Shown one piece after another: positions 1-64,000 of a stretch of DNA of 64,000 nucleotides. The position numbers and the translations under genes were made by a program. The DNA lies in contig JAJYNN010000002.1 in the NCBI GenBank assembly GCA_021786315.1, positions 462,997 to 526,996 on the forward strand, given 5' to 3'. Position 1 is the stretch's first letter. Each line of letters starts with the position of its first letter. This DNA comes from a bacterium (GTDB lineage: Bacteria; Patescibacteriota; Microgenomatia; Daviesbacterales; UBA10151). The notes beneath the pieces were generated by a model, which did no database searches, was not told the origin of the DNA, and worked only from the letters and a program-made list of their open reading frames with translations.

Positions 1-11
1 TAATCTCGATT

Positions 12-263
12 GTGAATGTTGGTAATGGAGCCAATGTTCCCCGGGTTTTTGATGCTTTGGCTAAGGCTAATTCTCCGGCTGGGGTAAAAAAAGTTACCTG
101 GCTCATTGATGGAGCCCAAAAGAATGTCCAAACAGCGGAACCTTTTGCCCAGCATGTAGAGTTTGCTGCTGGTGATAAGGGCTCACACACCATCACGGTG
201 ACTCTGGAAGATAACAATGGTCAGACATATTCCGCTTCTATTGGGGTAACGGTAGCGCTGTAG
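12..263 (+). CDS. C-terminal fragment of a protein whose start lies upstream of the window; function unknown
   Basis: ORF open to the window edge; no recognisable motif. Confidence 0.3.
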   Translation: MNVGNGANVPRVFDALAKANSPAGVKKVTWLIDGAQKNVQTAEPFAQHVEFAAGDKGSHTITVTLEDNNGQTYSASIGVTVAL

Positions 264-317
264 AATTTTTAATTTTAAATTTAAAATTTTCAATAGAAAT
301 TGAAAATTAGTAACTAC

Positions 318-2030
318 TCACACAAATTCGGTTATGTCTATTTCGAATACAGCTACTCTTTTATCTATTCCAAATCTATTGATAATTCTGGGATGGGCTT
401 CGCCCATGGCACCGGAATTCATTTTAAGGAATCGGGTTGGATGAAATACTAACCTTTCTCTCCCATCCTGGCCGTTTTCTTGCAAAGTGATGTTCAAGTT
501 TAGGGCTTTTGCTGCTTTCTGCCAGATTACATGAAGTGTTTTTAATGGGTTATCTGTTCCGTCAGACAAAGCCGCTGATAAAACATACTTTTCTTCCGGC
601 CCGCTTTCGCCGGGAATATAAACTTTGCCAATCTCAAAAATTCCCACCTCGGACATATTCTTAAGGTTTTCCGCAACCTTTTCTACTAAATTAGGCATGA
701 TACTGTTCCTTAGGTATTCGGTTTCCACTGACATCGGATTGGCAATTTTTATTAATCTCTCTGTTGGAATCTCAAAGTTCTTGAGAATCTGGGTGGGAAA
801 AAAGGAATAGGTTTGGACTTCATCAAGCCCGCTATCTGCCAGCGCTTTTTTAAGACTATAGATCAGCTCAAAAAGGCTTTGGTCAACTTTTTCCGGCATT
901 TTACCGACAAGCTCTTTGGCTTTGATATTCTCATACCCATACATCCTGGCCACTTCCTCCACCACATCAGCTTCAATCTCAATATCCAACCTCCAATATG
1001 GGGGCTTTACGTTCACGCAAGGCGTCACCTTGCCGTGTAAGGCGTCACCTTGCACAGGCTCAGCAACTTGGAAGTGAAGTTTTTCTAAGGCTGATTTGAT
1101 ATAGGCAGAATCAATGTCTGCTCCTACGAGTGAGCGAAGTTTTTCTTCAGATACCAAAATGTTCCTTGGCTCCTCTTTAAGGTTATCAATGATTGTTACT
1201 GCTGTAAGTGTTCCGCCTAGACCTTCATACATCTTTATGGCGGCTTCCAGGGCCTCAAACAACCTCTTTTTTGTTAACCCGTGTTGAAATCTCCTGCTGG
1301 CTTCTGAAGGCAGGGCTAAACGTCCGGCTGTTCTTCTGATGGAAGTCGGATCAAAGATAGCTGCTTCCAAAAAGATGGTTGTAGTCGAATCGCTAATTTC
1401 ACTATCCTTACCTCCCATAACCCCAGCCAACCCCACGGCTTTTTCGGTATCGGCAATGACTAAATCCACAGGTTCCAAAACCCTTTTCTTGTGGTCCAAA
1501 GTTTCCAGCTCTTCCCCGACCCCGGCAGTTCGAACTACCAGAGTTTGGTCTTTCACTCTGGAAGCGTCAAAAGCATGCAATGGCTGGCCATATTCCAACA
1601 TAACCAAATTGGTAACATCGGCCACATTATTAATGGCCCGCATTCCGGAACTGGCTAATTTCTTAGCCCAATCTTTTTCAGAAGGGGCAACCTTTAATCC
1701 CTCAATTTTGGCAATACAATAAAGCGGAGCCAGATCCAAAGCTTCAACCTCGACTGGGGTTTCTGACAGTTTTTGGGTAACCCAGCGATAACTTGATTCT
1801 TCTGATTCAGTAAACGAAACCTCAGAATCAGTTAAAGCTGCTACCTCATAAGCTACACCCCGAAGAGATAAAAGATCGGGTCTGTTATAACCCTTTAAAT
1901 CCAGCTCAATGTGGTCCTCAGTTACTTCCCTGACTCCGCCCTGGATCCGGGAGTTTAAAAGTTCTGCCAACTTTTCATCAGAGACACTGATTTTTACTAA
2001 TTCTTTTAACCAATTTAGGGAAACTTTCAC
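318..2030 (-). CDS. pheT: Phenylalanine--tRNA ligase beta subunit (short CPR-type form)
   Basis: MGGKDSEISDSTTTIFLEAAIFDP B3/4-like and catalytic-like core motifs; 4-nt overlap with upstream pheS. Confidence 0.9.
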   Translation of the reverse strand: MKVSLNWLKELVKISVSDEKLAELLNSRIQGGVREVTEDHIELDLKGYNRPDLLSLRGVAYEVAALTDSEVSFTESEESSYRWVTQKLSETPVEVEALDLAPLYCIAKIEGLKVAPSEKDWAKKLASSGMRAINNVADVTNLVMLEYGQPLHAFDASRVKDQTLVVRTAGVGEELETLDHKKRVLEPVDLVIADTEKAVGLAGVMGGKDSEISDSTTTIFLEAAIFDPTSIRRTAGRLALPSEASRRFQHGLTKKRLFEALEAAIKMYEGLGGTLTAVTIIDNLKEEPRNILVSEEKLRSLVGADIDSAYIKSALEKLHFQVAEPVQGDALHGKVTPCVNVKPPYWRLDIEIEADVVEEVARMYGYENIKAKELVGKMPEKVDQSLFELIYSLKKALADSGLDEVQTYSFFPTQILKNFEIPTERLIKIANPMSVETEYLRNSIMPNLVEKVAENLKNMSEVGIFEIGKVYIPGESGPEEKYVLSAALSDGTDNPLKTLHVIWQKAAKALNLNITLQENGQDGRERLVFHPTRFLKMNSGAMGEAHPRIINRFGIDKRVAVFEIDITEFV

Positions 2031-3082
2031 GATTTTTCCTCCTCATATTTTAAAAGTTTACTTAAATCCCCGCTTAAGAAAGTCCGGATATCATCAATCC
2101 CATACTTGAGCATTAAAATCCGGGAAGGTCCAAAACCCCAGGCAATTCCCGAATATTCTTCCGGATCAACGCCGCCATTTCTTAAAACTGTGGGATGGAT
2201 CATTCCGGCACCTGCCAACTCCAGCCAACCGGCAAAACCGCAAATCTTACAGCCCTTGCCCTCACAAAAGATACATTCGCCGTCTACTCCCACTCCCGGT
2301 TCAACGAAGGGATAGTACTTTGGCCGCATCCTGACCTTGATGTCTTTGCCGAAGATAGTCCTAAGGAAATATTCTGACAAATACTGCAAATTTGCCATGC
2401 TTAAGTTTTTATCCACATAAACAATTTCAAATTGCTCAAAGGTGTGTTCGTGGCGGGCATCCAAATTTTCGTAGCGGAAACAGCGGCCGATATTCATCAT
2501 CCTGATAGGCAGCTTATTTTCCCTCATAATCCTGACCTGGGAATTAGAAGTGTGAGTCCTCAGAAGCATCTTTCCCGGCTGGATCCCAAACTTTTCACTG
2601 TCTATATACATAGTGTCCCAAAGATCACGGGCCGGATGGTTTTCCGGGATGTTCAATAAACCAAAATTAAATTCGTCGGTATCTATGTGAGGTGCATCAA
2701 ATCTTTGGAAACCAAGCTTTTCAAAAAGCTCCACCACTTCTTTTTCAAAGGTAGTAAAGACGTGCAAATGGCCTTTTTTATCAAGTGGTTTGCCACCTTC
2801 AAGATCTAACTTCTCATTTTCCAGAAGCCGGTAACCTTCTTCCCGGATTCCTTCTCTTCTGGCTTCAATAACTGTTTCCAGCTCTTTCTTAATTTGGGCC
2901 AAAAGCGGGGCAACTTTGGGTAACTGGTCCTTGGGAAGATTGGGGAACTCTTTGGTGGCCAAAGTTATTTCCCCATTTTTACCAAAAAGAGCCAAAAAAA
3001 TCTCATCAAGATCTTTTAAATTTTTAGCTTTGGCAACCTTTTCTAAATAAGTATTTTTAATTTGTAATAACTTCTCTTCCAT
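2027..3082 (-). CDS. pheS: Phenylalanine--tRNA ligase alpha subunit
   Basis: Class II aaRS motifs: FRYENLDARHEHTFEQFE, RPKYYPFVEPG, GWLELAGAGMIHP. Confidence 0.9.
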   Translation of the reverse strand: MEEKLLQIKNTYLEKVAKAKNLKDLDEIFLALFGKNGEITLATKEFPNLPKDQLPKVAPLLAQIKKELETVIEARREGIREEGYRLLENEKLDLEGGKPLDKKGHLHVFTTFEKEVVELFEKLGFQRFDAPHIDTDEFNFGLLNIPENHPARDLWDTMYIDSEKFGIQPGKMLLRTHTSNSQVRIMRENKLPIRMMNIGRCFRYENLDARHEHTFEQFEIVYVDKNLSMANLQYLSEYFLRTIFGKDIKVRMRPKYYPFVEPGVGVDGECIFCEGKGCKICGFAGWLELAGAGMIHPTVLRNGGVDPEEYSGIAWGFGPSRILMLKYGIDDIRTFLSGDLSKLLKYEEEKS

Positions 3083-3121
3083 CTTGGGTTAAATTCTAAC
3101 ATAGAAGCCAGGAGTTGGAAA

Positions 3122-3562
3122 TCAGGGCCTGAATTTGGAGTTTCGTTTGACAAGTTTGGCGTTATAAACAATTTCCCTGACTTCCCCATCTTCCCCTTCA
3201 ATCTCGTTAGCCCCAGACATTCTTCTGAACTCTTGCAGGTAATCCGACAAAGCGGCTTTAAGCTCTTTGACCTCAGATCTTAAGCTTTTAACCTTTTCCG
3301 CCAGCTCAAAAACCTGGGGCTGTTTCATAATCTCTGCCCGGGTGGCAGATTTGATTTTTGCAGCTTCTTTGGCGGCCTCGGAGTGCGCCCGGTAAGTTTC
3401 ATCGTTTTCAAAGATGTCATCCAGCATCTCCTTGTGTTTTTTGGCTTCTTCGGAAATCCTATCAATACTCGAAACGTGGTTTTTAATCATCTGCTCAAGA
3501 TTGATGATAATAGCAGCCTGACTGGTGGTGTCAGCGGTTTGATTTACTTGTTCTTCGTCCAT
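3122..3562 (-). CDS. Hypothetical coiled-coil protein inserted between rplT and pheS
   Basis: ORF only; charged and helical, no motif recognised. Confidence 0.4.
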   Translation of the reverse strand: MDEEQVNQTADTTSQAAIIINLEQMIKNHVSSIDRISEEAKKHKEMLDDIFENDETYRAHSEAAKEAAKIKSATRAEIMKQPQVFELAEKVKSLRSEVKELKAALSDYLQEFRRMSGANEIEGEDGEVREIVYNAKLVKRNSKFRP

Positions 3563-3608
3563 GACAATCTAATATAGCGGAATTTTCCTGGTAAAAACAA
3601 GAGGGAAT

Positions 3609-3953
3609 TTATTTTGACTCGGAGATGACTTGCTTGAAGGCTTCGAGGTCGTGGGCGGCCAACTCAGCAAGCATTTTTCTGTTTAAGAGAATATTTTTCT
3701 CTTTCAGGGCAGCCATAAATTTGGAATAAGATAGGCCCTCGTTATTTAAGGCAATCCCCATTTGGGTAATCCAAAGTTTACGCATATCCCTTCTTCTTTG
3801 GCGGCGTCCGGCCAAGGCGTATTGACCAGCGTGCAAGCTGGCGGACTTTCCCTCTTTGATGAGCTTGCTGCGGCCACCTTGATAGCCCTTGGTAAGCTCG
3901 TGTAATTTTTTATGTTTTCTGTGTGCGGTCATGCCGCGTTTTACTCTAGCCAT
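3609..3953 (-). CDS. rplT: 50S ribosomal protein L20
   Basis: MARVKRGMTAHRKHKK...GQYALAGRRQRRR typical of L20. Confidence 0.9.
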   Translation of the reverse strand: MARVKRGMTAHRKHKKLHELTKGYQGGRSKLIKEGKSASLHAGQYALAGRRQRRRDMRKLWITQMGIALNNEGLSYSKFMAALKEKNILLNRKMLAELAAHDLEAFKQVISESK

Positions 3954-3957
3954 CTCT

Positions 3958-4026
3958 TGAATTTAGAATGCAGAATTTAGAATGCAGAATTAAATTCATA
4001 ATTCATTATTCTTAATTCCTAATTCG
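3958..4026. repeat. Imperfect tandem heptamer array (GAATTNN-type) in the rpmI-rplT intergenic region
   Basis: tgaatttagaatgcagaatttagaatgcagaattaaattcataattcattattcttaattcctaattcg. Confidence 0.6.
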
Positions 4027-4176
4027 TCTTTCCTCCTTTTCCTCTTACCTTTAACAGGTTAGTTATTTTACCATACCAGGAGCCTGATCTGTTGATTTGG
4101 GAATAAGTTTGGGCTCCCCGGTTTCCGGACATCGACCTGTTGGATTGTCGGAAATTGCGGACAGTTCTCCCCATTT

Positions 4177-4374
4177 TTACTTCCCCAGCATCCTCCTGAT
4201 ACTTTTTTCAATAGTTTTAGAAAGCTGGACAGGAACATGATGCCGTCTTAGCGCTTCGGCGCTTTTGTTTCGGCGTAAATGTCCGGAACGGAGTTGATGT
4301 GAACGCATAATCTTTCCGGTTCCGGTAATCTTAATTTTTTTCAATAATGTTTTTCTGGTTTTAATCTTTGGCAT
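4177..4374 (-). CDS. rpmI: 50S ribosomal protein L35
   Basis: MPKIKTRKTLLKKIKITGTGKIMR typical of L35. Confidence 0.9.
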   Translation of the reverse strand: MPKIKTRKTLLKKIKITGTGKIMRSHQLRSGHLRRNKSAEALRRHHVPVQLSKTIEKSIRRMLGK

Positions 4375-4441
4375 ATTTTTCTTTGGACAGATCCGGACAT
4401 ATCTTTAGGGAAATATCTAGTTTACTTCCCGGATCGTCCAT

Positions 4442-4978
4442 TCATGTCTCTTCCTTACTGCCCTGCTGGTTATTTTTTGCAGGACTTACTATTGTTGTTA
4501 AATTTCTCCCCTCAAACTTGGTTTCCCTTTCAATAACCACCTTATCCCCTAAGAAAGCCAGCGCCTGGGTAACTACCTGATGTCCGGCTTCCGGGTGGGC
4601 CATTTCCCTACCCTTAAACTTGACTGTCAGTTTTACCCTGTCACCGTCTTCCAGAAAGCCCACTGCTCTCTTTAAGCGCACTTCCAAATCGTGTTGAGCA
4701 ATCCGAGGAGAGAGCCAAATCTCTTTTAATTCCACTTCCCTGGCATGCTTTTTAGCAGCTTGCTCTTTCTTTTCTTCCTTATACCTAAACTTTTCAAACT
4801 CAACAATCCTGGCTACCGGAGGCTTTGCCTCAGGTGCAACCTCTACCAAATCCAAACCTTGTTCTTCGGCAGTTTTTATTGCTTCCTCGCGACTTAGGAT
4901 TCCAAGTTGGGTGCCGTCGGCATTAATTACCCGAAGCTCTGTCGCCTGGATTCTGTCGTTGATTCGGTAATATTTAAT
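4442..4978 (-). CDS. infC: Translation initiation factor IF-3 using a non-AUG (ATT, or the adjacent ATA at 4981) start
   Basis: ORF-track Met begins mid-protein (MDLVEVAPE). The same frame read upstream gives IKYYRINDRIQATELRVINADGTQLGILSREEAIKTAEEQGLDLVEVAPE, the IF-3 N-domain. It is preceded by the stop TAA and a GGAGGG RBS. AUU start is the known infC autoregulatory feature. Confidence 0.85.
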   Translation of the reverse strand: MKYYRINDRIQATELRVINADGTQLGILSREEAIKTAEEQGLDLVEVAPEAKPPVARIVEFEKFRYKEEKKEQAAKKHAREVELKEIWLSPRIAQHDLEVRLKRAVGFLEDGDRVKLTVKFKGREMAHPEAGHQVVTQALAFLGDKVVIERETKFEGRNLTTIVSPAKNNQQGSKEET

Positions 4979-5018
4979 TATTTATTTCCCTCCATTTCGA
5001 AAAACTCAACAAGCAATA

Positions 5019-6854
5019 TTAGCACAGGTTAGCTTTAGATTCAATCTTAGATTTTATATCCTTCAAAAATTCCTCAAAACCGACAGCGCCCAAGTCTTTG
5101 CCATCCCGGGTGCGGACGGCAACTTTACCCTCTTTTTCTTCCCGGTCTCCCACGATTAACATATAGGGAATCTTTTGCAGCTGGGCATCCCGGATCTTGG
5201 CCTGCATCTTCTCTGGCCGGGAATCGAGCTCGGCCCGGATATTTGAGGACTTTAATTGTTCGAGTAATTTTTGTGAATATTCCAGGTTCCTATCGGTAAT
5301 GGGTACAATTTGTACCTGGATTGGTGAAAGCCAGACCGGAAAAGCCCCGCCAAAATGCTCAAGCAGGAAACCGGCCATTCTTTCATGCGACCCCAAAGGA
5401 GCCCGGTGGATAATGTAAGGCATTTTTTCCTTTCCACCTTCGTCAATATAGGTTAAGTTAAATCTTTGTGGCATATAAAGGTCAAGCTGGGTGGTTCCGA
5501 TGGCGTACTCCTTGCCAATTGATGACTTAATGTAGATATCGAGCTTGGGACCATAGTGGGCAGCTCCGCCCTCTTCAATGACGAACTTAATTCCAGCCTT
5601 CTCTACAGCTTCTTTGGTGAGTTTTTCTGCTTCATCCCACATTTTGTCATCGCCATGGTACTTTTTGCGCAGATTTTTGGGATCCCTAACCCCAAGCACT
5701 GCCCACCATTCTTTAATACCCAGTTGGTCGTAGTAGTATTGGTGCATGTTCAAAACCGAGATAAACTCCTCCACTGCCTTTTCCGGTTGGACATAAATAT
5801 GGGCATCATTTTGGCAAAATCCCCTGACCCTCATTAGCCCATGGAGTGTTCCCGATCGCTCAAAACGGTACACTTGCCCGTATTCGGCGATTCTTAGGGG
5901 GAGTTCGCGGTAACTTCTGAGCTTACTTTTATAAATCATGTGGTGATGAGGGCAATTCATCGGTTTGAGGTAATACTTTTCCCCTTCGATATCAATTGGC
6001 GAATATAAATCCTCGGCATAGTATGGAAGATGCCCGGAAATTTTATAAAGGTCTTCCTTAGTGATATGCGGCGTATAAACCCTTTGGTAACCCCACTTAT
6101 TCTCGGTTTCCTTCGCCCAGTTTTCTATTTGCTCGCGGATAATTGTTCCTTTGGGAAGCCATAGTATCAAGCCTGCTCCAATCTCATCGGAAATGGTAAA
6201 GATTCCTAGTTCCTGGCCTAGTTTACGGTGGTCCCGTTTCTTGGCTTCCTCAAGCATATTCAGATATTCCTCCAGTTCTTCTTTGGTGGGAAAGACTGTT
6301 CCGTAAATCCTGGTCAACATCTTATTTTTTTCGTTCCCCCTCCAATAGGCTCCGGCAATAGAGAGAAGCTTAAACGGGCCAATTTGGGTAGTGTTTTCTA
6401 TATGTGGACCACGGCACAAGTCAGTGAAGCTGTCTAGCTTATAAAAACTGACACTTTCAACCTGGCTTACATTTGGTAGACGTTCTTCAGTGTCTAACTT
6501 TTCCAGGTCTTCTACTTCGGTATGGCCAGTTTCTTTAAGGTGCTCAATAAGTTCAGCTTTATAGAGTTGCCCCTCATTTTTCACAACATCCAAAGCCTTA
6601 TCGATTGGCATTTCCGATCTCTCAAAAGAAAGATTTTGTTTTTGGAGTTGCCTCATCTTTTCCTCGATCTTGGGAAGGTCTTCCTCAGTGATTGCCTTAG
6701 GGAGATCAAAATCGTAGTAGAAACCGTTCTCGATAACCGGGCCAACTCCAAATTTTGTACCTGGATAAAGCTCGTTGACTGCCGCAGCCAAAAGATGGGC
6801 AGTACTGTGACGCATTTTATTTAATTGTTCTTGTTTTTTATCGTCCATATGCAA
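5019..6854 (-). CDS. thrS: Threonine--tRNA ligase
   Basis: HSTAHLLAAAV editing-domain motif, class II core (FERSGTLHGLMRVRGF), C-terminal anticodon-binding domain. Confidence 0.9.
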   Translation of the reverse strand: MHMDDKKQEQLNKMRHSTAHLLAAAVNELYPGTKFGVGPVIENGFYYDFDLPKAITEEDLPKIEEKMRQLQKQNLSFERSEMPIDKALDVVKNEGQLYKAELIEHLKETGHTEVEDLEKLDTEERLPNVSQVESVSFYKLDSFTDLCRGPHIENTTQIGPFKLLSIAGAYWRGNEKNKMLTRIYGTVFPTKEELEEYLNMLEEAKKRDHRKLGQELGIFTISDEIGAGLILWLPKGTIIREQIENWAKETENKWGYQRVYTPHITKEDLYKISGHLPYYAEDLYSPIDIEGEKYYLKPMNCPHHHMIYKSKLRSYRELPLRIAEYGQVYRFERSGTLHGLMRVRGFCQNDAHIYVQPEKAVEEFISVLNMHQYYYDQLGIKEWWAVLGVRDPKNLRKKYHGDDKMWDEAEKLTKEAVEKAGIKFVIEEGGAAHYGPKLDIYIKSSIGKEYAIGTTQLDLYMPQRFNLTYIDEGGKEKMPYIIHRAPLGSHERMAGFLLEHFGGAFPVWLSPIQVQIVPITDRNLEYSQKLLEQLKSSNIRAELDSRPEKMQAKIRDAQLQKIPYMLIVGDREEKEGKVAVRTRDGKDLGAVGFEEFLKDIKSKIESKANLC

Positions 6855-7018
6855 AAAAATCCCCTCTGATCAACTTGATCATCAGGGACCCTAGATAGGA
6901 TGGTTCCACCCCGAAATTATACTTTTTGATCTGTTTCGTAGATCACCCGGGAAACTCCAAAGTTGGTGAGGCTTTTTCAACGCTTCTGAATAAATTGTAG
7001 GGCTGGCTTGAGTTCTTG

Positions 7019-7261
7019 TCAAATGATTGGCTGGTTGACTCCGGAAAATTGGCCCAAAAATGCTCCGATAGCTGCAAACACTCCGATGGTTTTTAGGAAG
7101 TAACCAATTATGGCCACGACCACCGTGGCTCCCACAACTGACCCAAAACCCCAGGCAAGGCCACCCAGGAAGTTATTTGCCATAATTTGCTTACGGCTAA
7201 GGTGAAGGTTAGTGGTTAATGGCCGTTCAAATGGCTGGGTCATATATCCATTTAACCACAA
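7019..7261 (-). CDS. Small membrane protein, unknown function
   Basis: Two hydrophobic helices with G/A-rich TM segments. Confidence 0.4.
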   Translation of the reverse strand: MWLNGYMTQPFERPLTTNLHLSRKQIMANNFLGGLAWGFGSVVGATVVVAIIGYFLKTIGVFAAIGAFLGQFSGVNQPII

Positions 7262-7435
7262 CTTGAGGTATCTGTGAAGATGGAGTAAAATGCGTGGGAT
7301 AAGGGATAAGTATTATGGAATATGGGTTCGAAAGATTTTTGTCCCGTAATACATACTACATGCCCCATTTCCCAAATAAAAAGGGCACTTTAAGTAGTTA
7401 TACACACGAAGCGTGGAACTACTGCAAGTGATCAA

Positions 7436-7511
7436 GGGCACTTAGCTCAGTTGGTAGAGCGTCTCATTGACGTTGAGAATGTCGGGGATTCGAGTTCCTC
7501 AGTGCCCACCA
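7436..7511 (+). tRNA. tRNA-Val (anticodon GAC), CCA encoded
   Basis: GGGCACT/AGTGCCC acceptor, D-arm GCTCAGTTGGTAGAGC, anticodon loop TTGACGT, T-arm GGGGATTCGAGTTCCTC, ends ACCA. Confidence 0.85.
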
Positions 7512-7514
7512 AAC

Positions 7515-8219
7515 TTAGGTAGGTTGTTGCATATTCCGGTTTTCACCGTCGCGCAGCATATCCGCTCCGGACACCGGTTTTTGAACTTCTTCTGTTTTTT
7601 GCTGTTCCTGAATCTCCTCGATTTTATCTTCTTCTGCCCTGACAGATTGGTCTAAATCAATAGCATCTTTGACTCCCAGCGCTGCCTTAAAATTGGCTTG
7701 CCTGTTGAGCCTTCTGTTTTTCTCGTCTTCCGACATAGCAGCCACCTTTTCTCCGCCTACCCGAAAAACGTCTTTCAGAAGCCTTTCGTTGGTGATCTCG
7801 ACTTTTTTGGCTTCGGTAGTAGAAAACTGCTCCCTAACCCTGGCAAAATTAACAGTTTGCTCCTGCTTTTTGGCATTATCTTCTGAGGTAGAAGGTTTTT
7901 CGGGTTTAGCACCCTTTCCTAAAACATCCTCTTTAATTAAGCTAAAGAGGTCTCCGGTTATTTCGACGGCAGCTTTACCAGTTTCTTCAGCAATTTTAAC
8001 TGTACCGGATACAATATTATCCCCCATGGGAAGTGATCCCAGGAATACACTAGGTATAGTAGTTCTAATTGGTTCATAAGCTTCTGAACTTGAGGGAATT
8101 TGGCCAAAATCCTCTTCTCTTTCGTATTGAGCCTCAAAAGAAGCAAAGCCACCTATCGGTCTGACCCGGTTTTGGTTTACCTTCTCTTTTGTCTGATTAC
8201 TAGCTGTTTGGTTTGACAT
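7515..8219 (-). CDS. Hypothetical charged (K/E-rich) protein
   Basis: ORF only. Confidence 0.4.
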   Translation of the reverse strand: MSNQTASNQTKEKVNQNRVRPIGGFASFEAQYEREEDFGQIPSSSEAYEPIRTTIPSVFLGSLPMGDNIVSGTVKIAEETGKAAVEITGDLFSLIKEDVLGKGAKPEKPSTSEDNAKKQEQTVNFARVREQFSTTEAKKVEITNERLLKDVFRVGGEKVAAMSEDEKNRRLNRQANFKAALGVKDAIDLDQSVRAEEDKIEEIQEQQKTEEVQKPVSGADMLRDGENRNMQQPT

Positions 8220-8352
8220 ATCCTAGACTTTGGGCAGTCTTTTATGTCTTTCTTAGCCTCATAGTGTATCACTTTGGAGGTGGAAGTCAAATGAGTCTTC
8301 TCACACATTAAGGAAAACTACCAGGCTTTTATCCGGTTTAGCCGATAACTAT

Positions 8353-8895
8353 CTATTGCTTAAGTTTTGTTGAAGTTTTGTAAACAGCCCAAGCTGCAAG
8401 CGATGAAGAATTCTTAAACTGGTTGTCCTTAATAAGCTGATCAATTTCCCTTTCTGACAACCAATGAGATTCTATTTCCTCCTCCTTGTCTAATTTTATT
8501 TGTCCCTTTTCTAGATCTTCTCCCAGAAAAACGTCAACTTTTGTTTCAGTCCGTCTGATATTTGAATAGAAATTTCCAAGGAGAGTTAGTTTGCCTACCT
8601 TAATTCCCGTTTCTTCCTCTAATTCACGACTAATTCCGGTTTCAATATTTTCTGATATTGGTACAAACCCTCCCGGAAATAAGTAAAACCATTCATTAGT
8701 GACATAAAAATATTCCTTAATCACTAAAATTTTGTCGTTTTTATCCCTGGCAATAACAGTTGGAGCATCTCCTCTATATTCAAATCGAAGGTAGCTAGTC
8801 TTTTCGCCATCCGGCAGCTCAACCTTGTCTTCCACAACGGTGAGTCTGGGATGATTAAGAATTTTTCTAGTTGATAAGCGCTTCCACATACACAC
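8353..8895 (-). CDS. NUDIX hydrolase
   Basis: Nudix box GGFVPISENIETGISRELEEETGI. Confidence 0.8.
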   Translation of the reverse strand: MCMWKRLSTRKILNHPRLTVVEDKVELPDGEKTSYLRFEYRGDAPTVIARDKNDKILVIKEYFYVTNEWFYLFPGGFVPISENIETGISRELEEETGIKVGKLTLLGNFYSNIRRTETKVDVFLGEDLEKGQIKLDKEEEIESHWLSEREIDQLIKDNQFKNSSSLAAWAVYKTSTKLKQ

Positions 8896-9034
8896 TAGTA
8901 TACAGAATAAGGCATTCTCAGCAAACTACGCAAAAGAATTGAGGAAAATAGTTGAAGCTAAAAGTGATCATAAAAATTTAGTTTGATCAAAAAAGGCGAT
9001 AAACTAACAAAAACCAAACTTGATTTTTCCGCGG

Positions 9035-9117
9035 TGCCCAGGAGAGGACTTGAACCTCCACGCCATTGCTGGCAATAGGTCCTAAACCTATCGTGTATAC
9101 CATTTCACCACCTGGGC
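9035..9117 (-). tRNA. tRNA-Leu (anticodon TAG), long variable arm
   Basis: RC reads GCCCAGG..GTGAAATGGTATACAC..ATAGGTTTAGGACCTAT..long arm..GGAGGTTCAAGTCCTCT..CCTGGGCA. Confidence 0.8.
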
Positions 9118-9146
9118 TTCTTTCGTATTTTATCAAAAAAGGGATA

Positions 9147-9923
9147 TTAACTAAACCTGGAGACTGCAGCCTGGTGGGCTTGGTTTTCTAAAGTATCATC
9201 CAAAGGTTCAAGTTTGATCTCTTTTCCATATTTTACTTCCAGGGCTTTTTTCAGCAACCAATCAGCAAGTTTGGGGTTTTTAGGCAGGAGTGAGCCGTGC
9301 ATGTAGGTGCCAACAGCATTCTTGTGGATACAGCCTTCGCTTTTGTCTTCCCCATTATTCCCGTGTCCTTTAACAACTGTACCTAAAGGTTTTGCCCCAT
9401 CTTTAAGATAGGTTTTTCCGGAATGGTTCTCAAAGCCTACAAGTGAATTAGGAATTAAGAATTTGGAATTATGAATTTCTTCGTTTTGCATTCTGAATTC
9501 TGCACTCTGAATTCGGATAACTATATTCCCGATCATCCGGTCAAAGCTGGCTTTGGTATAGGCCGGGAATAACCCTACTCCCGGAAGTTTTGGGCCTTCA
9601 TGCGGCTGGTAATAATCCCCCAATAGCTGATACCCCCCACAAATAGCCAGTAGCGGCACTCCTCTTTCTGCCTCTTCTTTAATAACCTTACCCTTACCAC
9701 TTTGTCCCAGATCCTTGGCTACTAATTCTTGGGCCTGGTCCTGGCCTCCTCCGAAAAAGAAAATATCCACATCCCCTTTCTTGAGCTTATCTCCTACTGA
9801 AATATGCCTGATTTCTACTTCAATCCCCCTCCACTGGGCCCGTTTCGTAAGGGTAATAATATTCCCGGTATCACCATAGATGTTCATTAAATCTGAATAA
9901 AGATAACCAAGGGTAATTTTCAA
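9147..9923 (-). CDS. gatD: Lipid II isoglutaminyl synthase glutaminase subunit GatD (CobQ-type GATase), TTG start
   Basis: GATase triad context AICGGYQLLG; adjacent to murT; carries an in-frame heptamer-repeat insert (EIHNSKFLIPNS). Confidence 0.8.
   Translation of the reverse strand: MKITLGYLYSDLMNIYGDTGNIITLTKRAQWRGIEVEIRHISVGDKLKKGDVDIFFFGGGQDQAQELVAKDLGQSGKGKVIKEEAERGVPLLAICGGYQLLGDYYQPHEGPKLPGVGLFPAYTKASFDRMIGNIVIRIQSAEFRMQNEEIHNSKFLIPNSLVGFENHSGKTYLKDGAKPLGTVVKGHGNNGEDKSEGCIHKNAVGTYMHGSLLPKNPKLADWLLKKALEVKYGKEIKLEPLDDTLENQAHQAAVSRFS
9446..9512. repeat. Heptamer array inside gatD coding sequence (in-frame)
   Basis: ggaattaagaatttggaattatgaatttc ... attctgaattctgcactctgaattcgg. Confidence 0.6.
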
Positions 9924-10001
9924 TTTTCAGTTTTTAATTTTCAATGAATTCTCAAATTCCAATTCTCAAACTTCGAAAATTGGTAGTTGGCACTTGAAAA
10001 T

Positions 10002-11291
10002 TTACTTTTCCTCCTTCCAGTAGTATTGCTTGATGCCGGATTTAGCTAAGATGGATTGCAGTTTTAGGAGGGCTGTATATGTAGGAAGGATGAATAAACG
10101 GCCTTCCAGACCCTTTACAGAGGCGTGAAAAGCCACTTGCAGGTCCTTTTCTGTCTCTAATGTTTTGGGGTCAAATCCGGCATATTTAAGTCTTAAGGCT
10201 AGATCCTCAGCCCTGATCCCCGAACAAATTATTCTTAAATCTATATTCCTAAATCCTAAATCTTCGAAGTTGGTATCCCAAATCCAGGAAACATCGGTCC
10301 CGTCAGCCAGGTTGTCATTTAAAGCTAAGAGTAACCTGTCCTCCGGTTTAATCTGGTCTTGGATTGTCCGGATAACCTGAGTGGCTCCTGTGGGGTTTTT
10401 AATTAAGAAAATATAGCCTTCCTTGTTATCTTTCAGGTTGAGTTTCTCCACCCTGCCAAAGGCTGGGGAAAAGGATTCCAGGCCACTTTTAATGTTTCCC
10501 AGGCTAACTCCCAGCTCAGAAGCTACAGCAAAAGCAGCCAAAAAGTCATAAATATGGTAGGTTCCGGGTAAAGGAAGCGTAAAATTTTGGTTTTTGACCT
10601 TAAATTTAGTTATATCTAATCCCTGAGGCTGGATATTGGTGGCTTCCAAATCAAGGTCATTCTTTTTTCTCAGTTGAGCTCTCTTTTCCCCGGCAATCTT
10701 ATAATCCGTTACCCCAAAAGTCTTAACTTCCCCTTTGAAGCTCTTTTGAAGCTCAAGCAGGTTTTCATCATCTCCATTTAAGAAGATTTTTACACTTGGA
10801 TTGACTTGGGAGAGAGTTTTCCCCCATTTTTTGACTATAGTATCCACTTCTCCGTACCTGTCCAGTTGATCCCGGAAAACGTTTAGAAAAACGATAATGT
10901 CGGGGTTAATCTTGGGGACAACAATATTGAAGGCAGCCTCATCCAATTCCCAAATGGCCAAATCGACAGAATTATGAATTATGAATTTAGAATTATGAAT
11001 CAAAGAAGACGCAATGCCTCTTTCTAAGTTAGAGCCAGTTTCGTTTCTGATAACCTTGATGCCTTGAGCCCCGGCAAACTGAGCCAGCATCCTTGAGGTG
11101 GTGGTTTTGCCGTTGGTGCCGGTAATGACCACGGTTTTTGGGATTTGCCTGCCTAGTTCCGCTACCAGGTTTGGGTAAAGCTTGAGGGCATAATAGCCTG
11201 GCGCAGCGGAACCGCCACCAATTTTTAAAACCTGGGTAGTTTTATGGATCGTTTTACCTAAAGTTATCGCTGCCGTCTTTTTAAGATTCAT
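10002..11291 (-). CDS. murT: Lipid II isoglutaminyl synthase MurT (Mur ligase domain plus DUF1727)
   Basis: Mur ligase P-loop TGTNGKTTTS; C-terminal DUF1727-like region; carries an in-frame heptamer-repeat insert (LIHNSKFIIHNS). Confidence 0.8.
   Translation of the reverse strand: MNLKKTAAITLGKTIHKTTQVLKIGGGSAAPGYYALKLYPNLVAELGRQIPKTVVITGTNGKTTTSRMLAQFAGAQGIKVIRNETGSNLERGIASSLIHNSKFIIHNSVDLAIWELDEAAFNIVVPKINPDIIVFLNVFRDQLDRYGEVDTIVKKWGKTLSQVNPSVKIFLNGDDENLLELQKSFKGEVKTFGVTDYKIAGEKRAQLRKKNDLDLEATNIQPQGLDITKFKVKNQNFTLPLPGTYHIYDFLAAFAVASELGVSLGNIKSGLESFSPAFGRVEKLNLKDNKEGYIFLIKNPTGATQVIRTIQDQIKPEDRLLLALNDNLADGTDVSWIWDTNFEDLGFRNIDLRIICSGIRAEDLALRLKYAGFDPKTLETEKDLQVAFHASVKGLEGRLFILPTYTALLKLQSILAKSGIKQYYWKEEK
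10968..11002. repeat. Heptamer array inside murT coding sequence (in-frame)
   Basis: cagaattatgaattatgaatttagaattatgaatc. Confidence 0.6.
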
Positions 11292-11320
11292 ACTTTAGGT
11301 AATTTTACCAATTTTGAGGT

Positions 11321-11914
11321 TTAGTAGTCGAGTTTTAAGGCCAAAACCCCGGATTGGCCGGCAATTTTGGGTTCGAGCTCGCGGGCATTCTCCACAGGGT
11401 TAGTTTGGGCATATTGACGCTCAAAACGGGAGATATCGTTTAGAAAGTAGTTTACATGAGTTCCCCAGGTATCTGAAGTTGAATAGATTGAATTGATGGA
11501 ATCGGGGTCGGTTAAGCCCTTATTTAAGTAATTTTGGCGCAAACCGGTAGCCACGGTATTGATACCGTCATCCCAGGAATCGAAGTAAATAGCTTGGTTT
11601 CCGTAAACACCCCATCCCCAGGCGTTGTAGCCTCCGGGGATGAATTTACCAAAGGTGGATTCCACACCGGCGATAGCCGGAAGCAGCTTCCAGTCAAGGT
11701 TGTTTTTGTCCGCAGCATCAATAAAGCTTTGGGCTTGGTATTGCATTGGAGAATCGTATTTAGCCAGGTAAGCTTGCAGGATTTCTGCACGTTTATCCAC
11801 AGGTTTAGCTTCAACATGGGCATAGGCCAAAACCGGCTTTTCCTGCTGAGTGGCGGGCATGGTGGAAAGAAATGGAATTATTAAAGCAAGGGCAAACAAT
11901 TTTTTGCTTAACAT
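11321..11914 (-). CDS. Secreted lytic-transglycosylase-like (SLT-domain-like) protein
   Basis: Signal peptide; LLPAIAGVESTFG resembles the SLT AIAxQES catalytic motif; paralogous to 12107..12754. Confidence 0.5.
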   Translation of the reverse strand: MLSKKLFALALIIPFLSTMPATQQEKPVLAYAHVEAKPVDKRAEILQAYLAKYDSPMQYQAQSFIDAADKNNLDWKLLPAIAGVESTFGKFIPGGYNAWGWGVYGNQAIYFDSWDDGINTVATGLRQNYLNKGLTDPDSINSIYSTSDTWGTHVNYFLNDISRFERQYAQTNPVENARELEPKIAGQSGVLALKLDY

Positions 11915-12106
11915 ATATTTCCCCTAGACCAAAAAATATCCTGGAATATGAGGGGACATACTCCAGGACGTGCAATATTATAAACTATAAGCTAATAAAA
12001 ATCAAATTATGTAGCTTACAGTTTGCGAGTCTTCGTGCCGAATCCTCTTAGGTTATCTAACTCTAAAAGTCAAATTAGAAAGATTACAAAAAGAGTATTT
12101 TTGAGG

Positions 12107-12754
12107 CTACATGAGCTCTTCCATGAATGAGGATACGCCAATGGCCCAGGCTCCTCCCTTTTGCAGTGATGGTGGTGTGTATTTGGGCATAATTTCTTCC
12201 GGGGTTTGCAGGCCCTGGTCGATATAATCTTTCTTCAGGCCTTGGGCTACCCTTTCAATTGCGCTTTCAAAGCTGTCAAACCTCATGACTTTACCTCCGT
12301 AAATCCCGTAGCCGAAGGGGTTGTAGGATTCATGAGGAAGAATTTTGCCTCCGTTAGACTCCTGCATCGCTATGGCAGGAAGCAGACGGTAATCCAGACC
12401 ATAGCGATCAGCAGTTGCAACGAAAGTTTCCCCAAGGCCATAAAGTGGGGATTTGCGGGATTTTAAGTAGTTGTCAATAATTAAGGCCCGGGCATCTCCT
12501 TTACCGATAGTGACTCCGAGAGTATTGTCGTCAATGTTTGCCGGGAGGGCCCGGTAAACTTGGTATGTAGTTCCCCTCGGTGTACCCATATATTGGGGGA
12601 AAGAAAGGTAAACCAGGAAAATTAAGGCAAAAGTGAGGGTGGCAACAGCTGCTAAATACCAGCTGCATGCTAAACCCATATTGGATAGCAAGAATTTCCG
12701 TCCAGTGTCCATCTGCTGGTTATCTAGATTAATGACTTGCCCATTCTTTGTCAA
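12107..12754 (-). CDS. Membrane-anchored lytic-transglycosylase-like protein (paralogue)
   Basis: N-terminal TM; LLPAIAMQESNGGK is SLT-like. Confidence 0.55.
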   Translation of the reverse strand: MTKNGQVINLDNQQMDTGRKFLLSNMGLACSWYLAAVATLTFALIFLVYLSFPQYMGTPRGTTYQVYRALPANIDDNTLGVTIGKGDARALIIDNYLKSRKSPLYGLGETFVATADRYGLDYRLLPAIAMQESNGGKILPHESYNPFGYGIYGGKVMRFDSFESAIERVAQGLKKDYIDQGLQTPEEIMPKYTPPSLQKGGAWAIGVSSFMEELM

Positions 12755-12941
12755 GGAATGCTAAAGATATCAGAATAAATCACTTGTAGAGGGGTTGAGC
12801 TTGAAGATTTTTGGAGCGGGAGACGGGATGATCACTCCTCGCTGCGTTCGGAGTTGAACCTACTTAGCTCTGCGAGATGCGTATATTCCAAATGCGGGTC
12901 TTACTCACAAAAAATCAGCCACAAGGGCCGACATTTTTATG

Positions 12942-13013
12942 AGCGGGAGACGGGATTCGAACCCGCGACATCCTCGTTGGCAACGAGGCACTCTACCACT
13001 GAGTTACTCCCGC
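12942..13013 (-). tRNA. tRNA-Gly (anticodon GCC)
   Basis: RC reads GCGGGAGTAACTCAGTGGTAGAGTGCCTCGTTGCCAACGAGGATGTCGCGGGTTCGAATCCCGTCTCCCGCT. Confidence 0.85.
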
Positions 13014-13181
13014 GAACGTTAGTGAGCGGTGAGCACTTCCGCAGCCAATTTTTGGTTGGCGAGGAGTACTCCCACATTTTGGTGCCGCAGCCTGGAATAG
13101 GGCTACTCGCTAAAGCGAGATCCTGTTCCTGTCTGCTTCAAAATTTGTCTTTGCTGACACAAGGTCAGCACGACAAACTTG

Positions 13182-13254
13182 TGCCGCAGCCTGGAATCGA
13201 ACCCGGATAAGACGCTCTTCAGGCGCCCGCCTTGACCAACTTGGCTACTGCGGC
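13182..13254 (-). tRNA. tRNA-Phe (anticodon GAA)
   Basis: RC reads GCCGCAGTAGCCAAGTTGGTCAAGGCGGGCGCCTGAAGAGCGTC..CCGGGTTCGATTCCAGGCTGCGGCA; one G-A mismatch in the T-stem. Confidence 0.8.
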
Positions 13255-13362
13255 TAGTCTACTAGACGCCAGCAAACGAGGTGTTAAACTTTGTAAACAC
13301 CGAGTTTACTGCGACGATCAAAACTAACCAATTTTATCTAATTAACCTCTGTTATGCAATTG

Positions 13363-13435
13363 TGGGCACTAAGGGACTCGAACCCCTGACATCTACAGTG
13401 TAAATGTAGCGCTCTACCAACTGAGCTAAGTGCCC
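13363..13435 (-). tRNA. tRNA-Val (anticodon TAC)
   Basis: RC reads GGGCACTTAGCTCAGTTGGTAGAGCGCTACATTTACACTGTAGATGTCAGGGGTTCGAGTCCCTTAGTGCCCA. Confidence 0.85.
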
Positions 13436-13488
13436 TCGCTTTGCTCGGTCACTTGCGATAGTTCCGCTACGCGTGTAACTATCTAAAG

Positions 13489-13582
<94 letters not shown>

Positions 13583-13593
13583 TTGGTTGCTTG

Positions 13594-13676
13594 TGCCGAG
13601 GACAGGACTTGAACCTGCACGCCTTTTGGGCACTACCACCTCAAGGTAGCGTGTATACCAGTTTCACCACCTCGGC
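13594..13676 (-). tRNA. tRNA-Leu (anticodon GAG), long variable arm
   Basis: RC reads GCCGAGGTGGTGAAACTGGTATACACGCTACCTTGAGGTGGTAGT..GCAGGTTCAAGTCCTGTCCTCGGCA. Confidence 0.8.
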
Positions 13677-13725
13677 AAGCCTGGATATTGTATCAAAAAT
13701 CACGTTCTATACCAAGTAAGATATG

Positions 13726-14607
13726 CTAGGAAAGTTTTTTGAGGTATTCTTTGAAGTCTTCCCCAAATTCCGGGTGTTTTAAGCCATATTCCACCACCGT
13801 TTTTAAGTATTCCAGCTTATTGCCTGTGTCGCGGTAAACTGCATTTTTGATTTCAATTGCGTGGACAGGCTTGCCCTGGTCAATCATGCCCTGAAGGCCC
13901 ATAAGGTAAACCAACTCTTCCCCCTCTTTAAGGTTGGGTTCGGCAGCTTCCAGGTGCTCAAAGATATCCGGAGTGGCCAAAAACCCGCTTACCACCGCTA
14001 AATCCGAAGGGGAATTTTCTCTTGTCTTGGGTTTTTCAACAACCTTACTGACCTTAATTACCCCCGGTTCGACAACTTCTCCTCCGGCAAACCCATACTT
14101 TTTATAATCCTCATCTGATTTGGCTCGGAGTGCGCCCAAGATAGGAGAATTGTATTTTTCATATGCCTCGATAAGTTGTTTGGCCCTTGAAGGCTCGGCA
14201 TCAATAAAGTCATCTCCCCAAAAGACCAAGAACGGGTCATTATCCATGATCTGTTTGGCATTTAAGATAGGGGTAGCATTTCCTTGGGGACCCTTTTGGC
14301 GGATGTAGATAAATTCCGCCATGTCGGAGATTTTTTTAACCGTTTCCAGCTCTTCCAGCTTACCTGCTTTAGCGAGTTTATCTTCCAGCTCATACTGGTT
14401 ATCAAAATGGTCCTCAATGGCTCTCTTGTAGAGCCCGGTGACAATGACAATGGTTTCAATTCCGGCATCAACAAGCTCCTCCACTACCCTTTGGATAATG
14501 GGTTTATCCACCAAAGGCATCATTTCCTTGGGCATGGCTTTTGTTTGGGGCAAGAAGCGGGTGCCAAAGCCTGCTGCAGGTATTAAAGCTTTTTTAATTT
14601 TTGACAT
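13726..14607 (-). CDS. galU: UTP--glucose-1-phosphate uridylyltransferase
   Basis: KALIPAAGFGTRFLPQTKAMPKEMMPLVDKP signature of GalU-type nucleotidyltransferases. Confidence 0.85.
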   Translation of the reverse strand: MSKIKKALIPAAGFGTRFLPQTKAMPKEMMPLVDKPIIQRVVEELVDAGIETIVIVTGLYKRAIEDHFDNQYELEDKLAKAGKLEELETVKKISDMAEFIYIRQKGPQGNATPILNAKQIMDNDPFLVFWGDDFIDAEPSRAKQLIEAYEKYNSPILGALRAKSDEDYKKYGFAGGEVVEPGVIKVSKVVEKPKTRENSPSDLAVVSGFLATPDIFEHLEAAEPNLKEGEELVYLMGLQGMIDQGKPVHAIEIKNAVYRDTGNKLEYLKTVVEYGLKHPEFGEDFKEYLKKLS

Positions 14608-14742
14608 ACTTTTTGAGTTCTCCTATGAAAACCCTCCGGTTTCCCAGAGGGTTTTGAAAAAATAATTTCTTCAAACCAAAAATTATATTACCAAATTATT
14701 TGCCAAAGGCAAACAAGATCTTTGACGTAAGTCAAAGTAGAC

Positions 14743-15036
14743 TTACTTCTTTTTTGAACCACCCCATTTTTCCCAAGCTACCAAAAGTCCGGCCAAACCA
14801 ACCAGCAAATAAACAACCTTTTCTAACATAGAGCCAGTTCCAAAAACGCTGCTTACCAAATTAAGGCCCATAAGACCTACCAAGCCTGTGTTCAAAGCGC
14901 CGATAACCACAAGAGGTAAAGTAACAGATCTAAATGACTTCAACTTTATCACCCCCTCTCTGATTAAGTATATATCCAGTATTAGATAGATTTTTTCAGT
15001 TGTCAAATTTGGCTTTGAAAATGGTTCAGGGGTCAA
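14743..15036 (-). CDS. DUF378-family small membrane protein (true start probably internal)
   Basis: IGALNTGLVGLMGLNLV motif typical of DUF378. Confidence 0.5.
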   Translation of the reverse strand: MTPEPFSKPNLTTEKIYLILDIYLIREGVIKLKSFRSVTLPLVVIGALNTGLVGLMGLNLVSSVFGTGSMLEKVVYLLVGLAGLLVAWEKWGGSKKK

Positions 15037-15150
15037 AACTTGGATAGCCGGGAGTTAATTTTGAGGGGAAAACGGTAATTTGGTATTCTCCATCATCCGC
15101 TAGCAGGATGAAAGAGAATTTATTTTAGCAACAAGGTGGTATTCTCATAA

Positions 15151-15534
15151 CTACCTCCTTTCATTGAATATTTCGCTAAAGTTATTTTTTATAAAAGCCA
15201 ACTCCGCTTTAAACTTTTTAAGCTGCTCTATTCTTTGGTCGATAGATAAAATATAGTCGGGCAGTTTGCTTTCTGCATACTCTTTGGCAGCATTACAGTC
15301 TTTGTCTGTGCATTTTTCAATCAGTCTCTTTATATCTACCAGCGGAATATCCAAGGCCCTGAGTGCTTTTATTAAACGTAATTGTCTGATATCTTCGTTC
15401 AGGAAAATTCTGTATTTATTGTCTGCCCTTTGCAGGGGTTTAAAAATCCCTTTTTCCTCATAAAACCTGATTGTCTTTGCGGACATTCCCACTATTTTTG
15501 AAACCTGCCCAATAGTAAATTGTTTATCATTCAT
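15151..15534 (-). CDS. MerR-family transcriptional regulator
   Basis: N-terminal HTH FTIGQVSKIVGMSAKTIRFYEEKGI; coiled-coil dimerisation region; a CTDKDC cysteine pair. Confidence 0.8.
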   Translation of the reverse strand: MNDKQFTIGQVSKIVGMSAKTIRFYEEKGIFKPLQRADNKYRIFLNEDIRQLRLIKALRALDIPLVDIKRLIEKCTDKDCNAAKEYAESKLPDYILSIDQRIEQLKKFKAELAFIKNNFSEIFNERR

Positions 15535-15705
15535 AATTGGAGATTACACCTTCCACTAACTGGAATGTCAAGAGGTAAAATAGTGCTGTGGGACATGGAT
15601 TAGGGCTACTTTGACTTCGTCAAAGATCCTGTCAAGCTTCGCTTGATCGAACCCGCTTCCTTGTGCCAAGAGCGCGGATTCTCGGTTCAAAAGCACCAAA
15701 TACCA

Positions 15706-15739
15706 AAAATCCAGCCACAAAAGGACTGGATTTTTGCTA
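15706..15739 (-). terminator. Hairpin plus U-tract immediately 3' of tRNA-Gln (also reads as a hairpin plus T5 on the + strand)
   Basis: AAAAATCCAG..loop..CTGGATTTTT stem followed by a T-run. Confidence 0.5.
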
Positions 15740-15810
15740 GCTGCGGGACATGGATTCGAACCATGATAGACGGATCCAAAGTCCGTCGTCCTACCATTAG
15801 ACGATCCCGC
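15740..15810 (-). tRNA. tRNA-Gln (anticodon TTG), U1-A72 first pair, discriminator G
   Basis: RC reads TGCGGGATCGTCTAATGGTAGGACGACGGACTTTGGATCCGTCTATCATGGTTCGAATCCATGTCCCGCAG. Confidence 0.8.
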
Positions 15811-15927
15811 AATATGGATTTCTAACCATGAAATTATATCTAATTGGTGAGGAATCATCAACCGGAGATGCTTTGAAAACTCCCTCCTCCTTGTTGACAG
15901 GTAATTAGATATTGTTAAGATGCTTCC

Positions 15928-16353
15928 ATGGAGGTCGACCGTTCAAAAGAAGTTCAGCTAGGTTTGACAAGGGCTGTTGTTATAGCGCTGCCCAGCTTAC
16001 CAATGTCAGAACACAGACTGGGAAGTACTCTAGTCAAAGCAGTCAATTACTTCGGCAGAACTGTCGATGGAGATACACCTGTAAAAGATCTTTGTTTGCC
16101 ATCCTGGCACCATTTTCATTCTTTGGAGGAATGGGAATCACCTCTTTATCCCCTAGCCATACAGCTTCCAGAGAGACTTGTAACTTCCTGGAATCAGGGA
16201 ATAACTATATTGGTAGTCAGATTTTTACGGACAGGATCTCAGGATGCATTTCTCCTGGATGATCTTCGGGCCAGAAGGGACTTAATACGGGGGGTGACCA
16301 GGGAATATCAAAAGTCTGCTTTAGTCAGAGCTGCTTTTCGTATTGGTTACTAA
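15928..16353 (+). CDS. Hypothetical protein; the coding status of this roughly 450-bp region is uncertain, and a second overlapping + frame is also open
   Basis: ORF only; GC-richer than its surroundings. Confidence 0.25.
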   Translation: MEVDRSKEVQLGLTRAVVIALPSLPMSEHRLGSTLVKAVNYFGRTVDGDTPVKDLCLPSWHHFHSLEEWESPLYPLAIQLPERLVTSWNQGITILVVRFLRTGSQDAFLLDDLRARRDLIRGVTREYQKSALVRAAFRIGY

Positions 16354-16408
16354 AAGTAAGGGAAATTATTTTTTCAAGAAATATCTTGTGATACTATTTT
16401 CTTATTAC

Positions 16409-16747
16409 ATGGTTAAGAAAAGAGTTAGGGGTGGCTTATCTTTCTTCTTTTTTGTCCTCATAGTTGGACTTATTTTAGCAGCCTTTAATATTGCTGCTGG
16501 CATTGGTTTTTCACTACGAATACCTGTTGTTGACCAAAATTTAATGGCTGGGGTGGCAATTGGGAAAAAAGAAGCGGTTTTGGATACATTTCCGGGCTAC
16601 CTTCGAAGGAATTTAGCTCAAAATAACACCTTTTTTAACCAAAGCAATACCATAACCATTTGGCTCGCTGAAGGAGCTTATATTATTATTTTCGGCCAGC
16701 AGCCTAATGCCCCTCTGGCTGACCTTCAGGCTAAACTTCTCCGCTAA
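16409..16747 (+). CDS. Hypothetical membrane-anchored protein (start chosen at the internal Met before the TM)
   Basis: Single TM helix; precedes the ZIP transporter. Confidence 0.35.
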   Translation: MVKKRVRGGLSFFFFVLIVGLILAAFNIAAGIGFSLRIPVVDQNLMAGVAIGKKEAVLDTFPGYLRRNLAQNNTFFNQSNTITIWLAEGAYIIIFGQQPNAPLADLQAKLLR

Positions 16748-16778
16748 TTTTTACCTAATCTGGTATCATATTAAGGAT

Positions 16779-17501
16779 ATGACAGTCCTTTTTACCTTCT
16801 TTGCCTTTGTCTCCACCTTTTTGGGCGGTTTGGTGGGGATAAAATACAAAGATAAACTACACCTTATATTGGGCTTTACTGCGGGTGTCCTACTAGCAGT
16901 TGTGTCTTTTGATATTTTCCCGGAACTGGTGGACCTTATCCGAAAAACTGGGATGGATTCCCTTTATCCGATGATTGCCTTGGTGGGGGCTTTTATGCTC
17001 TTTCACATCCTGGAGAAAGTGCTTTTATTGCATCATTCCCATGAGGATACATATGGTGACCATAAACATCCGCATGTCGGGCTGGTTTCTGCCCTGGCTT
17101 TATCTGGCCATTCGTTTCTGGATGGTGTAGGAATCGGTTTGGGGTTTCAGGTTTCTTCCCTTGCCGGGTTCTTAATTGCTTTGGCGGTTATTGCCCACGA
17201 TTTTTCCGACGGATTAAATACCGTCTCCTTAATGCTGATGCACAAAAACACTTCCAAAAGGGCAATTATTCTACTTTTTGTAGATGCTTCGGCGCCGATT
17301 TTAGGAGGCCTCTCCACCTTACTCTTTAAGGTTCCGGAGAATTTCCTGGTTTTATATTTAGGGTTTTTTGCCGGATTTTTACTTTATATCGGGGCTTCTG
17401 ATATTTTGCCCGAAGCCCACAGTCGGCATTCCTCATATAAAACTATCCTGATGACTCTTCTGGGGGTGGCCTTAATTTTTGTGGTAACCAGATTTACTTA
17501 G
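16779..17501 (+). CDS. ZIP-family divalent metal (zinc) transporter, ZupT-like
   Basis: HSHEDTYGDHKHPHV His-rich loop; HSFLDGVGIG and IAHDFSDGL ZIP signatures. Confidence 0.8.
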   Translation: MTVLFTFFAFVSTFLGGLVGIKYKDKLHLILGFTAGVLLAVVSFDIFPELVDLIRKTGMDSLYPMIALVGAFMLFHILEKVLLLHHSHEDTYGDHKHPHVGLVSALALSGHSFLDGVGIGLGFQVSSLAGFLIALAVIAHDFSDGLNTVSLMLMHKNTSKRAIILLFVDASAPILGGLSTLLFKVPENFLVLYLGFFAGFLLYIGASDILPEAHSRHSSYKTILMTLLGVALIFVVTRFT

Positions 17502-18363
17502 ACCAGCGGGAAAATATTCCGGTGGAAAGCACTCTTTCCCCGGTCTTTTCTTCCAGGCCCAGTTCCCCTGACTCAAAGCTCCCTCCTAAATTGCCCAGAT
17601 AATCCTTAAGAACGTTTTCTAACATTAAGGCGGAAGCGGAGATGGCATAAGCATTAACCAATACAAAAACTGGCTCATTTGTTAGGATCTGGCGGCAAAT
17701 TTGGACCAATTTAGGGAATGACTCATTAAAATCCCACTTCTCCCCTCCCGGTCCATGCCCGTAGATTGGAGGATCCATAATTATCCCGTCGTACCTTACC
17801 CCCCGTTTAATTTCCCTTTGGCAAAACTTGACGGCATCATCCAAAATCCATCTAATAGGTTTATCTTCTAAATTGGAGGCTTTTTGGTTCTCCTTGGCCC
17901 AGCCTATTGCGGGGTATGAGGCGTCAACGTGGGTGACTTTTGCCCCCGCGGAGGCTGCAGCTAAAGAGGCAATTCCGGTATAGGCAAATAGATTCAAGAC
18001 ACTTAGTGATTTCCCCGACTCCTCAATTTTTTCGCGGATAAAGTCCCACTGGATAGATTGCTCAGGGAATACTCCTGTATGTTTAAAAGGTGACAATTTA
18101 CAATAAAAAGTTAAATCTTTATATTTGACCAGCCACTTTTCCGGGACTTTGCTTTTAAAAATCCATTTCCCTTTATCACCGGATGTTTTTTGGAATTTGG
18201 CATCAAAGTTTTCCCAGGTTTGTTGATCAAGTTTGGGTTTCCAAATTGCTTGAGGATCGGGCCTGATTAAGAGGTATGGCCCGAATTTCTCCAGTCTTTG
18301 GCCATTGCCTGAATCGAGTAATTCGTAGTCACCCCATCCTTTAGTCTGTAGGATTTTCATCAT
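17494..18363 (-). CDS. Class I SAM-dependent (rRNA-type, RlmI/RlmK-like) methyltransferase
   Basis: Rossmann MTase motif NLFAYTGIASLAAASAGAKVTHVDAS; DPP-like IMDPPIYG motif. Confidence 0.6.
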   Translation of the reverse strand: MMKILQTKGWGDYELLDSGNGQRLEKFGPYLLIRPDPQAIWKPKLDQQTWENFDAKFQKTSGDKGKWIFKSKVPEKWLVKYKDLTFYCKLSPFKHTGVFPEQSIQWDFIREKIEESGKSLSVLNLFAYTGIASLAAASAGAKVTHVDASYPAIGWAKENQKASNLEDKPIRWILDDAVKFCQREIKRGVRYDGIIMDPPIYGHGPGGEKWDFNESFPKLVQICRQILTNEPVFVLVNAYAISASALMLENVLKDYLGNLGGSFESGELGLEEKTGERVLSTGIFSRWSK

Positions 18364-18410
18364 TCTATTTTAGCATTGTTACTTTCTTTACTGTTTTTTA
18401 TCTTGGGGAG

Positions 18411-19034
18411 TTGTATATTAATGACGTGTTTAAGCTTCCTGATTTACCATATGCCTATAATGCTTTAGAACCCTATATTGACCAAGAGACTATGCACATT
18501 CACCACGATGGGCATCATGCCACTTATGTTAAGAATTTAAACGAGATCTTAGCCGGACATGAGGATTTTTTAGGCATGGGTGTAGAAGAGTTGCTGCAAC
18601 ATTTAGACCAAGTGCCGGAAGATATCCGGATTAAGGTAAAAAATAACGCCGGAGGCCATTACCATCATTCTATTTTTTGGACAATATTAGCCCCTGAAGG
18701 AGGCGAGCCTTCCGGAAGACTTCTGGAAGCCTTAAATCAATCTTTTGGCAGTTTTGACGGTTTTAAAACCCAATTCAATAATTCCGCCTCCTCCGTCTTT
18801 GGCAGCGGCTGGACATGGTTGGTAAACGACGCCGGAAGTCTAAAAATAGTCAATTCACCCAACCAGAATTCTCCTATTTCCCTGTTGCAGGTACCAATTT
18901 TAGGAACCGACCTCTGGGAGCATGCTTATTATTTAAAATACAAAAACAAGCGAGCTGAATGGATTGAAAATTTTTGGAAAGTGGTTAACTGGAAAGAGAT
19001 TGAAAATAGATTAGGCGCCTCAGATTTTACCTGA
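18411..19034 (+). CDS. Fe/Mn superoxide dismutase
   Basis: LPDLPYAYNALEPYI, HHDGHHATYV, DLWEHAYYLKYKN metal-ligand motifs. Confidence 0.9.
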   Translation: MYINDVFKLPDLPYAYNALEPYIDQETMHIHHDGHHATYVKNLNEILAGHEDFLGMGVEELLQHLDQVPEDIRIKVKNNAGGHYHHSIFWTILAPEGGEPSGRLLEALNQSFGSFDGFKTQFNNSASSVFGSGWTWLVNDAGSLKIVNSPNQNSPISLLQVPILGTDLWEHAYYLKYKNKRAEWIENFWKVVNWKEIENRLGASDFT

Positions 19035-19048
19035 GGCGCCTTTGTCTC

Positions 19049-20038
19049 TTATTTCATTACGGAAACAAGCGGTATATGGTAAGTATAGTTTACTGATTGA
19101 AGGGTAGATGGCGGTGCTGGGTCAGCAACAATTGAAAATCGTTCATTAAGGCGGGCATAGCGGTTATTTACTATGACATAGAGCTTTCCTGACTGGGTTG
19201 GGCGGTCATTGCCAATCCGGAAGGTAATGGCTGTGTCTTCCCACATCACATCACCTGTCCGGGGGATAACCGACGCCAGAACAGCTACTCCGCCATCGTC
19301 GTGTGCCAGCCAGACCTGCAAGGAATCGACTCTGACGTCCGGAGTCAGGAAATTGTTTCCTGTAATCCGCACCGTGTCGCCCGGCCTGGCAGTAAGAGGC
19401 GTGACGCTGCTGATTGTCGGTCTGGGGTTAGTCCACCAGATGTCAGCGCACTTCTCCGCCTTATTGGTTCCTGTGTAGAGTTCGATTAATCCCTCGGCGC
19501 TGTTTTGTCCGGAATCCCACCAGTCTCCGGGTATGATTTCAACCCAGGATTGGCCGGAATCGGGTGTTAGGTATAGCGTCATGTTTGAGGTGTTACTCAC
19601 CAGGACTTTAGCTGCCTCACTGGGCGATGTTGACTTTAGTTTGAACTGTGGTCCGTTGGCGCAGACTGATGGATTCCACCTGGTTCCTGCGAACGGGTTT
19701 TCTCCGGGGTTCCCTATTTGGAATCCATATACCTGGTACATACCAGAGGACTCGGCGTCGAATTGGGCTCTCGTCCATTCCTGGTTGAGTTGCCGGGTGA
19801 CACCGCTAGGAAGACTATACCGGAAATAGGTTGTTGACTGAACCTGGGCAGCAGGATTGCTCCTGGCTTCCCATGAGGTCATCAAGTGTCCGCTGTTGTC
19901 GGGCTGGCTCCAGGTAACCGTCCAAAAGAAATAGGAAGGTCCTCCCTCTCCAACCGGAGATTCCAGGGTGGCGGCGCTGGCCCAACTTGACGAAAGCGCC
20001 ACAAGGATCGCGATGATTACTGCTGATACTCGCTTCAT
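19049..20038 (-). CDS. Secreted hypothetical protein (signal peptide, possible IPT/TIG-like C-terminus)
   Basis: N-terminal signal MKRVSAVIIAILVALSSSWASA. Confidence 0.5.
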   Translation of the reverse strand: MKRVSAVIIAILVALSSSWASAATLESPVGEGGPSYFFWTVTWSQPDNSGHLMTSWEARSNPAAQVQSTTYFRYSLPSGVTRQLNQEWTRAQFDAESSGMYQVYGFQIGNPGENPFAGTRWNPSVCANGPQFKLKSTSPSEAAKVLVSNTSNMTLYLTPDSGQSWVEIIPGDWWDSGQNSAEGLIELYTGTNKAEKCADIWWTNPRPTISSVTPLTARPGDTVRITGNNFLTPDVRVDSLQVWLAHDDGGVAVLASVIPRTGDVMWEDTAITFRIGNDRPTQSGKLYVIVNNRYARLNERFSIVADPAPPSTLQSVNYTYHIPLVSVMK

Positions 20039-20280
20039 TTTTCCTCCACGTTTGTCTCGTACCTTTTTCCCTTTTAAGATTTGAGAAAAAGCTTGTTATC
20101 TGTAATTTTAAAGAGCTATATAAAACCAAATATCGGCTAGGATTCAGACGGAAAACCGCACTGAGCTAACTTTAACTTGGAAACAATATTTTACTAAAAA
20201 AAGAGAATTAAATCAAATGCTATGAGCCTAATAAAATTAGCCTCTAACCTGAATTTAACATGATTATAGGATAAATTTAA

Positions 20281-20766
20281 TTATTCACCGGGTTTAAGCC
20301 ACTGGATATAGGCACAACCGGTAGCCTTTTTGGCTTCCTTGTCCCAGCCTGCAGTGGAACATTTCTTCATTCTTTTGCCGTTAGCTGTGGTGAATAAAAC
20401 CAAAGCTGCTCCGCAATCGGGGCACATTTCGTCTAAAGTTTCAGAAGTTCCGTTAATCCACTCAACATAGTCGCAACCTGTGGCTTGTTTGGCTTCCTTG
20501 TCCCAGCCTCCGGCGGAGCACTTTTTCATCTTCTTGCCAAAACGGGTCACTTGCATGATTAAAGCTGATCCGCATTTAGGACACTTTTCATCTAATTCCT
20601 GAGGCTCAACCTGCATCCACAAAACATAATCACAACCTTCGTTTTGCCTGGTTTGGGCATTCCAGGAACCGGCTGAACACCGGCGGAGCTTCCTGCCTGT
20701 TGGAGTTTCAATAACATCACCTAAAGCGGAGCCGCACTTTGGACAACTTTCGGAAGTATCTGACAT
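20281..20766 (-). CDS. Protein made of three tandem topoisomerase-type C4 zinc-ribbon modules
   Basis: Three repeats of CPKCGSAL..G(R/K)K..KCS.GGW....K...GCDY..W; the DNA also shows ~165-bp internal tandem repeats. Confidence 0.6.
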   Translation of the reverse strand: MSDTSESCPKCGSALGDVIETPTGRKLRRCSAGSWNAQTRQNEGCDYVLWMQVEPQELDEKCPKCGSALIMQVTRFGKKMKKCSAGGWDKEAKQATGCDYVEWINGTSETLDEMCPDCGAALVLFTTANGKRMKKCSTAGWDKEAKKATGCAYIQWLKPGE

Positions 20767-20835
20767 GAAATTTAGAATACCACAATTATTTAATAAATTA
20801 CAGATAATATTTTTGTTCTATGCTAAAAATTAGCA

Positions 20836-21159
20836 GTGATCTCCTTTTTAACAGTCTTTTTAAGGCTACTTCGGGGTCTATGGAATGGCTTTAAAATCCC
20901 TGAATTTCGGGCTTTAGCTTTGGTTTTGGCAGGCCTACTTCTTACCGGCACAATTTTTTACAGCCGGATAGAACACTGGAAACCCCTTGATGCATTGTAT
21001 TTTTGTGTAGTGATGTTAGCTACAGTTGGCTTTGGGGATTTGACGCCTAAAACGGATTTGGGGAAGGCATTTACCATTTTGTATATTTTTGTCGGAGTGG
21101 GGATTTTAGCCAGTTTTATAACTCTTTTGGCAACTTATTCCCAGAAAAAGAGGGATTAA
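20836..21159 (+). CDS. Two-TM pore-only potassium channel
   Basis: Selectivity filter TVGFGD between two TM helices. Confidence 0.75.
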   Translation: MISFLTVFLRLLRGLWNGFKIPEFRALALVLAGLLLTGTIFYSRIEHWKPLDALYFCVVMLATVGFGDLTPKTDLGKAFTILYIFVGVGILASFITLLATYSQKKRD

Positions 21160-21194
21160 TACTCCATTGAGGAAGTTAAAGCCATTCATTGTGC

Positions 21195-21395
21195 TTAAGT
21201 AATCTTGTGCCAAAGATCTTTCGCCTGGTCTTTGATATCGTCGACAACATTTCTACCCTTATCTTCGGCCTTTTTAGCCAACATATCCTGATGACTTTTA
21301 TTTTTGGCCATCTCTTTCATATGCTCTGTCTTCTCCCTTTCGTTGGCGGCGGTAAAGTCGCCTGCCGGACATCTCCAATATGCCATACCTCTCAC
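21195..21395 (-). CDS. Small charged hypothetical protein (CsbD-like character, uncertain)
   Basis: ORF only; K/D/E-rich. Confidence 0.3.
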   Translation of the reverse strand: MRGMAYWRCPAGDFTAANEREKTEHMKEMAKNKSHQDMLAKKAEDKGRNVVDDIKDQAKDLWHKIT

Positions 21396-21467
21396 CTCCT
21401 TTAAGGCTTATATCATGAAACACCCCAGTAAATTCCCTGTTATAAGGTGGCATGTAATCTGTAAGAC

Positions 21468-21845
21468 ATGGAGGTTGACTACTTATTAGAGAATGTTATT
21501 ATTAATATAGTGAAACTTCTTTTTAACTGGTTAATTTCTGCTTTGGTAATCCTCTCTGTCCCCTATATTCTTCCGGGGGTGCATGTTCAAAGCTTTACTG
21601 TGGCACTGGTTGTGGCGTTGGTTTTGGGTATAATTAATGCTTTCCTGCGGCCTCTCCTTTTATTTTTAACCTTGCCTTTAAATATCCTGACCTTTGGTTT
21701 ATTTACCCTGGTAATTAACGCCGTATTAATTATGCTTACAGGATCGCTTGTTTCCGGGTTTGTGGTGGATAACTTTTGGTGGGCTTTGCTTTTTGGACTG
21801 GCGCTTTCTGTAATTAATACATTCCTGCGTAAGATTTCCCGCTAG
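21468..21845 (+). CDS. DUF360 (putative 4-TM holin-like) membrane protein
   Basis: Four hydrophobic helices; PYILPGV..INAFLRPLL pattern. Confidence 0.6.
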   Translation: MEVDYLLENVIINIVKLLFNWLISALVILSVPYILPGVHVQSFTVALVVALVLGIINAFLRPLLLFLTLPLNILTFGLFTLVINAVLIMLTGSLVSGFVVDNFWWALLFGLALSVINTFLRKISR

Positions 21846-24490
21846 GTCACAAAGGCCGGGTTCTTAATATAGTATTTATTATCCGTAATGTAGTTTGTGA
21901 TAACGTAGTCGGCGTTCATATTGGTTGTTAAGGTAAAGTCTGCCATCTTAAAGTCATCGTTAAAGAAAATTACCGCTTTGATGTTGGGCATGGTAGGGAT
22001 GTCTTCTGACAGGGTTTGTTCAAACCAAAGGTATTTTAAGCCTCCGGCGCTTGAGGATGAGGTCTCAGCCACCATTATCGGCTTATGGTAATTGGATAAA
22101 ATAGTATAAGTATCATAAGCCAGACTCTTGAAGGAGTTCCAGTAGGTTACCCCCGGATTAGAGGTTCCCCAGTTAAACCCGGAAAAACCCACCCAGTCAA
22201 CATACTGGTCTCCCGGATAGTATTTAACAATAGAATCTCTATTGCCGTCGGCATCTGTGGCATTGGGAGCCCAAATCCACATGACATTATTGGCATGCTC
22301 TTCCTGGAAAATATTGTAAACATGTATCCACATCTTGATGTAATCATCAGGCGTATTGCCATTTATGTCTCCCCAGGGGTACCAGTTACCGTTCATCTCG
22401 TGGGCAAAACGGAGGAAGAAAGGTTTACGGTAGGCAGCTGCTTCCCTTGCCCATTGGTGGATGTAGCTGTCGTATTGGCCACTGGCTATAGCTTTGGGGG
22501 AGTATTGGGTTTGCTCGGTTGAGCCCTTAACAGGATCACCTTTTGACGGATCCCAAGGCTCCCAGGTAATTACCGGTACAACATTTTGGTTAGATAAAGC
22601 ATTCATAAAATTCAAATCAAATTGTGGTTCGCTTCCCCATTCCTGGTAAAACATGACCAATGATGGTTTTTCTCCGGAAATTACCCCCACTTCCGGATCT
22701 TTTGGGTGGGTATTTAAGCTTGGCAGGTAATAACCATAATAGGCTCCATTTTCCGGAATGACCAGCTTCTGTTGCTTAATGGTATTGGCGAGGAACAAGT
22801 TTGGCGATCCTTCTGTAGCAAAAGTATAGATACTTGTACTGTTGGTAATTAGCAGAATCACGGCTAAAGCAAATGCCGGTTTGACAAGGACTTTTCCGGA
22901 GAATTTTACCCATCTGAATAACAAATCCAGAGGTTTAAAAATAAAGTCTTCTATTGGCTGTATATGGTAATTCTCCCGAAAGATTAGATAAAACCCTAAG
23001 GCCAGGATTGTGGTATCGAAAGTTGCCCAGAAATAATTAAAAAAACCGCCCAAGTAATGAGTTAAACTATGGGTGATACTGTAATAAAGCCCGATGGCTA
23101 AAACAGCCAGGATTACAAGTTGTACTCGGTAAACATTAAACACGTTTTCCTTTTGGTATTTTTTGATTGTGACAACAAAACTCGACCTCTTACCTAAAAT
23201 ACTGGAGACAAGGGCTCTGACAAAAACCGGGAAGGAAATAACATCCAGGACGATACTTTTTAACGGTTCCCGGAAAAGCATCCCGAACATGACAAAGTTA
23301 TAAATCAAATATGGGCCGTAAATTAGAAGCAGAAAATTTATGGTGTTTGGCTTGATTGGTGAAATGCCGAAGAACAGATACGGAATTGGAGCCAAAATTA
23401 AGATTAAATCCCTGAGGCCGATAAGGTAATATGTCGCGGCCACTAAATAGTGGAATTTTTGTTTTAAGGTTAAGGGTCCGAAAAGTATGTGTTTAAAGTA
23501 AGCCCTGGTGACATCAAAGTTGCCCTTTGACCAACGCTGCTGTTGGGAAAAATATGCCTTTAGGGATTCAGGAGCCATACCGTAAGCTAATACCTTGGGC
23601 ATGAAAACTCCCCTTTTCCCTTTCATATGCAATTCCAAAGAAGTTGCATAGTCCTCAGTGATAAACCTGGTGTCCATCCCTCCGACAGAATTCAAGGCCT
23701 CACGCCTGATCATAAAATTCGTACCGCACAAAAACAGTGCGTTATTGTAACCTGTTGCCGGGCAAACATGGTCAAAGAAAAATATCTGGTGGGCGGCTGC
23801 CCCTTTAGCCACCCATGATTGCTCATTTTGGTATCTTTGCGGACTTTGGACGAAGTCGATCTTTGGGTTTTTAAACGGTTTTGTCATCTCCAGTAAAAAT
23901 TCGTCCGTTGCTTTAAAGTCCGAATCAAAAACAACGTCTAAGGTATTGTGGGGGTCAGGGGTTTCAAGGGTTTTTAATGCATTATTTATATTCCCTGCCT
24001 TAAAACCTCCCGGTATTTGACGGGTGATGCATCTTACCCCCATGTTTTCCGCCAGTTGTTCAATTTCCTGCCAGTTGTCCTTATCGGCGACATATCCGTC
24101 GTTTAAAACTACAACCTGGGGTCTGTGTACGGGTTTAATTGTTTTGGTATAGGTGTCAGCGGCATTCTTGGCTCCCTGGATAGTGTTTCTGACGATATCA
24201 GTTGGTTCCCCACAAACGCAAATCAATAGATTAATCCGCAGGTTACGGTCATAATTAATATCTTCCCATTTGTCGTAATTGCGCGGCCAGAGATTATAAA
24301 ACATGCCGAAAAGATGAAGAATTGTATGGGATTCAGCCAAAAATACAATAATGCTGAAGATGGCAATAACAGGAGTGAGATTTATATATTGGATACGGAA
24401 GTAAACATAAAACGAAAGTAAGATAACCCCTAAAATTAGAACAATTTTCTTCCCCAGCTCACGTAAACCTTCCATTGGACTGCTCTCCAA
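21842..24490 (-). CDS. Fusion of a processive GT2 glycosyltransferase (cellulose-synthase-like, N-terminal) and a GH26-like glycoside hydrolase (C-terminal)
   Basis: GT2 motifs DGY, DSDF, QSPQRYQNE, QQQRWSKGN (QxxRW) and multiple TMs; C-terminal WEPWDPSKG ... FLRFAHEMNGNWYPWG ... VAETSS, GH26/clan GH-A like. Confidence 0.75.
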   Translation of the reverse strand: MESSPMEGLRELGKKIVLILGVILLSFYVYFRIQYINLTPVIAIFSIIVFLAESHTILHLFGMFYNLWPRNYDKWEDINYDRNLRINLLICVCGEPTDIVRNTIQGAKNAADTYTKTIKPVHRPQVVVLNDGYVADKDNWQEIEQLAENMGVRCITRQIPGGFKAGNINNALKTLETPDPHNTLDVVFDSDFKATDEFLLEMTKPFKNPKIDFVQSPQRYQNEQSWVAKGAAAHQIFFFDHVCPATGYNNALFLCGTNFMIRREALNSVGGMDTRFITEDYATSLELHMKGKRGVFMPKVLAYGMAPESLKAYFSQQQRWSKGNFDVTRAYFKHILFGPLTLKQKFHYLVAATYYLIGLRDLILILAPIPYLFFGISPIKPNTINFLLLIYGPYLIYNFVMFGMLFREPLKSIVLDVISFPVFVRALVSSILGKRSSFVVTIKKYQKENVFNVYRVQLVILAVLAIGLYYSITHSLTHYLGGFFNYFWATFDTTILALGFYLIFRENYHIQPIEDFIFKPLDLLFRWVKFSGKVLVKPAFALAVILLITNSTSIYTFATEGSPNLFLANTIKQQKLVIPENGAYYGYYLPSLNTHPKDPEVGVISGEKPSLVMFYQEWGSEPQFDLNFMNALSNQNVVPVITWEPWDPSKGDPVKGSTEQTQYSPKAIASGQYDSYIHQWAREAAAYRKPFFLRFAHEMNGNWYPWGDINGNTPDDYIKMWIHVYNIFQEEHANNVMWIWAPNATDADGNRDSIVKYYPGDQYVDWVGFSGFNWGTSNPGVTYWNSFKSLAYDTYTILSNYHKPIMVAETSSSSAGGLKYLWFEQTLSEDIPTMPNIKAVIFFNDDFKMADFTLTTNMNADYVITNYITDNKYYIKNPAFVT

Positions 24491-24571
24491 GGGTTAAAAC
24501 GAAGCAAGGAGGCAAACGTAACACTAGCCTTGCGGTAAATGGAGTTAGCGGAGGATAGTTTTAGAAAAAGA

Positions 24572-25405
24572 TTATTTTTTACCGTTTCCGTTATTTCTTG
24601 TATGACCTTGGGGATTAGGTGAATCCTGTTTTGGGGACTGGTTCTCTGATGGCCGGTTTGAATTGTTGTCAGGATGAGGACTTTGGCTATTGTTTATTGG
24701 AGGTGAGATTGCAGGTGTTTGTTGTGAAGAACCGCCGCTTGGGGTAATGGCGCGGTTAGGGCTTATTTCAGGCGGCGCTTGCTCGATTATTAGGGTTGGT
24801 GCAGAAAGTGGGATTTGTTTACTGGCGCCTTCTATTTCAGGCTCACTTTTTTGTGTGTTTGGAAGGGCATCTTTTTCATCTTTTTCTATGTCTTTAACCG
24901 CTTTGCTTGCCTCCGGAAGCTTTTTATTTATCTGGTCATCGTCTAAATGGCCCACCTCTTTGACTTCTTCAATGCTTTGTTTATAACCATTAAGTCCTCT
25001 TTCTATTAAATCTGTTTTGCCTTGTTGTTCCAGCTGTCTTAATTCTTCTGCCCGTCGCTCCACTACTTTAAGCGCAAGGTCTGTCTTTAACTGTTGGGTT
25101 GGAACGGCAGCTATTGCTACTTGTTCTGTTGCTGTCTTGATGGGATAAAGGGGATCAGAAGGCAGTGAGGATTGGGAAGCAAAGGCTATACCTGCTCCGG
25201 ACACCAAAAATGCAAGTGAGGTTGCTGCGATATATCTTAATGGCTTAAAAAACCAGGATGTCTTTTTTGTAAGTATAGGTTGAGGGCTGGTAATATAGTT
25301 TAATAATCTTTTCCGGGTATTAATTTTAAATAAAGGGTCTGGTTTACTTTCATTAAGTTCTGAAAGGTTACTCAGAATTTTTTCCAAGCTTTTGCTTTTT
25401 TTCAT
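24572..25405 (-). CDS. Putative anti-sigma factor (single-pass membrane protein downstream of the ECF sigma)
   Basis: Gene context; one TM (LRYIAATSLAFLVSGAGIAFA); extracytoplasmic low-complexity tail. Confidence 0.45.
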   Translation of the reverse strand: MKKSKSLEKILSNLSELNESKPDPLFKINTRKRLLNYITSPQPILTKKTSWFFKPLRYIAATSLAFLVSGAGIAFASQSSLPSDPLYPIKTATEQVAIAAVPTQQLKTDLALKVVERRAEELRQLEQQGKTDLIERGLNGYKQSIEEVKEVGHLDDDQINKKLPEASKAVKDIEKDEKDALPNTQKSEPEIEGASKQIPLSAPTLIIEQAPPEISPNRAITPSGGSSQQTPAISPPINNSQSPHPDNNSNRPSENQSPKQDSPNPQGHTRNNGNGKK

Positions 25406-25536
25406 TTAGCTTTTTCTTGTTTCCCAATTTTAGCTATGAGCTTTTTTTTCATATTTATTTTTGTTTCCTTATCCGGGTTTACTTCCGACATGAATTTCAG
25501 ATGTTTTAAGGTATCTTCTAGTTTTATCTGAGTCAT
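25402..25536 (-). CDS. Possible 44-aa lysine-rich ORF between the sigma and anti-sigma genes; its TGA overlaps the downstream ATG (ATGA)
   Basis: Hand translation MTQIKLEDTLKHLKFMSEVNPDKETKINMKKKLIAKIGKQEKAK; not in the ORF track (<60 aa). Confidence 0.25.
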   Translation of the reverse strand: MTQIKLEDTLKHLKFMSEVNPDKETKINMKKKLIAKIGKQEKAK

Positions 25537-25539
25537 TTT

Positions 25540-26088
25540 TTAAGATTTCTGCCATTCTAACACCTTTTTTAAAGCCTTAAGCGCCCTACTTTGTAAAACC
25601 CTGACCTGCTCTACCGGTTTATCCAGGATTAACCCGATTTCCTTATTTTCCCGCTCTTCAATAAACTTAAAGATGATTATTTCCTGGTATGTGCTTGGAA
25701 GCTGCCTTATGCCTTGCAAAATCATTTGCTTTTGTATATTTTGCTCGGCGATATCCTCAGGATTTGGTTTCTTATCCTCTATTTCAGAAGTTTCATCGAG
25801 CTGGACGGATTGTTTTTTTGTGCGGTAATGGTCGACCAATTGATTGCGGGCAATCCTAAAAACCCAGGCTTCAAAAGGCAGCCCGTTATCGTGGTAGGTG
25901 CTTAACTTTTCATAAGCCTTTAAAAAGACGCTTTCGGTCAAATCCTCCGACTCCTCCTTATTTCCGGTTCTAAAATACATAAATCTGTATATGCGGTCAA
26001 TTAAGTAATCATATATTTTGCCAAATGATTCCCTATCCCCCTTTTGGGCGTTTTTTACCAATAATCGAATTTCATCCTGATCTTTCAT
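25540..26088 (-). CDS. ECF-type RNA polymerase sigma-70 family factor
   Basis: Region 2 (YRFMYFRTGNKEESEDLTESVFLKAYEK) and region 4 HTH. Confidence 0.8.
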   Translation of the reverse strand: MKDQDEIRLLVKNAQKGDRESFGKIYDYLIDRIYRFMYFRTGNKEESEDLTESVFLKAYEKLSTYHDNGLPFEAWVFRIARNQLVDHYRTKKQSVQLDETSEIEDKKPNPEDIAEQNIQKQMILQGIRQLPSTYQEIIIFKFIEERENKEIGLILDKPVEQVRVLQSRALKALKKVLEWQKS

Positions 26089-26228
26089 AAGTAGAAACGA
26101 AGAACTTGCAAAAACGTAACTTTGATGTTCCCTATATCTTGAAAGCTCCAGGGTCAGAGTAACTTATTAATGTGGAGGAAAGTACAGTAAAAGGTAATAA
26201 ACAGGAAAGAAATTAAAGCTTTACTTAC

Positions 26229-27449
26229 CTAGGGCATGTAAGTTTTAAATGCCTGCAGAGAAGTTGCCGAAGAATCGATGCGCCAGTCAGTTTCTTTATT
26301 TAAATCGAACCAGGTTATTTCAGAAACCTTAGGGAATAGGTTAGGTAGGGCGTTGGTAAACATATCTTTAACCCAAGCTGCCTTGTCTCCCCCTTGTTCA
26401 GCAGAAGCGGTTTCAGCGATATAGATTGGTTTGTTATATGTCCGGGTTAAGAAATTATAGGCGTTGGAAAAAACACCAGAGAAGCTTCTCCAACCTGAGC
26501 TGTTGGTGGTTCCGGAATTATAGCCATCAATACCGATAATATCTACGACATCATCCCCAGGGTAAAATTGGGAAGCAGTTGAGATATCCGTATAGGGCAC
26601 ATTGTCCGAGTTAATCGCCCACATCCAGGAAACGTTAGTTACGCCCTGGGCGCGGAACAGGTTTACGATATAGCGGTAAGCGGCCTTGTAATCATCCGGC
26701 CGGTTGCCCCAGGGGTACCAGTTGCCGTTCATTTCATGGCCAAAACGGATCACGACCGGACCGCCATAGCTTTTGACTGAGTTGGCAAAATTTATAAGGT
26801 AAGCATCCTGGCTTCCGGTTGGGATTGCTTTAAGGTAATCAGTTGATTGGTTCATGCCCTGAGACGGATCCCAAGGCTCCCAGGCAATAATCAGTTTCAT
26901 ATTCCTGGATTTGGCATAGGCAAGGTCGGATGAGCTTAGATCCCGGTAAGGTGAACCAAATTGCTTAAAGAAAGAAAGGTGACTGACCGGCTTACCCAGT
27001 TCTGATTCGACAGTGGTTACCCCGGTAGAAGTATTCCAGTCGTTAATAACCACTCCCATCTTAACGTTGGAAGTGACAGGCACTATTGTTGGCGCCGTGG
27101 TTGGGGTGGCAACCGGAGCGGAAGTTAGGGTAGGAGTCGCTGTACCAGATGAAGGTACTGATGTTGGAGCCACAGTGGGCTGAATGGAAGGGGCTACAGT
27201 CGGTGAACTGGATATGGTTGGGGATGGAGTTACACTGGGAGTAGACCCTGCGAACTTATCGTGGTTCTTGTTGCTATGAGTATTGGCAGCCAAAGCAACT
27301 TGGACCAAAGGGCTTAAGTTGCCAAGATTACCTTTCACGGCATAAGTATATCCTCCCAGGGCCAATAAGACTGTGGCCAGGATAACAGAGAGAAAGAGCC
27401 GTGGATTTTCCGAAAAAACTCTCCTGAGGAGAGCGGAGATTTTAGGCAT
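26229..27449 (-). CDS. Secreted/anchored GH26-like glycoside hydrolase with Pro/Thr/Ser-rich linker
   Basis: WEPWDPSQG ... IRFGHEMNGNWYPWG ... IYIAETAS; N-terminal TM; PT-rich linker. Confidence 0.7.
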   Translation of the reverse strand: MPKISALLRRVFSENPRLFLSVILATVLLALGGYTYAVKGNLGNLSPLVQVALAANTHSNKNHDKFAGSTPSVTPSPTISSSPTVAPSIQPTVAPTSVPSSGTATPTLTSAPVATPTTAPTIVPVTSNVKMGVVINDWNTSTGVTTVESELGKPVSHLSFFKQFGSPYRDLSSSDLAYAKSRNMKLIIAWEPWDPSQGMNQSTDYLKAIPTGSQDAYLINFANSVKSYGGPVVIRFGHEMNGNWYPWGNRPDDYKAAYRYIVNLFRAQGVTNVSWMWAINSDNVPYTDISTASQFYPGDDVVDIIGIDGYNSGTTNSSGWRSFSGVFSNAYNFLTRTYNKPIYIAETASAEQGGDKAAWVKDMFTNALPNLFPKVSEITWFDLNKETDWRIDSSATSLQAFKTYMP

Positions 27450-27552
27450 AACGGGTACCCATTCTATCGGGATTCTTACGCGTTTGCAACTTAATTCTTA
27501 CTCTAGTAGAAGGAGACTGACAAGATATAAAAAGCAGTTTTAAGGATTTCCC

Positions 27553-28137
27553 TTATCTAGAAACGAATGGGTTGTCTTTAATAAAAAATCTTAAAGGAAG
27601 GTCAATACTTTTAGTAATCCCTATCCTGGTAGAGGTAATAATTTCTACCTTCTGGTCTGATTCTTGAATGATTATGGGACCCCTGGTCAATTCTGCGCCG
27701 TTTAATTTGATATCTATCCCCATTGCTTGAGTTAGTTTAGCCGGACCGCTGCATAAGTTTTCAATATCCTCCACTCCCCGCCTCTTTTTCATCAATTCGA
27801 TACCTTCAAGAGGCTCTAATGATCTTATCAACACCCCTTCTCCTTTTCCTTTGGGTCCGGTAACTGTGTTGAAGCAGTAATACATACCATAGGTAAAATA
27901 AACATAAGCGCGACCCGGAGAATCAAACATCACAGCATTTCTTGGCGTTCGGCCTTTATAAGAGTGTGAAGATAAATCTCCGGCACTCAGATAAGCTTCT
28001 GTTTCGACAATTTTACCAACAGTGATTCCCTCCGGAAGATTTGTTACCAGGAAGCAACCTAAGAGCTCTTTAGCTACAGTTTCAGCTTTACGGGAATAAA
28101 AAGACCTGGGGAGTACCATTTTTACCCATTCTAACAC
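27553..28137 (-). CDS. DNA-3-methyladenine glycosylase (Mpg/AAG family)
   Basis: [45 protein letters not shown] typical of MPG. Confidence 0.8.
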
Positions 28138-28191
28138 GATTCATACCTAGCTTTTGTTTATTTTTAAACGCTAGAGGCTAACATAAAGCTT

Positions 28192-28443
28192 ATGAACATC
28201 CTTTCATGGATAGTTTTCGGACTGATTGTGGGAGTCATTGCCCACTATTTGGATCCGCGCCGGAATCAGGGGGGATTGTTGGGGACAACCCTTCTTGGGA
28301 TTTTGGGGGCTCTTCTTGGTGGGTTCCTGGGAGATTTGATCTTTGGGGTAGGAGTAACAGGTTTTAACCTCTCCTCCTTTATCGTGGCGGTCATCGGCGC
28401 GTTAGTCCTTTTATTTATCAGCCGGGCTGTCAGACAAGCATAA
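28192..28443 (+). CDS. GlsB/YeaQ/YmgE-family (transglycosylase-associated) small membrane protein
   Basis: LLGTTLLGILGALLGGFLGDLIFG glycine-zipper motif. Confidence 0.75.
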   Translation: MNILSWIVFGLIVGVIAHYLDPRRNQGGLLGTTLLGILGALLGGFLGDLIFGVGVTGFNLSSFIVAVIGALVLLFISRAVRQA

Positions 28444-28532
28444 AGAATCTAACGGAATCCTTACGGATAATTTATTGGTTTGTTACGCCCTGTCTCTAAA
28501 ATCAAGTTTGTAAGAATGTAAGATTTTTCACT

Positions 28533-29219
28533 ATGCAGCAGCTATATTCTCTGCCATCTTTGGAACTATTTTTCTCGCAATTCGACCTTCAACATTTTAA
28601 AAAGAGGGATTCGATCCTTCAGGCAGAGACTAACCCCATGTACGTATATTTTGTAAAGAGCGGGTATATCCGGGTATACCGTGTTTCTGAGGATGGCGAA
28701 GAACTTACCCTGGTCATACTTAAACCGGGCGACTTATTCCCCTTTGTCTGGTCAGAAAATGATCTCCCCAACCATTATTATTTGGAAGCATTGACTCCGG
28801 TTGATGTTCTAAAGGTCCCCAAGGAGAAGTTTTTGTCATTTTTGGAGTCACAACCAAGGCTTACTTATGAGCTCACAAGCTATCTTCTAGTCCGTTTCGG
28901 AGGACTCTTAACGAGAATGGAATATTTAATTTTTGGTAACGCCTATACCAAAGTGGCTGCTACCTTACTGGTATGTGCGAAAAGCTTTGGTGAGCAGCAA
29001 GGCAACCAGGTTATGGTTAATTTGCCCTTAACCCACAAGGATATTGCCACTATGGTGGGAATTACCCGGGAAACTACCTGCCTGGAGATGAAAAAGTTAG
29101 AACGCCAGGGGTTAATTTCCCACCAGGGCCGTTATTTCATTATTAAGGATCTTCAGGGCTTGGAACACGAATCCCTTCTGGACGAGGAGCAAGACTCCTT
29201 CTTAAACCATTCGTTGTAA
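28533..29219 (+). CDS. Crp/Fnr-family transcriptional regulator
   Basis: cNMP-binding beta-roll and C-terminal HTH THKDIATMVGITRETTCLEMKKLERQGLI. Confidence 0.75.
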   Translation: MQQLYSLPSLELFFSQFDLQHFKKRDSILQAETNPMYVYFVKSGYIRVYRVSEDGEELTLVILKPGDLFPFVWSENDLPNHYYLEALTPVDVLKVPKEKFLSFLESQPRLTYELTSYLLVRFGGLLTRMEYLIFGNAYTKVAATLLVCAKSFGEQQGNQVMVNLPLTHKDIATMVGITRETTCLEMKKLERQGLISHQGRYFIIKDLQGLEHESLLDEEQDSFLNHSL

Positions 29220-29221
29220 TT

Positions 29222-30979
29222 TTATTTAATTTCCAGTGGCTGGTTTTGTGATAAACGCGAATAGACATAGGCCGTTTGGTCGGAAGGTGATAAAAGATAA
29301 GCCTGCCGGGCGGCCATTAATGCTTCATCCGTCTTTTTCAGATTATAGTCAGCTATGGTCAAAATTAACCAAAGCTTTGCATTGTACGGAAGGAGTTTAA
29401 GTGATTCTGTAGTAAAATCGCGGGCTTTCTGGTTGTCTTTATCCTGGAAAAGCAGAATATTGGCGTAGTTTTCATAAGCCAAGTAATATTGGCCGTTATC
29501 GATAGCCTTTTTGTAGTATTCCTTAGCTTTTTGGTAATCTCCCCTTCTTTCGGCAACTACCCCTAAATTATTCCAGTTAGTCCACCATTTTGGGGCCAGC
29601 TGGGCAGATTTTTCAAAATGGATGGCCGCTTCATCCATCTGCCCGTGTCTAAATAGCTCCACCCCGTAATTGTTTTCCAAATCAAAGCTGTTTTGGGAAA
29701 CCTTAATATCGTGGCCATATAAAGTTAAGCCGTCTTTCCAGTCGAAATTACGGATAAAAGTTCGTGCTGAGAGGGCGAGAATGATTACCAGGAGACAGGC
29801 GGTAAAAATTTTCAATTTCCAGGTACCAATTTTCAATGAATTTTCAATTTTGGAATTTGCAAAGATGGTGCCAGCCATACCTAGTAGCCCCACCATGGGA
29901 AGGTAAAACCAGCGGTCAGAATAAGTTAAGTCCAAGGGAAAAATTTGCAGATGCATCCCTAAGCCTGTTGTAAACCAGACAAAGAAAAATAAATAAGCTT
30001 TAAGGTCTTCACTTTTCTTTTTCCACAAAATTGCCGCAATTGATACTAAAATAACAAACAAGGTTAGATCCACCATTAGCGGCATCGTAAAGTTATTCCA
30101 GGTTAAGGATTTCACTGCCCAGTGCTGGTTAATGGCTAGATTCTTGGGAAAAACAAAAGTTTTAAGGTAGGAAAAAATTATTTTGGGGATGCTTAAAATC
30201 CGTTCCGAAAGCGGCATGACGGTAATCGGGGACAATCCGTGTTTATTAAAGAAGATCCCGGCCACCACAAACCTCAGGAATGAATATACCCCGGCTACGG
30301 TGCAAATAGCACCGATATACCGCAAAAGTTCGTGGCGCTTAAAGAATAAAAAGTAAGCTCCAATGATTATTATAAAACCAACCCCGGTTTCTTTGGAAAG
30401 TAACGAAGCAAGCAGCAGTCCGGTCAAAATTAACCACCTCTTGAGGCTGATAATCCCTTTTGTGGCATAATTTAATCCCAAAACGCCAAAGAAAAAGAAC
30501 AGGATATCCTGCAGGTCAGAGATATAAACAACGGTTTCGGTGTTTAGAGGATGAACTAAAAAAATTAACGCCAGGAAAAAGGATAAAGTCTCCTTTTTGA
30601 GAATGCGCTTAAGAATCAGGAAAACAATTACTGAACTTGCAAGGTGTATGGATACCTGGAGAAGGTGGAAAAAGAAGGCATTGGGGCCAAAAACTGTATA
30701 AATTAAGGAAAAGAAAACGGTCATTAGCGGCTTGTAATATAATCCCCCTAACGTACCTGAGCCGCCGCTGTTAAAGGTGCTTTCAGAAAAAAACTGGAAA
30801 ATATTGCCGATGGAGTGTACCGGTAAGTTGTTTAAAACCTGTTCCTCATCATCCCAGACAAAACCATTAAAAAGACTGTTAAAATAAAGAAGTAAACCGA
30901 TTACTATTAGTAGAATCACCCATTTATTTTTCATGAAAGCAGAGTTAACCTTAACAGTATAGCTTGTTTTGATAATCAA
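29222..30979 (-). CDS. GT-C-like polytopic membrane glycosyltransferase with C-terminal TPR repeats (TMTC/PMT-like)
   Basis: ~11 TMs; FVWDDEEQV first-loop acidic motif; C-terminal TPR repeats; an in-frame heptamer repeat insert. Confidence 0.55.
   Translation of the reverse strand: MIIKTSYTVKVNSAFMKNKWVILLIVIGLLLYFNSLFNGFVWDDEEQVLNNLPVHSIGNIFQFFSESTFNSGGSGTLGGLYYKPLMTVFFSLIYTVFGPNAFFFHLLQVSIHLASSVIVFLILKRILKKETLSFFLALIFLVHPLNTETVVYISDLQDILFFFFGVLGLNYATKGIISLKRWLILTGLLLASLLSKETGVGFIIIIGAYFLFFKRHELLRYIGAICTVAGVYSFLRFVVAGIFFNKHGLSPITVMPLSERILSIPKIIFSYLKTFVFPKNLAINQHWAVKSLTWNNFTMPLMVDLTLFVILVSIAAILWKKKSEDLKAYLFFFVWFTTGLGMHLQIFPLDLTYSDRWFYLPMVGLLGMAGTIFANSKIENSLKIGTWKLKIFTACLLVIILALSARTFIRNFDWKDGLTLYGHDIKVSQNSFDLENNYGVELFRHGQMDEAAIHFEKSAQLAPKWWTNWNNLGVVAERRGDYQKAKEYYKKAIDNGQYYLAYENYANILLFQDKDNQKARDFTTESLKLLPYNAKLWLILTIADYNLKKTDEALMAARQAYLLSPSDQTAYVYSRLSQNQPLEIK
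29806..29860. repeat. AATTTTC-type heptamer array inside the 29222..30979 coding sequence (in-frame)
   Basis: aaaattttcaatttccaggtaccaattttcaatgaattttcaattttggaatttgc. Confidence 0.5.
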
Positions 30980-30982
30980 TGT

Positions 30983-31735
30983 ATGAAGTATTTGAACGAA
31001 TATATCAAAGTTGCTCCCATGTCTCTCGCCTTCTGGCGGGTTCTTGAGGCTAATGCGCTTGGTAAAGTTAAACTCTCCCGTCCAATTCTAGATATCGGCT
31101 GTGGCTTTGGAGAGTTTTCCGGTGTCTTTTTTAAAAGTTTCGTTGAAGTGGGTGTTGATATTTCAGAGAGGGATTTATTGCTGGCGAAGGAAAAACAAAA
31201 ATATAAAAAATTAATTTTAGCAGATGCCCGGCAGCTACCTTTTCCTAACAATAAATTTAAAAGCGTAATCTCTATTAGCGTTCTGGAACATATCCCGGAA
31301 GTCGAAACGGTTTTTCCTGAAATCTTTCGAGTTTTACAGCCGGGAGGAATCTTTACTTTTACCGTTCCCACCTCAGTCCTCAATGACGCATTGATCTTGC
31401 CCCCGCCCCGCGGGTGGTGGTTAAAGGTTTACCACTGGTCTTTTAAACATAAAGTTATTTTACCGAAAAATACCTGGATTAACTGGTGTAAAAAAGCTGG
31501 ATTTGAAATCAAAGAGTCCTCAGGGACGATTTCCCGAAAACAATTACTTGCTTTTCAAGCAGGTCTCCCTTTGGCTTTACCATCGCAAATACATAGGTTG
31601 TTTTTTACCAAGAGATTAATAGTTTTAACTTCTTTCCGAAGATGGTTGCTAAGAAAAGTCATTTACATTTTAGGAGAGACTTCAACTCCATCAGATGCCA
31701 ACATCATTATTATCGCCCAAAAACCAAAATCATGA
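30983..31735 (+). CDS. Class I SAM-dependent methyltransferase
   Basis: ILDIGCGFGEF motif I and LQPGGIFTFTVP post-II motif. Confidence 0.7.
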   Translation: MKYLNEYIKVAPMSLAFWRVLEANALGKVKLSRPILDIGCGFGEFSGVFFKSFVEVGVDISERDLLLAKEKQKYKKLILADARQLPFPNNKFKSVISISVLEHIPEVETVFPEIFRVLQPGGIFTFTVPTSVLNDALILPPPRGWWLKVYHWSFKHKVILPKNTWINWCKKAGFEIKESSGTISRKQLLAFQAGLPLALPSQIHRLFFTKRLIVLTSFRRWLLRKVIYILGETSTPSDANIIIIAQKPKS

Positions 31736-32559
31736 CCCGTTGCCCTATTTGTTTATCCTCTAAATTTAAAAATATTTTCTCGACGAGAGCCTCTGCACGA
31801 AATAAAGGTAAATATCAAATTACCCAGTGTTGTAAATGCCATCTGGGGGTTTTGACACCCTCACTAAATGAAGAAGAATTAAAGCAAATTTACCAGGAGA
31901 ATTATTTTAAAGATGAGGCCCCGGTAGAAAATTCGGATGCGGCAGTTAAATTTCAGTTTGTTAGGAGACATCTACCGGCTGATTTTAAACTGCTTGATTT
32001 TGGGTGTGGGGTGGGGAACTTTTTGGGTATTTGCCAAAAAGAAGGTTTTTTTTGCCAAGGGTTTGATATGTCTGAATTTGCGGCAAAATATGTATCACAA
32101 AAATATAAGATACCTGTAAAGACTGGTAAACTACAAAAAGGATTGTTTCCTGCTAACTTTTTTGATGCAATAGTTGTCTTTGACGTTATTGAACATATCT
32201 CGGATTTTTCAGAAGCAATTCGATTATGGAACCTGTGGTTAAAAAAAGGAGGAACATTATTTATTACAACTCCAAACTTAGAAAGTTTAGATGCAAAAAT
32301 ATTAGGAAGATTTTGGTATGGTTATCAAAAAATACCACAACATCTTAATTATTTTAATCCTGATTCCATTAAAATTTTGTTAAATAGATATCATTTTGCC
32401 AATATCAAAATTAGGGGTTGGGGATTTAGCCGGAATTTAGAATTTTTTGCCCAAAAATTATTTCGCCGAAGTCATATACCTATACTTGGTGTACTTCTTA
32501 GAAGGATAAATGTTTTTTTCCCTATAGTTGATATGATGGTTATAGCCCAAAAAGACTAA
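31732..32559 (+). CDS. Class I SAM-dependent methyltransferase with N-terminal zinc ribbon; start reassigned to the ATG overlapping the upstream stop (ATGA)
   Basis: CPICLSSKF..CCKCHLGVL ribbon; LLDFGCGVGNFLG motif I; LKKGGTLFITTPN. Confidence 0.65.
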   Translation: MTRCPICLSSKFKNIFSTRASARNKGKYQITQCCKCHLGVLTPSLNEEELKQIYQENYFKDEAPVENSDAAVKFQFVRRHLPADFKLLDFGCGVGNFLGICQKEGFFCQGFDMSEFAAKYVSQKYKIPVKTGKLQKGLFPANFFDAIVVFDVIEHISDFSEAIRLWNLWLKKGGTLFITTPNLESLDAKILGRFWYGYQKIPQHLNYFNPDSIKILLNRYHFANIKIRGWGFSRNLEFFAQKLFRRSHIPILGVLLRRINVFFPIVDMMVIAQKD

Positions 32560-32560
32560 T

Positions 32561-34075
32561 ATGAAGTTCCTCGCACTTTTTCTGCTTATCGCTATAGCAA
32601 CTTCGTTCTCCTTAAGTTGGCTTTTAAACGATCCGCCTGTTTGGCCTGATGAAGCAATTTATGCGGATATAGCGGCAAATGTTTTAAACGAAAATAGATT
32701 AGGTACGAACCTTTGGCAAGGAACGATCCCGAATGTTGAACAGCATGCCTTCTGGTATCCTCCGGCTTTTTTCTATACGCTTTCTCTCTGGTTTAAAGTT
32801 ACAGGTTTCTCAATCGTTAGCCAGAGAACTCTGTCGGTTATTGTGGGGATTGGTTTTATATTGTTCTTCTACTTTGCGGGGAGAAATATTCTTGCCGGAA
32901 TGGGAAAGTATTCAAAAGTTTCTGATAGTTGGTTATTAATTTTCGTGATCGGGGCAATGATGGTAGATTTTATTTTCCAAAAAGCTAATCGAATCAGCCG
33001 TCCGGAGATTTTTGTGCTGTTTTGGGGGAGCTTGGCAACTCTATTTATGAGCAAATTATGGTTGGGTAAATCAACCAGGCTTAAGGAATACTTTTGGCTT
33101 GTACTTAGCGGTCTCTGTAGCGCTATGGCTTTTTTAAACCACACTATTGGAGCCTTCTTTTTTATTTTCTTACTAACCTCCCTTTTTATATATAACTCTT
33201 GGAGAGTCATTAAGTCATTTAAATTGTATTTATTTATACTCTCTTTCATACTTCCTCTGGTAATTTGGCTTATCAGCATTTTCCCTGATATTGCTATTCT
33301 TAAAGAACAGCTTTTTTTAGCAACGGTCAGGAAAAATCTGGAGGAGCCTTGGCTTTGGTCAGAGCTACTTAATCAAGGCTGGCTCCACCGGTTGATCTTA
33401 GCCAGTTATCTTACAATTACCTTTCTTTTCTTCCTGCTGTCTTTTAATCGCAGAAAGGAGCAACTACTCGTTTCAATAGGGCTAATTTTGTCTTGGGGCT
33501 TTTCCCTCTACGGCAAAATGGGATGGTACCTCGTTTTTCCTATCCCCTTTGTTTATTTGTCACTCCTGTTATTTTTAAAAAGAACATCTGCCAGATGGGA
33601 AGAAGGTAGATCGATCGGTAAAGAGTTATTTTTGTTTGCTGTTGCTGTAACTATAATCATCAGTGTACTAAACATAAACGTCAGTTATATCTCCAATATG
33701 AAATTTTTAGAGGATGACGAATACTCTTATGAAAGTTTTACTAAAGAGATACTGGAAAAAATCCCTGATCAAAAAACAGTATTTCTTTCAGCTATTCCTG
33801 ACCCTTACTTTGAATTTAAAAATCTCAAAAGATCAAACAGACTCTACGAGTTTCCTGTCTTACAAACTTCAAAAAAGAATTACCTTGATGTTTTAAATAA
33901 CACTGATTATATAATTTACAACGGCTCGTACGATTACTTGGTATTTGGAAATTTTTTACAAAGATATATTCTAAAAAATCAGTTACGGATCGAGAGAGTC
34001 GGGCATGCGAACCAATATGAGTTTTTAATTATTGAACTGAAGCCAAGAGACCAAAGGGATCAGTTACTTCAATGA
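32561..34075 (+). CDS. GT-C-like membrane glycosyltransferase (ArnT/PMT, GT39/GT83-like)
   Basis: PVWPDEAIYADIAANV resembles the ArnT/PMT first-loop DE..Y.EI motif; >10 TMs. Confidence 0.6.
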   Translation: MKFLALFLLIAIATSFSLSWLLNDPPVWPDEAIYADIAANVLNENRLGTNLWQGTIPNVEQHAFWYPPAFFYTLSLWFKVTGFSIVSQRTLSVIVGIGFILFFYFAGRNILAGMGKYSKVSDSWLLIFVIGAMMVDFIFQKANRISRPEIFVLFWGSLATLFMSKLWLGKSTRLKEYFWLVLSGLCSAMAFLNHTIGAFFFIFLLTSLFIYNSWRVIKSFKLYLFILSFILPLVIWLISIFPDIAILKEQLFLATVRKNLEEPWLWSELLNQGWLHRLILASYLTITFLFFLLSFNRRKEQLLVSIGLILSWGFSLYGKMGWYLVFPIPFVYLSLLLFLKRTSARWEEGRSIGKELFLFAVAVTIIISVLNINVSYISNMKFLEDDEYSYESFTKEILEKIPDQKTVFLSAIPDPYFEFKNLKRSNRLYEFPVLQTSKKNYLDVLNNTDYIIYNGSYDYLVFGNFLQRYILKNQLRIERVGHANQYEFLIIELKPRDQRDQLLQ

Positions 34076-35622
34076 CAATTTTTAAAAAACCATTATTAGG
34101 ATTAATTATAATTTGTTTGACGGCCGCTATATTCCGCTTGTTCTTTTTTAATCTAATTGAATTTAAGTATGACGAAGCATATACGGTTTTCCAAATGGAG
34201 CAGTTTTACATGCATCCTTACTTAATGCAGGTCGGTCCTCCCCAAAGCACGGGTGTTTACAACCCGCCTTTATTTAACTTCCTGATGATTATTTTATCTT
34301 TATTCTCCAGGAGCCCGCAGTATTTAAGCTTTTTGATTGCATTCATCAACGTAATCTTTGCAGGCATTTTTTATCTTGTGGTCAGGAAGTTTTATGGAAA
34401 ATTTACAGGGGTTATTGCCGGATTGCTTTTAGCCACTTCCCCCTGGAATATAGTCTTTTCCCGTAAAATTTGGATTCCTGACCTTTTAGGGCCGATGATG
34501 GTTATTGTTTTCTACTATCTCCATCAGGTGGTTTTGGCAAGGAAAGAAAAAGCCGTACTACCGCTGTTTATATTTTTAACTTTAATTCCCCAGATGCATG
34601 CTTCCGGGTTATTTTTTACCGCCGCTACTTTATTAATCTTTTTAATAACAAAAACAAAGCTTAATTTCAGGAAAGCTTTAATCGGAGTTGGTATCGGGTT
34701 AATTCCGGCAACGCCCTATATTATCCGCCAGCTTACATCTACCCCATTTTGTGTGGATTGCGTGGCATTTTTTACCTATCAGGGAGGAGCAAGGCCTTTT
34801 GACTTGGAAAACTTTCTCCGGCCGTTTAATTTCCTGGGTGGCTTTAATTTCCAAATTTTACTCGGTGAAAGCTACCCTGAATTTTTAAACGTACTTCCCT
34901 TCGGCAAAATTTTGTCTGTCCTATTTGTCGGTGAGATCTTATCTGTAATTGCCGCGGCATTTTGGATAGTTAAATCCCAAATAAAGTATCTGTTTCTTGT
35001 TTTGTATCTAGTTATCATCCCCATCCTCTACCTGGCAACTAAAACTCCAGCCTACATGCACTACTTTGTGGTTTTAAGCTTAATGGTTATCCTACTGCAG
35101 TCTCTCTTCTTTAAATCTATCCTAGAAGTCAAGAAGAACCAAACTACAATAGTTCTTATAGCAGCACTAATAGGCATTGTTCTGGCCGCTAACGTCATTT
35201 TTGAAATCTCATTGATCAAGTTCTTGTCATCAAAACAAAAAATTAACGGTGATTACGGTCCGGTTTTTTCTGTGACTCAAAATTACATTAAGGACCAAAC
35301 CGAAAGTTACCAAACTCTTCCTGATTATGGATTACTAAAAAGTTATTCCTATATGTTTGCCCAAACAAAGTTTTTACACCAAAAGTTAGGTGATTATTTT
35401 GCCCAAACCGGAAGAGCGGATTTGGCAATTTCAGAATTTCAAGAAGCATTGAATGAAAACAACAACGATAAATATTCCCGGGCCAACCTTGCCTATATTG
35501 ATATGCAGACAGGTAAACTTGATGATGCCAAAAAAGAGATCAACCTATTATCTGCCCAGGATTCGACCTTGTCTGCCAGGCTGCAAAATATACTGGATAA
35601 TATCAACAATAAAACCAAATGA
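34072..35622 (+). CDS. GT-C-like membrane glycosyltransferase with C-terminal TPR-like region
   Basis: Polytopic; KYDEAYTVFQM loop motif; TPR-like C-terminus; 4-nt overlap with the upstream gene. Confidence 0.5.
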   Translation: MTIFKKPLLGLIIICLTAAIFRLFFFNLIEFKYDEAYTVFQMEQFYMHPYLMQVGPPQSTGVYNPPLFNFLMIILSLFSRSPQYLSFLIAFINVIFAGIFYLVVRKFYGKFTGVIAGLLLATSPWNIVFSRKIWIPDLLGPMMVIVFYYLHQVVLARKEKAVLPLFIFLTLIPQMHASGLFFTAATLLIFLITKTKLNFRKALIGVGIGLIPATPYIIRQLTSTPFCVDCVAFFTYQGGARPFDLENFLRPFNFLGGFNFQILLGESYPEFLNVLPFGKILSVLFVGEILSVIAAAFWIVKSQIKYLFLVLYLVIIPILYLATKTPAYMHYFVVLSLMVILLQSLFFKSILEVKKNQTTIVLIAALIGIVLAANVIFEISLIKFLSSKQKINGDYGPVFSVTQNYIKDQTESYQTLPDYGLLKSYSYMFAQTKFLHQKLGDYFAQTGRADLAISEFQEALNENNNDKYSRANLAYIDMQTGKLDDAKKEINLLSAQDSTLSARLQNILDNINNKTK

Positions 35623-37640
35623 AAGATAAAATTTTAATCGTAATTTTGGGCTTCATTTTTACTGCCGTTTTTAGCTGGCCGTTTATTACTAAACTGCCGG
35701 CTTTCTCTTACGATCGGGGGGATTACCAGCTAACCGGCGGGGCGCTGTCTTATAACGAATATAGTATCCGCACCGGAAGGATTTTTAACCGCCAAGAATA
35801 CTTTAATGGTTACCAGTTTTATCCGCAGCCTGATACCTTAGTATATTCTGACCTGCGACTGGTTCCTTCCTTGATTTATTCTCCCATCTATTGGCTTACC
35901 CACAACTTTATTTTTTCCGTCAATACAACTACTTTTTTGACTTTTGTCCTAAGTTTTATTTCCGGTTTCTACTTTCTTTACTTTTTTACCAAACACAAAT
36001 TGGCCAGCATTGTTGGTGCCTTAGTTTTTACCTTCAACCCTTTAACCTACTCCCGTTTCCCGGAACACTTTGAGCTTCTGAATAAATACTTCCTGCCCCT
36101 GGTATTTCTCTTTGCCTTTAAATTTTTCACTAAGCCGAACTTTAAAAATGCCGTCTTTTTCTTTTTATTCCTGACCCTTAATGCTTTTTCGGCCACTTAC
36201 TTTCAGCTTTTTTCTTTCTTGATTCTGCCCGTTTTTGCCTTACCTTTTGTGGTCCAAAATTTCCGGCAAAAGCATTTTGAATATTTTGGCAATCTAATTA
36301 AGTTTAGTTTGGTTTTTATTATATTTATTCCGGTCTTTTGGTACTTTGACAGCGCTTATACCAACTTTTCCAGCCTGGAAAACTCCAGGAGAACAATTAC
36401 TGAAACCTCCTTTCTCTCTGCCCGACTGATCGATTACTTTGCCTCAACGCCAAATAATTTCTTATACGGGCCGTTTGTTAAAAGCATTGAGGAATTCCGC
36501 GCTCCCTTGGATCTGCAGGGGATCTACGGCAATTTTAATTACCAGGAACATACATTGTTCCTCAATATTATTCCGATGGTTTTGTTTATTCTTGGGGCAG
36601 GTGCGTGGTATCAAAGATTTAAGAGAAAAGAACTTCCTAAAACAGAGAAAACCTTATTTGTAAGTTTTTCTGTTGTTTTGGTTTCCACCTTTCTTCTTAG
36701 TTTCGGGCCTTATTTTGAGGGCTGGAACCTGAACGAGAGCAGCTTTCCTCTGCCCTACTATCTTCTCTATAAATTCATTCCTTTCCTGGAAGGCATCAGA
36801 GCTCCTACTAGAATCCTCTTTGTTTTTTACCTCCCCTTCTCCTTATTTACCGCCTATGGGGCCATCAAACTGTTAAGAAGCGGGAAAAGGAAAACAATGA
36901 TTATTTTTGGTGTAATCCTCGCCCTTTTATGGCTGGAAAATTTTACACCCGAACCTCAGGGTAAGTCATATGATACTCAATCCGCGGTTACTCCCCAGAT
37001 AGAATCGAGAATCGCTAAATTGGAGTTTTTACAAGACAAGAATACCCTGCATTTGCCTGTTATAGCACCTTCGGGGGATATAGAGAGTATCTATCTCCCT
37101 TGGGCTGCCGAAACCCACGAGAGGATTGTTAACGGCAACCGGGGCAGTTTCTTATCGGGCGAGCAGGGAGCGTTTTTAAAGGAGCTCAGTGAGAAACTGG
37201 ATGAAGATGAAATAAAAAAACTCCTCGCTTTAAAGGTCAATTATATTGTTTTCCATAAGGATCTTCTCGGAAAAGACTTTGGGGTTTACGGAAAATGGCA
37301 AAACCTGTACCAAAAAGGGGAAATTTATGAAGACAAGGAGATAATGGTGGTGGACTTATCGAAATACAATCTGGCTTTTACTATCTGTGATTTTAATAAG
37401 GATTTTGATGTCAGTGCAAAACAAGCCCAAATAAGAGAGGGCGGGCAAACTTTTTATGTTGTAGAGCTGAAGAATAAATCTGATTGTTACTACCCGGCAA
37501 TTTACCGCGATAAGTATAAAGAGGTTGATTTTTATATTAACCTGATTAAGCATATGGCTTTGATTAAACTCCCGCCGGTAATAGAACCAAACCAGACACT
37601 AACCTTTGCTGAAGTTTATAATAACTTAAGATGGAAATAG
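35619..37640 (+). CDS. Large polytopic membrane protein (YfhO/GT-C-like), putative glycosyltransferase
   Basis: ~13 TMs then a soluble C-terminal domain; operon overlap. Confidence 0.45.
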   Translation: MKDKILIVILGFIFTAVFSWPFITKLPAFSYDRGDYQLTGGALSYNEYSIRTGRIFNRQEYFNGYQFYPQPDTLVYSDLRLVPSLIYSPIYWLTHNFIFSVNTTTFLTFVLSFISGFYFLYFFTKHKLASIVGALVFTFNPLTYSRFPEHFELLNKYFLPLVFLFAFKFFTKPNFKNAVFFFLFLTLNAFSATYFQLFSFLILPVFALPFVVQNFRQKHFEYFGNLIKFSLVFIIFIPVFWYFDSAYTNFSSLENSRRTITETSFLSARLIDYFASTPNNFLYGPFVKSIEEFRAPLDLQGIYGNFNYQEHTLFLNIIPMVLFILGAGAWYQRFKRKELPKTEKTLFVSFSVVLVSTFLLSFGPYFEGWNLNESSFPLPYYLLYKFIPFLEGIRAPTRILFVFYLPFSLFTAYGAIKLLRSGKRKTMIIFGVILALLWLENFTPEPQGKSYDTQSAVTPQIESRIAKLEFLQDKNTLHLPVIAPSGDIESIYLPWAAETHERIVNGNRGSFLSGEQGAFLKELSEKLDEDEIKKLLALKVNYIVFHKDLLGKDFGVYGKWQNLYQKGEIYEDKEIMVVDLSKYNLAFTICDFNKDFDVSAKQAQIREGGQTFYVVELKNKSDCYYPAIYRDKYKEVDFYINLIKHMALIKLPPVIEPNQTLTFAEVYNNLRWK

Positions 37641-37647
37641 ACAAATT

Positions 37648-39138
37648 ATGAATTTAGAATTCAGAATTAAGAATTGGAATTGGTTATATTGGACTATACC
37701 GGTCTTTCTTTTTTTTGCTCAATGGATATTTACAGCTAACTCTATGTCTCAAATCCGCTACGAAGAACTGGCAGAATCTGTCCGTAACCCTTTTTGGCTC
37801 CAAAACCACACAATATATGACGGCGTTTCCAGTAATGTGGGGTGGTACGGAACTTTGCTGGTTATATATAAAATATTGGGGTTTACCTTAAATACAGCCA
37901 AGATCTACCGGTTAGTACTATCTTTAATATCGCTGTTTTCTTTAGCAGCATTGCTTAAAAAATTCCTTGGGGAGAAGTATGCCTGGATTCCACTTGTGAC
38001 AATTGGGTTGTCCCCCACTCTTTTGTATTTTAATACCTTACAAACTTCTTATGGCCTTGACCTGCAGTATTTCCCGATAACTTTATACCTTCTATCGACC
38101 ATAGACTTTAAGAAACTTTGGAATTCATTGTTCAAACAATCCTTAGTTTTTACAATTGCCATGATAGCCTGGATGTCCTATCCGACGTTCGTTTTCTATC
38201 TGCCGATTTTAGGGTTGGTATACCTTTATCAAATAAAAACACAGAAAGTCTATAGAAATTTCCTGCTCCTTGCCGGCGGTATCCTTGTTTCGTTTATATC
38301 ATTTGCCGCCCCTGTTGTTTTGGCTTTCCTTTACGTTAAGGATAAAAATCTATTGTTTTATGACCCCAAGGTCCAAAGCGGAATTTTCCGGGGAGCAGGA
38401 ACCCTGTATTTGAACTGGGGTAACTTTTGGCAAAACTTCTCAGGGACTTTGGGTGATCTCTTTAACTCGGCAGGAAGTTATTACTTTGAGGTATCTGTAG
38501 TGGATTTTTCCCACCTTCTTCCGCTTTTGGCAGTATTCTTCGTGGTTATTTTAGGAATTGTTTTAACGTTTCACCAGAAGAAAGCCCGCTTTCCGCTAAT
38601 CCTTATCTGGTTGGTGTTTATCACCAGTTTGATATTGGCAAACTTAACTTTTGATCCCAGCGGTAAGCCCGGTATCCGCCGCAGTACCAGTCTTCTGGCT
38701 AGCGTCTATGCCCTGTTTACAGTTTGCTGGTACTATACTGCGAAATGGAAAACTGAAAATTCCTCACTTAAAGTATTTGTTGTTGCCCTGCTCCTTATAA
38801 TCCCATTTCATCACCTATTGGCAATACCTTTTAACTTAGGAAACTTAACAGTGTCCAGCCCTTACCGGTACTCACTGCTCTTTGATGCAGCGGATACTCC
38901 GGCAAAGTCCTTAGATTTATTTATAGATGCCGCCCGGAAGCAAGACCTAAAACTGGGATGTAAAGACAAGGACGGGAAAGAAGCCACTTGCCGCTACGTC
39001 GAAGGCTATGCGGCAGTTGCTGGGTCTTGCCTGTGGAATAACTTAAACTGCCGTCCTATTTTAGGTTATGACGATAAAAAACAAGAGTTTATCCCCCTCA
39101 AGGTAGACCTTTGGGAAACCTACTACTGGAACCATTAA
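37648..39138 (+). CDS. Polytopic membrane protein, putative GT-C glycosyltransferase
   Basis: Polytopic; its N-terminus is encoded by a heptamer repeat (MNLEFRIKNWNW). Confidence 0.45.
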   Translation: MNLEFRIKNWNWLYWTIPVFLFFAQWIFTANSMSQIRYEELAESVRNPFWLQNHTIYDGVSSNVGWYGTLLVIYKILGFTLNTAKIYRLVLSLISLFSLAALLKKFLGEKYAWIPLVTIGLSPTLLYFNTLQTSYGLDLQYFPITLYLLSTIDFKKLWNSLFKQSLVFTIAMIAWMSYPTFVFYLPILGLVYLYQIKTQKVYRNFLLLAGGILVSFISFAAPVVLAFLYVKDKNLLFYDPKVQSGIFRGAGTLYLNWGNFWQNFSGTLGDLFNSAGSYYFEVSVVDFSHLLPLLAVFFVVILGIVLTFHQKKARFPLILIWLVFITSLILANLTFDPSGKPGIRRSTSLLASVYALFTVCWYYTAKWKTENSSLKVFVVALLLIIPFHHLLAIPFNLGNLTVSSPYRYSLLFDAADTPAKSLDLFIDAARKQDLKLGCKDKDGKEATCRYVEGYAAVAGSCLWNNLNCRPILGYDDKKQEFIPLKVDLWETYYWNH

Positions 39139-39140
39139 AG

Positions 39141-40634
39141 TTATTTTCTTTCCGACAGTGGCTTTAGTTTGGCAACGACAACCGAATATCCGTTTTGCTG
39201 GCCAACTAACACCTTCTCGGTGACATTCTTATTAATATAATCAGCCAGGATTTGATGTGGAATCCAGGTAAAAATTATATAGTCAGTTGAGTCTAAAACC
39301 TTCTTATATTTCACCGGATCAATGGGGAAATAGGGATCAGCAGTTTCATAAAACCTTAAGTTGGGATTATTTTTTAAATCAAAATATGGATCCGGTGTGG
39401 CTGATATAAATATCCCGGCCTTTTTATCCGGAGGGATCTCTTTCATCAGGTAATTTTCAATTGCGGCAGTATACTGATGATAGCTGTAACTACTTGTGCT
39501 CCAAAGAGACCTTTTACCGGAATCGGTTATTGCCAAATTGTCGTTGTTAAAAAACTGAATATTTAGATTAGCGATAACCAAAAGCAGGGGAACAATAAAT
39601 ATAACATTGGGAAGGTCATTTTTTATAAACCCGGCAGTTGCTAAAACTGATACCAACGCCAAAATTAGGAATGGCTGAAAGTAAAGCATATATCCCCCCT
39701 CTTTGGCCAGAAGTGAAAAAACAGCTGATACGGTTAAAGCAATGAACAAGGTCCGCAGCTTTTCATCAGCGCGGTTTTGAACAAAGCGGAACAAAAAGAT
39801 TAGGGCAATTGCAAACTCCATGGTTAGAAGAAAACGCCAGGATAAATCAGAGCTCCAGAGGACAAAAGCGAAAGGAGGCTTCAGACTTTTATCATGAAAG
39901 TGAGTCAGGAGGCTTTGGGCAAGCGGGAGGATTTGCTGCTGGTTGGTAAGAAACCATAGGAATATTCCTCCGGCAACAGGCAATCCGGCAAAGATTAAGC
40001 GGTAAAACTTCTTTTTTACGGAAGTATTCTGGAAAATAATTATCAGGAGAAGTATCAGCGGGACCATTGTTCCGGTGGGGTGAGTGAGTGCTGCCAGGGC
40101 AGCGAAGGTCCCCGGTATCAGGTAAAAAGAGAGCCTCTTTTTTGACTGGGCCAAAATAGCAGTCCAAAAACAGAGCATCATAAACAAAAGCATCTGCATT
40201 TCCATCCTCCCTAAGTGAGATGCCCGGGTAAAATTAATATTTAAAGAAAGAAGTAATGTTCCCAGAAAGGCCCAAGAGTGCCGTTTGAATATACGTTTGG
40301 CAGTGAGATAAAACACCGCTAAGGTGATGATGGCCAGAAATAAAGAAAAAGCCCGCAAAACTTCAATGCTTTGTCCAAAGAGGCCAATCCACCCGGACAT
40401 AAGATAAAAGTAAAGCGGCGGGTATCCAAGTTGGGTTTTTTCCAGGTCGGGGAAGATACCTCCGTAGATATTGGTAGAGATAGCTCCATGGATTAAGAGG
40501 TTGTCCGCCATCTGGTAAAAGACCGGTTCATCCGGCCAGACCGGCGGGTCTTTGAGGAAGAAAAGGTGGTTGACAAAAAGGAAAGGCAGAAGGGCCAGGG
40601 AGATGAAGATGAAGTACCGCCAGAAAACTTTCAT
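39141..40634 (-). CDS. GT-C-like membrane glycosyltransferase (paralogue of 32561..34075)
   Basis: PVWPDEPVFYQMADNLL, the same loop motif as the paralogue. Confidence 0.6.
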   Translation of the reverse strand: MKVFWRYFIFISLALLPFLFVNHLFFLKDPPVWPDEPVFYQMADNLLIHGAISTNIYGGIFPDLEKTQLGYPPLYFYLMSGWIGLFGQSIEVLRAFSLFLAIITLAVFYLTAKRIFKRHSWAFLGTLLLSLNINFTRASHLGRMEMQMLLFMMLCFWTAILAQSKKRLSFYLIPGTFAALAALTHPTGTMVPLILLLIIIFQNTSVKKKFYRLIFAGLPVAGGIFLWFLTNQQQILPLAQSLLTHFHDKSLKPPFAFVLWSSDLSWRFLLTMEFAIALIFLFRFVQNRADEKLRTLFIALTVSAVFSLLAKEGGYMLYFQPFLILALVSVLATAGFIKNDLPNVIFIVPLLLVIANLNIQFFNNDNLAITDSGKRSLWSTSSYSYHQYTAAIENYLMKEIPPDKKAGIFISATPDPYFDLKNNPNLRFYETADPYFPIDPVKYKKVLDSTDYIIFTWIPHQILADYINKNVTEKVLVGQQNGYSVVVAKLKPLSERK

Positions 40635-40641
40635 TTCCTCT

Positions 40642-42450
40642 TCATTTTACCTGATAAAGGGCATCAAAAAACATCCGCTGAATCGGGTGTCGTTTGTGGA
40701 GTTTTAAAAGCTTCCAAACATTCGGAATAGGATACTCATTTCTTTTAATATTGGAGTTGTCAGTAGTACGGGATTTTCGCCACTGTTTGGTATAAAACAT
40801 GCCGCGAGTTAGCCGGTCAATTTGCCTTAAATAGTTATCTATCTGTGGGCGGGTCATCTCATGAAGGGAGCTGATATTCAAAAACAGGTCAAAACTTTTA
40901 TCCGGCAGATATTCCATTTGTTGCGGCATTAAAAACCTAATACGGGCCGATTCAAATTCCCTTTTGATCTCCTTATAGGAAGCAAAAGGCCGGAAGCGGA
41001 AAATTTTTTCCCGGGGGTAAAGTTGGCTTAAATACTCCTGGGAGATAAACAATGCCGGGGGAATATCGATGATTGTGTATTTTGCCTTTGGTTTCGCCTG
41101 CAGAAAAGCATAACTAAGCCTACCGTAACCTGCTCCCAGCTCGGCAATATTTTTAGCCCCTCCTCTGCCTTTGGCAGAGTAGAATTCATAAACGGAGTTG
41201 CAAAGATCCTGGGAGATAACTTTTCCTTTATATCTGATAGCATACGGGTCTCCCAGCAGTGGTTCCTCTAATTTGTGCAGAAGTTTTAATTTATCGATGC
41301 GGGAAACATAATCGTAAAGATAAGCAACGGAGATGCGGTAGATGAAGCTGCTTACCAGGTTAAATCTTTGGATACCTGTTTGCGCCGTCGGTTTAATATT
41401 GTGACTTCTGAAAATGGGTGACAAGCTGCCTCTTACAAGCTCGCTAAAAATAGGTAATAGCTGCTGGGCTAAGATTTCCCAGGTTACCCAGTTAAAATAC
41501 TGGGTGTTTACCGAGCGCTTAAAGCCGATAAGACCCGAGGTTATCAGGTTGCGCGTGTGGCTGCGGTTTAGCTTTTTCCAAAAAGCTGAGGGTTGGTAGA
41601 TAGGAGGAGCTTGTTTAAGATGTTCTGCCATCGTTTTTAGCTCCTGCTGTTTGTCTTTGGACAACCCCAAAGAAGCACGCTCTTTGGCAGTTGTTTGATC
41701 TTTCCTTAGATATATCTTTCGGGTTTGGGCGACAAACCAAATTTTCCAGATGTAGAAAAAGATCAACACCGCCCATTTGGCTTGATCCAGAAAAGTCTCA
41801 GTAATGGATGACTTTCCTACCCGTCTGCGAAAATTGACCGGGATTTCAATAAACTTTACATTATTTTTTGCCGCCACAAGAACCCACTCAGTAATAAAGA
41901 TAGCTCCGTCGGACTGACATTCCTTAACAACTTTGTCCCAACCCCGGCGGTTAGTAAGCCTGAGGATACACCCAACATCGGTCAACCGGCTGCATAAGAA
42001 AAGGGTATTGATCAACCTGCCAAACAAAAAATCGAGCATCCGGCGGATAAAATGCATTGAGGCTCCCTTCTCAATCATTGAATAGTGGGTGCGGGTGGCA
42101 AAAACGGTATCAAAATCCTCACTGTAGGATAGAAGTTTGGCGACATCCTTACCGGAAAAGGTGCCGTCCGGCTCGGCAATAATCAGAAGTTCTGCTTTAG
42201 TAGAGGCAATACCTTTACGGATAGCGCTGCCTACTCCCTGGCGTGCTTCTTTGACCAGTTTTGCCCGGGTCTTCTGCACCTCTTTTTCAGTGCCTGTTTC
42301 GGCATTGTTATCAACTACAATGATCTCGTCGATGTATCCAGAGGCATCAAATTCGCGGATAGCTTTGTAGATTGAGCCTTTTTCTCTAAAGGTGGGGAAA
42401 ATTACAGCTACCTTTTTACCTTTCCACATAATATGCCCCGATTCTACCAT
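40642..42450 (-). CDS. GT2 polyprenyl-phospho-sugar synthase-like glycosyltransferase fused to a C-terminal SAM-methyltransferase-like domain
   Basis: N-terminus VAVIFPTFREKGSIYKAI..VVDNNAETG..AEPDG (DPM1/GtrB-like) plus TM anchor; C-terminus has AELGAGYGRLSYAF (E.G.G.G motif I). Confidence 0.7.
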   Translation of the reverse strand: MVESGHIMWKGKKVAVIFPTFREKGSIYKAIREFDASGYIDEIIVVDNNAETGTEKEVQKTRAKLVKEARQGVGSAIRKGIASTKAELLIIAEPDGTFSGKDVAKLLSYSEDFDTVFATRTHYSMIEKGASMHFIRRMLDFLFGRLINTLFLCSRLTDVGCILRLTNRRGWDKVVKECQSDGAIFITEWVLVAAKNNVKFIEIPVNFRRRVGKSSITETFLDQAKWAVLIFFYIWKIWFVAQTRKIYLRKDQTTAKERASLGLSKDKQQELKTMAEHLKQAPPIYQPSAFWKKLNRSHTRNLITSGLIGFKRSVNTQYFNWVTWEILAQQLLPIFSELVRGSLSPIFRSHNIKPTAQTGIQRFNLVSSFIYRISVAYLYDYVSRIDKLKLLHKLEEPLLGDPYAIRYKGKVISQDLCNSVYEFYSAKGRGGAKNIAELGAGYGRLSYAFLQAKPKAKYTIIDIPPALFISQEYLSQLYPREKIFRFRPFASYKEIKREFESARIRFLMPQQMEYLPDKSFDLFLNISSLHEMTRPQIDNYLRQIDRLTRGMFYTKQWRKSRTTDNSNIKRNEYPIPNVWKLLKLHKRHPIQRMFFDALYQVK

Positions 42451-42473
42451 ATGTATTTCTTATTTTTAGACAT

Positions 42474-43394
42474 TTGTGTAAGATCAGTGATATGAAAAGC
42501 GCTTGTAGACTTTGCGGAAGTGGAAACATTGCCAGTTTAAGCAAAAGCATGGATTATTCCCAATGCGGTGATTGTCAATTTGTCTGGAGTAAAAAAAGCC
42601 AAAATGTACACTACAATGCGGACTATTACCAAGGACGATCTTCACTTCTTTCAGCTGTCTTTTGCCTCATCTTTAACTTCTTCTATTGGCTCAGACGACA
42701 GTATGTAGGTGATAAGAAATATAAACTGTGGATTGATGTTGGGGCTGGTGACGGAGCTTTTCTAAAAACTGTAAAAGCAGACAAGCGAATTGGAGTGGAG
42801 ATCTCTTCCTCAGGAAGACAGATGATGCAGGATTTAGGACTAGATGTCCTCTCAGATAAGGAATTTCTAAAAAAATCCTGCTTTAAAGCCGATGTGATCT
42901 CTTTTTGGCATGTGTTGGAACATACCTCGGATCCGGAGAGTTATATCCAAGCCGCCAAACAAAACTTAGCCCCAACAGGCAAACTTGTTATTGGTGTTCC
43001 CAATATCAGCAGTTGGGAGTTTAAGCTGTTTGGCAAAAAGTGGTTTCACTATGCCCACCCTTACCATCAAAGGCACTTTTCTCCCAGTTCTCTTGGTTTT
43101 CTGCTGCAAAAAAATGGATTTCGAGTTAAGAAGAAGGATTACTTTTCTCCTGAGCATCATTTTTCCGGATTGTTGCAGTCATTTATTAACTGGCGGTCCG
43201 ACTCCAAGGATGTGTTGCATAAGCTAACCAAAAGAAGTTCGGAACAGTTTACGGGGATGAGTTTTGCCAACTGGCTTTGGGTATTATTTTGGATAAGTTT
43301 AGGACTTCCTTTAGTAGCTGCCTTCTGGGTTTTTGCTTCTTTGACTGGGCGCCCCGGAGCATTTGTGGTGGTAGCTACCCTTAAAAAACGTTAA
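42474..43394 (+). CDS. Class I SAM-dependent methyltransferase with N-terminal zinc ribbon and C-terminal TM
   Basis: CRLCGSGN..CGDCQFVW; WIDVGAGDGAFL motif I; LAPTGKLVIGVPN. Confidence 0.65.
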   Translation: MCKISDMKSACRLCGSGNIASLSKSMDYSQCGDCQFVWSKKSQNVHYNADYYQGRSSLLSAVFCLIFNFFYWLRRQYVGDKKYKLWIDVGAGDGAFLKTVKADKRIGVEISSSGRQMMQDLGLDVLSDKEFLKKSCFKADVISFWHVLEHTSDPESYIQAAKQNLAPTGKLVIGVPNISSWEFKLFGKKWFHYAHPYHQRHFSPSSLGFLLQKNGFRVKKKDYFSPEHHFSGLLQSFINWRSDSKDVLHKLTKRSSEQFTGMSFANWLWVLFWISLGLPLVAAFWVFASLTGRPGAFVVVATLKKR

Positions 43395-44944
43395 TCTTTG
43401 GAATAGATAATTAGATCTTTGCTTTGGAAAACCGGTTTTAAGAAAGAATACCCTAAGACCTTTGCTTGTGGGTTTTGGCCCAATTGTTTTTCTTCTTCGC
43501 CCCAAACTATGTAGGTAATATCTGCCTGATCCAAAAATCTTTTCGCGCTTTCCGTAGAAACTTTTTGAGAATAAAAAGCTGCCAGATTTTGAATTTTTTC
43601 TGAAGCATGGGGAGTCTGTAATAAATGGCCAAAATACACTCTTGCTTTTGTATTAGCAGGTATATAGTTTCCTAAAGTATATCCGCTTAAAACCCCGGCA
43701 TTGTCTTTATCGGCCAGATAGTCTAGAGCGTTTTTTTCGTCAATACTTAAATAAAACCAATGGTTGTCCTTTTTAACCTCCTGAATCCGTTCACTAAACA
43801 TAAAAAAGCTGGAAATAGATGTTAACACCAGAAACAATCCTATCAATATTTTTAAAGGCAATTTGGAAGTTTTAGAAATCTGGTCTAAAGCGAAGACAGA
43901 GAGAATAATTCCCGGGAAAAATAACCCTCTCAAATAAAATCGGGCAAATCCCAGGGGAATAAAGGCTAAAATTATACTTGTTATGAACCAAACATTCAGG
44001 AACATAACCCCCTCCCCTTTTGGCTTTTTTATGAACTGATAGATTAACAACGGGGTTAATACTCCATAGCCCGAGATAATCTGAAAGATATTAGGTGTGG
44101 TTAGATTTTGGGAAAGTACGCCGGAAAAACCATTATTCCCTTTTAAACTGAGGAAATAAGCCCAAAAGACAATTACTGCTGGTGTAAAGATAAGTAAAAA
44201 ATTGAAGAAAGGCTTTTTTTCTCCATCACGGAAATACAGGATTAGGGAATAAAGACCGGCTATAATGGCAAAACTCGCCAGGTAATAGGGGTAAAAAATG
44301 ACCAGAAAGCCAAGAGAAATAAGAGAAAAAACAAGCCATTTTCTTGTCTCCTCTTTTGTCGCTAAATAGAAGCTAACTAAAGATAGAAGATAAAAAATGA
44401 TTCCAAAGGCTTCATGGGGACGCTGGAATTGGCTGGCAAAAGTAAATCCGGTGATATAAAGGTCCGAGGATTGGAAATTAGGAAAAAATAACCATCCCAC
44501 TCCTCCACCCAGGGCAATGGCGATAGTTGCCATCAGTGAAATAAAACGGGCTTTTAAAAAGATCCTGCACAAAAACCAAAGTGTAACAAGCAGGATAAAA
44601 CCTGAGATAATTGCTGCCAGGTGAAAAAGTAACTGCGGTGAAGTTTGGGGAAACGCAAATCCTGTCAGTGTATAGACAGGATACATCAGCACTGAAGGAT
44701 GCGTTTGGGCAGTGTAGGTATTTTGCAGCAGTAGTCCGTGTCCTTGCCCCCACCTGATTGCTGCCACGTAAACATTGATATCCCAGGGGTCAAACCAGGA
44801 AGCCTGACCGGAAAAACTCTTTCCGGAAGGAGTGTTTTGCCAAGCGTAATAATCAGGAAAATGATAAACAAAAAGTATGGAGATGGATAATAGGAGAAGG
44901 GCAATAATTGTAAATATCTGTTTTTGTTTCATAACTACCACCAA
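43391..44944 (-). CDS. Polytopic membrane protein, putative GT-C glycosyltransferase
   Basis: ~12 TMs; part of the same island. Confidence 0.45.
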   Translation of the reverse strand: MVVVMKQKQIFTIIALLLLSISILFVYHFPDYYAWQNTPSGKSFSGQASWFDPWDINVYVAAIRWGQGHGLLLQNTYTAQTHPSVLMYPVYTLTGFAFPQTSPQLLFHLAAIISGFILLVTLWFLCRIFLKARFISLMATIAIALGGGVGWLFFPNFQSSDLYITGFTFASQFQRPHEAFGIIFYLLSLVSFYLATKEETRKWLVFSLISLGFLVIFYPYYLASFAIIAGLYSLILYFRDGEKKPFFNFLLIFTPAVIVFWAYFLSLKGNNGFSGVLSQNLTTPNIFQIISGYGVLTPLLIYQFIKKPKGEGVMFLNVWFITSIILAFIPLGFARFYLRGLFFPGIILSVFALDQISKTSKLPLKILIGLFLVLTSISSFFMFSERIQEVKKDNHWFYLSIDEKNALDYLADKDNAGVLSGYTLGNYIPANTKARVYFGHLLQTPHASEKIQNLAAFYSQKVSTESAKRFLDQADITYIVWGEEEKQLGQNPQAKVLGYSFLKPVFQSKDLIIYSKD

Positions 44945-46683
44945 TAAGGATTTTTCGATTTTTCCAGGTATTTTTGGATAGTTGGCGGGACAAAAATACT
45001 GTTTTGGGTATTAGCTAAGTTAGCCATTACCAGGTTTCCAACCGGAGAATCAGGAAAAAGGCTTAAGGCTTTTTCATCGAAAGCTTTAGCGCTGTTTAGA
45101 TTTTCCGTATTAAAGAGAAAGATGCTTGTTCTAAGGTATGACAAGTGGTTATCAAAAGAATAATCATCAGGTTTAATTTGGTCGAGGTCGATTGCTTTTA
45201 ACCCCAGTCTTTGGGCCGCCTCATCTTTTACTAAAATAATCATAAAATCATCCAGATAGACAACTTTCCACCTCGGATCTTTGGTGATAAAACTAAAGAA
45301 GGTTTTGGCCCAGGGAGTTTGGTCGGTGTGAGAGAAGATGATGGTTTGGAAATTATAATGTTTGTCCGCCTCGGCAAAATTTTCCGGAGACTCCTGCATG
45401 GGTATATAAATTTTTTGGAAAAAGCTGGCAGGATAGGCTTCCGGACGGCCGTCAACAAAGACTTTATACCGGGGGAATCCCCGGTAAATAATATAACTCC
45501 CAATATCAAAATTATTAAAAATTGGTTGGGGCAAGTTGTGGTCTAAAACAAAGTCCATCGCTTTCTGAACTTGGGCGCGATATTCAATTTTAGGTAAAGT
45601 GTTTTTATCACTATACCTATAGTAATCGCCGTCCAGGTAAATGAAGCTTTCAAAAAGCAAGATTGCAATAGTCAGCCCTGCTATGGATATAGTAATCCAT
45701 GATTTTTTAATGGTACCAAAATTTAAAACTGCGGCGGGTAAAGTAATTAAAGCTAAGTAGGGAAAACTACGGACATTAGCTAAGGCTAGTATTATTCCGG
45801 CAGAAACAAGTAAAGAATTTTTAAGGGAAAAGTTACGGCGGACTAAAGAAACTGCCAAAGAGATTACGGCGATTAAAATTGAGAGTTTGACGAATAAATA
45901 ATCCGGATCCTTAAAATTTAAGCTTTCCAGAAGGAACATACTCTGGTTCTCGGCAATGGTATAACCATAATTCCCAAACACCTGTAACGGATAAATGAGT
46001 CCCTTAAATGTATTTGGGTTGAGTAAACTTACAAGCGGCGACAGTAAACAAACACCAAGCAGGATTTTAAAACGGGAAAAATCTTTTTTGGAAAGAAAAT
46101 GGACAAGGAAAATCCCCTGCAAAATAAACCCAACCGGGAAATAAATATGAGTATTGACCCAGAGAAATTGGATTACCGGCAAAATATAGACTAATTTCGA
46201 CTTGGTATTTTCAAATCTTGTAAGAATAAAGTATGTAAGTGCTGTAAAAAGGAAACTTAATATTTCCGGCCTGAGCTCTACCCTATCCCTTAACGTGTGC
46301 AAAAAGATAAATCCAATAGGCAACACCAAAAGGTAACTTGACCTGGGGATAACAGACAAAACCAACCCTAAAGAAACAAGCAAAAGGGCAATTTTTATCC
46401 ACAGGATTGCACCTAGCCCAATTGATTGTTTTCCGTAAAATAATAAAATCTCAAATAAATAATGGTGGTTGATAAAAGGAAAATCCGGATTTGTATAGGA
46501 AAAAAGATTTGTTTTGGGGACTTGTCCGGTGGTGGCAATTATTTCACCAAGTTTAATGTGCCTGCCTAAATCCTGGTCAAAAGAAAAATCGGTCCGGAAG
46601 GAAAAAGAGAAAACAAAAAAGAGTAACAGGATTATTGCTAAAGGGATCCTTTTAAGGGAAGCTGCCATACAACGATTGTACAA
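44935..46683 (-). CDS. Polytopic membrane protein, putative GT-C glycosyltransferase
   Basis: ~12 TMs plus a soluble C-terminal domain. Confidence 0.45.
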   Translation of the reverse strand: MYNRCMAASLKRIPLAIILLLFFVFSFSFRTDFSFDQDLGRHIKLGEIIATTGQVPKTNLFSYTNPDFPFINHHYLFEILLFYGKQSIGLGAILWIKIALLLVSLGLVLSVIPRSSYLLVLPIGFIFLHTLRDRVELRPEILSFLFTALTYFILTRFENTKSKLVYILPVIQFLWVNTHIYFPVGFILQGIFLVHFLSKKDFSRFKILLGVCLLSPLVSLLNPNTFKGLIYPLQVFGNYGYTIAENQSMFLLESLNFKDPDYLFVKLSILIAVISLAVSLVRRNFSLKNSLLVSAGIILALANVRSFPYLALITLPAAVLNFGTIKKSWITISIAGLTIAILLFESFIYLDGDYYRYSDKNTLPKIEYRAQVQKAMDFVLDHNLPQPIFNNFDIGSYIIYRGFPRYKVFVDGRPEAYPASFFQKIYIPMQESPENFAEADKHYNFQTIIFSHTDQTPWAKTFFSFITKDPRWKVVYLDDFMIILVKDEAAQRLGLKAIDLDQIKPDDYSFDNHLSYLRTSIFLFNTENLNSAKAFDEKALSLFPDSPVGNLVMANLANTQNSIFVPPTIQKYLEKSKNPYWW

Positions 46684-46758
46684 CGCGGATCTCTGGTTTG
46701 TCTTGACGATATCCTATTGTGAAGGTACTATAAATCTAGAGAGGAGGTGATAATAAGT

Positions 46759-47019
46759 TTGAAAAAATTATACGTAGGTAATTTACCGTGGTCGGTAGAC
46801 AGCAATAAACTAAAAGAATTATTTGGCAAATATGCATCTGTAACTTCCGCCTCAGTGCTTACCGACCGAGAAACAGGAAGAAGCCGTGGTTTTGGTTTTG
46901 TAGAGTTTTCCGATGACAATGAAGCAAATCAAGCTATCCAAGAGATGAATGGTGCTGATATTGAAGGAAGAAAATTAGTTGTTAATGAAGCAAGGCCCAG
47001 GGAAGACCGCCGACCTTAA
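46759..47019 (+). CDS. RRM-domain RNA-binding protein (TTG start 9 nt after GGAGG)
   Basis: RNP2 LYVGNL and RNP1 RGFGFVEF motifs. Confidence 0.8.
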   Translation: MKKLYVGNLPWSVDSNKLKELFGKYASVTSASVLTDRETGRSRGFGFVEFSDDNEANQAIQEMNGADIEGRKLVVNEARPREDRRP

Positions 47020-47026
47020 TTTATTT

Positions 47027-47947
47027 TTAAAGTAAGTTAGCAAAAGCTGCTAAATCTATACTCCCACTTACCTTGATACGAGGCATGTTGTAAATTGTGC
47101 CCTCAGACTGCATCTTAGAAGCCCAAGTCCCTACAGCTCCCAAATATCCCGCCTTTTGAACCTCTGCAACTACCAGGTTGCTGCTGGCTCCTCCAGGGTA
47201 AGCCATAAAGTTGATCGGTACCCCCAGCTCATCCTGAAGGACTTTTTTGCTTTCAGTTAACTCACTATCCAGGGAAGAAATGGATAATGAAGGCAGATTG
47301 TAGTGGTGCACTGAATGGGCTCCATAGGTTATTAATCCCGATCCCGCCATCTCTTTAATTTGAGCCCAGGTTAGGTAATACCCCTGATTCATTAGTCCTG
47401 TGGGAATAAATACTGTTGCGTGGATACCATATTGTCGCAAAATTTGATAGGCATTGTAATAAAAGTCTTCATACCCGTCATCAACTGTTACAATAACCGG
47501 TTTAGGGGGCAAGCTTCCTCCGTTCATTAAAGCCGGATAAAGACTATCTAGCGTAATAGTGTTGTAACCGTTGTCATGAAGATACTTCATCTGTGCAGTA
47601 AACTTATCCGGAGAGATAGACAAGGCATCACGGGCTATGTCTTTAGGATTGGGGTTATTGCCGATATAGTGGTACAAAAGGATCGGTACCCTCAGCTCTC
47701 TTCCATTTATTTGCGGTGTATATATTTCGGCCTTTTGGGATTCCTTGGCCGGGGTGGCTGATGTGGTCGCCAGAGATGCGGATGAACTGGAATTTTTTAC
47801 TGTGTTGGTAAGCAGGGATTTTTTTATTGCAAAATTTAAAGGCGTTGAAGTTTTTTGCAAAGACAGAAGCGCAAGAAGAAATATAGAAATCCCTGAAAGA
47901 AGAAGTACGGACAAGGGAACCTTAAACCCAAAGAACTTTATCCTCAT
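47027..47947 (-). CDS. Polysaccharide deacetylase (NodB-homology) family protein, secreted/anchored
   Basis: VTVDDGYEDFY and His-rich HSVHHYN motifs; N-terminal TM. Confidence 0.75.
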   Translation of the reverse strand: MRIKFFGFKVPLSVLLLSGISIFLLALLSLQKTSTPLNFAIKKSLLTNTVKNSSSSASLATTSATPAKESQKAEIYTPQINGRELRVPILLYHYIGNNPNPKDIARDALSISPDKFTAQMKYLHDNGYNTITLDSLYPALMNGGSLPPKPVIVTVDDGYEDFYYNAYQILRQYGIHATVFIPTGLMNQGYYLTWAQIKEMAGSGLITYGAHSVHHYNLPSLSISSLDSELTESKKVLQDELGVPINFMAYPGGASSNLVVAEVQKAGYLGAVGTWASKMQSEGTIYNMPRIKVSGSIDLAAFANLL

Positions 47948-47994
47948 TAAACCATTTTAACAGTGGTCAAATTTAATGACTAGAGTTGGGTTAG

Positions 47995-48076
47995 TGCCGC
48001 GGGTGGGACTCGAACCCACAAGACCAAAGGCCAAAGGATTTTAAGTCCTTCGTGTATACCATTCCACCACCGCGGC
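47995..48076 (-). tRNA. tRNA-Leu (anticodon TAA), long variable arm
   Basis: RC reads GCCGCGGTGGTGGAATGGTATACACGAAGGACTTAAAATCCTT..GTGGGTTCGAGTCCCACCCGCGGCA. Confidence 0.8.
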
Positions 48077-48105
48077 GTGATCCTGTACTTATACCTTTTT
48101 TGCAG

Positions 48106-48177
48106 TCGGGGTGAGAGGAATTGAACCTCCTGCTTCTCGCTCCCAAAGCGAGCGTTCTGCCGATGAACTACACCCCG
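48106..48177 (-). tRNA. tRNA-Pro (anticodon TGG)
   Basis: RC reads CGGGGTGTAGTTCATCGGCAGAACGCTCGCTTTGGGAGCGAGAAGCAGGAGGTTCAATTCCTCTCACCCCGA. Confidence 0.85.
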
Positions 48178-48267
48178 TAGTTCTCCCCCAAACGCACCTG
48201 TAATTGTACCCTGAATTAGTTATTTTGTACACAGATTGAGCTTTCCTTTCTTGATATAATATTTGGT

Positions 48268-48675
48268 ATGGAAGATTGTATTTTTTGCAAAATTATCAGA
48301 GGCGAGATCCCTTCATACAAAGTCTATGAGGATGAGGATCATCTGGCTTTTTTGACCATCCAACCCATTAACCCCGGTCATACACTTGTTATTCCTAAAA
48401 AACATATATCTTATATTTTTGATATGGATGATAAGGATTTATGCCAACTTATGGTTGTCAGTAAAAAGGTTGCCCGGGTCTTGAAAAAGGCTTTTAGTCC
48501 CCGAACGGGCAAGATTGGGGTGATGGTTGCCGGAGGAGAAGTCCCCCATGTCCATATTCACCTTGTCCCTATGGACGATGAAAGCGACCTCACTTTTGCC
48601 AGACAAAGATCTAATGTCCCCTTGGAAGAGTTCGAGCAGACCCTGAAAAAGATAAAATCAGTATCCTTTGACTAG
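48268..48675 (+). CDS. HIT-family (histidine triad) hydrolase
   Basis: HVHIHLVP histidine triad; CIFCKII N-terminus. Confidence 0.85.
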   Translation: MEDCIFCKIIRGEIPSYKVYEDEDHLAFLTIQPINPGHTLVIPKKHISYIFDMDDKDLCQLMVVSKKVARVLKKAFSPRTGKIGVMVAGGEVPHVHIHLVPMDDESDLTFARQRSNVPLEEFEQTLKKIKSVSFD

Positions 48676-48705
48676 GGAAGTTTATTGGCCTATAATTAGT
48701 AAACT

Positions 48706-48978
48706 ATGGCAATTGAAACAGCTTCATCGCTTCCTCAACCAATTGAAGATTGGATAGTGAAAGATATCAACAGGCCTTCAAAGGGAATTATGGACCGTAC
48801 TGATAACGGGAAGCCTTTGACCCCGGAACAGCAGCTCGAACTCACACGTCAACAATGGCGGGAGTTTGCCAAAGCTTTACTGGAGATCGGAGACCCTGTT
48901 CTGGATATTTTGACCAGGTTTAGCAGTGCCCGGGAAAAAGCCCGGAAGCATGATCTTCAGCAAGATTTTGAAGTATAA
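48706..48978 (+). CDS. Hypothetical protein
   Basis: ORF only. Confidence 0.35.
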   Translation: MAIETASSLPQPIEDWIVKDINRPSKGIMDRTDNGKPLTPEQQLELTRQQWREFAKALLEIGDPVLDILTRFSSAREKARKHDLQQDFEV

Positions 48979-49060
48979 GACAATGTAATCAGACACAGCA
49001 AACCCGCTTATAATACCTTTAAGTAGTTACCAGGATCAGAATTTGATAAAATACCCATAT

Positions 49061-49133
49061 GCGCCCGTAGCTCAGTGGATAGAGCGCGACGGTTCTAACG
49101 TCAGGGTCGGGGGTTCGAATCCCTCCGGGCGCG
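49061..49133 (+). tRNA. tRNA-Arg (anticodon TCT)
   Basis: GCGCCCGTAGCTCAGTGGATAGAGCGCGACGGTTCTAACGTCAGGGTCGGGGGTTCGAATCCCTCCGGGCGCG. Confidence 0.75.
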
Positions 49134-49230
49134 CAAATTCAAAATTTGGGGTTTGCCTCCTAATTTTGAATTTACTCCTGGGTAGTCAGAATCCTCTTTG
49201 GGGTTTACATAATTTTCGCAGAAAATTACA

Positions 49231-49312
49231 GGATCGTTTTGACGAAGTCAAAAGGTAGCCCATTAGACAATGCGTTGTCGCAGGATCGTTTTGACGAAGT
49301 CAAAAGGTAGCC
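49231..49312 (+). repeat. Two direct copies of a 32-nt palindrome-containing unit (CAGGATCGTTTTGACGAAGTCAAAAGGTAGCCC) separated by 18 nt, immediately followed by a mature-like copy of the tRNA-Arg 3' end
   Basis: The two copies are identical; the unit is the same motif family as those downstream of tRNA-Phe and tRNA-Gln. Confidence 0.7.
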
Positions 49313-49382
49313 CTAATCCCTCCGGGCGCGCCACCCTATCTCCTTGCTTCCCAATCCAAAGATAGATTACTATTAAACTGAT

Positions 49383-50024
49383 ATGCGGAAAAAAGTTGTG
49401 CCCTTAATTTTTCTGGGGTTAGGTGTTTTTTTGATAGTTCAGGTAGTTATGCCTTTAGTGGCTTATAAATACTGGGAGTTTACTGCTTATAATGAAAACC
49501 AGGCACTTTTAAGCCCCAATCCGGGGGCAGGTGATGTTTTGGGAGTTTCCGTCAAAAACATTGATAACTTTCCCGCCTTTGTTTCTAATTCGGAAAGAAG
49601 AAGCTCTTTGCCTTATGAAGACTTTACCCTATCCATTCCCAGTATTAACCTTGGAGCTACCAGGGTTGAAGTTGAATCAAACAGCTTTGAACAGAGTTTA
49701 GCCCAAATGCCGGGAACCGCGTTGCCGGGAGAAAAAGGCAATGTTTTTATCACCGGCCACTCTTCCCTGCCTCAATTTTACCGGCCGGGAAATTTTAAGG
49801 CCATCTTTTCTCACTTACCGGAGGTGAAAAAGGGCGATGAGGTTATTATTGAAGCCGGCGGCCAGCGGTTTGTCTATACTATTAAAGGCATGAAGGTAGT
49901 TGATCCTTCGGAAACCTGGGTTATTAATCCTCCGGACAACAACGGCAGATATTTATCACTTATGACTTGTGTCCCCCCGGGATTATATCTAAAGAGGCTG
50001 ATAGTTTTAGCTGAACTTAATTAG
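49383..50024 (+). CDS. Sortase-family transpeptidase
   Basis: His motif FITGHSS, Cys motif LMTCVPP, N-terminal TM. Confidence 0.7.
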   Translation: MRKKVVPLIFLGLGVFLIVQVVMPLVAYKYWEFTAYNENQALLSPNPGAGDVLGVSVKNIDNFPAFVSNSERRSSLPYEDFTLSIPSINLGATRVEVESNSFEQSLAQMPGTALPGEKGNVFITGHSSLPQFYRPGNFKAIFSHLPEVKKGDEVIIEAGGQRFVYTIKGMKVVDPSETWVINPPDNNGRYLSLMTCVPPGLYLKRLIVLAELN

Positions 50025-50490
50025 AAGAAAATATTCGGTCAATTTCTATGGCGACACTTCCTTGGATTCGTTTGAGAGCTTGCTCAAAAGTAATACCAGA
50101 AATTGACGCTAAACGGACAATACGGTTACGACCTACTTCGTTTATGCCATAGCCTAAAACTGCCACCGGGAGATGGAACCTTACAGCTTCAGCTTCTAAC
50201 CGCTTTGCCTCGTCACTATTTTTTGTATCTTCGATGTTTCTTATCTCCGGACGAAGTGTGAATTTTAAGACCTCATTGTAAAGCTCAACGACATTGTACG
50301 GGTCAATTTCGTGCCGGCAGACAAAAAGATCCCTGCCATCTTCGGTGGGAAAAACACCCATAATGGTTTTAAAATCTACCCTATTCTCGTAATGGCCATA
50401 GAGGTTGTACGTATTCACATCCTCTTTTGGGGTAAGCTGGGCAAAACGTGACATTATGTTTTTATAAGAAATACTCTTATCGACTTCCAT
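50017..50490 (-). CDS. Hypothetical protein (start moved to the internal Met so as not to overlap tRNA-Gly)
   Basis: ORF only. Confidence 0.4.
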   Translation of the reverse strand: MEVDKSISYKNIMSRFAQLTPKEDVNTYNLYGHYENRVDFKTIMGVFPTEDGRDLFVCRHEIDPYNVVELYNEVLKFTLRPEIRNIEDTKNSDEAKRLEAEAVRFHLPVAVLGYGINEVGRNRIVRLASISGITFEQALKRIQGSVAIEIDRIFSSN

Positions 50491-50525
50491 ATTAAAAAAT
50501 CCAGCCAGTAAAGGCTGGGTTGGAT

Positions 50526-50597
50526 GAGCGGGATAGGGGGATCGAACCCCTGACATTCTGCTTGGAAAGCAGACGTTCTACCGCTGAACTAATCCCG
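50526..50597 (-). tRNA. tRNA-Gly (anticodon TCC)
   Basis: RC reads GCGGGATTAGTTCAGCGGTAGAACGTCTGCTTTCCAAGCAGAATGTCAGGGGTTCGATCCCCCTATCCCGCT. Confidence 0.85.
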
Positions 50598-50705
50598 CGA
50601 GTGTTACGAGCGAGGTTAGTGAAGTGGCAGGACCAGTCTGAAAGACTAGCCTACCGCCGAACTAATCCCGCAATAGGAAGTATTTTACCAAATTTTACTT
50701 AAAAT

Positions 50706-51017
50706 CTACAATCCCGGTTTCATTAAACAATAATTAAGTCTCGTCTTTGTGGTGGTAATTTGTAAATCATCTGACATGGTGCTAAGGGGGTCCTGTAATT
50801 TTTCTTTCACAAGTTCCAACATAGGCCGCTCCATCTCATCTATAGTAAAATCCATAGCTGAAATTACCCATATCTGTTTATTTAGACGGCATTTCGAACA
50901 GGTATAAATAACATCCAATAATAAAAATTGTCGGGAATTTCCTCCGCGTGCTTGACCTACCGTAGAAATTGAATCTATTTCATGTTTAAGCTCACAGGCA
51001 TGTTCTGCCTTCGTCAT
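50706..51017 (-). CDS. Hypothetical protein downstream of dinB
   Basis: ORF only. Confidence 0.35.
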   Translation of the reverse strand: MTKAEHACELKHEIDSISTVGQARGGNSRQFLLLDVIYTCSKCRLNKQIWVISAMDFTIDEMERPMLELVKEKLQDPLSTMSDDLQITTTKTRLNYCLMKPGL

Positions 51018-51065
51018 GCGGGAAATTATATAGGGGTTTAAGGCTAAAGTCTATTAAATTTACCA

Positions 51066-52307
51066 CTATATCTTGAATCTTCGGTCAGAAAGAAACGGAT
51101 TTGGCTTGCGTTTCATTGAACAGGAGTCTAATAGAATTCCTCTCATTAAGGTAAAGTCACCAAACTTACCATTCACTTTATCCAGAGTCTGCAGGATCTT
51201 TTCCTGCCTATTTACCTCGGGAAGCCAGGATAAATTCGCTGGTTTGAATGGTTTGAGGTTGGAAATGGCTACCCCAATCATCCTAATTTTCTCTCCATCC
51301 CAAATCTGGTGAAATATCTCCCAACCTCCTTGAAAGATTTCTAAACCATCAGTAGTGTAATTTTTCAAAGTTTTTTGCATCCCATCCCCATGAAATACCA
51401 TTTCTGCACCAGGTTGAAAAGCTGATCTATACCAGCAATGGATTGTCTTACCCGTCATTCTCTTCTTCCTTAGCCTCGCAGCCACCATCTCACTCATTTT
51501 AAGGAGGATTTGCCTGATCTCAGCCGGATCTTTTGTGTCGTGGTCAATTGTGTAGCGGTGGCCGATGGATTTGACCTCCTCTTTTTCATAAAAAGGTTTA
51601 ATGGGAGTATGATCTATCCCACGAGCCATGTTGTATAAAACTTCTCCGTAGGATTTGAAGGAGGCTAAAAGATATTCTTTAGGGGTTTTACGTAAAGTTT
51701 TAAAATCCCGGATCCCTAAGTTAAAAAGCCTCTTTTTCATCCTCGGGCCAATACCGCAAACATCATCAAGCTCTGCCTGGTCTAATACTCTTAAGGCAGT
51801 CTCCTGATCAGGTATAACCACTAACCCATCTGGCTTTTGCAAAGATCCGGCAAGTTTTGCCATTAACTTGTTATAAGAAATTCCAATAGAACAGGTAATC
51901 CTTTCCCCAAGCTCGACTCGGAGCCGCTGTTTGATCTCATGAGCTATTCTGATACTCTGACATTCCGATACTCCGTCACACTGGAGGAAACATTCATCAA
52001 TGGAAAACACTTCCAAGTAGGGTGTGTAATCCTTAAAAATGTTCAAAAACTTGGTGGTGCAGGTTAGGTATTTATCGGAATCTCCGGGAACAATGATAAT
52101 TTCCGGACAGACCTTTCTGGCTTCCCAAACCTGCATTCCGGTTTTTACTCCCCTTTTTTTGGCTTCAATAGAGGCCGTACAGAGGACAGTTCTTACTTCA
52201 CGGTCTCCTCCGGTTACCCCAACAGGTTTACCCCGAAGTCTGGGATTAGCTTGCTGCTCCACACTCGCGAAGTATGAATTCATGTCTATATGGAGGATTG
52301 TTTTCAT
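51066..52307 (-). CDS. dinB: Y-family DNA polymerase IV (DinB-like); start placed at the Met preceding the conserved ILHIDMNSYFASVE
   Basis: Y-family N-terminal motif and DE catalytic region (VFSIDECFL); the longer upstream extension is probably not coding. Confidence 0.8.
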   Translation of the reverse strand: MKTILHIDMNSYFASVEQQANPRLRGKPVGVTGGDREVRTVLCTASIEAKKRGVKTGMQVWEARKVCPEIIIVPGDSDKYLTCTTKFLNIFKDYTPYLEVFSIDECFLQCDGVSECQSIRIAHEIKQRLRVELGERITCSIGISYNKLMAKLAGSLQKPDGLVVIPDQETALRVLDQAELDDVCGIGPRMKKRLFNLGIRDFKTLRKTPKEYLLASFKSYGEVLYNMARGIDHTPIKPFYEKEEVKSIGHRYTIDHDTKDPAEIRQILLKMSEMVAARLRKKRMTGKTIHCWYRSAFQPGAEMVFHGDGMQKTLKNYTTDGLEIFQGGWEIFHQIWDGEKIRMIGVAISNLKPFKPANLSWLPEVNRQEKILQTLDKVNGKFGDFTLMRGILLDSCSMKRKPNPFLSDRRFKI

Positions 52308-52358
52308 GGTTTTAAAGGCGACCTCCTTGTCCGTATGGCAAAGTGTTGCCTTGTGCGT

Positions 52359-52401
52359 TTTTTCAAGGTGACGCCTGCCTTCGGACGAGGCGTCACCTTT
52401 T
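52359..52401 (+). terminator. Strong GC hairpin (GGTGACGCCT..loop..AGGCGTCACC) followed by T6 on the + strand, lying in the 5' leader region of dinB
   Basis: 10-bp perfect stem plus T6 read directly; the minus-strand reading has A-runs on both sides, so it terminates + strand transcription only. Confidence 0.5.
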
Positions 52402-52411
52402 TTAAGAGTCT

Positions 52412-52693
52412 CTAATTCTCTTCCTCTACCATTTCCAGAAACCACTTGAGCTTCCCGGTATCAAATTTTAGGCGGTAAAAATTACTGTTTGCCGAGACGG
52501 AGAAATGATAGAATATGGAAGCACCTGAGTGGGAGTTGTGAACGAGGTTAACAGCGTCGATTTTAATAGCCCGGCCTTTCCAGAAAAACAGGTATGGCTG
52601 TACCTGGGCGTTTTTAAAAAATACCCAAACGTTTACAGGTTCTAAAATCTCTACCATACAATGAATATATACCAAATAAAACCCGAAATACAA
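52412..52693 (-). CDS. Hypothetical small protein immediately upstream of dinB (a possible accessory factor of the Y-family polymerase)
   Basis: ORF only; context. Confidence 0.35.
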   Translation of the reverse strand: MYFGFYLVYIHCMVEILEPVNVWVFFKNAQVQPYLFFWKGRAIKIDAVNLVHNSHSGASIFYHFSVSANSNFYRLKFDTGKLKWFLEMVEEEN

Positions 52694-52694
52694 T

Positions 52695-54434
52695 ATGACA
52701 AATTACATTAAACTTATCTTTTTAATCTCATTCTTAATTCTGAATTCTATATTCTTAATTCGGCCTGCACAGGCTGTTGTTGATCCCCTATCCACCCCTA
52801 ACAATAAATTTGGGGTCCACATTATTACCGGCAGCCCCGACGAGGCTTCCCCTGCCGCCCAGATGGTAAACTCCTCCGGCGGAGACTGGGGCTATATTAC
52901 GGTTTTAATTGAAAGTAAAAATAGGAATCACGATCAATGGCAAGCCTTTTTTAATGATTTAAGACGCCGACACTTAATCCCTCTGGTAAGAATTGCTACC
53001 GAGCCTGAGGGAAATTATTGGAAAATTCCTTATAACGGTGAAGAACAAGCCTGGGCAGACTTCCTGGACAGCCTGGTTTGGCCCACCAAGAACCGTTATG
53101 TCATTATCTATAACGAGCCCAACCAGGGCCAGGAATGGGCTGGTAAAGTGGATCCGGCCTCTTATGCCCAGGTTTTAGATAAAACAATCACCGCTTTAAA
53201 GAATAAAAATCCCGATTTTTTTGTCCTCAATGCCGGACTTGATGCATCTGCCCCCGATAAATACCCCAGCTACGCTGATGAGACCACATTCTTAAGCCAA
53301 ATGGAGGCTGCAGTCCCGGGGATTTTTAATAAGCTGGATGGCTGGGTTTCCCATTCCTACCCCAACCCCGGCTTTGCCGGTTCCCCTGATGCCTCCGGAC
53401 GCGGGACAGTCAGGACTTGGGCTTGGGAGTTAAATTACCTGAAAAATTTAGGTGTAAATAAAACTCTCCCGGTGTTTATTACCGAAACAGGCTGGAAACA
53501 TGCTGAGGGGCTGGATTACGATAAATCCTTACCCAATGCCGATACAGTCGCCGATTATCTTAAGGATGCTTTTACCAATGCCTGGAATAGCAGCCAAATC
53601 GTGGCTGTTACCCCATTCCTGCTCAACTACCAACAGGCTCCTTTTGACCATTTCTCTTTTAAGAAGCTGACAGGAGAGCCGCAAAACCTGAAGATCCTTG
53701 GCGCTTCCTACCCGGATTATTACCCGCCATACCAAGCTATGATGGATCTGCCGAAGGTAGCCGGCCACCCTTTTCAGGAAAACAAAGCTGCTCTAGTAAA
53801 AGGCACTATTTACCCCTCAATTGTGGCCGGGGAAAGCTACACCATTCCCTTAACCTTTAAAAATACAGGGCAATCAATTTGGGAGGATGGTGAACCACTT
53901 GAGCTCAGGGTATTATCCGGAGGTGATGATTTTGGAATTCAATCCATTCAGCCTGCCATTGCCCAAAAAGTAGAACCCGGACAAAACGCTATCTTTAATG
54001 TAAATCTTAAAGCTCCCCAAGGCGGAGATTATCAAATTACCCTACAGCTATTTCACGGAGGCAAAGCTTTTGACCAAAACCCGTTTGTTTTCAATACCAA
54101 GGTTAAATCCCCGGTGATTTTACAGGTTAAAACTTCCCTTTGGGGCAAGAAAAATTCTGCCGGAAGTTATCTTTTAACCATCCTCAATAACGCTTTTAAG
54201 AGCAGTGTCGAGGTAACCATAGATGACCAGGGAATATCCAAACCTTTGGAATCACGCTATCTTTTGCCGGATTATCCTTTTACCTTTACCCTCCACAAAC
54301 CCTTCTATAAACCTAAGTCGATCAATGTTCAGGTTGTTTCCGGTATCAACCAGTTAAATTTTGGGACTTTAGAGCCTGACTTCTTATCAGCGATTTTAAA
54401 TCCCAAAGAGTTTTGGGATTTGCTTCCGTTTTAG
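52695..54434 (+). CDS. Secreted clan GH-A (GH5-like) glycoside hydrolase with C-terminal beta-sandwich domains
   Basis: Signal peptide; IIYNEPNQG (NEP acid/base) and VFITETGW (nucleophile) motifs; its signal-peptide region is encoded by a heptamer repeat. Confidence 0.55.
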   Translation: MTNYIKLIFLISFLILNSIFLIRPAQAVVDPLSTPNNKFGVHIITGSPDEASPAAQMVNSSGGDWGYITVLIESKNRNHDQWQAFFNDLRRRHLIPLVRIATEPEGNYWKIPYNGEEQAWADFLDSLVWPTKNRYVIIYNEPNQGQEWAGKVDPASYAQVLDKTITALKNKNPDFFVLNAGLDASAPDKYPSYADETTFLSQMEAAVPGIFNKLDGWVSHSYPNPGFAGSPDASGRGTVRTWAWELNYLKNLGVNKTLPVFITETGWKHAEGLDYDKSLPNADTVADYLKDAFTNAWNSSQIVAVTPFLLNYQQAPFDHFSFKKLTGEPQNLKILGASYPDYYPPYQAMMDLPKVAGHPFQENKAALVKGTIYPSIVAGESYTIPLTFKNTGQSIWEDGEPLELRVLSGGDDFGIQSIQPAIAQKVEPGQNAIFNVNLKAPQGGDYQITLQLFHGGKAFDQNPFVFNTKVKSPVILQVKTSLWGKKNSAGSYLLTILNNAFKSSVEVTIDDQGISKPLESRYLLPDYPFTFTLHKPFYKPKSINVQVVSGINQLNFGTLEPDFLSAILNPKEFWDLLPF

Positions 54435-54638
54435 AATTTACGCACAAATTGGTCTATTTTGATATAGTTGACAAGATTCAAATAATAGTGTATTATTACT
54501 TCACTTATTAACCGTAAGGCTAATAAGTATTTACTTACAAGCCGCAAGGCGAGTGAGTTCTCGAAAAAGGTCCCGCAAGGGACTTTTTTCGTGGAAAACA
54601 ATAGCCTTTTACCTTATAAACTGATAAAATACTCATTA

Positions 54639-54698
54639 TCGTGGTGGCTGTAGCTCAGCGGTAGGCTAGTCTTTCAGACTGGTCCTGCCACTTCACTA
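54639..54698 (+). repeat. 26-nt copy of the tRNA-His 5' end (tcG-1 plus acceptor plus D-arm to GCGGTAG) fused to a 34-nt element GCTAGTCTTTCAGACTGGTCCTGCCACTTCACTA, 14 nt upstream of the real tRNA-His
   Basis: Exact identity of 54639..54664 with 54709..54734; the 34-nt element recurs in inverted orientation next to tRNA-Gly(TCC). Confidence 0.7.
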
Positions 54699-54712
54699 CA
54701 TTCCCACTTCGT

Positions 54713-54788
54713 GGTGGCTGTAGCTCAGCGGTAGAGCGCCTGCCTGTGGAGCAGGATGTCGAGGGTTCAACTCCCTTCAGCCACCCCA
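54713..54788 (+). tRNA. tRNA-His (anticodon GTG) with encoded G-1 and encoded CCA
   Basis: G GTGGCTGTAGCTCAGCGGTAGAGCGCCTGCCTGTGGAGCAGGATGTCGAGGGTTCAACTCCCTTCAGCCACCCCA. Confidence 0.85.
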
Positions 54789-54789
54789 A

Positions 54790-55710
54790 CTATCGACAGC
54801 TATCCGGCAAGACAGTATAAAACCCATTGGTAACCGACCTTAAGATATCCGACAGCTCGTTTTGTTTTAAGGTGTTTGAATCGGTAATTTTTGTCGGGTT
54901 GTTGGGATCAAAATCAAATTTAACCTCCAAATTGTTTTGTGCCGAATCATTAACTTTAAAATTAATTACCGCTAAAGTATTTTTACTGTTAAACATGCCT
55001 ATTCCATCAGCATCCGCCAAATTTAGTTCAATCCTGCCCTTTAAATTGTCGTAATTATCCGCAGGAAAGTTATATTGGGAATAAGTCCCAACTTGACCCA
55101 CAATTGAGGTCACTTTTAGCTTTGTCGGATCAAAACTCAGCAAGATGTCCACCACATCGATCTTATTGCTATTGGGGTCAATATTTACTTTTAGGCTCAA
55201 GGTGCTGCCCTTTTTATAAGCTCCATTAGCCGGATATAGGGAAAGGGCGGCTCCGGAAGAATTGGCAGACACTACCGTATTCACGCTGGTAGTACCACAG
55301 GAAGGAGTCGGGGTTGGAGCTGCAGTAGGTTTTACAGTTGGTTTTGGGGTAACTGTTGGAACCCGGGTAGGAGCTGGGGTTGGATTTGAACCAAGCAGCC
55401 TTTGTTTTAATATCTCAATTGCCAAGAGAAGACCGTTTGAGCTTGAAGTGGTTGGAGTAGGTGCAACGGAAGAAGTGGCGGCAGTGGCCTCAGACTTGGT
55501 TAAATTGAGGATCCCGGAGGAGGTAGCAGCCAAACGCGAAGCTTCAACAATGGGAATTTTTGTGGGTCCGGGGGTAAGATTAGAAGTAATTATCGGTTTG
55601 GGATTATTTTGTTTGGGAGCGGTCAAAAAGTATGTCCCCCCAGCTCCTATCAAAGCGGTTAATAAAACCCCCAAAAGTATTAATACCGGAGCGAATCCCC
55701 TCTCTTTCAC
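54790..55710 (-). CDS. Secreted Pro/Thr-rich protein with C-terminal cohesin-like domain
   Basis: N-terminal TM/signal, PT-rich linker, beta-rich C-terminal domain. Confidence 0.45.
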   Translation of the reverse strand: MKERGFAPVLILLGVLLTALIGAGGTYFLTAPKQNNPKPIITSNLTPGPTKIPIVEASRLAATSSGILNLTKSEATAATSSVAPTPTTSSSNGLLLAIEILKQRLLGSNPTPAPTRVPTVTPKPTVKPTAAPTPTPSCGTTSVNTVVSANSSGAALSLYPANGAYKKGSTLSLKVNIDPNSNKIDVVDILLSFDPTKLKVTSIVGQVGTYSQYNFPADNYDNLKGRIELNLADADGIGMFNSKNTLAVINFKVNDSAQNNLEVKFDFDPNNPTKITDSNTLKQNELSDILRSVTNGFYTVLPDSCR

Positions 55711-55830
55711 TACAATTTATCATCTGACACTCAGGATATAAAAGCAATAAGATTATATTATCTCTTTCCATTGCCTTACTTTTTTAAGTCTTTTATTTAA
55801 AACAATTGCCCTAATATTGTTTTTACTCTC

Positions 55831-56316
55831 ATGGATTGGGTAAAGAAGCTAGCCTTTATTGTCTTTATTCTTTTAAGCCAACTGCCAATGGCTTTAATTC
55901 CTGCCCAACCCGCTTATGCCCAAACAATCCCCCAAAAAAGGATAGAGGTGGATTTAACCAACCAAAGGCTTTATGCCTACCAAGGCAATACGCTAGTCTA
56001 TAACTTCCCTATTTCTTCCGGAACCTTAATCCATCCCACCGTTACCGGAACTTATAAACCTTGGGGTAAGTATAGATATTACGAAATGATCGGGGGAAGC
56101 ACGGCAAACGGTGATTATTATGATCTCCCCAATGTTCCATATGTTGTGTATTTTTACCAGGGATACGCTATCCATGGAACCTATTGGCACAACAACTTTG
56201 GCCATCCCATGAGCCACGGATGTGTTAATGTCTCCATTCCCAATATGGCCCTGCTTTATCCCTGGATTGACTACTCCACCTCTATTACCATCTACGGCAC
56301 TACCCCCTCATACTAA
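55831..56316 (+). CDS. L,D-transpeptidase (YkuD domain)
   Basis: HGTYWHNNFGHPMSHGCVNV catalytic His/Cys motif; signal peptide. Confidence 0.75.
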   Translation: MDWVKKLAFIVFILLSQLPMALIPAQPAYAQTIPQKRIEVDLTNQRLYAYQGNTLVYNFPISSGTLIHPTVTGTYKPWGKYRYYEMIGGSTANGDYYDLPNVPYVVYFYQGYAIHGTYWHNNFGHPMSHGCVNVSIPNMALLYPWIDYSTSITIYGTTPSY

Positions 56317-56329
56317 ATATAAATATCTT

Positions 56330-56575
56330 ATAGTATTTGACTTTTAGAGATGGAAATGGTATTATTCAAGATACATTTAGGATCTGGTTGGGTTAATTTG
56401 CAACCTAAACCTGGTTTTACTTGTAAAAATTGCACTTTAATTTAATTGCGTTTGCTGGTAGCAAATTGGGAGTATCTACTTCCAGCTTGTTACCAGTAAA
56501 CAGGTGGGGTTTATTGAGTAGCTCGGGACCGACGGGGACCCGAAAATTTTAAAGAGTGACCTTAAAGGAGGACAC
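56330..56575 (+). promoter_or_regulatory. Long structured 5' leader of the 56576 gene (inverted repeats with G-U-compatible substitutions, RBS AAGGAGG)
   Basis: GTTTGCTGGTAGCAA ... TTGTTACCAGTAAAC arms; CGGGACCGACGGGGACCCG hairpin. Confidence 0.4.
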
Positions 56576-56995
56576 ATGGCTACTTTCTATCAAGATTCCA
56601 ACAATAGTGTTGTCGCCATCATGACAGAAGGCGATTATAAGCGAATGCTCGAGCGACGTGCCCTAGTTGACGAGACAGTCAAAAAAGGTTTGCCGCGACC
56701 ACAGTTGCCGCCGGTTACACCAATCTTTACTTTCTCATCTCCCGACCACCCTTCGTTCTTGTTTATGACTGGTAGTATCAACCTGATGAGAAAGCTACTG
56801 CACGGTCATAGCGTTATCCGAAGTGGTATCTGGGTGCCGTTTAGTAACGGCAGTGAGTGGAGCCTCAACGAGGAAGAAGCACGCTACGAGCGACAGTTTA
56901 GGACAAGTCTTGACCAAGCAATCGAAGCATTTGGACTGATGAAGTCCCAAGATTCAGCCGACAAGGTTGAGTCGACCATCGGTAGTCGTAGCTAG
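56576..56995 (+). CDS. Hypothetical protein (cassette gene 1)
   Basis: ORF with strong RBS; GC-richer than the genome background. Confidence 0.4.
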   Translation: MATFYQDSNNSVVAIMTEGDYKRMLERRALVDETVKKGLPRPQLPPVTPIFTFSSPDHPSFLFMTGSINLMRKLLHGHSVIRSGIWVPFSNGSEWSLNEEEARYERQFRTSLDQAIEAFGLMKSQDSADKVESTIGSRS

Positions 56996-57135
56996 ATCTG
57001 CTCAGTAAGCGAGCCCCACCCTCGCAATCAGCACCGGTAAGGTGAAGGGATAATGGATATGGATGTCGACGAGAGAAGCGAAAGCTTCAAATCAGAGATA
57101 ATTATATCTACCTAACACCCCCGGTGCTTTTCCGT

Positions 57136-57365
57136 TTATATCCTATAGAATTTGATTTTCACCCTCAAAAGTATTAAACTTTCATTTAACATTTAAGGCT
57201 AAATCAGGCTTTTTGCTGCCTGAGTTTGGCTTTAATTGTAATGTTTTTTGCACATTAACAGCTAAAAAGTTGCGAAAAAAAGCATGGCTCTTTTTAACCA
57301 TGAAGTATCGTGATTAGAAAGAGCTATGCTCAAATTACACGGATAACGCGAGGAGGAGGTTTTCA
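57136..57365 (+). promoter_or_regulatory. Conserved promoter-like block (TTATCCTATAGAATTTGATTT..AAAGTATTAAACTTT) plus ~200-nt leader with a 50-nt hairpin, upstream of 57366
   Basis: Block conserved with 57890..58113 and 59140..59229; hairpin arms GCATGGCTCTTT / AAAGAGCTATGC. Confidence 0.5.
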
Positions 57366-57791
57366 ATGATCGGCACAACTGGGTTTATGGATGAAGAAAA
57401 CTTTCAGGAGGTGGCGGACCGGATCGAGTTGATGTTTAGGGGAAAAAGATTAGCTTTTATGCAAACAAATGACAAGTATTTTCCCCCGGATTTAGAACCC
57501 GGCTGTACCTTGGAAAGCGTCTCAGCATTGAGATCGCTGAAAAGGATGGCAGTTCAGGTAACCTTGGTCATTACCTTGCCAAATGGCAGGAGACAGGGGT
57601 TATTTATCGAATCATCAACCGATACAAATGAGTGTGCTCATACGCGTTTCTCGTTCAGGGATGGAGCCCTATTTACCCTTCCCCGGACAGTCCCAGGATA
57701 TGGACCCCAACGGTACATCTGGATCAAGCTGGATGAACAGGCTGAGGAGAAAAAAGACAATTTATTACTAGCGATGGGGAGTAGAAGATAA
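57366..57791 (+). CDS. Hypothetical protein (cassette gene 2)
   Basis: ORF with RBS AGGAGGAGG. Confidence 0.4.
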   Translation: MIGTTGFMDEENFQEVADRIELMFRGKRLAFMQTNDKYFPPDLEPGCTLESVSALRSLKRMAVQVTLVITLPNGRRQGLFIESSTDTNECAHTRFSFRDGALFTLPRTVPGYGPQRYIWIKLDEQAEEKKDNLLLAMGSRR

Positions 57792-57827
57792 CAGAAAACC
57801 AGTTCGCAACTTAAGACTGTAACCGTG

Positions 57828-57872
57828 CATTGGGCGCTGTGGATTAAAACCCCAGCGCCCAATTGCGTTCTA
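57828..57872 (+). terminator. Intrinsic terminator (TGGGCGCTG..CAGCGCCCA plus TTGCGTTCT)
   Basis: Hairpin plus T-rich tail; the same design repeats at 59101..59143. Confidence 0.5.
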
Positions 57873-57889
57873 TACGCATATTACCTATA

Positions 57890-58113
57890 TCTTATCCTAT
57901 AGCATTTGATTTTTATTTCCCAAAGTATTAAACTTTACTTACACCTAAGGCTAAATTAAGCTAATTGCTGCTTAAATTTAGTTTTATGCGTAATCTTTTG
58001 CACATTAACAGTCCAATAGTCGCAAGAGAGCATAGCTCTTTTAGCCATAACTTAGGTTGTGGTTTGAAAGCGCTATGCTCTAAAAAAATAAAAACGTAGA
58101 GGAGAATAAGGCA
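57890..58113 (+). promoter_or_regulatory. Second copy of the conserved promoter-like block plus structured leader, upstream of 58114
   Basis: TTATCCTATAGCATTTGATTT..AAAGTATTAAACTTT..TTTGCACATTAACAG; hairpin GAGCATAGCTCTTT / AAAGCGCTATGCTC. Confidence 0.5.
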
Positions 58114-58587
58114 ATGACCCAAAGCCAAGGAGGACAGGTGTTAATTGGAGGACCATTCGATTACAGGCTAAATATGATAGCCGAACAGGAGAAAAGGACA
58201 AAGTCTTTTTGGGTGAATCCGCGTCATAAAATAGTGATCAAATACGGCGGATACAGGAAGGTCGAAATTTCGGAAGAACAGTCTATGGGTTTAGGTGAGG
58301 TCAGTTTTGAGCTGTCCGAAGGTACTATACCAACCACATTCCTGTTAGTTCCTGCAAAGCTTAACCATGCGGCCGAACACCAATGGATGTGGGGACACGG
58401 ACCGGTTATGCAAATGGCGGGATTACCCCCGCTGGACTATCAAATACCCGTGGAATGCTTCCGGAAAGAGATTAAGACTGTTGTGATCAAGTGTTATGAA
58501 GGAGTCACTCCTCAAAAAGTGGTATCTTGGCCTATTAACGGGCAAGAATGCACCGCCGCTTGCTACATCGTACTGAATTTAACCTAA
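58114..58587 (+). CDS. Hypothetical protein, paralogue A (CYEG-motif family)
   Basis: Paralogous to 58613..59086 (TVVIKCYEGVTPQKVV vs TVVVQCYEGIFPKDVV). Confidence 0.45.
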   Translation: MTQSQGGQVLIGGPFDYRLNMIAEQEKRTKSFWVNPRHKIVIKYGGYRKVEISEEQSMGLGEVSFELSEGTIPTTFLLVPAKLNHAAEHQWMWGHGPVMQMAGLPPLDYQIPVECFRKEIKTVVIKCYEGVTPQKVVSWPINGQECTAACYIVLNLT

Positions 58588-58612
58588 AAACCAAAACAAT
58601 AAGGGAGAGGTT

Positions 58613-59086
58613 ATGCTAGGAGGAATCTTCAGGCGCAGAGGTATGGCAAAGCTGGATTACCCGGCAACAGTCGAAGATCAGATCAATGAGAGGACAAAGG
58701 TTCTTAACGTTAACACAAAACAGGAAGTAGTAATTGTCTACTCCAAGGAAGGTCCTACTTTTTTCCAAGCTCCGTTTTCCGGCCGGGGACCGTTGGGCAT
58801 TTATGTCTTGCCCGGAACGAAGCCTACTTCGTTCTTTTTCGTAGTACCTGAATCTGATCCGGCGAAGGATCTTGTTCAGGGGATTGATAACTCCCCGGTG
58901 ATTCACGAGCCTGGTTTGCCGGCAGTGTATTCTCCGGTCTTAGTGGAGTATCTAAAACATGGTGTGAGGACAGTAGTTGTCCAGTGCTATGAGGGAATTT
59001 TCCCAAAAGATGTTGTTGAGCGTCACCCCCCTTACCAAACAACCTTTTTGGCCACTCATTACCTACAGTTACATTTTTGCGACTAG
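58613..59086 (+). CDS. Hypothetical protein, paralogue B (CYEG-motif family)
   Basis: Tandem paralogue, 25-nt spacing with RBS. Confidence 0.45.
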   Translation: MLGGIFRRRGMAKLDYPATVEDQINERTKVLNVNTKQEVVIVYSKEGPTFFQAPFSGRGPLGIYVLPGTKPTSFFFVVPESDPAKDLVQGIDNSPVIHEPGLPAVYSPVLVEYLKHGVRTVVVQCYEGIFPKDVVERHPPYQTTFLATHYLQLHFCD

Positions 59087-59100
59087 GACTAGTTTCGTGC

Positions 59101-59143
59101 ACTGGGCGCTATGGTTTTATACTGTAGCGCCCATTTGCGTTCT
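59101..59143 (+). terminator. Intrinsic terminator (TGGGCGCTA..TAGCGCCCA plus TTTGCGTTCTT)
   Basis: Same hairpin family as 57828..57872. Confidence 0.5.
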
Positions 59144-59229
59144 TATCTCATAGCTTTGATTTCAATTTTTCTTCCTCTTCCCTTACACACCTTTAGAGAT
59201 ACTTTAAACATTAAAAGTTAGGATGGGAG

Positions 59230-59616
59230 TTGAGAATGGATAGACATTCAGACCACAAACAACTAATTGCCGGTTGCTATAAACATCTTGAATCTATCTT
59301 TGCTGGTTCAAAAGAGGCTGTCTGCCTTTACCTGGATGACAGCAATAAAATCTGCAATAAAAAATTTGCCCAGCTTTTGGGTTATAACTCCCCCGATGAG
59401 TGGGCCAAAGTTGAACCGTTCTTAGAATCTTTTGTAGCTTATGACAGCCAGGCTTCGCTTACTACTTCTTATCTCTTGGCAATTGATAAGATGTTAGGCT
59501 CAAAACTCCGTGTTTTGTGGAGAGCCAAAACAGGGAAAATAATCCCGACAGACGTCATTATTATCCCGGTCATATTTAAGGATCATCTCTTCGCTTTGCA
59601 TCTTGTCTCGCCTTAA
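59230..59616 (+). CDS. Hypothetical protein (cassette gene 5)
   Basis: ORF preceded by a third copy of the TCATAGCTTTGATTT block. Confidence 0.35.
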   Translation: MRMDRHSDHKQLIAGCYKHLESIFAGSKEAVCLYLDDSNKICNKKFAQLLGYNSPDEWAKVEPFLESFVAYDSQASLTTSYLLAIDKMLGSKLRVLWRAKTGKIIPTDVIIIPVIFKDHLFALHLVSP

Positions 59617-60104
59617 TCCTCATTTGGGTTTTCCCGGTGGATATATTCCTGGATCACCGTAGGTAAGGTTTTATCCAAAGTTTTGGCGATATTTTTCTCC
59701 TGGTCTAAAAATTTTTTGCAAACGCTCACTGTTTCCTGGTCCCCAAAGTGTAAAGCCAAAGAGATTAATGTTTTATATGAGGCAATCTCCAAACAACCAA
59801 GTCCAAAGTCCACCACCATATCTCTTACTATTTGATCGCCTTTCGCTTTCTCAGCACTTGCCAAAAGCTCGGCTGATTTACCTAAGCCATCACCTTCCTT
59901 TTTAACAGGATTTTCCAGCCGTTTAATACACCCTTCCAGCCTTCCGGCTTGGGCATTTGCCATCTCTAAGTGTTTCTTGATACCAAGCTGAATAGCTGGA
60001 TAACCCCTGGCTTTTTTCAGGTGTTCTGTTAAGGTCTCAATAACCACCAGCTCCAAAGAGTAGGTGTTTTTGAGCCAGCGGATAAGCAGTTCCTGGTGGG
60101 TCAT
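59613..60104 (-). CDS. DUF892 (YciE/YciF-like) ferritin-like protein
   Basis: EIASYKTLISLA and HLEMANAQAGRLE match the YciE/YciF pattern. Confidence 0.65.
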   Translation of the reverse strand: MTHQELLIRWLKNTYSLELVVIETLTEHLKKARGYPAIQLGIKKHLEMANAQAGRLEGCIKRLENPVKKEGDGLGKSAELLASAEKAKGDQIVRDMVVDFGLGCLEIASYKTLISLALHFGDQETVSVCKKFLDQEKNIAKTLDKTLPTVIQEYIHRENPNED

Positions 60105-60105
60105 A

Positions 60106-60300
60106 TTACTCCATCTTGCCTATCTCTTCACTAATACCAACCGGGCCTCCGTATTCGCGTTCAGGAAGATTTCCCAAAGTGTTCATAACATTTTGGTCTG
60201 CTCCATTCCTTTTGGCGGTTTCCATGATGGTATTCTTATCAGCTGGATAGTTAATTCCTTTCAGGAATTTTTGTAGCTGTATGGGATTAATTAATGCCAT
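60106..60300 (-). CDS. DUF2795 small protein (start at MALINP)
   Basis: IQLQKFLKGINYPADKNTIMETAKRNGADQNVMNTLGNLPEREY typical of DUF2795. Confidence 0.6.
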   Translation of the reverse strand: MALINPIQLQKFLKGINYPADKNTIMETAKRNGADQNVMNTLGNLPEREYGGPVGISEEIGKME

Positions 60301-60420
60301 ATTCTCACCCCCTGAATACCAATATAACCAGGAAGCATTAGGATCAAACAATAGAGAGGTAATAATTTTGTTAAGCTTCAAATGCTGGACAAATAGCCAC
60401 AAACATATTAGAATCCGGGC

Positions 60421-61389
60421 GTGCTGCCTTTTAAAATATTGATTCCTGTCATCATCCTTATCGTTTTACCTCTCTCATTTTGGCAACCAAATGTTTTAAA
60501 CAATATCCGTCAGGCCGCTACATCAGTTGTTATTCCTCCAACCCCTGCTGCAAAGCCTGCTCCGGTGTCCACTCCTACCCCAACACTTACCCCAACTCCA
60601 TCTCCAACCCCCCGCCCTTTACCAACTTGGACTCCAACACCAAAGGCAATCAAACCTACCCAAGCCCCTCCTGTAGCGATAAACACGGCACCTCCGGGGG
60701 CAGGACATGAAAGACGGAGTGTGGTAACCAATGTCGGTGCCTTTAATGTTGACGTTATCGGGGCAGATTTAGGATCTACCCGGGTCATCGTGGATACGGC
60801 TTCAGACTCAACTTGCACCAATAATTGCCCCGTCCTTCCTCTTGCCACTTATGCGGCCAGAAACGGCGCCTATGCCGCCGTTAACGGTTCCTTCTTTTGC
60901 CCCGACACCTATCCCCAATGTGCCGGAAAAACTAACTCTTTTGATACCTTATTAATGAATAAAAATAAGGTCTATTTTAACTCTGACAACAATGTTTACA
61001 GCGTTGTCCCGGCTGTCATTTTCTCCAGCGGCAGTATCAGATTTGTTGGCCGATCCCTGGAATGGGGCCGGGATACCAGCCCTGATTCGGTTATTGCCAA
61101 TTACCCATTGCTTATTTCCGGTGGACAGGACATCTATTCCGGATCGGGAGATCCTAAATTTACCAATAAAGGCACACGGGATTTTGTGGCCAATAAAGGG
61201 AATATGGTTTATATCGGGACAATCTGGGGAGCAACTATGGATGATGCAGCCAAAGTATTAAAAGCTATGGGTATGGATAATGCCTTAAACTTGGACGAAG
61301 GCGGTTCTACAGCTCTGTGGTATGGAGGAAGTTACCTGGCCGGCCCCGGCCGCAATCTTCCCAACGCCGTCCTCTTTGTCCGTAAGTAG
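60421..61389 (+). CDS. Phosphodiester glycosidase (DUF2233/NAGPA-like) family protein with Pro/Thr-rich linker
   Basis: C-terminal NLDEGGSTALWYGG motif; N-terminal TM and PT-rich linker. Confidence 0.6.
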   Translation: MLPFKILIPVIILIVLPLSFWQPNVLNNIRQAATSVVIPPTPAAKPAPVSTPTPTLTPTPSPTPRPLPTWTPTPKAIKPTQAPPVAINTAPPGAGHERRSVVTNVGAFNVDVIGADLGSTRVIVDTASDSTCTNNCPVLPLATYAARNGAYAAVNGSFFCPDTYPQCAGKTNSFDTLLMNKNKVYFNSDNNVYSVVPAVIFSSGSIRFVGRSLEWGRDTSPDSVIANYPLLISGGQDIYSGSGDPKFTNKGTRDFVANKGNMVYIGTIWGATMDDAAKVLKAMGMDNALNLDEGGSTALWYGGSYLAGPGRNLPNAVLFVRK

Positions 61390-61436
61390 CCCTGCGCAAG
61401 AACTGCCCTTTCTGGGCAAGGCGTACCCTTGAAGCT

Positions 61437-62042
61437 TCAGGAAACTAGTTCGGAATATACAACCTGGCGGTTGGAATAGTTTCTGTCCGCCTGGTCCCAA
61501 ATTCCCACACAAGTAATTAGGTTCAACATCGGCTTATCAGCTGGCCCAAAAACCCTGTTTAGAGGGACCCGGTCAAAAGGATAGGAAATATTATCCGTGA
61601 CCACAAAAGTCAAAGTTTTGCCTTGATCGTTAGTCACCATAATTTGATCACCTTTTTGCAAATTAGCCAGGTAATAAAAAACCGCCGGGGCTCCGGTAAC
61701 AGTATCTAAATGTCCGTCAATCACCGCTCCGCCTTTTTCCCCCGGCTTATAGCCTAACTTATACCAAGCGACATCCACATTATTACTGGGAATATCCATC
61801 CTTCCCTGACTGTCTAAACCCACCTGTTCAACAGCAGTATCTATACCCAGTTTTGGGATAATCAATCTTCTAGGTATTCCCGCCTGAGTTTGTTGATGGG
61901 GAGCAGATGTTGGTACGGAAACACTTACGGCCGGAGTTGAGGAAGTAGTAGAAGTGTTTTTGGTTAACCTGCCAAGAAGCAGCCATCCGAAAACACCAAT
62001 AACTATTATTACCGGCCATATCCAGAGTTTAGAATTTACCAT
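61437..62042 (-). CDS. Sortase-family transpeptidase
   Basis: IDGHLD His motif, NLITCVG Cys motif, N-terminal TM. Confidence 0.7.
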   Translation of the reverse strand: MVNSKLWIWPVIIVIGVFGWLLLGRLTKNTSTTSSTPAVSVSVPTSAPHQQTQAGIPRRLIIPKLGIDTAVEQVGLDSQGRMDIPSNNVDVAWYKLGYKPGEKGGAVIDGHLDTVTGAPAVFYYLANLQKGDQIMVTNDQGKTLTFVVTDNISYPFDRVPLNRVFGPADKPMLNLITCVGIWDQADRNYSNRQVVYSELVS

Positions 62043-62062
62043 ACCGTGCGTATTTTAACGCA

Positions 62063-62311
62063 TTATCCCCTACCTGTCGCAGGTGCCCCAGCAGGAATTG
62101 TTACTCGGGTTGTAGGGGTAGGAGTCACTGTTGTAGTTGATGTTGGACTCGGTGAAACCGTAGTCGTTGGAGACAATGTTGCTGTCGGCGATACGGTCAT
62201 AGTTGGCGTTGTAGTAATTGTGGTGGTCTGGCCTAATGCCCCTGAAACCCAGGCCAAAAAGATCATCCCGGATGTAATCAAGGCTATCATTTCCGTCTTC
62301 ACAAACATCAC
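62063..62311 (-). CDS. Small secreted Thr/Pro-rich protein upstream of the sortase
   Basis: Signal peptide then TP-rich low complexity; the antisense + ORF is V/G-rich and judged spurious. Confidence 0.35.
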   Translation of the reverse strand: MMFVKTEMIALITSGMIFLAWVSGALGQTTTITTTPTMTVSPTATLSPTTTVSPSPTSTTTVTPTPTTRVTIPAGAPATGRG

Positions 62312-62919
62312 CTCCTTTATCTAAAAGACATTCTAGAGCTTATAGTTAAAAAAGGAGTGAGCTACATGTAAGAAAAGATTATGATTGCAAAGTAATCTCA
62401 AGTTTTGACCATAACTGCTTCAAATTGGATTTGTTATTTGGGGTGAACTATTATCCGGTTTGACTATGGATGAAGCCAAAGTCGGCAGAGCAAAGAAAAC
62501 CAAAAAAGTAATAATCATAAAAATTAAGAGTCCAACTAAAAACCCAATTTCAAATCCTTGTGTATCAGCCGCTATCATTGGTGGAAATCCGGGGTCGGTT
62601 TTTACATCTGGTGTATCATCTTGAAGCGGGGCGTCCATACAAATTTGTGAAAATTGTCAAACTGCCCCTTTTCACGGCTGTGCCTGTAACAGCGTTAAAA
62701 AGTATGAGTTGTGGAGTTATAGGGCTACCTTCGGCTTCGCCGAACGATCCTGTAATTTCTCTCCGCCAAAAGCGGATCGAAATTATTGACCTATTGCCTA
62801 TAATCCCCGCAGCTCTAACCTTTTGTGGCAGTAACTTTTTGAGAGTCATCTTCGTTCCTTTCAACCGCAATATTAGTCCTTTTTGTTGAAAGAATTACGA
62901 GGGGTGTGTAATAAAAATG

Positions 62920-63258
62920 TTAGAGACAAAGAGTGCAGTGGGTAGCAACCGGCAAAACGGCTAGTCTCTCCGGTTCAATTAGTTTTCCGCATCCTTCACA
63001 TTTTCCGTATGTGCCTTGTTGAAGTTTAGTTAAAGACTCTTTGATTTTTTGATAAAGGCTGTTTAAGCGGTCACTGGCAACAACCGCCTTTTCGTGGACC
63101 TCCTCTTCCCAACAACCGGTTCCTAATTCAAAAGGCACATCCACCGTTCCCAACATCATAGGGTCATTTTTTTGCAAAGACTTTAGCTGATTTTCCAGCT
63201 GTTGTTTTTGGTCCAGAAGATTCTTTTCTATATCCCTCAAAGTTTCAACGGGTAACAT
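62920..63258 (-). CDS. DksA/TraR-family C4 zinc-finger protein (start at internal Met)
   Basis: CEGCGKLIEPERL..ATHCTLC C4 finger after a coiled-coil region. Confidence 0.65.
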   Translation of the reverse strand: MLPVETLRDIEKNLLDQKQQLENQLKSLQKNDPMMLGTVDVPFELGTGCWEEEVHEKAVVASDRLNSLYQKIKESLTKLQQGTYGKCEGCGKLIEPERLAVLPVATHCTLCL

Positions 63259-63359
63259 ACAATCTTTATCTTGGCCTGAGGGGTTAAGAAAACAAATATA
63301 GTTCGGTAAGAAATCTGTAAGAAGCAAATAAGGAGGGAAGCTTATGGTAAAATTTGTTT

Positions 63360-64000
63360 ATGCGGTCTAAAAAGTTACTCTTTTTATTGTCTTTTGGACT
63401 ATTTGCAGCATTTGTATTTTTCTCCTATTTGGTAAGCAAAGAGAAGTTCGTCCAATTGGATTTTGACTTAACAGTTAAACTCCAAGACCACCTTTCCCGG
63501 CGGTTTGATTTGCCATTCTCCTTACTATCTCTTTTGGGATCAGCCGAAGTCACCGGAATAATTTGGGCAGGATTTCTCCTGTATTCCCTTCTAAGGCGCT
63601 ACTGGCTCGCCGCCGCCGCTTTATTTACTTTTTGGGGAGGGTTATTTTTAGAAATCTTTGGCAAGCTTTTTGTGTACCACCCAGGCCCTCCGTTTTTATT
63701 TTACCGGGGGGTTATAGACTTCAATTTCCCTTCCAGCTATGCCCATACAAATTACTCGTATCCATCCGGGCACTTAACCAGAACCAGCTTCCTTGTGTCT
63801 GCCTTGGTAGTCTATCTTTTATTGAAAGCACCTAAGAAATTTGGGATTCTGCCCCAACTTGGAGCTTTAGGATTTCTGGTAGCGATGATGGTTTCCCGGG
63901 TTTATTTGGGTGAACACTGGACCACCGACGTTATCGGCGGAACGCTTCTGGGAACTTCCCTTGGGATTTTTACAGCCATGACAGTACCACTCAAGAAAAA
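63360..64000 (+). CDS. PAP2-family phosphatase, 5' portion; continues beyond the window and is absent from the ORF track
   Basis: Hand translation gives YPSGHLTRT and SRVYLGEHWTTDVIGG PAP2 motifs plus TM helices; no stop before the window end. Confidence 0.65.
   Translation, partial: MRSKKLLFLLSFGLFAAFVFFSYLVSKEKFVQLDFDLTVKLQDHLSRRFDLPFSLLSLLGSAEVTGIIWAGFLLYSLLRRYWLAAAALFTFWGGLFLEIFGKLFVYHPGPPFLFYRGVIDFNFPSSYAHTNYSYPSGHLTRTSFLVSALVVYLLLKAPKKFGILPQLGALGFLVAMMVSRVYLGEHWTTDVIGGTLLGTSLGIFTAMTVPLKK

Follow-up and report, generated by a model that had tools for sequence, protein, structure and literature searches.

What is a second, slightly altered copy of the end of a tRNA-Gln gene doing downstream of that gene, and why does it abut a hairpin motif that recurs beside other tRNA genes? 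The locus that raises this question lies in a 64-kb stretch of bacterial DNA (64,000 nucleotides, hereafter the window) belonging to a genome of ~0.94 Mb; our enzyme and ORF searches cover the window. Going by its galU homologs, we judged the host to be a member of Candidatus Daviesbacteria (Microgenomates, CPR).

The intact tRNA-Gln(ttg) gene occupies 15740-15811 on the minus strand (ARAGORN; Rfam tRNA, 64 bits). Its last 17 nt, tRNA positions 58-74, lie at 15740-15756 (minus strand) and form the inner copy of a direct repeat (family D11). The outer copy, AATCCATGTCCCACAGC, lies on the same strand at 15585-15601 and matches positions 58-74 at 16 of 17 nt, the one difference being a G-to-A change (repeat scans; p about 0 against shuffles). 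A sequence-only reading made earlier had described this 17-nt copy with its single mismatch, and we recovered it at 15601-15585; the gap between the tRNA end and the outer copy, given there as 137 nt, measures 138 nt. When the tRNA-Gln end was sought throughout the window with up to 3 mismatches, 2 matches were returned against 0.10 expected.

The gap is filled by a non-coding insert of 138 nt (15602-15739, minus strand, as delimited from the sequence and the DNA fold). In the sense of the tRNA, the gene is followed by a terminator-like hairpin, two to three more hairpins, a module and the outer copy. The terminator-like hairpin, which carries a T-run and lies directly 3' of the gene (15704-15736, minus strand; terminator and inverted-repeat scans), is the gene-proximal end of the insert and the only hairpin at this locus that qualifies as an intrinsic terminator, the module hairpin having no T-run. 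A second hairpin, P2 (CAAGC-GAA-GCTTG; 15633-15645, minus strand), was recognized from the alignment, RNAalifold and the fold. The terminal module, P1, at 15602-15632 (minus strand), reads ACAGGATC-TTTGAC-GAA-GTCAAA-GTAGCCCT, in full ACAGGATCTTTGACGAAGTCAAAGTAGCCCT, and was identified by pattern, covariation and covariance model. Folded as DNA, the insert forms four hairpins with a free energy of -31.1 kcal/mol (z = -5.6). It has no Rfam match even at E<=5, and a search of the insert for a second region identical or complementary to its tRNA returned nothing significant. The inner copy completes a normal tRNA, which is followed by the terminator-like hairpin supplied by the insert; the outer copy joins the module directly and runs into the native downstream flank.

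The heptamers CAGGATC and GTAGCCC, which the earlier reading had considered conserved around stems that differ between loci, do define a family. The pattern CAGGATC-N8-30-GTAGCCC occurs five times in the window (13100-13125, 15603-15631, 49229-49261, 49281-49313 and 62722-62752) against 0.00 expected from 100 shuffles, and the stem reads (C)TCGC/GCGA(G) at Phe and TTTGAC/GTCAAA at Gln, as had been claimed. One module follows tRNA-Phe, one follows tRNA-Gln, two lie in tandem after tRNA-Arg and the fifth (62722-62752) stands apart from any tRNA. At the Phe, Gln and Arg loci, 17 nt copied from the 3' terminus of the upstream tRNA directly abut the module. The sister element at Phe spans 13082-13180 on the minus strand (repeat family D9), with the insert at 13099-13180 and the module at 13099-13126; its outer copy (13082-13098, minus strand; direct-repeat scan) matches at 17 of 17 nt and is followed by CA, so that it reads CCA. 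The element at tRNA-Arg(tct) spans 49135-49331 on the plus strand (D3, D10), its tandem modules (49229-49261 and 49281-49313) being 19 nt apart, and its outer copy (49315-49331, plus strand; direct-repeat scan) is likewise a 17/17 match that with the following CA reads CCA. A full-length member downstream of a dksA-like gene (62702-62880, minus strand; pattern and alignment) has no detectable flanking repeat (p = 0.95), and this orphan copy showed no significant match to the adjacent dksA 3' end. The covariance model and follow-up scans also pointed to a degenerate module, CAAGATC-TTTGAC-GTAA-GTCAAA-GTAGAC, at 14714-14742 on the plus strand.

The family extends beyond the window, contrary to the possibility, raised with the original claim, that no further instances would be found. 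Our metagenome scan yielded 26 loci, of which 10 carry the module with a clear hairpin (8 of these hairpins are perfect and 2 contain a single mismatch or wobble; L131 and L143 have identical sequences); the remaining loci are chance matches in high-GC coding sequence. Viral contigs scanned for the module gave chance matches only, and a loose 14-base pattern applied to public genomes gave 120 chance matches, none with the hairpin. We aligned 15 modules by hand with their hairpins in register, an alignment that leans towards hairpin structure because it was built around the hairpin; in it, 98.9% of the cells of the 7-pair stem are paired and 18 cells are changed on both sides. Covariation as high as that observed arose in none of 500 shuffles, and sliding the 3' partners by 1-3 columns abolished the signal. 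Of the 15 modules, 14 have the loop C-GAA-G. A covariance model built from this alignment (R1) regained all members and added a decayed copy after the tRNA-Thr(tgt) of L124; the Gln module, whose sequence was in the training alignment, scores 35.2 bits (E about 9e-7). Pattern and covariation thus bear out the view of the Gln locus as an independent instance of a repeated family with covarying stems.

Six members (Gln, Arg and 62722 of the window, together with L131, L137 and L141) are full-length in that they have ~100 further nt upstream of the module in common. This stretch contains a GGTTCRAT motif and a second hairpin that pairs through two-sided changes (AATTTC/GAAATT, AATTTT/AAAATT and, at Gln, CAAGC/GCTTG), the position of P2 in the Gln insert matching that of AATTTC...GAAATT in the other members. 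Whichever strand is folded, the inserts are much more stable than their shuffles (z -3.9 to -5.6), and they contain no ORF. Searches of the window and 7 loci against Rfam returned only tRNAs at gathering scores, and nothing overlapped the elements at E<=5. No terminal inverted repeats were found in the three elements scanned, which have internal hairpins only. As to the strand, the G-U/G-T pairs are divided, L124 pointing one way and L125 the other. The C-GAA-G triloop is familiar chiefly from DNA, where it forms a mini-hairpin of unusual stability, and this slightly favours a hairpin that acts as DNA.

These features are compatible with the structured RNA or protein-recognised site that the sequence-only reading had proposed. 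That description omits the main point, namely the duplication around an insert: the module is the conserved distal tip of an insert of 45-190 nt, and the tRNA-end copy is the displaced half of the duplication that flanks it. We examined such duplications irrespective of the module by seeking the first or last 16 nt of each tRNA within 400-500 nt outside its gene. As controls we used 15 tRNAs in 0.9 Mb of unrelated bacterial loci and 13 tRNAs in L170 and L171, the related genomes that alone, among the loci reached via galU homologs, kept tRNA neighbours. Six of the 13 window tRNAs have a copy of their own end (positions 58/59-74 for 3' ends, position 1 to the D-loop for 5' ends) lying 50-200 nt outside the gene, compared with 1 of 15 tRNAs in the unrelated loci and 0 of 13 in L170 and L171. 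The 3' end is duplicated at Gly-gcc, Phe, Gln and Arg, and the 5' end at Gly-tcc and His; further tRNA-end copies occur in L124, L125, L131, L135, L137 and L142. An unbiased direct-repeat scan of the whole window, with repeat spacing up to 450 nt, agrees in that the long exact direct repeats are mainly tRNA ends (His 26, Gly-gcc 22, Gly-tcc 21 and Phe, Arg and Gln 17 nt each).

The tRNA-Gly(gcc) 3'-end duplication (12808-12956, minus strand, D5; 22 nt, 91% identity, 16 exact) encloses an insert with a different hairpin module, CGCATCTCGCAGAGCTAAG..., which it has in common with the Phe insert of L135. Among the 5' ends, tRNA-His has an exact 26-nt duplication (54639-54734, plus strand, D4) around a 44-nt insert beginning GGCTAGTCTTTCAGACTGGTCCTGCC, and tRNA-Gly(tcc) has a 21-nt duplication with 1 mismatch (50578-50671, minus strand, D6). 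The first 35 nt of the Gly-tcc insert are identical to those of the His insert, which argues for recent copying. The layout is constant throughout: intact gene end, variable part, conserved hairpin, displaced copy. Its polarity is constant too: every module that is accompanied by a repeat abuts the outer copy. A terminator-like hairpin opens the variable part of 3'-type inserts; at 5'-type loci, the native TGnTAAAAT-like promoter is still joined to the displaced copy, so that the insert falls in the tRNA leader. The hairpin modules differ by insert and follow the loose pattern (A)GGCT(AC)-hairpin-G(A/G)TCCTG, copy inward. Repeats are 12-26 nt long, and their inner boundary is always at a loop-coding position: T-loop 58/59, D-loop positions 10-21 or, in one L142 insert, the 7-9 junction. 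Protein genes are also affected. In L136, a LepA/EF-G-like GTPase gene has its start repeated imperfectly over 26 nt around a 56-nt member, and a related hairpin lies in frame inside the same gene between 12-nt TATACCCTA(G/A)AC repeats. Four 3'-type outer copies (Phe, Arg and Gly-gcc of the window, and that of L137) read CCA where the working gene has C74 and then the insert. No repeat was detectable at 62722, at the first Arg module, or in L125 and L128. What recurs, then, is a small non-coding insert with a covarying terminal hairpin, flanked in fixed polarity by terminal gene duplications of 12-26 nt.

Orthologous loci show which of the two copies is native. The tRNA-Gln gene is empty in L170, where ...GCAGCCA is followed by agtagggcaccc, and filled in L137, where the outer copy reads ...GCAGCCAagtagggcatccc, i.e. 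GCAGCCA and then agtagggcatccc. Likewise, tRNA-Gly(gcc) is empty in L170 and L171 (...CGCTCCA) and filled in the window, with an outer copy ...CGCTCCAAAAATC. The inserts are therefore present or absent at orthologous tRNA-Gln and tRNA-Gly(gcc) genes, as is usual for mobile elements, and the native flank resumes after the outer repeat; it follows that the outer copy is the native gene end and that the insert and the inner copy were added. The copies also differ in age. At tRNA-Phe, module-like hairpins occur in three genomes (the window, L135 and L170); the repeats are perfect only in the window and L135, each matching its own tRNA, and are decayed in L170. Decayed repeats were also seen at two L124 Thr loci and at the Leu loci of L135 and L170. 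A series from perfect to decayed repeats is what insertion followed by neutral decay predicts. The Gln elements of the window and L137 are more closely related to each other than to any other member, yet there is clear divergence between their scaffolds, and each outer copy matches the T-stem variant of its own genome (CCATG versus CCAAG, in the window and L137). This combination is at odds with one old insertion that then decayed neutrally; it is consistent with recent insertions made independently by a lineage specialised on Gln, or with co-evolution.

The explanation that we prefer, and to which we give about an even chance of being correct, is that the family consists of non-autonomous insertion elements that enter loop-coding positions, generate a 12-26 nt target duplication that preserves the gene, and use the hairpin as a terminal recognition site. 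Insertion would begin at a break in a loop-coding position of the gene. The module end, CAGGATC-stem-GAA-stem-GTAGCCCT, would be joined precisely to the DNA from the loop outward and the other element end, less precisely, just outside the gene; filling in of the staggered ends would then duplicate the terminal gene segment, and an essential single-copy tRNA would survive because its terminus is duplicated. The module could act as a folded single strand read by a trans-acting enzyme, which would be encoded outside the window. Several observations count against this insertion reading. None of the ~58 window ORFs matches a transposase, integrase, reverse transcriptase, Cas/TnpB, HUH or GIY-YIG family, so that no mobilising enzyme was found in the window; the large ORFs without family matches are multi-pass membrane or secreted proteins. 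We know of no prokaryotic transposition mechanism that combines a 12-26 nt duplication with one precise and one variable end. The members without a detectable repeat (62722, the first Arg module, L125 and L128) weigh in the same direction, as does the fact that the repeat often stops exactly at the mature tRNA end (+1 or C74) and not at scattered positions beyond, which simple staggered cutting does not predict. Diverged Gln relatives whose outer copies match their own tRNA variants are likewise unexplained by insertion. A decayed tandem tRNA copy, considered as an origin of the repeats, was rejected since different tRNAs have one and the same foreign module between their repeats.

The repeat can be read quite differently if it exists because the element carries its own guide. 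An omegaRNA- or crRNA-like scaffold would then end in the module, and the 16-19 nt tRNA-end copy would be the guide for a non-cleaving effector, for instance in RNA-guided homing or insertion beside the protospacer. The dimensions suit such an RNA, with a structured scaffold of 100-140 nt, a conserved hairpin, a variable segment of 16-19 nt, guide-sized copies that abut the module in every case and a 19-nt spacer-like segment between the two Arg modules. A TAM-like (Y)CGA precedes the matched target in 6-7 module-family cases, the Gln outer copies track the tRNA variant of their own genome, and the Leu-like copy CTCCTCTCATCCGCAC is common to L135 and L170 even though their tRNA-Leu 3' ends differ. 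The MerR gene and TAAAAT box that flank the Gln outer copy recall CvkR, which belongs to type V-K CRISPR-associated transposons. However, this MerR gene has its own canonical promoter and most likely regulates the divergent operon ending in a ZIP transporter, which is the more plausible role for it. As a promoter for an antisense guide RNA, a box was convincing only at Gln, where it is the divergent MerR promoter, and weak elsewhere; this candidate was set aside, and the promoter-like boxes upstream of the copies are altogether inconsistent. No Cas12, TnpB, IscB or transposase occurs in the window or the family loci, no Rfam family, guide-RNA families included, matched at gathering scores or at E<=5, and a perfect target with an adjacent motif in the same locus would make an active nuclease lethal. 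Moreover, the senses of the module are opposite in the 3' and 5' types if transcription is from the tRNA promoters, the element lacks a second tRNA-complementary region, and the module is intact beside many decayed or absent copies (e.g. L124, L125 and 62722). A self-matching guide RNA therefore seems to us rather unlikely. We regard homing-type replacement of gene ends as unlikely. Under this model a site-specific endonuclease cuts the loop of an empty tRNA gene, repair copies in the new end together with the insert, the native end is displaced, and the non-coding elements are passengers or remnants. Related Patescibacteria do have GIY-YIG ORFs of 81-97 aa in the order promoter, displaced pseudo-5' tRNA-Gln copy, ORF and intact tRNA-Gln. 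In L170, L173, L174 and L175, ORFs of 82-97 aa lie between a displaced pseudo-5' tRNA-Gln, split after position 10 by a conserved GC-rich hairpin, and the intact gene. L171 has a similar 81-aa ORF, flanked by a decayed pseudo-tRNA-Gly on one side and the intact tRNA-Gly on the other. Gene-end duplication is thus a device that selfish cassettes of this clade use as well. The inner boundary of the GIY-YIG cassettes is the D-loop position (after GGTA) seen in the non-coding L142 insert; homology-driven spread would be expected to give locus-specific lineages, of which the window and L137 provide an example in their Gln elements; and there is a precedent in fungal mitochondria, where the GIY-YIG ORF at Allomyces atp6 carries a replacement 3' end, related cases having turned up in the literature. 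Against homing, tblastn with two GIY-YIG proteins revealed no ORF or remnant in the window or the module-bearing loci, and the GIY-YIG loci in turn have no module, which leaves a mechanistic link between the two hypothetical. Phe, Gln, Arg, Trp, Thr and Leu tRNAs and a protein gene all have the same module; it must have spread frequently to non-homologous sites, which is impossible by homing. The filled allele also keeps an intact tRNA, leaving its immunity to the endonuclease unexplained.

Two further explanations were considered. The hairpins and pseudo-ends might be cis-acting signals of the host for termination, precursor processing or stability, with the duplications arising via slippage. 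This would be in keeping with the terminator-like hairpin at the gene-proximal end of the 3'-type inserts, with the certain transcription of 5'-type inserts that lie between a tRNA promoter and its tRNA, and with the strong structure of the inserts (z -3.9 to -5.6). It is hard to reconcile with the lack of inserts at the 13 tRNAs of the two related genomes and with empty orthologous sites, with modules that lie away from tRNAs (62722, L125, L128 and L134) and at or within protein genes, and with the fact that slippage puts no single foreign module between repeats at different genes; we think it improbable. The other possibility, which appears highly improbable, is that the repeats are scars of tyrosine integrases, i.e. 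attL and attR at the tRNA T-loop with the island interior deleted. A tRNA 3'-end copy that starts in the T-loop is the classic signature of integration, one case being present in control locus L028, and Williams is said to have reported in 2002 that it marks integrase-mediated events. Yet each integrase/attP pair is specific for its core, and here one module adjoins no fewer than 6 different tRNA cores. Duplicated 5' ends and protein-gene starts are also out of keeping with such scars. The repeat begins at 58/59 and leaves out part of the T-loop overlap region, and no integrase gene or remnant was found among the window ORFs.

We also compared the elements of the window with known systems. They share with the homing-endonuclease cassettes (Allomyces atp6 and the GIY-YIG loci of L170-L175) a selfish insert at the end of an essential gene, an intact end with a displaced pseudo-end, and an inner boundary at a conserved functional site. 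They differ in having no endonuclease or other ORF and many non-homologous targets, and the GIY-YIG cassettes for their part lack the conserved terminal hairpin of the window elements. Like the PATEs of IS200/IS605 and the omegaRNA of TnpB, the elements have no terminal inverted repeats and have a sub-terminal hairpin 8-9 nt before the element end; an AGGA 5' of the hairpin can pair with the last bases, CCCT, as in IS200/IS605, and the variable 16-17 nt past the end resemble a TnpB guide, with a CGA motif preceding the target. In contrast, IS200/IS605 elements have a conserved hairpin at the left end and do not duplicate their target, whereas conservation is confined here to the module end (even the copies with 35 identical nt differ at the other one), repeats of 12-26 nt flank the inserts, the window has no TnpA or TnpB, and there is no Rfam match. 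The elements matched none of the Rfam families considered (omegaRNA/HEARO, ribozymes, sRNAs and riboswitches).

As in REP/BIME sequences, Rickettsia palindromic elements and MITEs, we are dealing with short, abundant, non-coding hairpin repeats in a small genome that form mosaics of hairpin units, and one variant lies in frame in a protein gene; we know of none of these that duplicates tRNA gene ends. REPs have GTAG 5' of the hairpin and make no target duplication, whereas GTAG lies 3' of the module hairpin on its strand, and no Y1 transposase was found in the window. MITEs have terminal inverted repeats and short fixed duplications; the elements scanned here have neither, their duplications being 12-26 nt long. 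Target-primed reverse transcription of SINEs and LINEs offers parallels: the 3' stem-loop is conserved, the other end varies and looks truncated (43-190 nt), target duplications are of variable length (12-26 nt), and there are tandem copies. Unlike in those systems, no reverse transcriptase was seen here, and the first cut would need to differ between element subfamilies; to our knowledge, target-primed reverse transcription is not established in bacteria outside group II introns. Homing crRNAs of type V-K CAST likewise combine a truncated repeat with a ~17-nt spacer matching a nearby tRNA gene, and the Gln locus has a MerR-type regulator. The window, however, contains no Cas12k, TnsB, TnsC or TniQ, nor any other Cas or Tns protein among its ORFs; the repeat has an unrelated sequence, the host is no cyanobacterium, copy and target are separated by 50-200 nt and not by a transposon of 10-30 kb, and copies are solitary or at most two in tandem, unlike a CRISPR array. 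In sum, the elements partly resemble homing gene-end duplication, IS200/IS605 right ends, REP and Rickettsia palindromes and SINE-like insertion, and the defining features of none of these are present. We found no description of this arrangement in the literature, and a paper on group I introns in Patescibacteria tRNAs is silent on it.

A bolder proposal, which we offer tentatively and consider somewhat unlikely, is a new kind of bacterial mobile element that chooses its target via nucleic-acid structure or base pairing and not through a sequence-specific protein. It could be either a small RNA that carries a guide of 16-20 nt and is inserted beside its match or a SINE-like retroelement copied into nicks in tRNA loops. 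If this were true, the duplicated terminus would let the essential single-copy tRNAs of a reduced CPR genome be colonised harmlessly. Genomes of these bacteria are ~1 Mb in size with single-copy tRNA genes, and about half of the tRNA genes in the window have a gene-preserving insert, a frequency that points to an efficient gene-sparing insertion process. The enzyme behind the inserts could reveal a new structure-guided or RNA-guided form of DNA insertion, and its discovery would account as well for tRNA pseudo-fragments and assembly breaks in genomes of Patescibacteria. Earlier tRNA sequences are moreover recorded, like fossils, in the outer copies, among them encoded CCA ends that have been lost from the present genes. 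As a minor observation on the data sets themselves, Logan contigs of ~1 kb break at these repeats.

Two further sites in the window resemble parts of the inserts that lie beside its tRNA genes. The heptamer CAGGATC, which flanks the stem of the conserved hairpin module at the outer tip of the Phe, Gln and Arg inserts, was found 2 nt 5' of tRNA-Leu(taa), within the 28-nt spacer that follows tRNA-Pro (48077-48104). This site scored weakly, at 13 bits, with R1, the covariance model built from 15 aligned modules, and it may be a module remnant. Upstream of tRNA-Gly(gcc), at 13014-13081, we noted GTGGGAGTACTC, a degenerate copy of that gene's own 5' end; a hairpin, GCCAA...TTGGC, comes after it. 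The same region carries a CTCACTAAC motif in common with the Gly-tcc leader insert, and the His insert of the window has a close variant, TTCACTAC. The region upstream of tRNA-Gly(gcc) is probably an old 5'-type insert, that is, one with a displaced copy of the 5' end of the gene. With respect to the 3' ends, position 74 is C in all 13 window tRNA genes, only two or three of which encode the full CCA; CCA is present in the displaced outer copies at tRNA-Phe, tRNA-Arg and tRNA-Gly(gcc).

Around the MerR gene and tRNA-Gln (15535-15600 and 15151-17501), the MerR promoter reads TTGACA-17-TGTAAT, with an inverted repeat located between the boxes. A divergent TAAAAT box is directed through the pseudo-copy, the insert and then the antisense of tRNA-Gln, with two ORFs of unknown function and a ZIP zinc transporter lying ahead. 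A divergent regulatory region seems to enclose tRNA-Gln and its insert.

Logan contigs assembled from short reads of this organism (loci L121, L164 and L165) terminate exactly at the degenerate module (14714-14742) and at the tRNA-end copies, and these repeats therefore break assemblies. In another database locus, L125, tandem arrays (1701-1870 and 2074-2190) are built of units comprising a tRNA 5' copy and an insert of about 32-40 nt, each insert being partly complementary to its adjacent copy; three such units precede tRNA-Arg(ccg) and two precede tRNA-Ser(cga).

Small GIY-YIG ORFs of 81-97 aa occur at tRNA genes of five other loci. At L170 (9217-9640) and at L173, L174 and L175 (each about 5900-6330), the ORF is bracketed by an intact tRNA-Gln and a displaced pseudo-5' copy of it, which is always interrupted after position 10 by a conserved GC-rich hairpin of 35-40 nt, CCCGCCTCG...CGAGGCGGG. 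At L171 (8489-8900) the ORF follows a decayed pseudo-tRNA-Gly and overlaps tRNA-Gly by 8 nt, at the 5' end of the gene.

A LepA/EF-G-like GTPase gene in locus L136 contains an in-frame insertion immediately ahead of the DTPGH motif: a hairpin unit of 27 nt, GGCAAC-GAA-GTTGCC-GCAAGCTCTGCT (3380-3450). Flanked by TATACCCTA(G/A)AC repeats, this unit is reminiscent of Rickettsia palindromic elements. Other repeats in the window include heptamer tandem repeats (AATTTTA, AATTCAT, GAATTAG, AATTAAG and similar; 4-5 copies per site) at 264, 3993, 9445, 9915, 10969, 37644 and 52730, several of them at ORF boundaries, and an internal direct repeat of 86 nt (78% identity) within a 161-aa ORF (20294-20538) that has multiple zinc-ribbon motifs.

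Follow-up and report, generated by a model that had tools for sequence, protein, structure and literature searches.

The cellulose synthase BcsA is a processive GT2 that carries D, DxD, TED and QxxRW motifs and an FxVTxK loop, has a channel made of its own transmembrane (TM) helices, and is encoded alongside a dedicated extracytoplasmic glycoside hydrolase, BcsZ. BcsZ is a separate GH8 protein, and GH8 enzymes are inverting. Synthase and glycosidase may also share one chain. The pseudomonad NdvB, or 'Orphan', cyclic beta-1,3-glucan synthase consists of a periplasmic GH17 domain, a TM region and a cytoplasmic GT2 (PMC10237404). In tunicate CesA, the synthase and a TM segment are followed by a C-terminal GH6-like domain, and a separate gene elsewhere encodes another, free-standing member of the family, GH6-1; the GH6 part of CesA is reported not to have kept its probable active site (PMC7464555). 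Other BcsA-like GT2 proteins make a non-cellulose beta-glucan: BgsA of S. meliloti (bgsBA), which has no PilZ domain and works with the HlyD-like BgsB, and RiGT2 of Romboutsia ilealis, which needs its PilZ domain (PMC10374906). Neither has been described with a GH26 partner, and the term GH26 is absent from PMC10374906. CtLic26A, the GH26 module of Clostridium thermocellum CelH (PDB 2bv9, 2vi0), is a secreted, cellulosomal enzyme that degrades plant mixed-linkage glucan.

Here we describe a bacterial gene that joins a BcsA-like GT2 to a GH26 domain within a 64,000-nucleotide stretch of DNA (the window). The host is a single-membrane bacterium, as its ThrRS has CPR relatives and MurT is present. 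The protein shares with BcsA/BcsZ the synthase motifs, the TM channel and the dedicated extracytoplasmic hydrolase. In contrast to that system, the PilZ domain (RxxxR) is absent from the fusion protein in Pfam and NCBIfam searches, no BcsB-like gene is found among the called neighbours, the hydrolase is a retaining GH26 covalently joined through an extra TM helix, and the host has no outer membrane. Since PilZ is missing, c-di-GMP would not gate the synthase by that route. NdvB is similar in layout: one polypeptide combines a BcsA-like GT2 without PilZ with an extracytoplasmic, retaining clan GH-A glycosidase, which presumably acts on the growing chain as it leaves the channel. However, the GH17 domain is N-terminal in NdvB while the GH26 domain is C-terminal here, the GH families differ, and GH17 has no Pfam match in our protein, which is an analogue of NdvB and not a member of its family. 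NdvB is also a demonstrated transglycosylase making cyclic glucan, whereas the GH26 domain is catalytic by prediction, and NdvB belongs to Pseudomonadota, the fusion to CPR and Actinomycetota. Tunicate CesA has the same domain order and a comparable pair of fused and stand-alone hydrolases, but its host is a eukaryote, GH6 is unrelated to GH26 in fold and in family, and the catalytic Glu pair is invariant in our GH26. As in BgsA, PilZ is lacking, and the GT2 of the window is 28% identical to the HlyD-adjacent GT2 of pSymB; a BgsB counterpart, unlike in S. meliloti, is absent at the fusion locus. The GH26 domains of the window belong to the same subfamily as CtLic26A and conserve its E109/E222 pair, but they are tethered to the membrane and linked to a synthase at the gene level, and in the fused one 15 residues are inserted behind the WEPW motif.

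Architecture of the fused protein

The gene and its parts are as follows.

21842..24490, minus strand: GT2::GH26 fusion gene, a single open reading frame of 882 aa without internal stop, opening at TTG
22970..24490, minus strand: BcsA-like synthase module, residues 1-507 (phmmer, Foldseek, NCBIfam)
22886..22969, minus strand: predicted cytoplasmic linker, residues 508-535, K/R-rich, with an amphipathic helix at 511-527 in the AF2 model
22817..22885, minus strand: extra (seventh true) TM helix, residues 536-558, hydropathy peak 1.96
21911..22756, minus strand: GH26 (beta/alpha)8 barrel, predicted extracytoplasmic, CtLic26A (lichenase) subfamily, residues 579-860 (Pfam, phmmer, Foldseek)
22397-22399, minus strand: codon of the acid/base E698, aligned with CtLic26A E109
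22064-22066, minus strand: codon of the nucleophile E809, aligned with CtLic26A E222

The initial annotation had concluded from its motifs that this gene covalently joins a cellulose-synthase-like processive GT2 to an extracytoplasmic GH26-like hydrolase, and domain, motif and structure-model searches bear this out, with the hydrolase predicted to be catalytically intact. The same polypeptide matches both GT2 families (PF13632, E 4e-23, residues 187-374) and GH26 in Pfam, the frame is uninterrupted over exactly 21842..24490, and the AF2 model (mean pLDDT 86.5) gives, in Foldseek, a BcsA-like synthase fold and a GH26 barrel. All the motifs quoted earlier are present: D189xD191, QSPQRY at 215, TED at 278-280, QQQRW at 316-320, HEMNG (E698) and AETS (E809). 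Translation probably starts at the ATG at 24475, giving 877 aa, because a GGAG Shine-Dalgarno sequence lies 9 nt upstream of it and the public copy of the protein (P0001) is also 877 aa long. Promoter and terminator scans around the locus gave background level only.

It is extremely improbable that a frameshift, a mis-assembly or read-through has joined two truly separate genes. Such an artefact might be suspected because the source is a metagenome-assembled genome and because other phyla carry the GT2/GH26 pair as split genes. However, the identical protein is found on four contigs, one of them from an independent read-set assembly, 59 clusters at 46-60% identity have the same continuous GT2-GH26 architecture, and the linker of the homologs always contains the one TM helix that the topology demands.

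The synthase module begins with two TM helices and further comprises a cytoplasmic GT-A domain (about 75-340), interface helices and four more TM helices, which together give the six-helix TM channel of processive BcsA/CesA-type enzymes. phmmer aligns residues 25-463 with BcsA (4hg6/4p00, E 5e-35), GT2 motifs against GT2 motifs, and Foldseek aligns the AF2 model with BcsA over 524-557 columns (E 2e-26). The gating loop F438-x-V-T-x-K443 (F438-V-V-T-I-K443) corresponds to FAVTAK of BcsA. In 37 homologs, D131, D189, D191, T278-E-D280, Q316, Q317, R319, W320, F438, T441 and K443 are invariant. The best NCBIfam match is the cellulose synthase catalytic subunit CelA (TIGR03030, residues 15-497), but at 190.5 bits against an equivalog cutoff of 699.1, and with 122.7 against 992 for PRK11498, the protein is not a BcsA in the strict sense.

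The start of the linker coincides with the C-terminus of split-locus GT2 proteins, whose ...IFYFNRELR* corresponds to LIFRENY507. Six K/R residues lie between 506 and 538, and the loops 432-449 and 506-535 are both K/R-rich. Exactly one hydrophobic span is found in the linker of every homolog, strong in 31/37 and weaker in 6/37, and never two. The alignment to BcsA sets residues 25-463 onto TM3-TM7, with the GT domain in the cytoplasm. By this homology and the positive-inside rule, the GT2 is predicted to be cytoplasmic and the GH26 extracytoplasmic, with an odd number of membrane crossings between them; the outside location proposed for the GH domain thus agrees with hydropathy, with homology-based topology, with the K/R-rich loops and with the single span conserved in all 37 homologs. 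In the AF2 model, the connecting TM helix has a pLDDT of 40-54 and the linker is also low, so the model does not fix where the GH26 lies relative to the channel exit. The extra TM helix is best read as the former signal anchor of the GH26, because the GH26 proteins of split loci have a signal anchor or lipobox of their own.

The C-terminal region matches a catalytic family, PF02156, over residues 675-772 (58.3 bits, cutoff 20.2), adopts the (beta/alpha)8 fold and retains both catalytic Glu residues. E698 and E809 are invariant in alignment A1 and in 18/18 fused domains across phyla, and the two positions are conserved in 124/124 and 122/124 members of the lichenase-type subfamily. It had been called mannanase-type, which is wrong at the subfamily level: phmmer gives E 3e-34 for CtLic26A and 8e-10 (about 1e-9) or weaker for mannanases, and Foldseek gives E 6e-18 and TM-scores of 0.82-0.84 for CtLic26A (2vi0/2bv9) against 0.60-0.63 for mannanase/xylanase GH26 structures. 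The fused domain is 31% identical to CtLic26A, and the synthase-adjacent GH26 proteins are 40-47% identical to it; the low value for the fused domain leaves room for another specificity.

Neighbouring genes

Three genes upstream of the fusion gene and one more distant gene are relevant here.

24572..25405, minus strand: DUF5667 single-pass membrane protein (PF18915, E 4e-12; one TM around residues 57-75)
25540..26088, minus strand: ECF-type sigma-70 factor gene, between the two GH26-encoding genes (Pfam Sigma70_r2, r4; TIGR02937 96 bits, cutoff 42.9)
26229..27449, minus strand: stand-alone GH26 paralogue, 406 aa (PF02156 63 bits; E239, E346)
47027-47947, within the window: CE4 gene

The product of the stand-alone gene, already noted as GH26-like, is anchored by an N-terminal TM segment, from which a linker of about 70 aa, rich in P/T/S/A, leads to the barrel. 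Its identity is 36% with the fused domain (E 3e-44) and 45% with CtLic26A (E 3e-50). In 5/5 CPR-type loci looked up, such a gene lies directly upstream on the same strand, and it is a conserved partner of the fusion gene. A GH5-like gene at 52695..54434 had also been listed as nearby, but it is not credibly GH5, as its 21 bits against the Pfam Cellulase profile fall short of the 23.5 required; it is about 28 kb off and unlinked to the locus. A GalU-like gene is found 7 kb from the fusion gene.

The sigma factor and DUF5667 genes are inserted together both in the window and in Ca. Blackburnbacteria, where the sigma factor is 58% identical; the sigma insertion is absent from loci L006, L007 and L008. 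From its position and topology, the DUF5667 protein is a candidate anti-sigma partner. The pair, like the missing PilZ domain, was overlooked in the initial annotation. Lying inside the gene cluster, it would probably place the locus under envelope-signal control in this genome.

Fused and split loci

Synthase and hydrolase had been assumed to be separate proteins as a rule, with the fusion as an exception. The fusion is in fact not rare. It is found in at least 59 90%-identity clusters in CPR and at least 35 50%-identity clusters overall, and NdvB (PMC10237404) and tunicate CesA (PMC7464555) are precedents. Of the 83 distinct related loci examined, 19 encode the fusion, 25 carry GT2 and GH26 as separate genes immediately next to each other on one strand, and 31 have a GH26 of this subfamily without a GT2 within 5 kb. 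All 19 fused loci come from single-membrane lineages (CPR, Actinomycetota, Coriobacteriia or Chloroflexota), and the fusion is the standard state in Microgenomates-type CPR genomes, Solirubrobacterales and others. Omnitrophota, Elusimicrobiota and similar phyla have adjacent GT2 and GH26 genes, the latter with its own signal-anchor or lipoprotein peptide. These split genes often overlap in ATGA style and are predicted to be translationally coupled in many other phyla. The linkage is kept in at least 10 phyla, either by fusion or by overlapping adjacent genes. The pairing of synthase and GH26 is therefore a widespread bacterial module, fused in single-membrane and made of two genes in double-membrane bacteria. 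The fused GH26 of one Coriobacteriia genome shares 60-64% identity with split counterparts from other members of this group, suggesting that fusion or fission has happened repeatedly. In the literature searched, we found no biochemically characterised member of the module.

Synthesis, cleavage and the likely polymer

The reading we favour, with a probability of roughly 0.6, is that the fused protein is a self-contained machine for a synthase-dependent exopolysaccharide, in which a beta-glucan is made, exported and immediately cleaved. The cytoplasmic GT-A domain would build a chain of beta-linked hexoses, with UDP-glucose as the most likely donor, and push it, as BcsA does, through the channel formed by the synthase's own TM helices. 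Past the last BcsA-equivalent helix, the polypeptide would run for 28 residues in the cytoplasm and cross the membrane once more, so that the retaining GH26 with E698 and E809 would sit on the outside of the membrane, next to where the channel opens. There it could cut the emerging polymer as BcsZ serves BcsA, releasing chains, setting their length or clearing stalled ones. The second, membrane-anchored GH26, on its long flexible linker, would act further out from the membrane. Such a protein may have originated when adjacent GT2 and GH26 genes were joined and the signal anchor of the hydrolase became the connecting TM helix, and this may be favoured where there is no outer membrane and a free enzyme would diffuse away. 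The initial annotation had spoken of a self-editing beta-mannan/glucan machine. Editing is still the most reasonable reading, given that GT2 and GH26 are adjacent and apparently coupled elsewhere; the beta-mannan is now the less likely option, since the GH26 is lichenase-type.

The lichenase subgroup is defined by cutting beta-1,4 bonds beside beta-1,3 links in mixed-linkage glucan and by inactivity on mannan and cellulose. Taylor et al. (2005) reportedly found that CtLic26A leaves pure beta-1,4-glucan uncut, and if so, plain cellulose would be a poor fit. Membership in the CtLic26A subfamily makes a beta-glucan the most likely product, perhaps with mixed beta-1,3;1,4 linkages. The GT2 half points most likely to glucan over HexNAc too: its NCBIfam scores are 190 bits for CelA, 47 for PgaC and 16 for NodC, its E-value is 4e-34 for BcsA and merely 6e-9 for IcaA, and a GalU-like gene is present. 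The GT2 half is equidistant (28% identity) from BcsA and the S. meliloti bgsBA-type GT2, and in the Romboutsia study models could not tell cellulose from mixed-linkage glucan synthesis (PMC10374906).

More tentatively, and with some doubt on our part, GT2 plus a CtLic26A-type GH26 may constitute a previously unrecognised, phylum-spanning exopolysaccharide system that produces mixed-linkage beta-1,3;1,4-glucan or another non-cellulosic beta-glucan, with GH26 as an obligatory biosynthetic partner. If so, the degradative CtLic26A would have branched off from a family of biosynthetic enzymes, and CPR bacteria would for the first time be assigned a synthase-dependent pathway for a surface polymer, one that might help them attach to host cells under ECF-sigma control.

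The same architecture could also serve transfer instead of release. The GH26 domains might act mainly as transglycosylases that cut the nascent glucan and move it to another glycan or wall acceptor (cross-linking, branching or cyclising it), yielding a wall-attached or remodelled layer. The retaining double-displacement mechanism of GH26, with both Glu residues intact, would allow this, and fungal GH72 and GH16 wall enzymes act as transglycosylases. Related triple fusions contain a further clan GH-A barrel with a weak match to GH72 glucanosyltransferase, sortase genes adjoin loci L006 and L007, and an extra GH26 copy within 5 kb in 15/19 fused loci, making at least two per synthase, suggests a division of labour. 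In NdvB, the GH17 domain attached to the BcsA-like GT2 has been characterised as a trans-beta-glucosylase (PMC10237404). On the other hand, CtLic26A, the only characterised close relative, is a hydrolase according to its PDB titles, and the sequence offers nothing that would separate transfer from hydrolysis. Moreover, we know of no GH26 transglycosylase, and we regard a predominantly transferring role as unlikely.

We find it quite unlikely that the polymer is something other than a plain glucan, such as an acetylated, HexNAc- or mannose-containing chain, with GH26 and CE4 as alternative extracytoplasmic partners in the manner of PgaB (CE4 + GH153) and PelA (GH166 + CE4). The nearest GT2-only relatives (59-62% identity) partner CE4 deacetylases instead of GH26, either fused to them (P0063, P0065) or beside a 776-aa CE4-PA14 gene, and this hints, against the glucan reading, at an acetylated or HexNAc-containing polymer. 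Locus L007 has GH26, GT2::GH26 and a 776-aa CE4 gene consecutively, the window contains a CE4 gene, and characterised GH26 enzymes in the PDB list are mostly mannanases. However, the GH26 here is not of the mannanase type, the GT2 scores far higher with cellulose synthase than with PNAG, chitin or Nod synthases, and Foldseek ranks BcsA (E 2e-26) over hyaluronan synthase (about 1e-13) and chitin synthase (about 1e-11). In the window, Blackburnbacteria, L006 and L008, no CE4 gene is adjacent to the fusion, and the CE4 genes of L007 may belong to flanking NodC-like GT2/sortase modules.

It is also conceivable, but very improbable, that synthase and hydrolase have no functional connection, the GH26 being a surface-tethered enzyme that digests environmental or host beta-glucan and the GT2 a mere membrane anchor. 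CPR bacteria live on scavenged substrates, CtLic26A itself is a degradative cellulosomal enzyme, and the 31 loci with a subfamily GH26 but no GT2 within 5 kb would fit such a role. Yet neither sugar transporters nor catabolic enzymes are encoded alongside the pair in the window, GT2 and GH26 stay linked in at least 10 phyla, and the catalytic and gating residues of the GT2 are all invariant, which argues that the GT2 is not a degenerate anchor.

The fusion protein and its predicted membrane topology

The genes that bear on the synthase system occupy the following positions in the window.

10002-11291, minus strand: MurT-like lipid II isoglutaminyl synthase subunit
13726-14607, minus strand: GalU-like UTP-glucose-1-phosphate uridylyltransferase (UDP-glucose pyrophosphorylase), 258 bits
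21842..24490, minus strand: GT2::GH26 fusion gene, one 882-aa ORF without interruption
24572-25405, same strand as the fusion gene: DUF5667 membrane protein, in the local four-gene unit
25540-26088, same strand as the fusion gene: ECF sigma factor, in the local four-gene unit
26229-27449, same strand as the fusion gene: stand-alone GH26, in the local four-gene unit

The initial annotation had read the fusion gene as a single polypeptide at this position, and this is borne out: the frame is unbroken, and all of the motifs quoted there are found in the protein. The true start is probably the ATG at 24475, not the TTG at 24490, because a Shine-Dalgarno GGAG lies 9 nt 5′ of this ATG and an identical public protein, P0001, is 877 aa long. 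The domain search agrees with a synthase and a hydrolase in one chain. Pfam places GT2 families PF13632 (E 4e-23), PF13641, PF13506 and PF00535 at residues ~90-374 and Glyco_hydro_26 at residues 675-772 (58.3 bits, cutoff 20.2). The top NCBIfam model is the cellulose synthase catalytic subunit CelA (residues 15-497), with a score of 190 bits that is far under the equivalog cutoff of 699. Related proteins carry generic database names such as 'glycosyltransferase' or 'cellulose synthase (UDP-forming)'.

Residues 25-463 align with Rhodobacter BcsA (4hg6/4p00; E 5e-35). The alignment covers the KAGN, DxD (D189, D191), LCGTN (equivalent to FFCGS), TED (D280) and QxxRW (W320) motifs as well as the gating loop FxVTxK (F438-K443), all of them invariant in an alignment (A1) of 37 full-length homologs of 47-59% identity. 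The AlphaFold2 model derived from A1 has a mean pLDDT of 86.5 and is poorly defined only at residues 530-570, pLDDT being 40-54 in the linker and connecting transmembrane (TM) helix. In a Foldseek search against PDB, the N-terminal half of the model retrieves BcsA (E 2e-26). Judging by this homology, a complete BcsA-type catalytic and translocation module is present.

By the same homology, the first two helices are equivalent to BcsA TM3-4 and the GT domain is cytoplasmic; the counterparts of TM5-6 are at 342-374 and 384-405, that of interface helix 3 at 409-431, and those of TM7-8 at 450-473 and 482-508. After TM8 the BcsA chain is cytoplasmic and continues into a PilZ domain, which Pfam and NCBIfam do not detect in the fusion protein. 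There, the 28 residues past TM8 are rich in K/R and include an amphipathic helix; next come one hydrophobic helix (536-558), a short linker rich in S/T/N and the GH26 barrel. Loops 432-449 and 506-535 are K/R-rich and residues 474-481 contain no K or R at all, in agreement with the positive-inside rule. Between the GT2 module and the GH26 domain, the 37 homologs have a linker of variable sequence and 59-86 residues, with exactly one strong hydrophobic span in 31 of them, one weaker span in 6, and never two. From the BcsA homology and the hydropathy of the linker, the fused GH26 domain is predicted to lie outside the membrane, which supports the core of the earlier reading, a synthase-hydrolase fusion with the hydrolase outside.

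Hydrolase subfamily and candidate polymer

The hydrolase half matches CtLic26A, the GH26 module of C. thermocellum CelH, with E 3e-34, whereas GH26 mannanases and xylanases match with E 8e-10 or weaker; the earlier label 'mannanase-type' therefore fails at the subfamily level. The catalytic glutamates of CtLic26A, E109 (HEANG) and E222 (IIAEF) in chain numbering, align with E698 and E809, both invariant in A1. Across the subfamily, the acid/base Glu is kept in 124/124 and the nucleophile Glu in 122/124 domains, all 18 analysed fused domains included. With Foldseek, the C-terminal half retrieves CtLic26A (E 6e-18, TM-score on target 0.82-0.84) and, as weaker fits, a mixed-linkage xylanase (0.61-0.63) and a mannanase (0.60). 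An intact retaining GH26 enzyme is thus predicted on the opposite side of the membrane from the GT domain.

CtLic26A residues 30-267 were rebuilt from the alignment and compared with all GH26 ORFs of the fetched loci. The identity is 45% (E 3e-50) to the stand-alone GH26 in the window, 40-47% to synthase-adjacent GH26 genes of Omnitrophota, Coriobacteriia and others, and 31% to the fused domain; between the two paralogues of the window it is only 36%. On these identities, CtLic26A, the one characterised enzyme of the subgroup, falls inside the synthase-associated clade. This enzyme is said, in the work of Taylor et al. in 2005, to be specific for mixed-linkage beta-1,3;1,4-glucan and inactive on mannan and beta-1,4-glucan. 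Given the lichenase affinity of the GH26 domain, mixed-linkage glucan is an attractive candidate for the product. The GT2 half does not discriminate between polymers, since it is equally distant from a plasmid-borne BcsA (28.5% identity) and from the HlyD-adjacent, PilZ-less GT2 of S. meliloti pSymB (28%), which fits the bgsBA operon described in PMC10374906. According to the same paper, models cannot separate cellulose from mixed-linkage synthesis. Romboutsia RiGT2 was considered as a possible member and set aside: it contains PilZ, and PMC10374906 names no GH26 partner for it.

A non-glucan polymer is improbable, although the closest relatives with GT2 only, at 59-62% identity across the entire GT2/TM module, do speak for one. 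They have CE4 deacetylases, not GH26, fused or adjacent, at loci that include L009 (6001-8496): C-terminally fused in the public proteins P0063 and P0065 and as an adjacent 776-aa CE4-PA14 gene in L010 (3274-7911). In L007 (9658-11988), genes for GH26, GT2::GH26 and a 776-aa CE4 stand in a row, the CE4 directly past the fusion gene. This suggests one synthase chassis with swapped extracytoplasmic modifying domains, which casts doubt on the polymer. However, cellulose synthase gives the GT2 a far higher score than PNAG, Nod or chitin synthases do, and the fused GH26 is not mannanase-like. The GH26 might also act as a transglycosylase rather than a hydrolase; this is plausible because GH26 is a retaining family and the GH17 domain of NdvB does exactly that, but we consider it unlikely. 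There is very little to be said for the GH26 as an unrelated scavenging enzyme, in view of the conserved GT2-GH26 linkage, and practically nothing for the fusion as an assembly artefact, as it was recovered independently many times.

Fused and split forms and a proposed mechanism

One genome per GTDB species was scanned, which gave 578 relatives, and 80 loci were kept. Together with the loci fetched earlier, these were subjected to ORF calling and BLASTP with separate GT2, GH26, CE4, sigma and DUF5667 queries, and the tally is based on 83 distinct loci. GT2::GH26 is fused in 19 of these, all from CPR (Patescibacteria), Actinomycetota (Solirubrobacterales, Thermoleophilaceae, Acidimicrobiales), Coriobacteriia or Chloroflexota. 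In another 25 of the 83, the two are split but adjacent, a GT2 gene of ~515 aa being followed by a same-strand GH26 gene of ~315 aa. Split loci are found in Omnitrophota (8), Elusimicrobiota, delta-proteobacteria/Thermodesulfobacteriota, Pseudomonadota, Sumerlaeota and Bipolaricaulota, some Coriobacteriia and one cultured strain, Kocuria sp. CPCC 205315 (L027). The GT2 and GH26 are in tight, ancient genetic coupling.

The split state is genuine. The GT2 ORF stops ~10 residues past TM8 (...IFYFNRELR*), at the point of LIFRENY507 in the window protein. The GH26 ORF begins at an ATGA-type overlap or immediately past the GT2 stop and is headed by a lipoprotein or signal-anchor sequence of its own, such as MKFFLYVILILLLVFSVSC or, in Kocuria, a Tat-lipoprotein signal. 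It follows that the additional TM helix in the fused protein occupies exactly the signal-anchor position of the hydrolase, and the fusion is explained simply by stop-codon loss. Because the fused GH26 domains form several separate identity groups, and the one from fused Coriobacteriia shares 60-64% identity with GH26 proteins of split Coriobacteriia loci, fusion or fission has occurred more than once.

An exhaustive search covered 1.84 billion 50%-identity representatives, of which the entire CPR clade makes up one; ~35 further representatives align through both domains in one stretch and ~30 additional long proteins match in two stretches. Many of the long proteins have 1250-1390 aa and, like the public proteins P0119 and P0120, join three domains in a single chain: GT2, a GH26-like barrel and another barrel of clan GH-A, with weak matches to GH2_C/GH72. 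In locus L092 the triple-domain gene (6001-10110) is followed by a gene for a 695-aa TPR protein. With 19 fused loci among 83 and at least 35 clusters at 50% identity, this is a large uncharacterised family, and the rarity of the fusion implied by the initial annotation does not hold. At least one extra stand-alone GH26 gene lies within 5 kb in 15/19 fused loci; two hydrolase domains per synthase are therefore a recurring theme.

Four delta-proteobacterial/Thermodesulfobacteriota loci (L018, L023, L070, L090) have a GT2 ORF with an extra ninth TM helix, plus a SPOR-like tail in L070 and L090, and a downstream GH26 ORF without a signal peptide. In L018 (4893-7538) and L023 (4926-7487), the GH26 frame resumes in the same frame past a single stop (TAA or TAG). 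These arrangements may stem from recent fission, from pseudogenes or from errors in sequencing; recoding was discarded, the in-frame stops being plain TAA and TAG.

We propose that UDP-glucose would be polymerised and extruded through the protein's own channel, and that the tethered GH26 would cut the beta-glucan as it emerges at the outer face, a role like that proposed for BcsZ beside BcsA. Cutting could release chains, set their length or clear stalled ones. The stand-alone GH26, on its long linker, may act further out in the wall. Where present, the ECF sigma/DUF5667 pair might provide envelope-responsive transcription in place of c-di-GMP/PilZ control. Tethering by fusion, lipoprotein or TM helix would hold the enzyme beside the synthase in cells without an outer membrane.

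The system works like BcsA/BcsZ, but the window protein is not a BcsA: it lacks PilZ, has no BcsB partner, and its equivalog score is sub-threshold. Analogous fusions are NdvB (periplasmic GH17, TM region, cytoplasmic GT2; PMC10237404) and tunicate CesA (C-terminal GH6-like domain and a separate GH6-1 gene; PMC7464555). The hydrolase family is different in each case, the domain order differs from that of NdvB and, unlike the GH6-like domain of tunicate CesA, the window GH26 keeps its catalytic residues. Full-text searches, in which few subscription journals were represented, gave no description of a GT2-GH26 synthase pair, and absence is not proof. The nearest published item is the GH26 WpsE of an Actinoplanes Wzx/Wzy-type cluster, a different pathway; according to a 2026 paper on GH26 in a Wzx/Wzy-type cluster, no such cluster with GH26 has been characterised. 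That a synthase can have its own glycosidase, in some cases fused to it, is already known in principle. In view of this literature result and the generic database names, we regard as undescribed the GT2-GH26 pairing, its breadth, the association of fusion with a single-membrane envelope, and the possible product.

Cellulose, PNAG, alginate and Pel synthase systems nearly always include a dedicated glycosidase, the role of which is debated. Fused and split forms of one pair in different phyla are strong genetic evidence that cutting belongs to synthesis, and the fusion, with its hydrolase predicted to be tethered at the channel exit, is a minimal one-protein model of how the two are coupled. 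GH26 has been known almost exclusively as a family of degradative mannanases, and here gains a likely biosynthetic role. The surface chemistry and host attachment of CPR bacteria are poorly understood, and the fusion predicts a specific surface beta-glucan; if this is mixed-linkage glucan, the known bacterial distribution of the polymer would be greatly widened. A synthase-hydrolase fusion by itself is unlikely to astonish a specialist. A phylum-spanning module of GT2 and lichenase-type GH26 that occurs naturally both fused and split is a useful lead that can be tested, and the split pair in a cultured Kocuria strain makes experiments feasible.

Gene neighbourhood in the window

In the stand-alone GH26, an N-terminal TM anchor is connected through ~70 residues of P/T/S/A-rich linker to a barrel that is intact, with E239 and E346. 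The four-gene order is identical in Ca. Blackburnbacteria, with 56% identity of the fused protein, and in L006, L007 and L008 the stand-alone GH26 gene is directly upstream of the fusion gene, without the sigma/DUF5667 insert. A promoter/terminator scan of 21400-27900 stayed at background level (14 vs 13.1 and 8 vs 8.3 in shuffled sequence). The named relatives of ThrRS are CPR/Patescibacteria, and the nearest relatives of ThrRS, of both the fusion and GH26 genes and of their four-gene order are CPR/Patescibacteria (Microgenomates-type). The label 'Firmicutes/Bacillota bacterium' of the source assembly GCA_023379775.1 runs against the ThrRS affinities and is probably a taxonomic misassignment.

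The GalU-like enzyme could supply UDP-glucose to the synthase. MurT amidates lipid II in Gram-positive-type walls, and the MurT-like gene points to peptidoglycan amidation of this type. The initial annotation had also noted a 'GH5-like' gene nearby (52695-54434); at 21 bits against a Pfam cutoff of 23.5, and ~28 kb away, it is not supported as a part of the system.

A 44-aa ORF at 25402-25536, minus strand, lies between the ECF sigma and DUF5667 genes, 3 nt past the sigma stop codon and overlapping the DUF5667 gene start by 4 nt. It is absent from Ca. Blackburnbacteria, in which there is direct overlap of the sigma and DUF5667 genes, and could be a genuine micro-protein or else the N-terminus of the DUF5667 protein after a frameshift. 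A Crp/Fnr-family cNMP-binding regulator is located 2-3 genes upstream of the stand-alone GH26 both in the window (28533-29219, plus strand) and in the distantly related L006 (2579-3262), which may be a coincidence or a second regulatory link. On the other side, a gene for a 125-aa four-TM protein of the Phage_holin_4_2 family (21468-21845, plus strand) is convergent with the fusion gene, their 3′ ends overlapping by 4 nt; the same neighbour is found in a second contig (L002).

Between 29222 and 44944, a succession of genes for large membrane proteins that match PMT_2/PMT (GT-C type glycosyltransferase) and TPR resembles an island for surface glycosylation, which also contains two SAM methyltransferases, a fusion of GT2 and methyltransferase (40642-42450) and several large ORFs without a family match. 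A 306-aa CE4 deacetylase (47027-47947, minus strand), 22.5 kb from the fusion gene, resembles PgaB/IcaB-like N-deacetylases (97.6 bits, under the equivalog cutoff), and no PgaC/IcaA-like synthase was seen beside it. Finally, the 64-kb window contains 13 tRNA genes, five of which (Gly, Phe, Val, Leu, Leu) are clustered in ~740 bp at 12941-13676.

Follow-up and report, generated by a model that had tools for sequence, protein, structure and literature searches.

A modular outer-face glycosylation island proposed for a Daviesbacteria genome, with eight GT-C-type membrane proteins, a GT2 module and four methyltransferase domains

The gene island described here would be a surface-glycosylation system of a known type, though at an unusually large scale, and some of its enzymes belong to families that nobody has described. 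It occupies positions 29222-46683 of the window (the whole stretch of 64,000 nucleotides that was analysed) and consists of 12 tightly packed ORFs with almost no intergenic DNA, encoding eight polytopic membrane proteins of 496-673 aa (M1-M8), three class I methyltransferases (MT1-MT3) and one GT2-methyltransferase fusion, a content that the ORFs together with Pfam and NCBIfam confirm as it had been described in the original prediction of a ~17-kb island. The reading we favour, with a probability of about 0.6, is that the island provides modular glycosylation at the outer face of the membrane from lipid-linked monosaccharide donors, and the glycosylation logic first put forward is supported computationally, by comparison of sequences and by predicted structures. 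The nearest homologues of the island proteins are in Candidatus Daviesbacteria and identical proteins are found on a contig of 942,606 bp, in keeping with the tiny genome that had been suggested. The features are as follows.

M1: 29222-30979, minus strand; ORF of 585 aa, database gene call of 570 aa with start at 30934; as called (29222..30934, minus strand), TMTC-like GT-C with PMT_2-type membrane domain and C-terminal TPR
MT1: 30983-31735, plus strand; soluble class I SAM methyltransferase
MT2: 31732-32559, plus strand; zinc-ribbon, class I methyltransferase and C-terminal hydrophobic helix
M2: 32561-34075, plus strand; 504 aa, GT-C, PMT_2-like, paralogue of M6
M3: 34072-35622, plus strand; 516 aa, GT-C, PMT_2 with C-terminal TPR
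M4: 35619-37640, plus strand; 673 aa, GT-C-like, DUF6311-labelled family, C-terminal domain of 229 aa
M5: 37648-39138, plus strand; 496 aa, GT-C fold, family without Pfam assignment
M6: 39141-40634, minus strand; 497 aa, GT-C, PMT_2 family
GT2-MT fusion: 40642-42450, minus strand; 602 aa, GT2 and NanM-type sugar O-methyltransferase
MT3: 42492-43394, plus strand; zinc-ribbon, class I methyltransferase and C-terminal hydrophobic helix
M7: 43391-44944, minus strand; 517 aa (513 aa in the database, 43391..44932), GT-C-like, family without Pfam assignment
M8: 44935-46683, minus strand; 582 aa (577 aa in one database call), GT-C fold with TPR-like tail

The 4-nt ATGA overlaps predicted at several junctions were verified at MT1/MT2 (31732), M2/M3 (34072) and M3/M4 (35619), and the 3' ends of MT3 and M7 also overlap by 4 nt.

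All eight membrane proteins belong to the GT-C superfamily, with evidence that differs in strength between them. Hydropathy gives the same plan in each, which was one of the checks proposed at the outset: a first transmembrane helix (TM1), a first loop of ~50-80 aa poor in K/R, a polytopic core and a soluble C-terminal domain of ~100-230 aa. An acidic motif is kept just past TM1 in every family (DD, DE, DE, GDY, EE, DE, DPWD and DQD), and the C-terminal domains are likely to be external because the first loops are K/R-poor and the cysteines in the tail of M5 are majority-conserved. The eight had been called paralogous, which stands at the level of the superfamily but not as paralogy. All-vs-all BLASTP of M1-M8 relates M2 to M6 (28% identity, E 4e-42), M3 weakly to M6 (E 4e-4), and no other pair. 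M2 and M6 are the only recognisable paralogues, and M1-M8 form at least five sequence families with kinship only at superfamily level. In profile-profile comparison with hhalign M1, M2, M3 and M6 are interlinked at 91-100%, three unrelated membrane-protein families used as controls reaching at most 2.9%, and the isolated C-terminal domains show no significant likeness between families.

It might be thought that M1-M8 are transporters, O-antigen ligases or polymerases, or inactive scaffolds, since four of the eight give no match in Pfam, NCBIfam or PDB sequence searches. This explanation is largely refuted and extremely improbable. Transporters and O-antigen ligases or polymerases had been set beforehand as the outcome that would count against GT-C enzymes, and neither Pfam nor fold searches give any transporter, Wzy or O-antigen-ligase signal among M1-M8, none of which matches Wzy_C in Pfam. 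When the M5 and M8 models are compared with known folds, any transporters that turn up have E>0.5 and TM-scores of 0.1-0.2, whereas GT-C enzymes appear at E 1e-5 to 1e-2 with TM-scores of ~0.45-0.53, and the acidic residues of the first loop are invariant or nearly so within each family.

Four of the membrane proteins are of the PMT_2 type, and the Pfam check that had been advised puts M6 (56.4 bits, E 5e-15) and M3 (27.6 bits) above the PMT_2 threshold of 26.1 bits, with M1 (24 bits) and M2 (20 bits, its PMT match also being sub-threshold) below it. hhalign connects M1 to M3 at 96% and to M6 at 95%, and M2 to M6 at 100%. The first-loop motifs claimed for several of the proteins were located, PVWPDEAIYADIA in M2 and PVWPDEPVFYQMA in M6, with a PDE motif invariant across the M2/M6 family, and a KYDE motif is conserved in a four-sequence alignment of M3. 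Two proteins with C-terminal TPRs had been predicted and these are M1 (TPR_2/TPR_12, E 2e-13) and M3 (TPR_19, E 3e-7) by Pfam; M8 makes a third, its tail being TPR-like (87.5% to the TPR region of M1 over 105 columns in hhalign, with Foldseek matches to designed TPR proteins). TMTC enzymes have a strictly conserved first-loop DD motif, a KET-like motif and C-terminal TPRs (PMC7801869). The invariant DD motif (GFVWDD) after TM1 of M1 and its SKET motif agree with these, and M1 resembles eukaryotic TMTC1-4 (GT105) in its PMT_2-like membrane domain and C-terminal TPRs as well, the DE-type motif of M2, M3 and M6 being like that of PMT (GT39) enzymes. Unlike TMTC and PMT, there is no DUF1736 match, MIR domains are absent from the island enzymes, the PMT_2 scores of M1 and M2 are sub-threshold and the context is bacterial.

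M5 and M8 have the GT-C fold in their AlphaFold2 models (pLDDT 94.9 and pTM 0.93 for M5, pLDDT 88.3 and pTM 0.88 for M8), GT-C enzymes being the only significant PDB matches of either. The best 20 PDB matches of M5 in Foldseek are all GT-C-type, with STT3A (E 8e-5), ArnT, AftB (E 5e-4), ALG3, ALG9, Pmt4, AftA and PIG-U among them, and E39-E40 are near-invariant after its TM1. For M8 the top matches are the C-mannosyltransferase DPY19 (E 2e-5, TM 0.52), AglB, STT3, ArnT and PglB, with PimE low in the list (E 0.25). The SFDQDLGRH sequence after TM1 is invariant in the M8 family, as is NNFDIGSY...DGRPE. With more than 1000 homologues and a mean column identity of 56% in a 31-sequence alignment, M8 is a conserved core protein of Microgenomates that has no Pfam family.

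M4 and M7 are GT-C-like judging from profile comparisons. M4 has no match in current Pfam or NCBIfam and carries the precomputed label PF19830/DUF6311; in hhalign it is connected to the M7 family at 92% and 94.3% over 426-463 collinear columns, to M1 at 83% and to M6 at 74%. No Pfam domain is present in any of the 120 M7 homologues listed, and the profile of M7 matches M6 at 97.7% and the M2/M6 profile at 96.1%, with D51 of its invariant DPWD motif aligned by hhalign with the D of the DE motif of M6. Residues 397-486 of M7 give a weak profile match (E 0.03) to the C-terminal domain of AglB-S2 (3vu0) in register with WWDYG, such that GVLSGYTLGNYIP is aligned with the AglB-S2 signature VLSWWDYGNWI.

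STT3, AglB and PglB move a preassembled oligosaccharide en bloc from a lipid carrier. At least one of the enzymes, notably M5, M7 or M8, could be oligosaccharyltransferase-like and carry out such a transfer from a polyprenyl-diphosphate carrier, as the high placing of these three in the fold searches, the aligned segment of M7 and the similar placement of the invariant segment in M8 would suggest. We consider this very unlikely. The WWDYG motif itself is missing and in its place are family-specific motifs (SGYTLGN in M7, NNFDIGS in M8), no STT3 match is found by Pfam among M1-M8, and the C-terminal domains compared in isolation are not significantly alike between families. The island has no initiating phosphoglycosyltransferase, Wzx flippase or set of cytoplasmic glycosyltransferases for a lipid-linked oligosaccharide, and the users of monosaccharide donors DPY19, ArnT and Pmt4 match equally well or better. 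The likeness to DPY19 (GT98) and to STT3, AglB and PglB (GT66), the best structural matches of M8 (DPY19) and M5 (STT3A), lies in the layout, an external C-terminal domain coming after the GT-C membrane domain, whilst there is no Pfam or sequence-level match and identity is 11-14%.

The donor is probably made by the GT2 module, which from its family resemblance would be a polyprenyl-phosphate-hexose synthase. In the 602-aa fusion the GT2 domain (~8-238, Glycos_transf_2 in Pfam) is followed by a hydrophobic helix (~222-243) and a NanM-type O-methyltransferase (283-556), and stand-alone versions of 236-249 aa stop just past the helix. The original description of a DPM1/GtrB-like enzyme is supported by the best family and structure matches, which are to polyprenyl-phosphate-sugar synthases, though below family cutoffs: the three strongest NCBIfam matches are AglJ (63 bits against a cutoff of 325), PpgS and Dol-P hexose transferase, all below their own cutoffs, with other GT2 families weaker (E 1e-5 and above), and the best PDB match is the Pyrococcus Dol-P-Man synthase 5mlz (E 1.7e-3). 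For a stand-alone orthologue (68% identity) in locus L086 the same three are the only NCBIfam families at E<=1e-5.

The C-terminal domain of the fusion matches TIGR04371, a NanM-type putative sugar O-methyltransferase, at 138 bits against a cutoff of 44. Three zinc-ribbon or plain class I methyltransferases had been predicted besides, and of these MT1 is plain, MT2 and MT3 sharing an N-terminal CxxC...CxxC as well as a hydrophobic helix at the C-terminus (in MT2, residues 284-302 of the long ORF). In Pfam MT1 matches Methyltransf_11 (75 bits) and also Methyltransf_25, MT2 matches Methyltransf_23 (87 bits) and MT3 the same family (70 bits). MT1 has no specific NCBIfam assignment, its matches, like those of MT2, being only generic class I types (BioC, UbiG, UbiE, ArsM) far below cutoff, and MT3 has no NCBIfam match. 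As they have only generic signatures, MT1-MT3 could act on targets other than sugars, and it can be proposed that the methyltransferases stand outside glycosylation altogether, acting on lipids, quinone-like molecules or proteins and being here through compactness of the genome. This is improbable, as the GT2-fused domain scores above the cutoff set for a family of sugar O-methyltransferases, in locus L081 an MT3 homologue (43% identity) forms the C-terminal part of a fusion with this GT2 module (66% identity), adjoining a B12/radical-SAM enzyme, and methyl- or carbamoyl-transferases are found with the GT2 module in L086 and L084. A tie of methylation to the sugar pathway is supported by the gene fusions. 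In relatives the GT2 module is either stand-alone or fused to another methyltransferase; in L086 it adjoins a Methyltransf_13/14 enzyme, a carbamoyltransferase and BacA. An MT1 homologue (55% identity) follows the M4 gene in L084, and L082 groups six GT-C genes, one of them a YfhO, with a GHMP kinase, an NTP-transferase and a GT2.

In the outer-face glycosylation that we favour, the GT2 module would load polyprenyl phosphate with a hexose taken from a nucleotide sugar, at the cytoplasmic face. The fused NanM-type enzyme, the membrane-anchored zinc-ribbon MT2 and MT3, and MT1 may methylate the sugar ahead of flipping, while it is bound to the nucleotide or already to the lipid. Should the helix that follows the GT2 domain cross the membrane, the methyltransferase part of the fusion would lie outside the cell, where SAM is not available. 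A flippase encoded outside the island would move the donor outward, and the eight GT-C enzymes may place the (methyl)hexose on different acceptors or at different positions; for this step, what the computation shows is the fold, together with an acidic motif where the first external loop begins. The TPR-bearing M1, M3 and M8 would most probably modify secreted or membrane proteins, as TMTC and PMT do, with Ser/Thr/Pro-rich linkers as plausible targets, whilst the remaining five could lengthen these glycans or add sugars to a wall polymer. The search for linker-bearing acceptors that had been recommended brought out three secreted proteins in the window with S/T/P-rich linkers, which are candidates only.

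M8 and M1 bracket a variable cassette in other Daviesbacteria, with 1 to 10 genes between them that can be lost one by one between genomes, so that M8 and M1 would form a conserved frame. As the cassette differs between related genomes, the product of the island is probably a strain-variable surface glycan. M8 is solitary amid housekeeping genes in most of 80 genomes and, not being linked to the island there, may belong to a different pathway.

In mycobacteria many GT-C enzymes draw on polyprenyl-phosphate sugars to make lipomannan, lipoarabinomannan and arabinogalactan, with PimE, MptA-C, EmbA-C and AftA-D of mycobacteria and corynebacteria using polyprenyl-P-Man or -Ara donors. The eight GT-C enzymes may similarly act in series on one extracytoplasmic glycopolymer, a lipoglycan or wall polysaccharide, with proteins not being acceptors, a possibility that we rate as rather unlikely. 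Many different GT-C enzymes for one donor synthase would suit stepwise assembly of a polymer, the donors being putatively polyprenyl-monophosphate sugars as in mycobacteria, and the AftB, AftA, ALG3 and ALG9 matches of M5 and the low PimE match of M8 point the same way. Next to the island, both here and in L081, is a polysaccharide deacetylase, a Wzy_C-TPR protein is found in L084, and upstream, at a distance of 2-8 kb, come a processive GT2-GH26 fusion and another GH26. Against this, three of the eight have TPR domains as in the TMTC protein O-mannosyltransferases, the top structural matches of M8 and M5 are the protein glycosyltransferases DPY19, STT3 and AglB, and a set of independent decorations would tolerate the one-by-one loss of cassette genes more readily than an obligatory assembly line would. 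The island enzymes also differ from the mycobacterial system in lacking sequence-level membership of its families, in lineage, and in TPR domains and a variable cassette organisation that have no counterpart there.

Closer to the outer-face glycosylation preferred here are the Gtr-type three-component systems, in which a polyprenyl-phosphate-sugar synthase (GtrB, ArnC, PPPRS) works with a flippase and a GT-C transferase (PMC11127046). As in these, a GT2 resembling lipid-phosphate-sugar synthases adjoins GT-C genes and auxiliary sugar-modifying enzymes are within the locus. Unlike these, the single synthase has eight GT-C partners instead of one, the synthase is fused to methyltransferase domains, and the locus is without a flippase gene, none of the GtrA, ArnE/F, MATE or Wzx type being present in the island or recognised among the small multi-TM ORFs of the window. 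In streptococci the Und-P-sugar synthase and GT-C pairs GtrB/PgtC2, which glucosylates Ser/Thr-rich regions, and PgfS/PgfM1 O-glycosylate extracytoplasmic Ser/Thr-rich disordered linkers (PMC11092751). The linkers of the three candidate acceptors are similar, whereas the number and diversity of GT-C enzymes in the island are far larger and its methylation modules have no counterpart there. A further difference from Gtr-type systems is the host, a CPR bacterium of the monoderm type whose genome is ~0.94 Mb. Of this tiny genome, ~17 kb is given to eight different membrane-embedded enzymes predicted to transfer sugars, to one that probably charges a lipid carrier with a sugar, and to four methyltransferase modules.

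The island occupies positions 29222-46683 and holds 12 genes, which in the ORF listing are packed together with spacer nearly absent. Eight of the genes encode large polytopic membrane proteins of 496-673 aa, referred to here as M1 to M8, three encode stand-alone class I methyltransferases (MT1, MT2 and MT3) and one encodes a 602-aa protein in which a GT2 module is fused to a methyltransferase domain. The arrangement is as follows:

28533-29219, Crp/Fnr-type regulator flanking the island
Block 1, minus strand, M1
Block 2, plus strand, MT1-MT2-M2-M3-M4-M5
Block 3, minus strand, GT2-methyltransferase fusion (40642-42450), then M6 (39141-40634)
Block 4, plus strand, MT3
Block 5, minus strand, M8, then M7
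47027-47947, polysaccharide deacetylase flanking the island

The 4-nt gene overlaps that had been noted are confirmed as ATGA start/stop junctions at MT1/MT2, M2/M3 and M3/M4, the convergent M5 and M6 genes are separated by 2 nt and the convergent MT3 and M7 genes share 4 nt. The GC content is somewhat lower inside, at 0.35-0.39 between 30 and 38 kb compared to 0.42-0.46 in the flanks. There is no excess over shuffled sequence of promoter-like sites (48 against 42.6±6.7) or of terminator-like sites (18 against 22.7±5.5). The exact protein sequences of the island are encoded on a contig of 942,606 bp, and the nearest homologues come from Candidatus Daviesbacteria, a lineage of the Microgenomates group of the CPR. 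The NCBI/ENA gene call that clusters with M6 is 352 aa, against 497 aa for the ORF and the Logan call, so that the N-terminus with its catalytic DE motif has probably been cut off in the public annotation.

All eight membrane proteins share a common plan by hydropathy, with TM1 followed by a first loop (50-80 residues) in which K and R are scarce, then by a polytopic core and lastly by a soluble tail (100-230 residues); the hydropathy script was used for this overall layout and not for helix counts. Loop composition and the predicted structures would fit a cytoplasmic N-terminus, a long external first loop and an external C-terminal domain. An acidic motif directly after TM1 is kept in every M1-M8 family, and PMT_2, the Pfam model to which some of the proteins can be matched directly, is passed by two of the eight.

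First-loop motifs and PMT_2 scores of the eight membrane proteins (Pfam gathering threshold 26.1 bits)
M1: WDD; 24.0 bits, below threshold
M2: PDE; 20.1 bits, below threshold
M3: YDE; 27.6 bits, passed
M4: GDY, with D35 near-invariant; no PMT_2 match
M5: EE (39-40); no PMT_2 match
M6: PDE; 56.4 bits, passed
M7: DPWD, invariant; no PMT_2 match
M8: DQD-LGRH, the DQD invariant, with R36 and H37; no PMT_2 match

M1 carries a DD motif, an SKETG motif and C-terminal TPRs; a DD motif in EL1 and a KET(Q)xxT-type motif have been described for the TMTC enzymes (PMC7801869). The DUF1736 loop, which is likewise expected of these enzymes, was not matched in M1 at E<=0.1.

The four proteins without a PMT_2 match (M4, M5, M7 and M8) match nothing in Pfam or NCBIfam, and as single sequences they have no significant match to PDB chains. 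M4 and many of its homologues carry the precomputed label PF19830 (DUF6311), yet with hmmscan and the Pfam copy used here none of the 35 members of the M4 alignment matched DUF6311 even at E<=1, with one of the 35 matching PMT_2 (1.5e-4), and nothing on DUF6311 was found in the literature. For the proteins lacking such matches homologues were collected, alignments (A1-A4) were built and profiles compared. M7 is linked to M6 (97.7% in a local run) and to the M2/M6 profile (96.1%); its invariant DPWD is aligned to the DE motif of M6, D51 of M7 falling on the D of that motif. For M4 the link to M7 scores 92% and 94.3%, with over 420 columns collinear, and the link to M1 scores 83%. The links of M5 are weak (52-66%) and the membrane part of M8 has no profile link to the other seven. 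These links do not appear to be an artefact of hydrophobicity, because three unrelated membrane-protein families from neighbouring genes, used as controls, scored no more than 2.9% against any of M1-M8. M1, M2, M3 and M6 are placed among the GT-C enzymes by Pfam and profiles, and M4 and M7 by profile comparison (92-98%).

For the two least-connected proteins, M5 and M8, AlphaFold2 models were made and compared to the PDB with Foldseek. Both models are confident (pLDDT 94.9 and pTM 0.93 for M5, pLDDT 88.3 and pTM 0.88 for M8), and the secondary structure of each would fit about 11 TM helices. The best match of M8 is the C-mannosyltransferase DPY19 (E 2e-5, TM 0.52), followed by AglB, STT3, ArnT and PglB (E no higher than 0.02) and, far lower in the list, by PimE (E 0.25). 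The best match of M5 is STT3A (E 8e-5), and it further matches ArnT, AftB, yeast STT3, ALG3, ALG9, PIG-U, Pmt4 (TM 0.53) and AftA. Against STT3, ArnT, AftB, DPY19, AglB and Pmt4 the Foldseek probability for M5 and M8 is 1.0, with TM-scores of 0.45-0.53. Transporters were rejected for both proteins, as such matches occur solely at E>0.5 with TM-scores of 0.1-0.2. The original prediction that these are GT-C enzymes rather than transporters, ligases or polymerases is supported, with Wzy_C not matched by any of the eight at E<=0.1 in Pfam, and neither WaaL nor Wzy among the structural matches listed for M5 and M8. Whilst the fold (modelled for M5 and M8) and the catalytic-type motifs emerge from these comparisons, the chemistry of M1-M8, which would be transfer from a polyprenyl-phosphate sugar, is suggested by this likeness.

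The proteins had also been described as eight paralogues, and in the ordinary sense of the word they are not. In an all-against-all BLASTP comparison M2 and M6 are clearly related (28% identity, E 4e-42) and M3 and M6 weakly so, the other pairs giving no match. Likewise, two of the proteins were said to end in TPRs, and Pfam does find these in M1 and M3, but the count is too low as the tail of M8 is also TPR-like by C-terminal profile comparison and by TPR matches in its Foldseek list. A single STT3-like C-terminal domain common to all eight was not found, as the isolated tail profiles are not significantly alike, with the exceptions of M2 with M6 and of the TPR tails of M1, M3 and M8.

An STT3-like C-terminal site in M7 and M8 is an idea that may be followed as a lead only. 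None of the eight matches STT3 (GT66) in Pfam. Among the M4, M7, M8 and M2/M6 family profiles compared to PDB chains there is nothing significant bar a weak match (E 0.03) of M7 residues 397-486 to the C-terminal domain of 3vu0, which we take to be the AglB-S2 entry. This match sets GVLSGYTLGNYIP on the VLSWWDYGNWI signature, the M7 position aligned to WWDYG reading SGYTLGN. M8 has NNFDIGS, within an invariant NNFDIGSY...DGRPE that is similarly placed. A paper about the C-terminal domains of A. fulgidus AglB refers to the PDB code 3VU0.

The GT2-methyltransferase fusion would provide the donor. Its residues 16-133 match Glycos_transf_2 above the Pfam cutoff. The NCBIfam matches of the GT2 domain are led by AglJ, PpgS and Dol-P hexose transferase, and other GT2 families come after them with weaker scores; AglJ reaches 63-76 bits, and all three leading families fall far short of their cutoffs (325-375 bits). 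In the PDB sequence search the module is matched best by the Pyrococcus Dol-P-Man synthase 5mlz (E 1.7e-3). Residues 283-556 belong to TIGR04371, a NanM-type putative sugar O-methyltransferase (138 bits against a cutoff of 44), and between the two domains, at about residues 225-241, lies an aromatic-rich hydrophobic stretch, WAVLIFFYIWKIWFVA, that is below the 1.6 hydropathy threshold. Stand-alone GT2 orthologues stop just past this stretch, those of the related loci L086 (249 aa, 68% identity) and L087 (236 aa, 52% identity) being examples, and at E<=1e-5 the L086 protein matches AglJ, Dol-P hexose transferase and PpgS only. In L081, from another Daviesbacteria genome, the GT2 module (66% identity) has an MT3 homologue (43% identity) as its fusion partner and not a NanM-type domain. 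As it is found alone or otherwise fused in related loci, the GT2 part is an independent module, and because its fusion partners recur yet interchange, methylation seems to be coupled to the lipid-sugar step, which is the main argument for it. A metagenome scan with the fusion returned only two loci. Both MT2 and MT3 carry a zinc-ribbon-like CxxC...CxxC at the N-terminus and a hydrophobic helix at the C-terminus, an architecture that would suit work at the membrane.

By its domain organisation the synthase-methyltransferase fusion suggests that methylation of lipid-linked monosaccharide donors can precede their transfer. ArnD and DprE1/E2 are precedents for modifying a lipid-linked monosaccharide; for methylating such donors before transfer no described precedent was found in the literature searched. 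It is most likely that a polyprenyl-phosphate-hexose would be formed by the GT2 module at the cytoplasmic side of the membrane, that the fused and neighbouring methyltransferases would modify the sugar ahead of flipping, as the fusions suggest, that a flippase from outside the island would export the modified donor and that the eight GT-C enzymes would then pass the sugar to distinct acceptors. The island itself has no flippase gene (GtrA, ArnE/F or MATE), its coding space being already filled, and among the window's small ORFs with several TM segments none was recognised as GtrA-like. The only 4-TM candidate, at 21468-21845 (+), belongs to the Phage_holin_4_2 family, and nothing marks it as a flippase. 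A 4-TM protein of this family is the only small multi-TM protein near the island and lies a few kb from it both here and in L081 (3825-4163).

Protein acceptors are indicated, for some at least of the eight enzymes, by the TPR tails that M1, M3 and M8 carry and by structural neighbours of the DPY19, STT3 and PMT type, and part of the eight may have a role in wall polymers, as in LM/LAM assembly. For protein acceptors, three predicted secreted proteins of the window have S/T/P-rich linkers, with 20-23 S/T/P per 30-residue window, and are candidate targets of O-glycosylation by their composition:

26229-27449, minus strand, GH26 protein
54790-55710, cohesin-domain protein
60421-61389, NAGPA-domain (phosphodiester glycosidase) protein

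These linkers are paralleled by the acceptors of streptococcal GtrB/PgtC2, which glycosylates Ser/Thr-rich regions (PMC11092751). A GalU-like gene is present in the window at 13726-14607, and the nearby GH26 (mannanase-family) domains are a hint, though no proof, of mannose chemistry.

It is apparent from related loci that the content of the island varies. In L081 all eight membrane genes recur in unchanged order, and the deacetylase is again flanking, but MT1 and MT2 are absent, the GT2 has the MT3-type domain and a B12-binding radical-SAM enzyme stands in place of MT3. The interval from M8 to M1 holds M2 only in L012, M3-M2 in L042, M7-M4-M3 in L047 and M7-M2-M3-M2' in L031, so that across these Daviesbacteria genomes, L081 and the window one to ten genes lie between M8 and M1. 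As the intervening genes differ between genomes found through M8, M8 and M1 frame a variable cassette. Other related loci hold genes of the same families. L082 (Blackburnbacteria) has M3-M4-M5, a GHMP kinase, a 242-aa GT2, M7, a YfhO-family GT-C, another M3-like gene and an NTP-transferase, which together cover the whole path from activating a sugar to GT-C. L086 has BacA, a Methyltransf_13/14 enzyme, the GT2, a carbamoyltransferase, M6 and M4, and L084 has a TMEM260_N-TPR protein, three M5-like genes, M4, MT1, an M3-like gene and a Wzy_C-TPR protein.

Over 1000 homologues of M8 itself exist, and an alignment of 31 sequences gives a mean column identity of 56%. Of 80 genomes, about 70 have M8 on its own amid housekeeping genes unrelated to it, usually Fic, S41 peptidase, TerC-like and RuvABC genes. 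M8 belongs to the highly conserved core genes of Microgenomates and its adjacency to the island is lineage-specific. The function of M8 was not taken from its neighbours, these being unrelated housekeeping genes in the 80 genomes.

The island follows the same logic as the Gtr-type three-component systems (PMC11127046) and is alike in logic to the PMT/TMTC O-glycosylation of bacteria and eukaryotes. It differs from both in having eight diverse GT-C enzymes at one locus, no flippase there, a donor synthase to which methyltransferase domains are fused, a variable cassette between two conserved GT-C genes and four GT-C families (M4, M5, M7 and M8) without a usable Pfam model. These four families are essentially restricted to Patescibacteria, the NCBI-named homologues of M4, M7 and M8 among the matches listed are all "hypothetical protein", and searches of the literature for GT-C enzymes or mannosyltransferases in Patescibacteria or the candidate phyla radiation found nothing relevant. 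That the four are new GT-C families of Patescibacteria, that M8 performs a core glycosylation of undescribed chemistry and that the M8-M1 interval is a hypervariable locus for methylated donors is a joint proposal to which we give roughly one chance in four. If it were true, M8 would be a near-universal and highly conserved Microgenomates enzyme, kin in fold to DPY19 and STT3, of a protein glycosylation new to bacteria, methylated polyprenyl-phosphate-hexose donors would come from a synthase-methyltransferase fusion, and the cassette would set strain-specific surface identity, for example in host attachment or phage evasion of episymbiont-like cells. Hardly any work has addressed the cell surface of CPR/Patescibacteria, through which they must depend on other cells, and about 1.9% of a genome of about 0.94 Mb in one locus implies strong selection on surface glycans. 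The island offers high-confidence models for two GT-C families without Pfam models (M5 and M8) and profile links for M4 and M7, and the M8-M1 cassette is a handle on surface-glycan diversification in uncultivated bacteria.

Elsewhere in the window an 882-aa protein (21842-24490, minus strand) joins a processive GT2 (Glyco_trans_2_3) to a GH26 domain, and an ECF sigma factor and a DUF5667 protein (24572-26088, minus strand) lie between two GH26-domain genes. The GT2-GH26 protein, the second GH26, the ECF sigma factor and DUF5667 may form a separate unit for both synthesis and remodelling of a polysaccharide, perhaps mannan-like. Envelope genes are also encoded in the window and are consistent with a Gram-positive-type envelope:

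9147-11291, minus strand, MurT/GatD-like pair (peptidoglycan amidation)
49383-50024, plus strand, sortase
61437-62042, minus strand, sortase
55831-56316, plus strand, L,D-transpeptidase

A 579-aa protein (52695-54434, plus strand) has a signal-peptide-like N-terminus and no Pfam match, and a 161-aa protein (20281-20766, minus strand) consists nearly entirely of repeated zinc-ribbon motifs. The 64-kb window further carries 13 tRNA genes (7436-15811 and 47994-54788), six of them in a run at 12941-13676.
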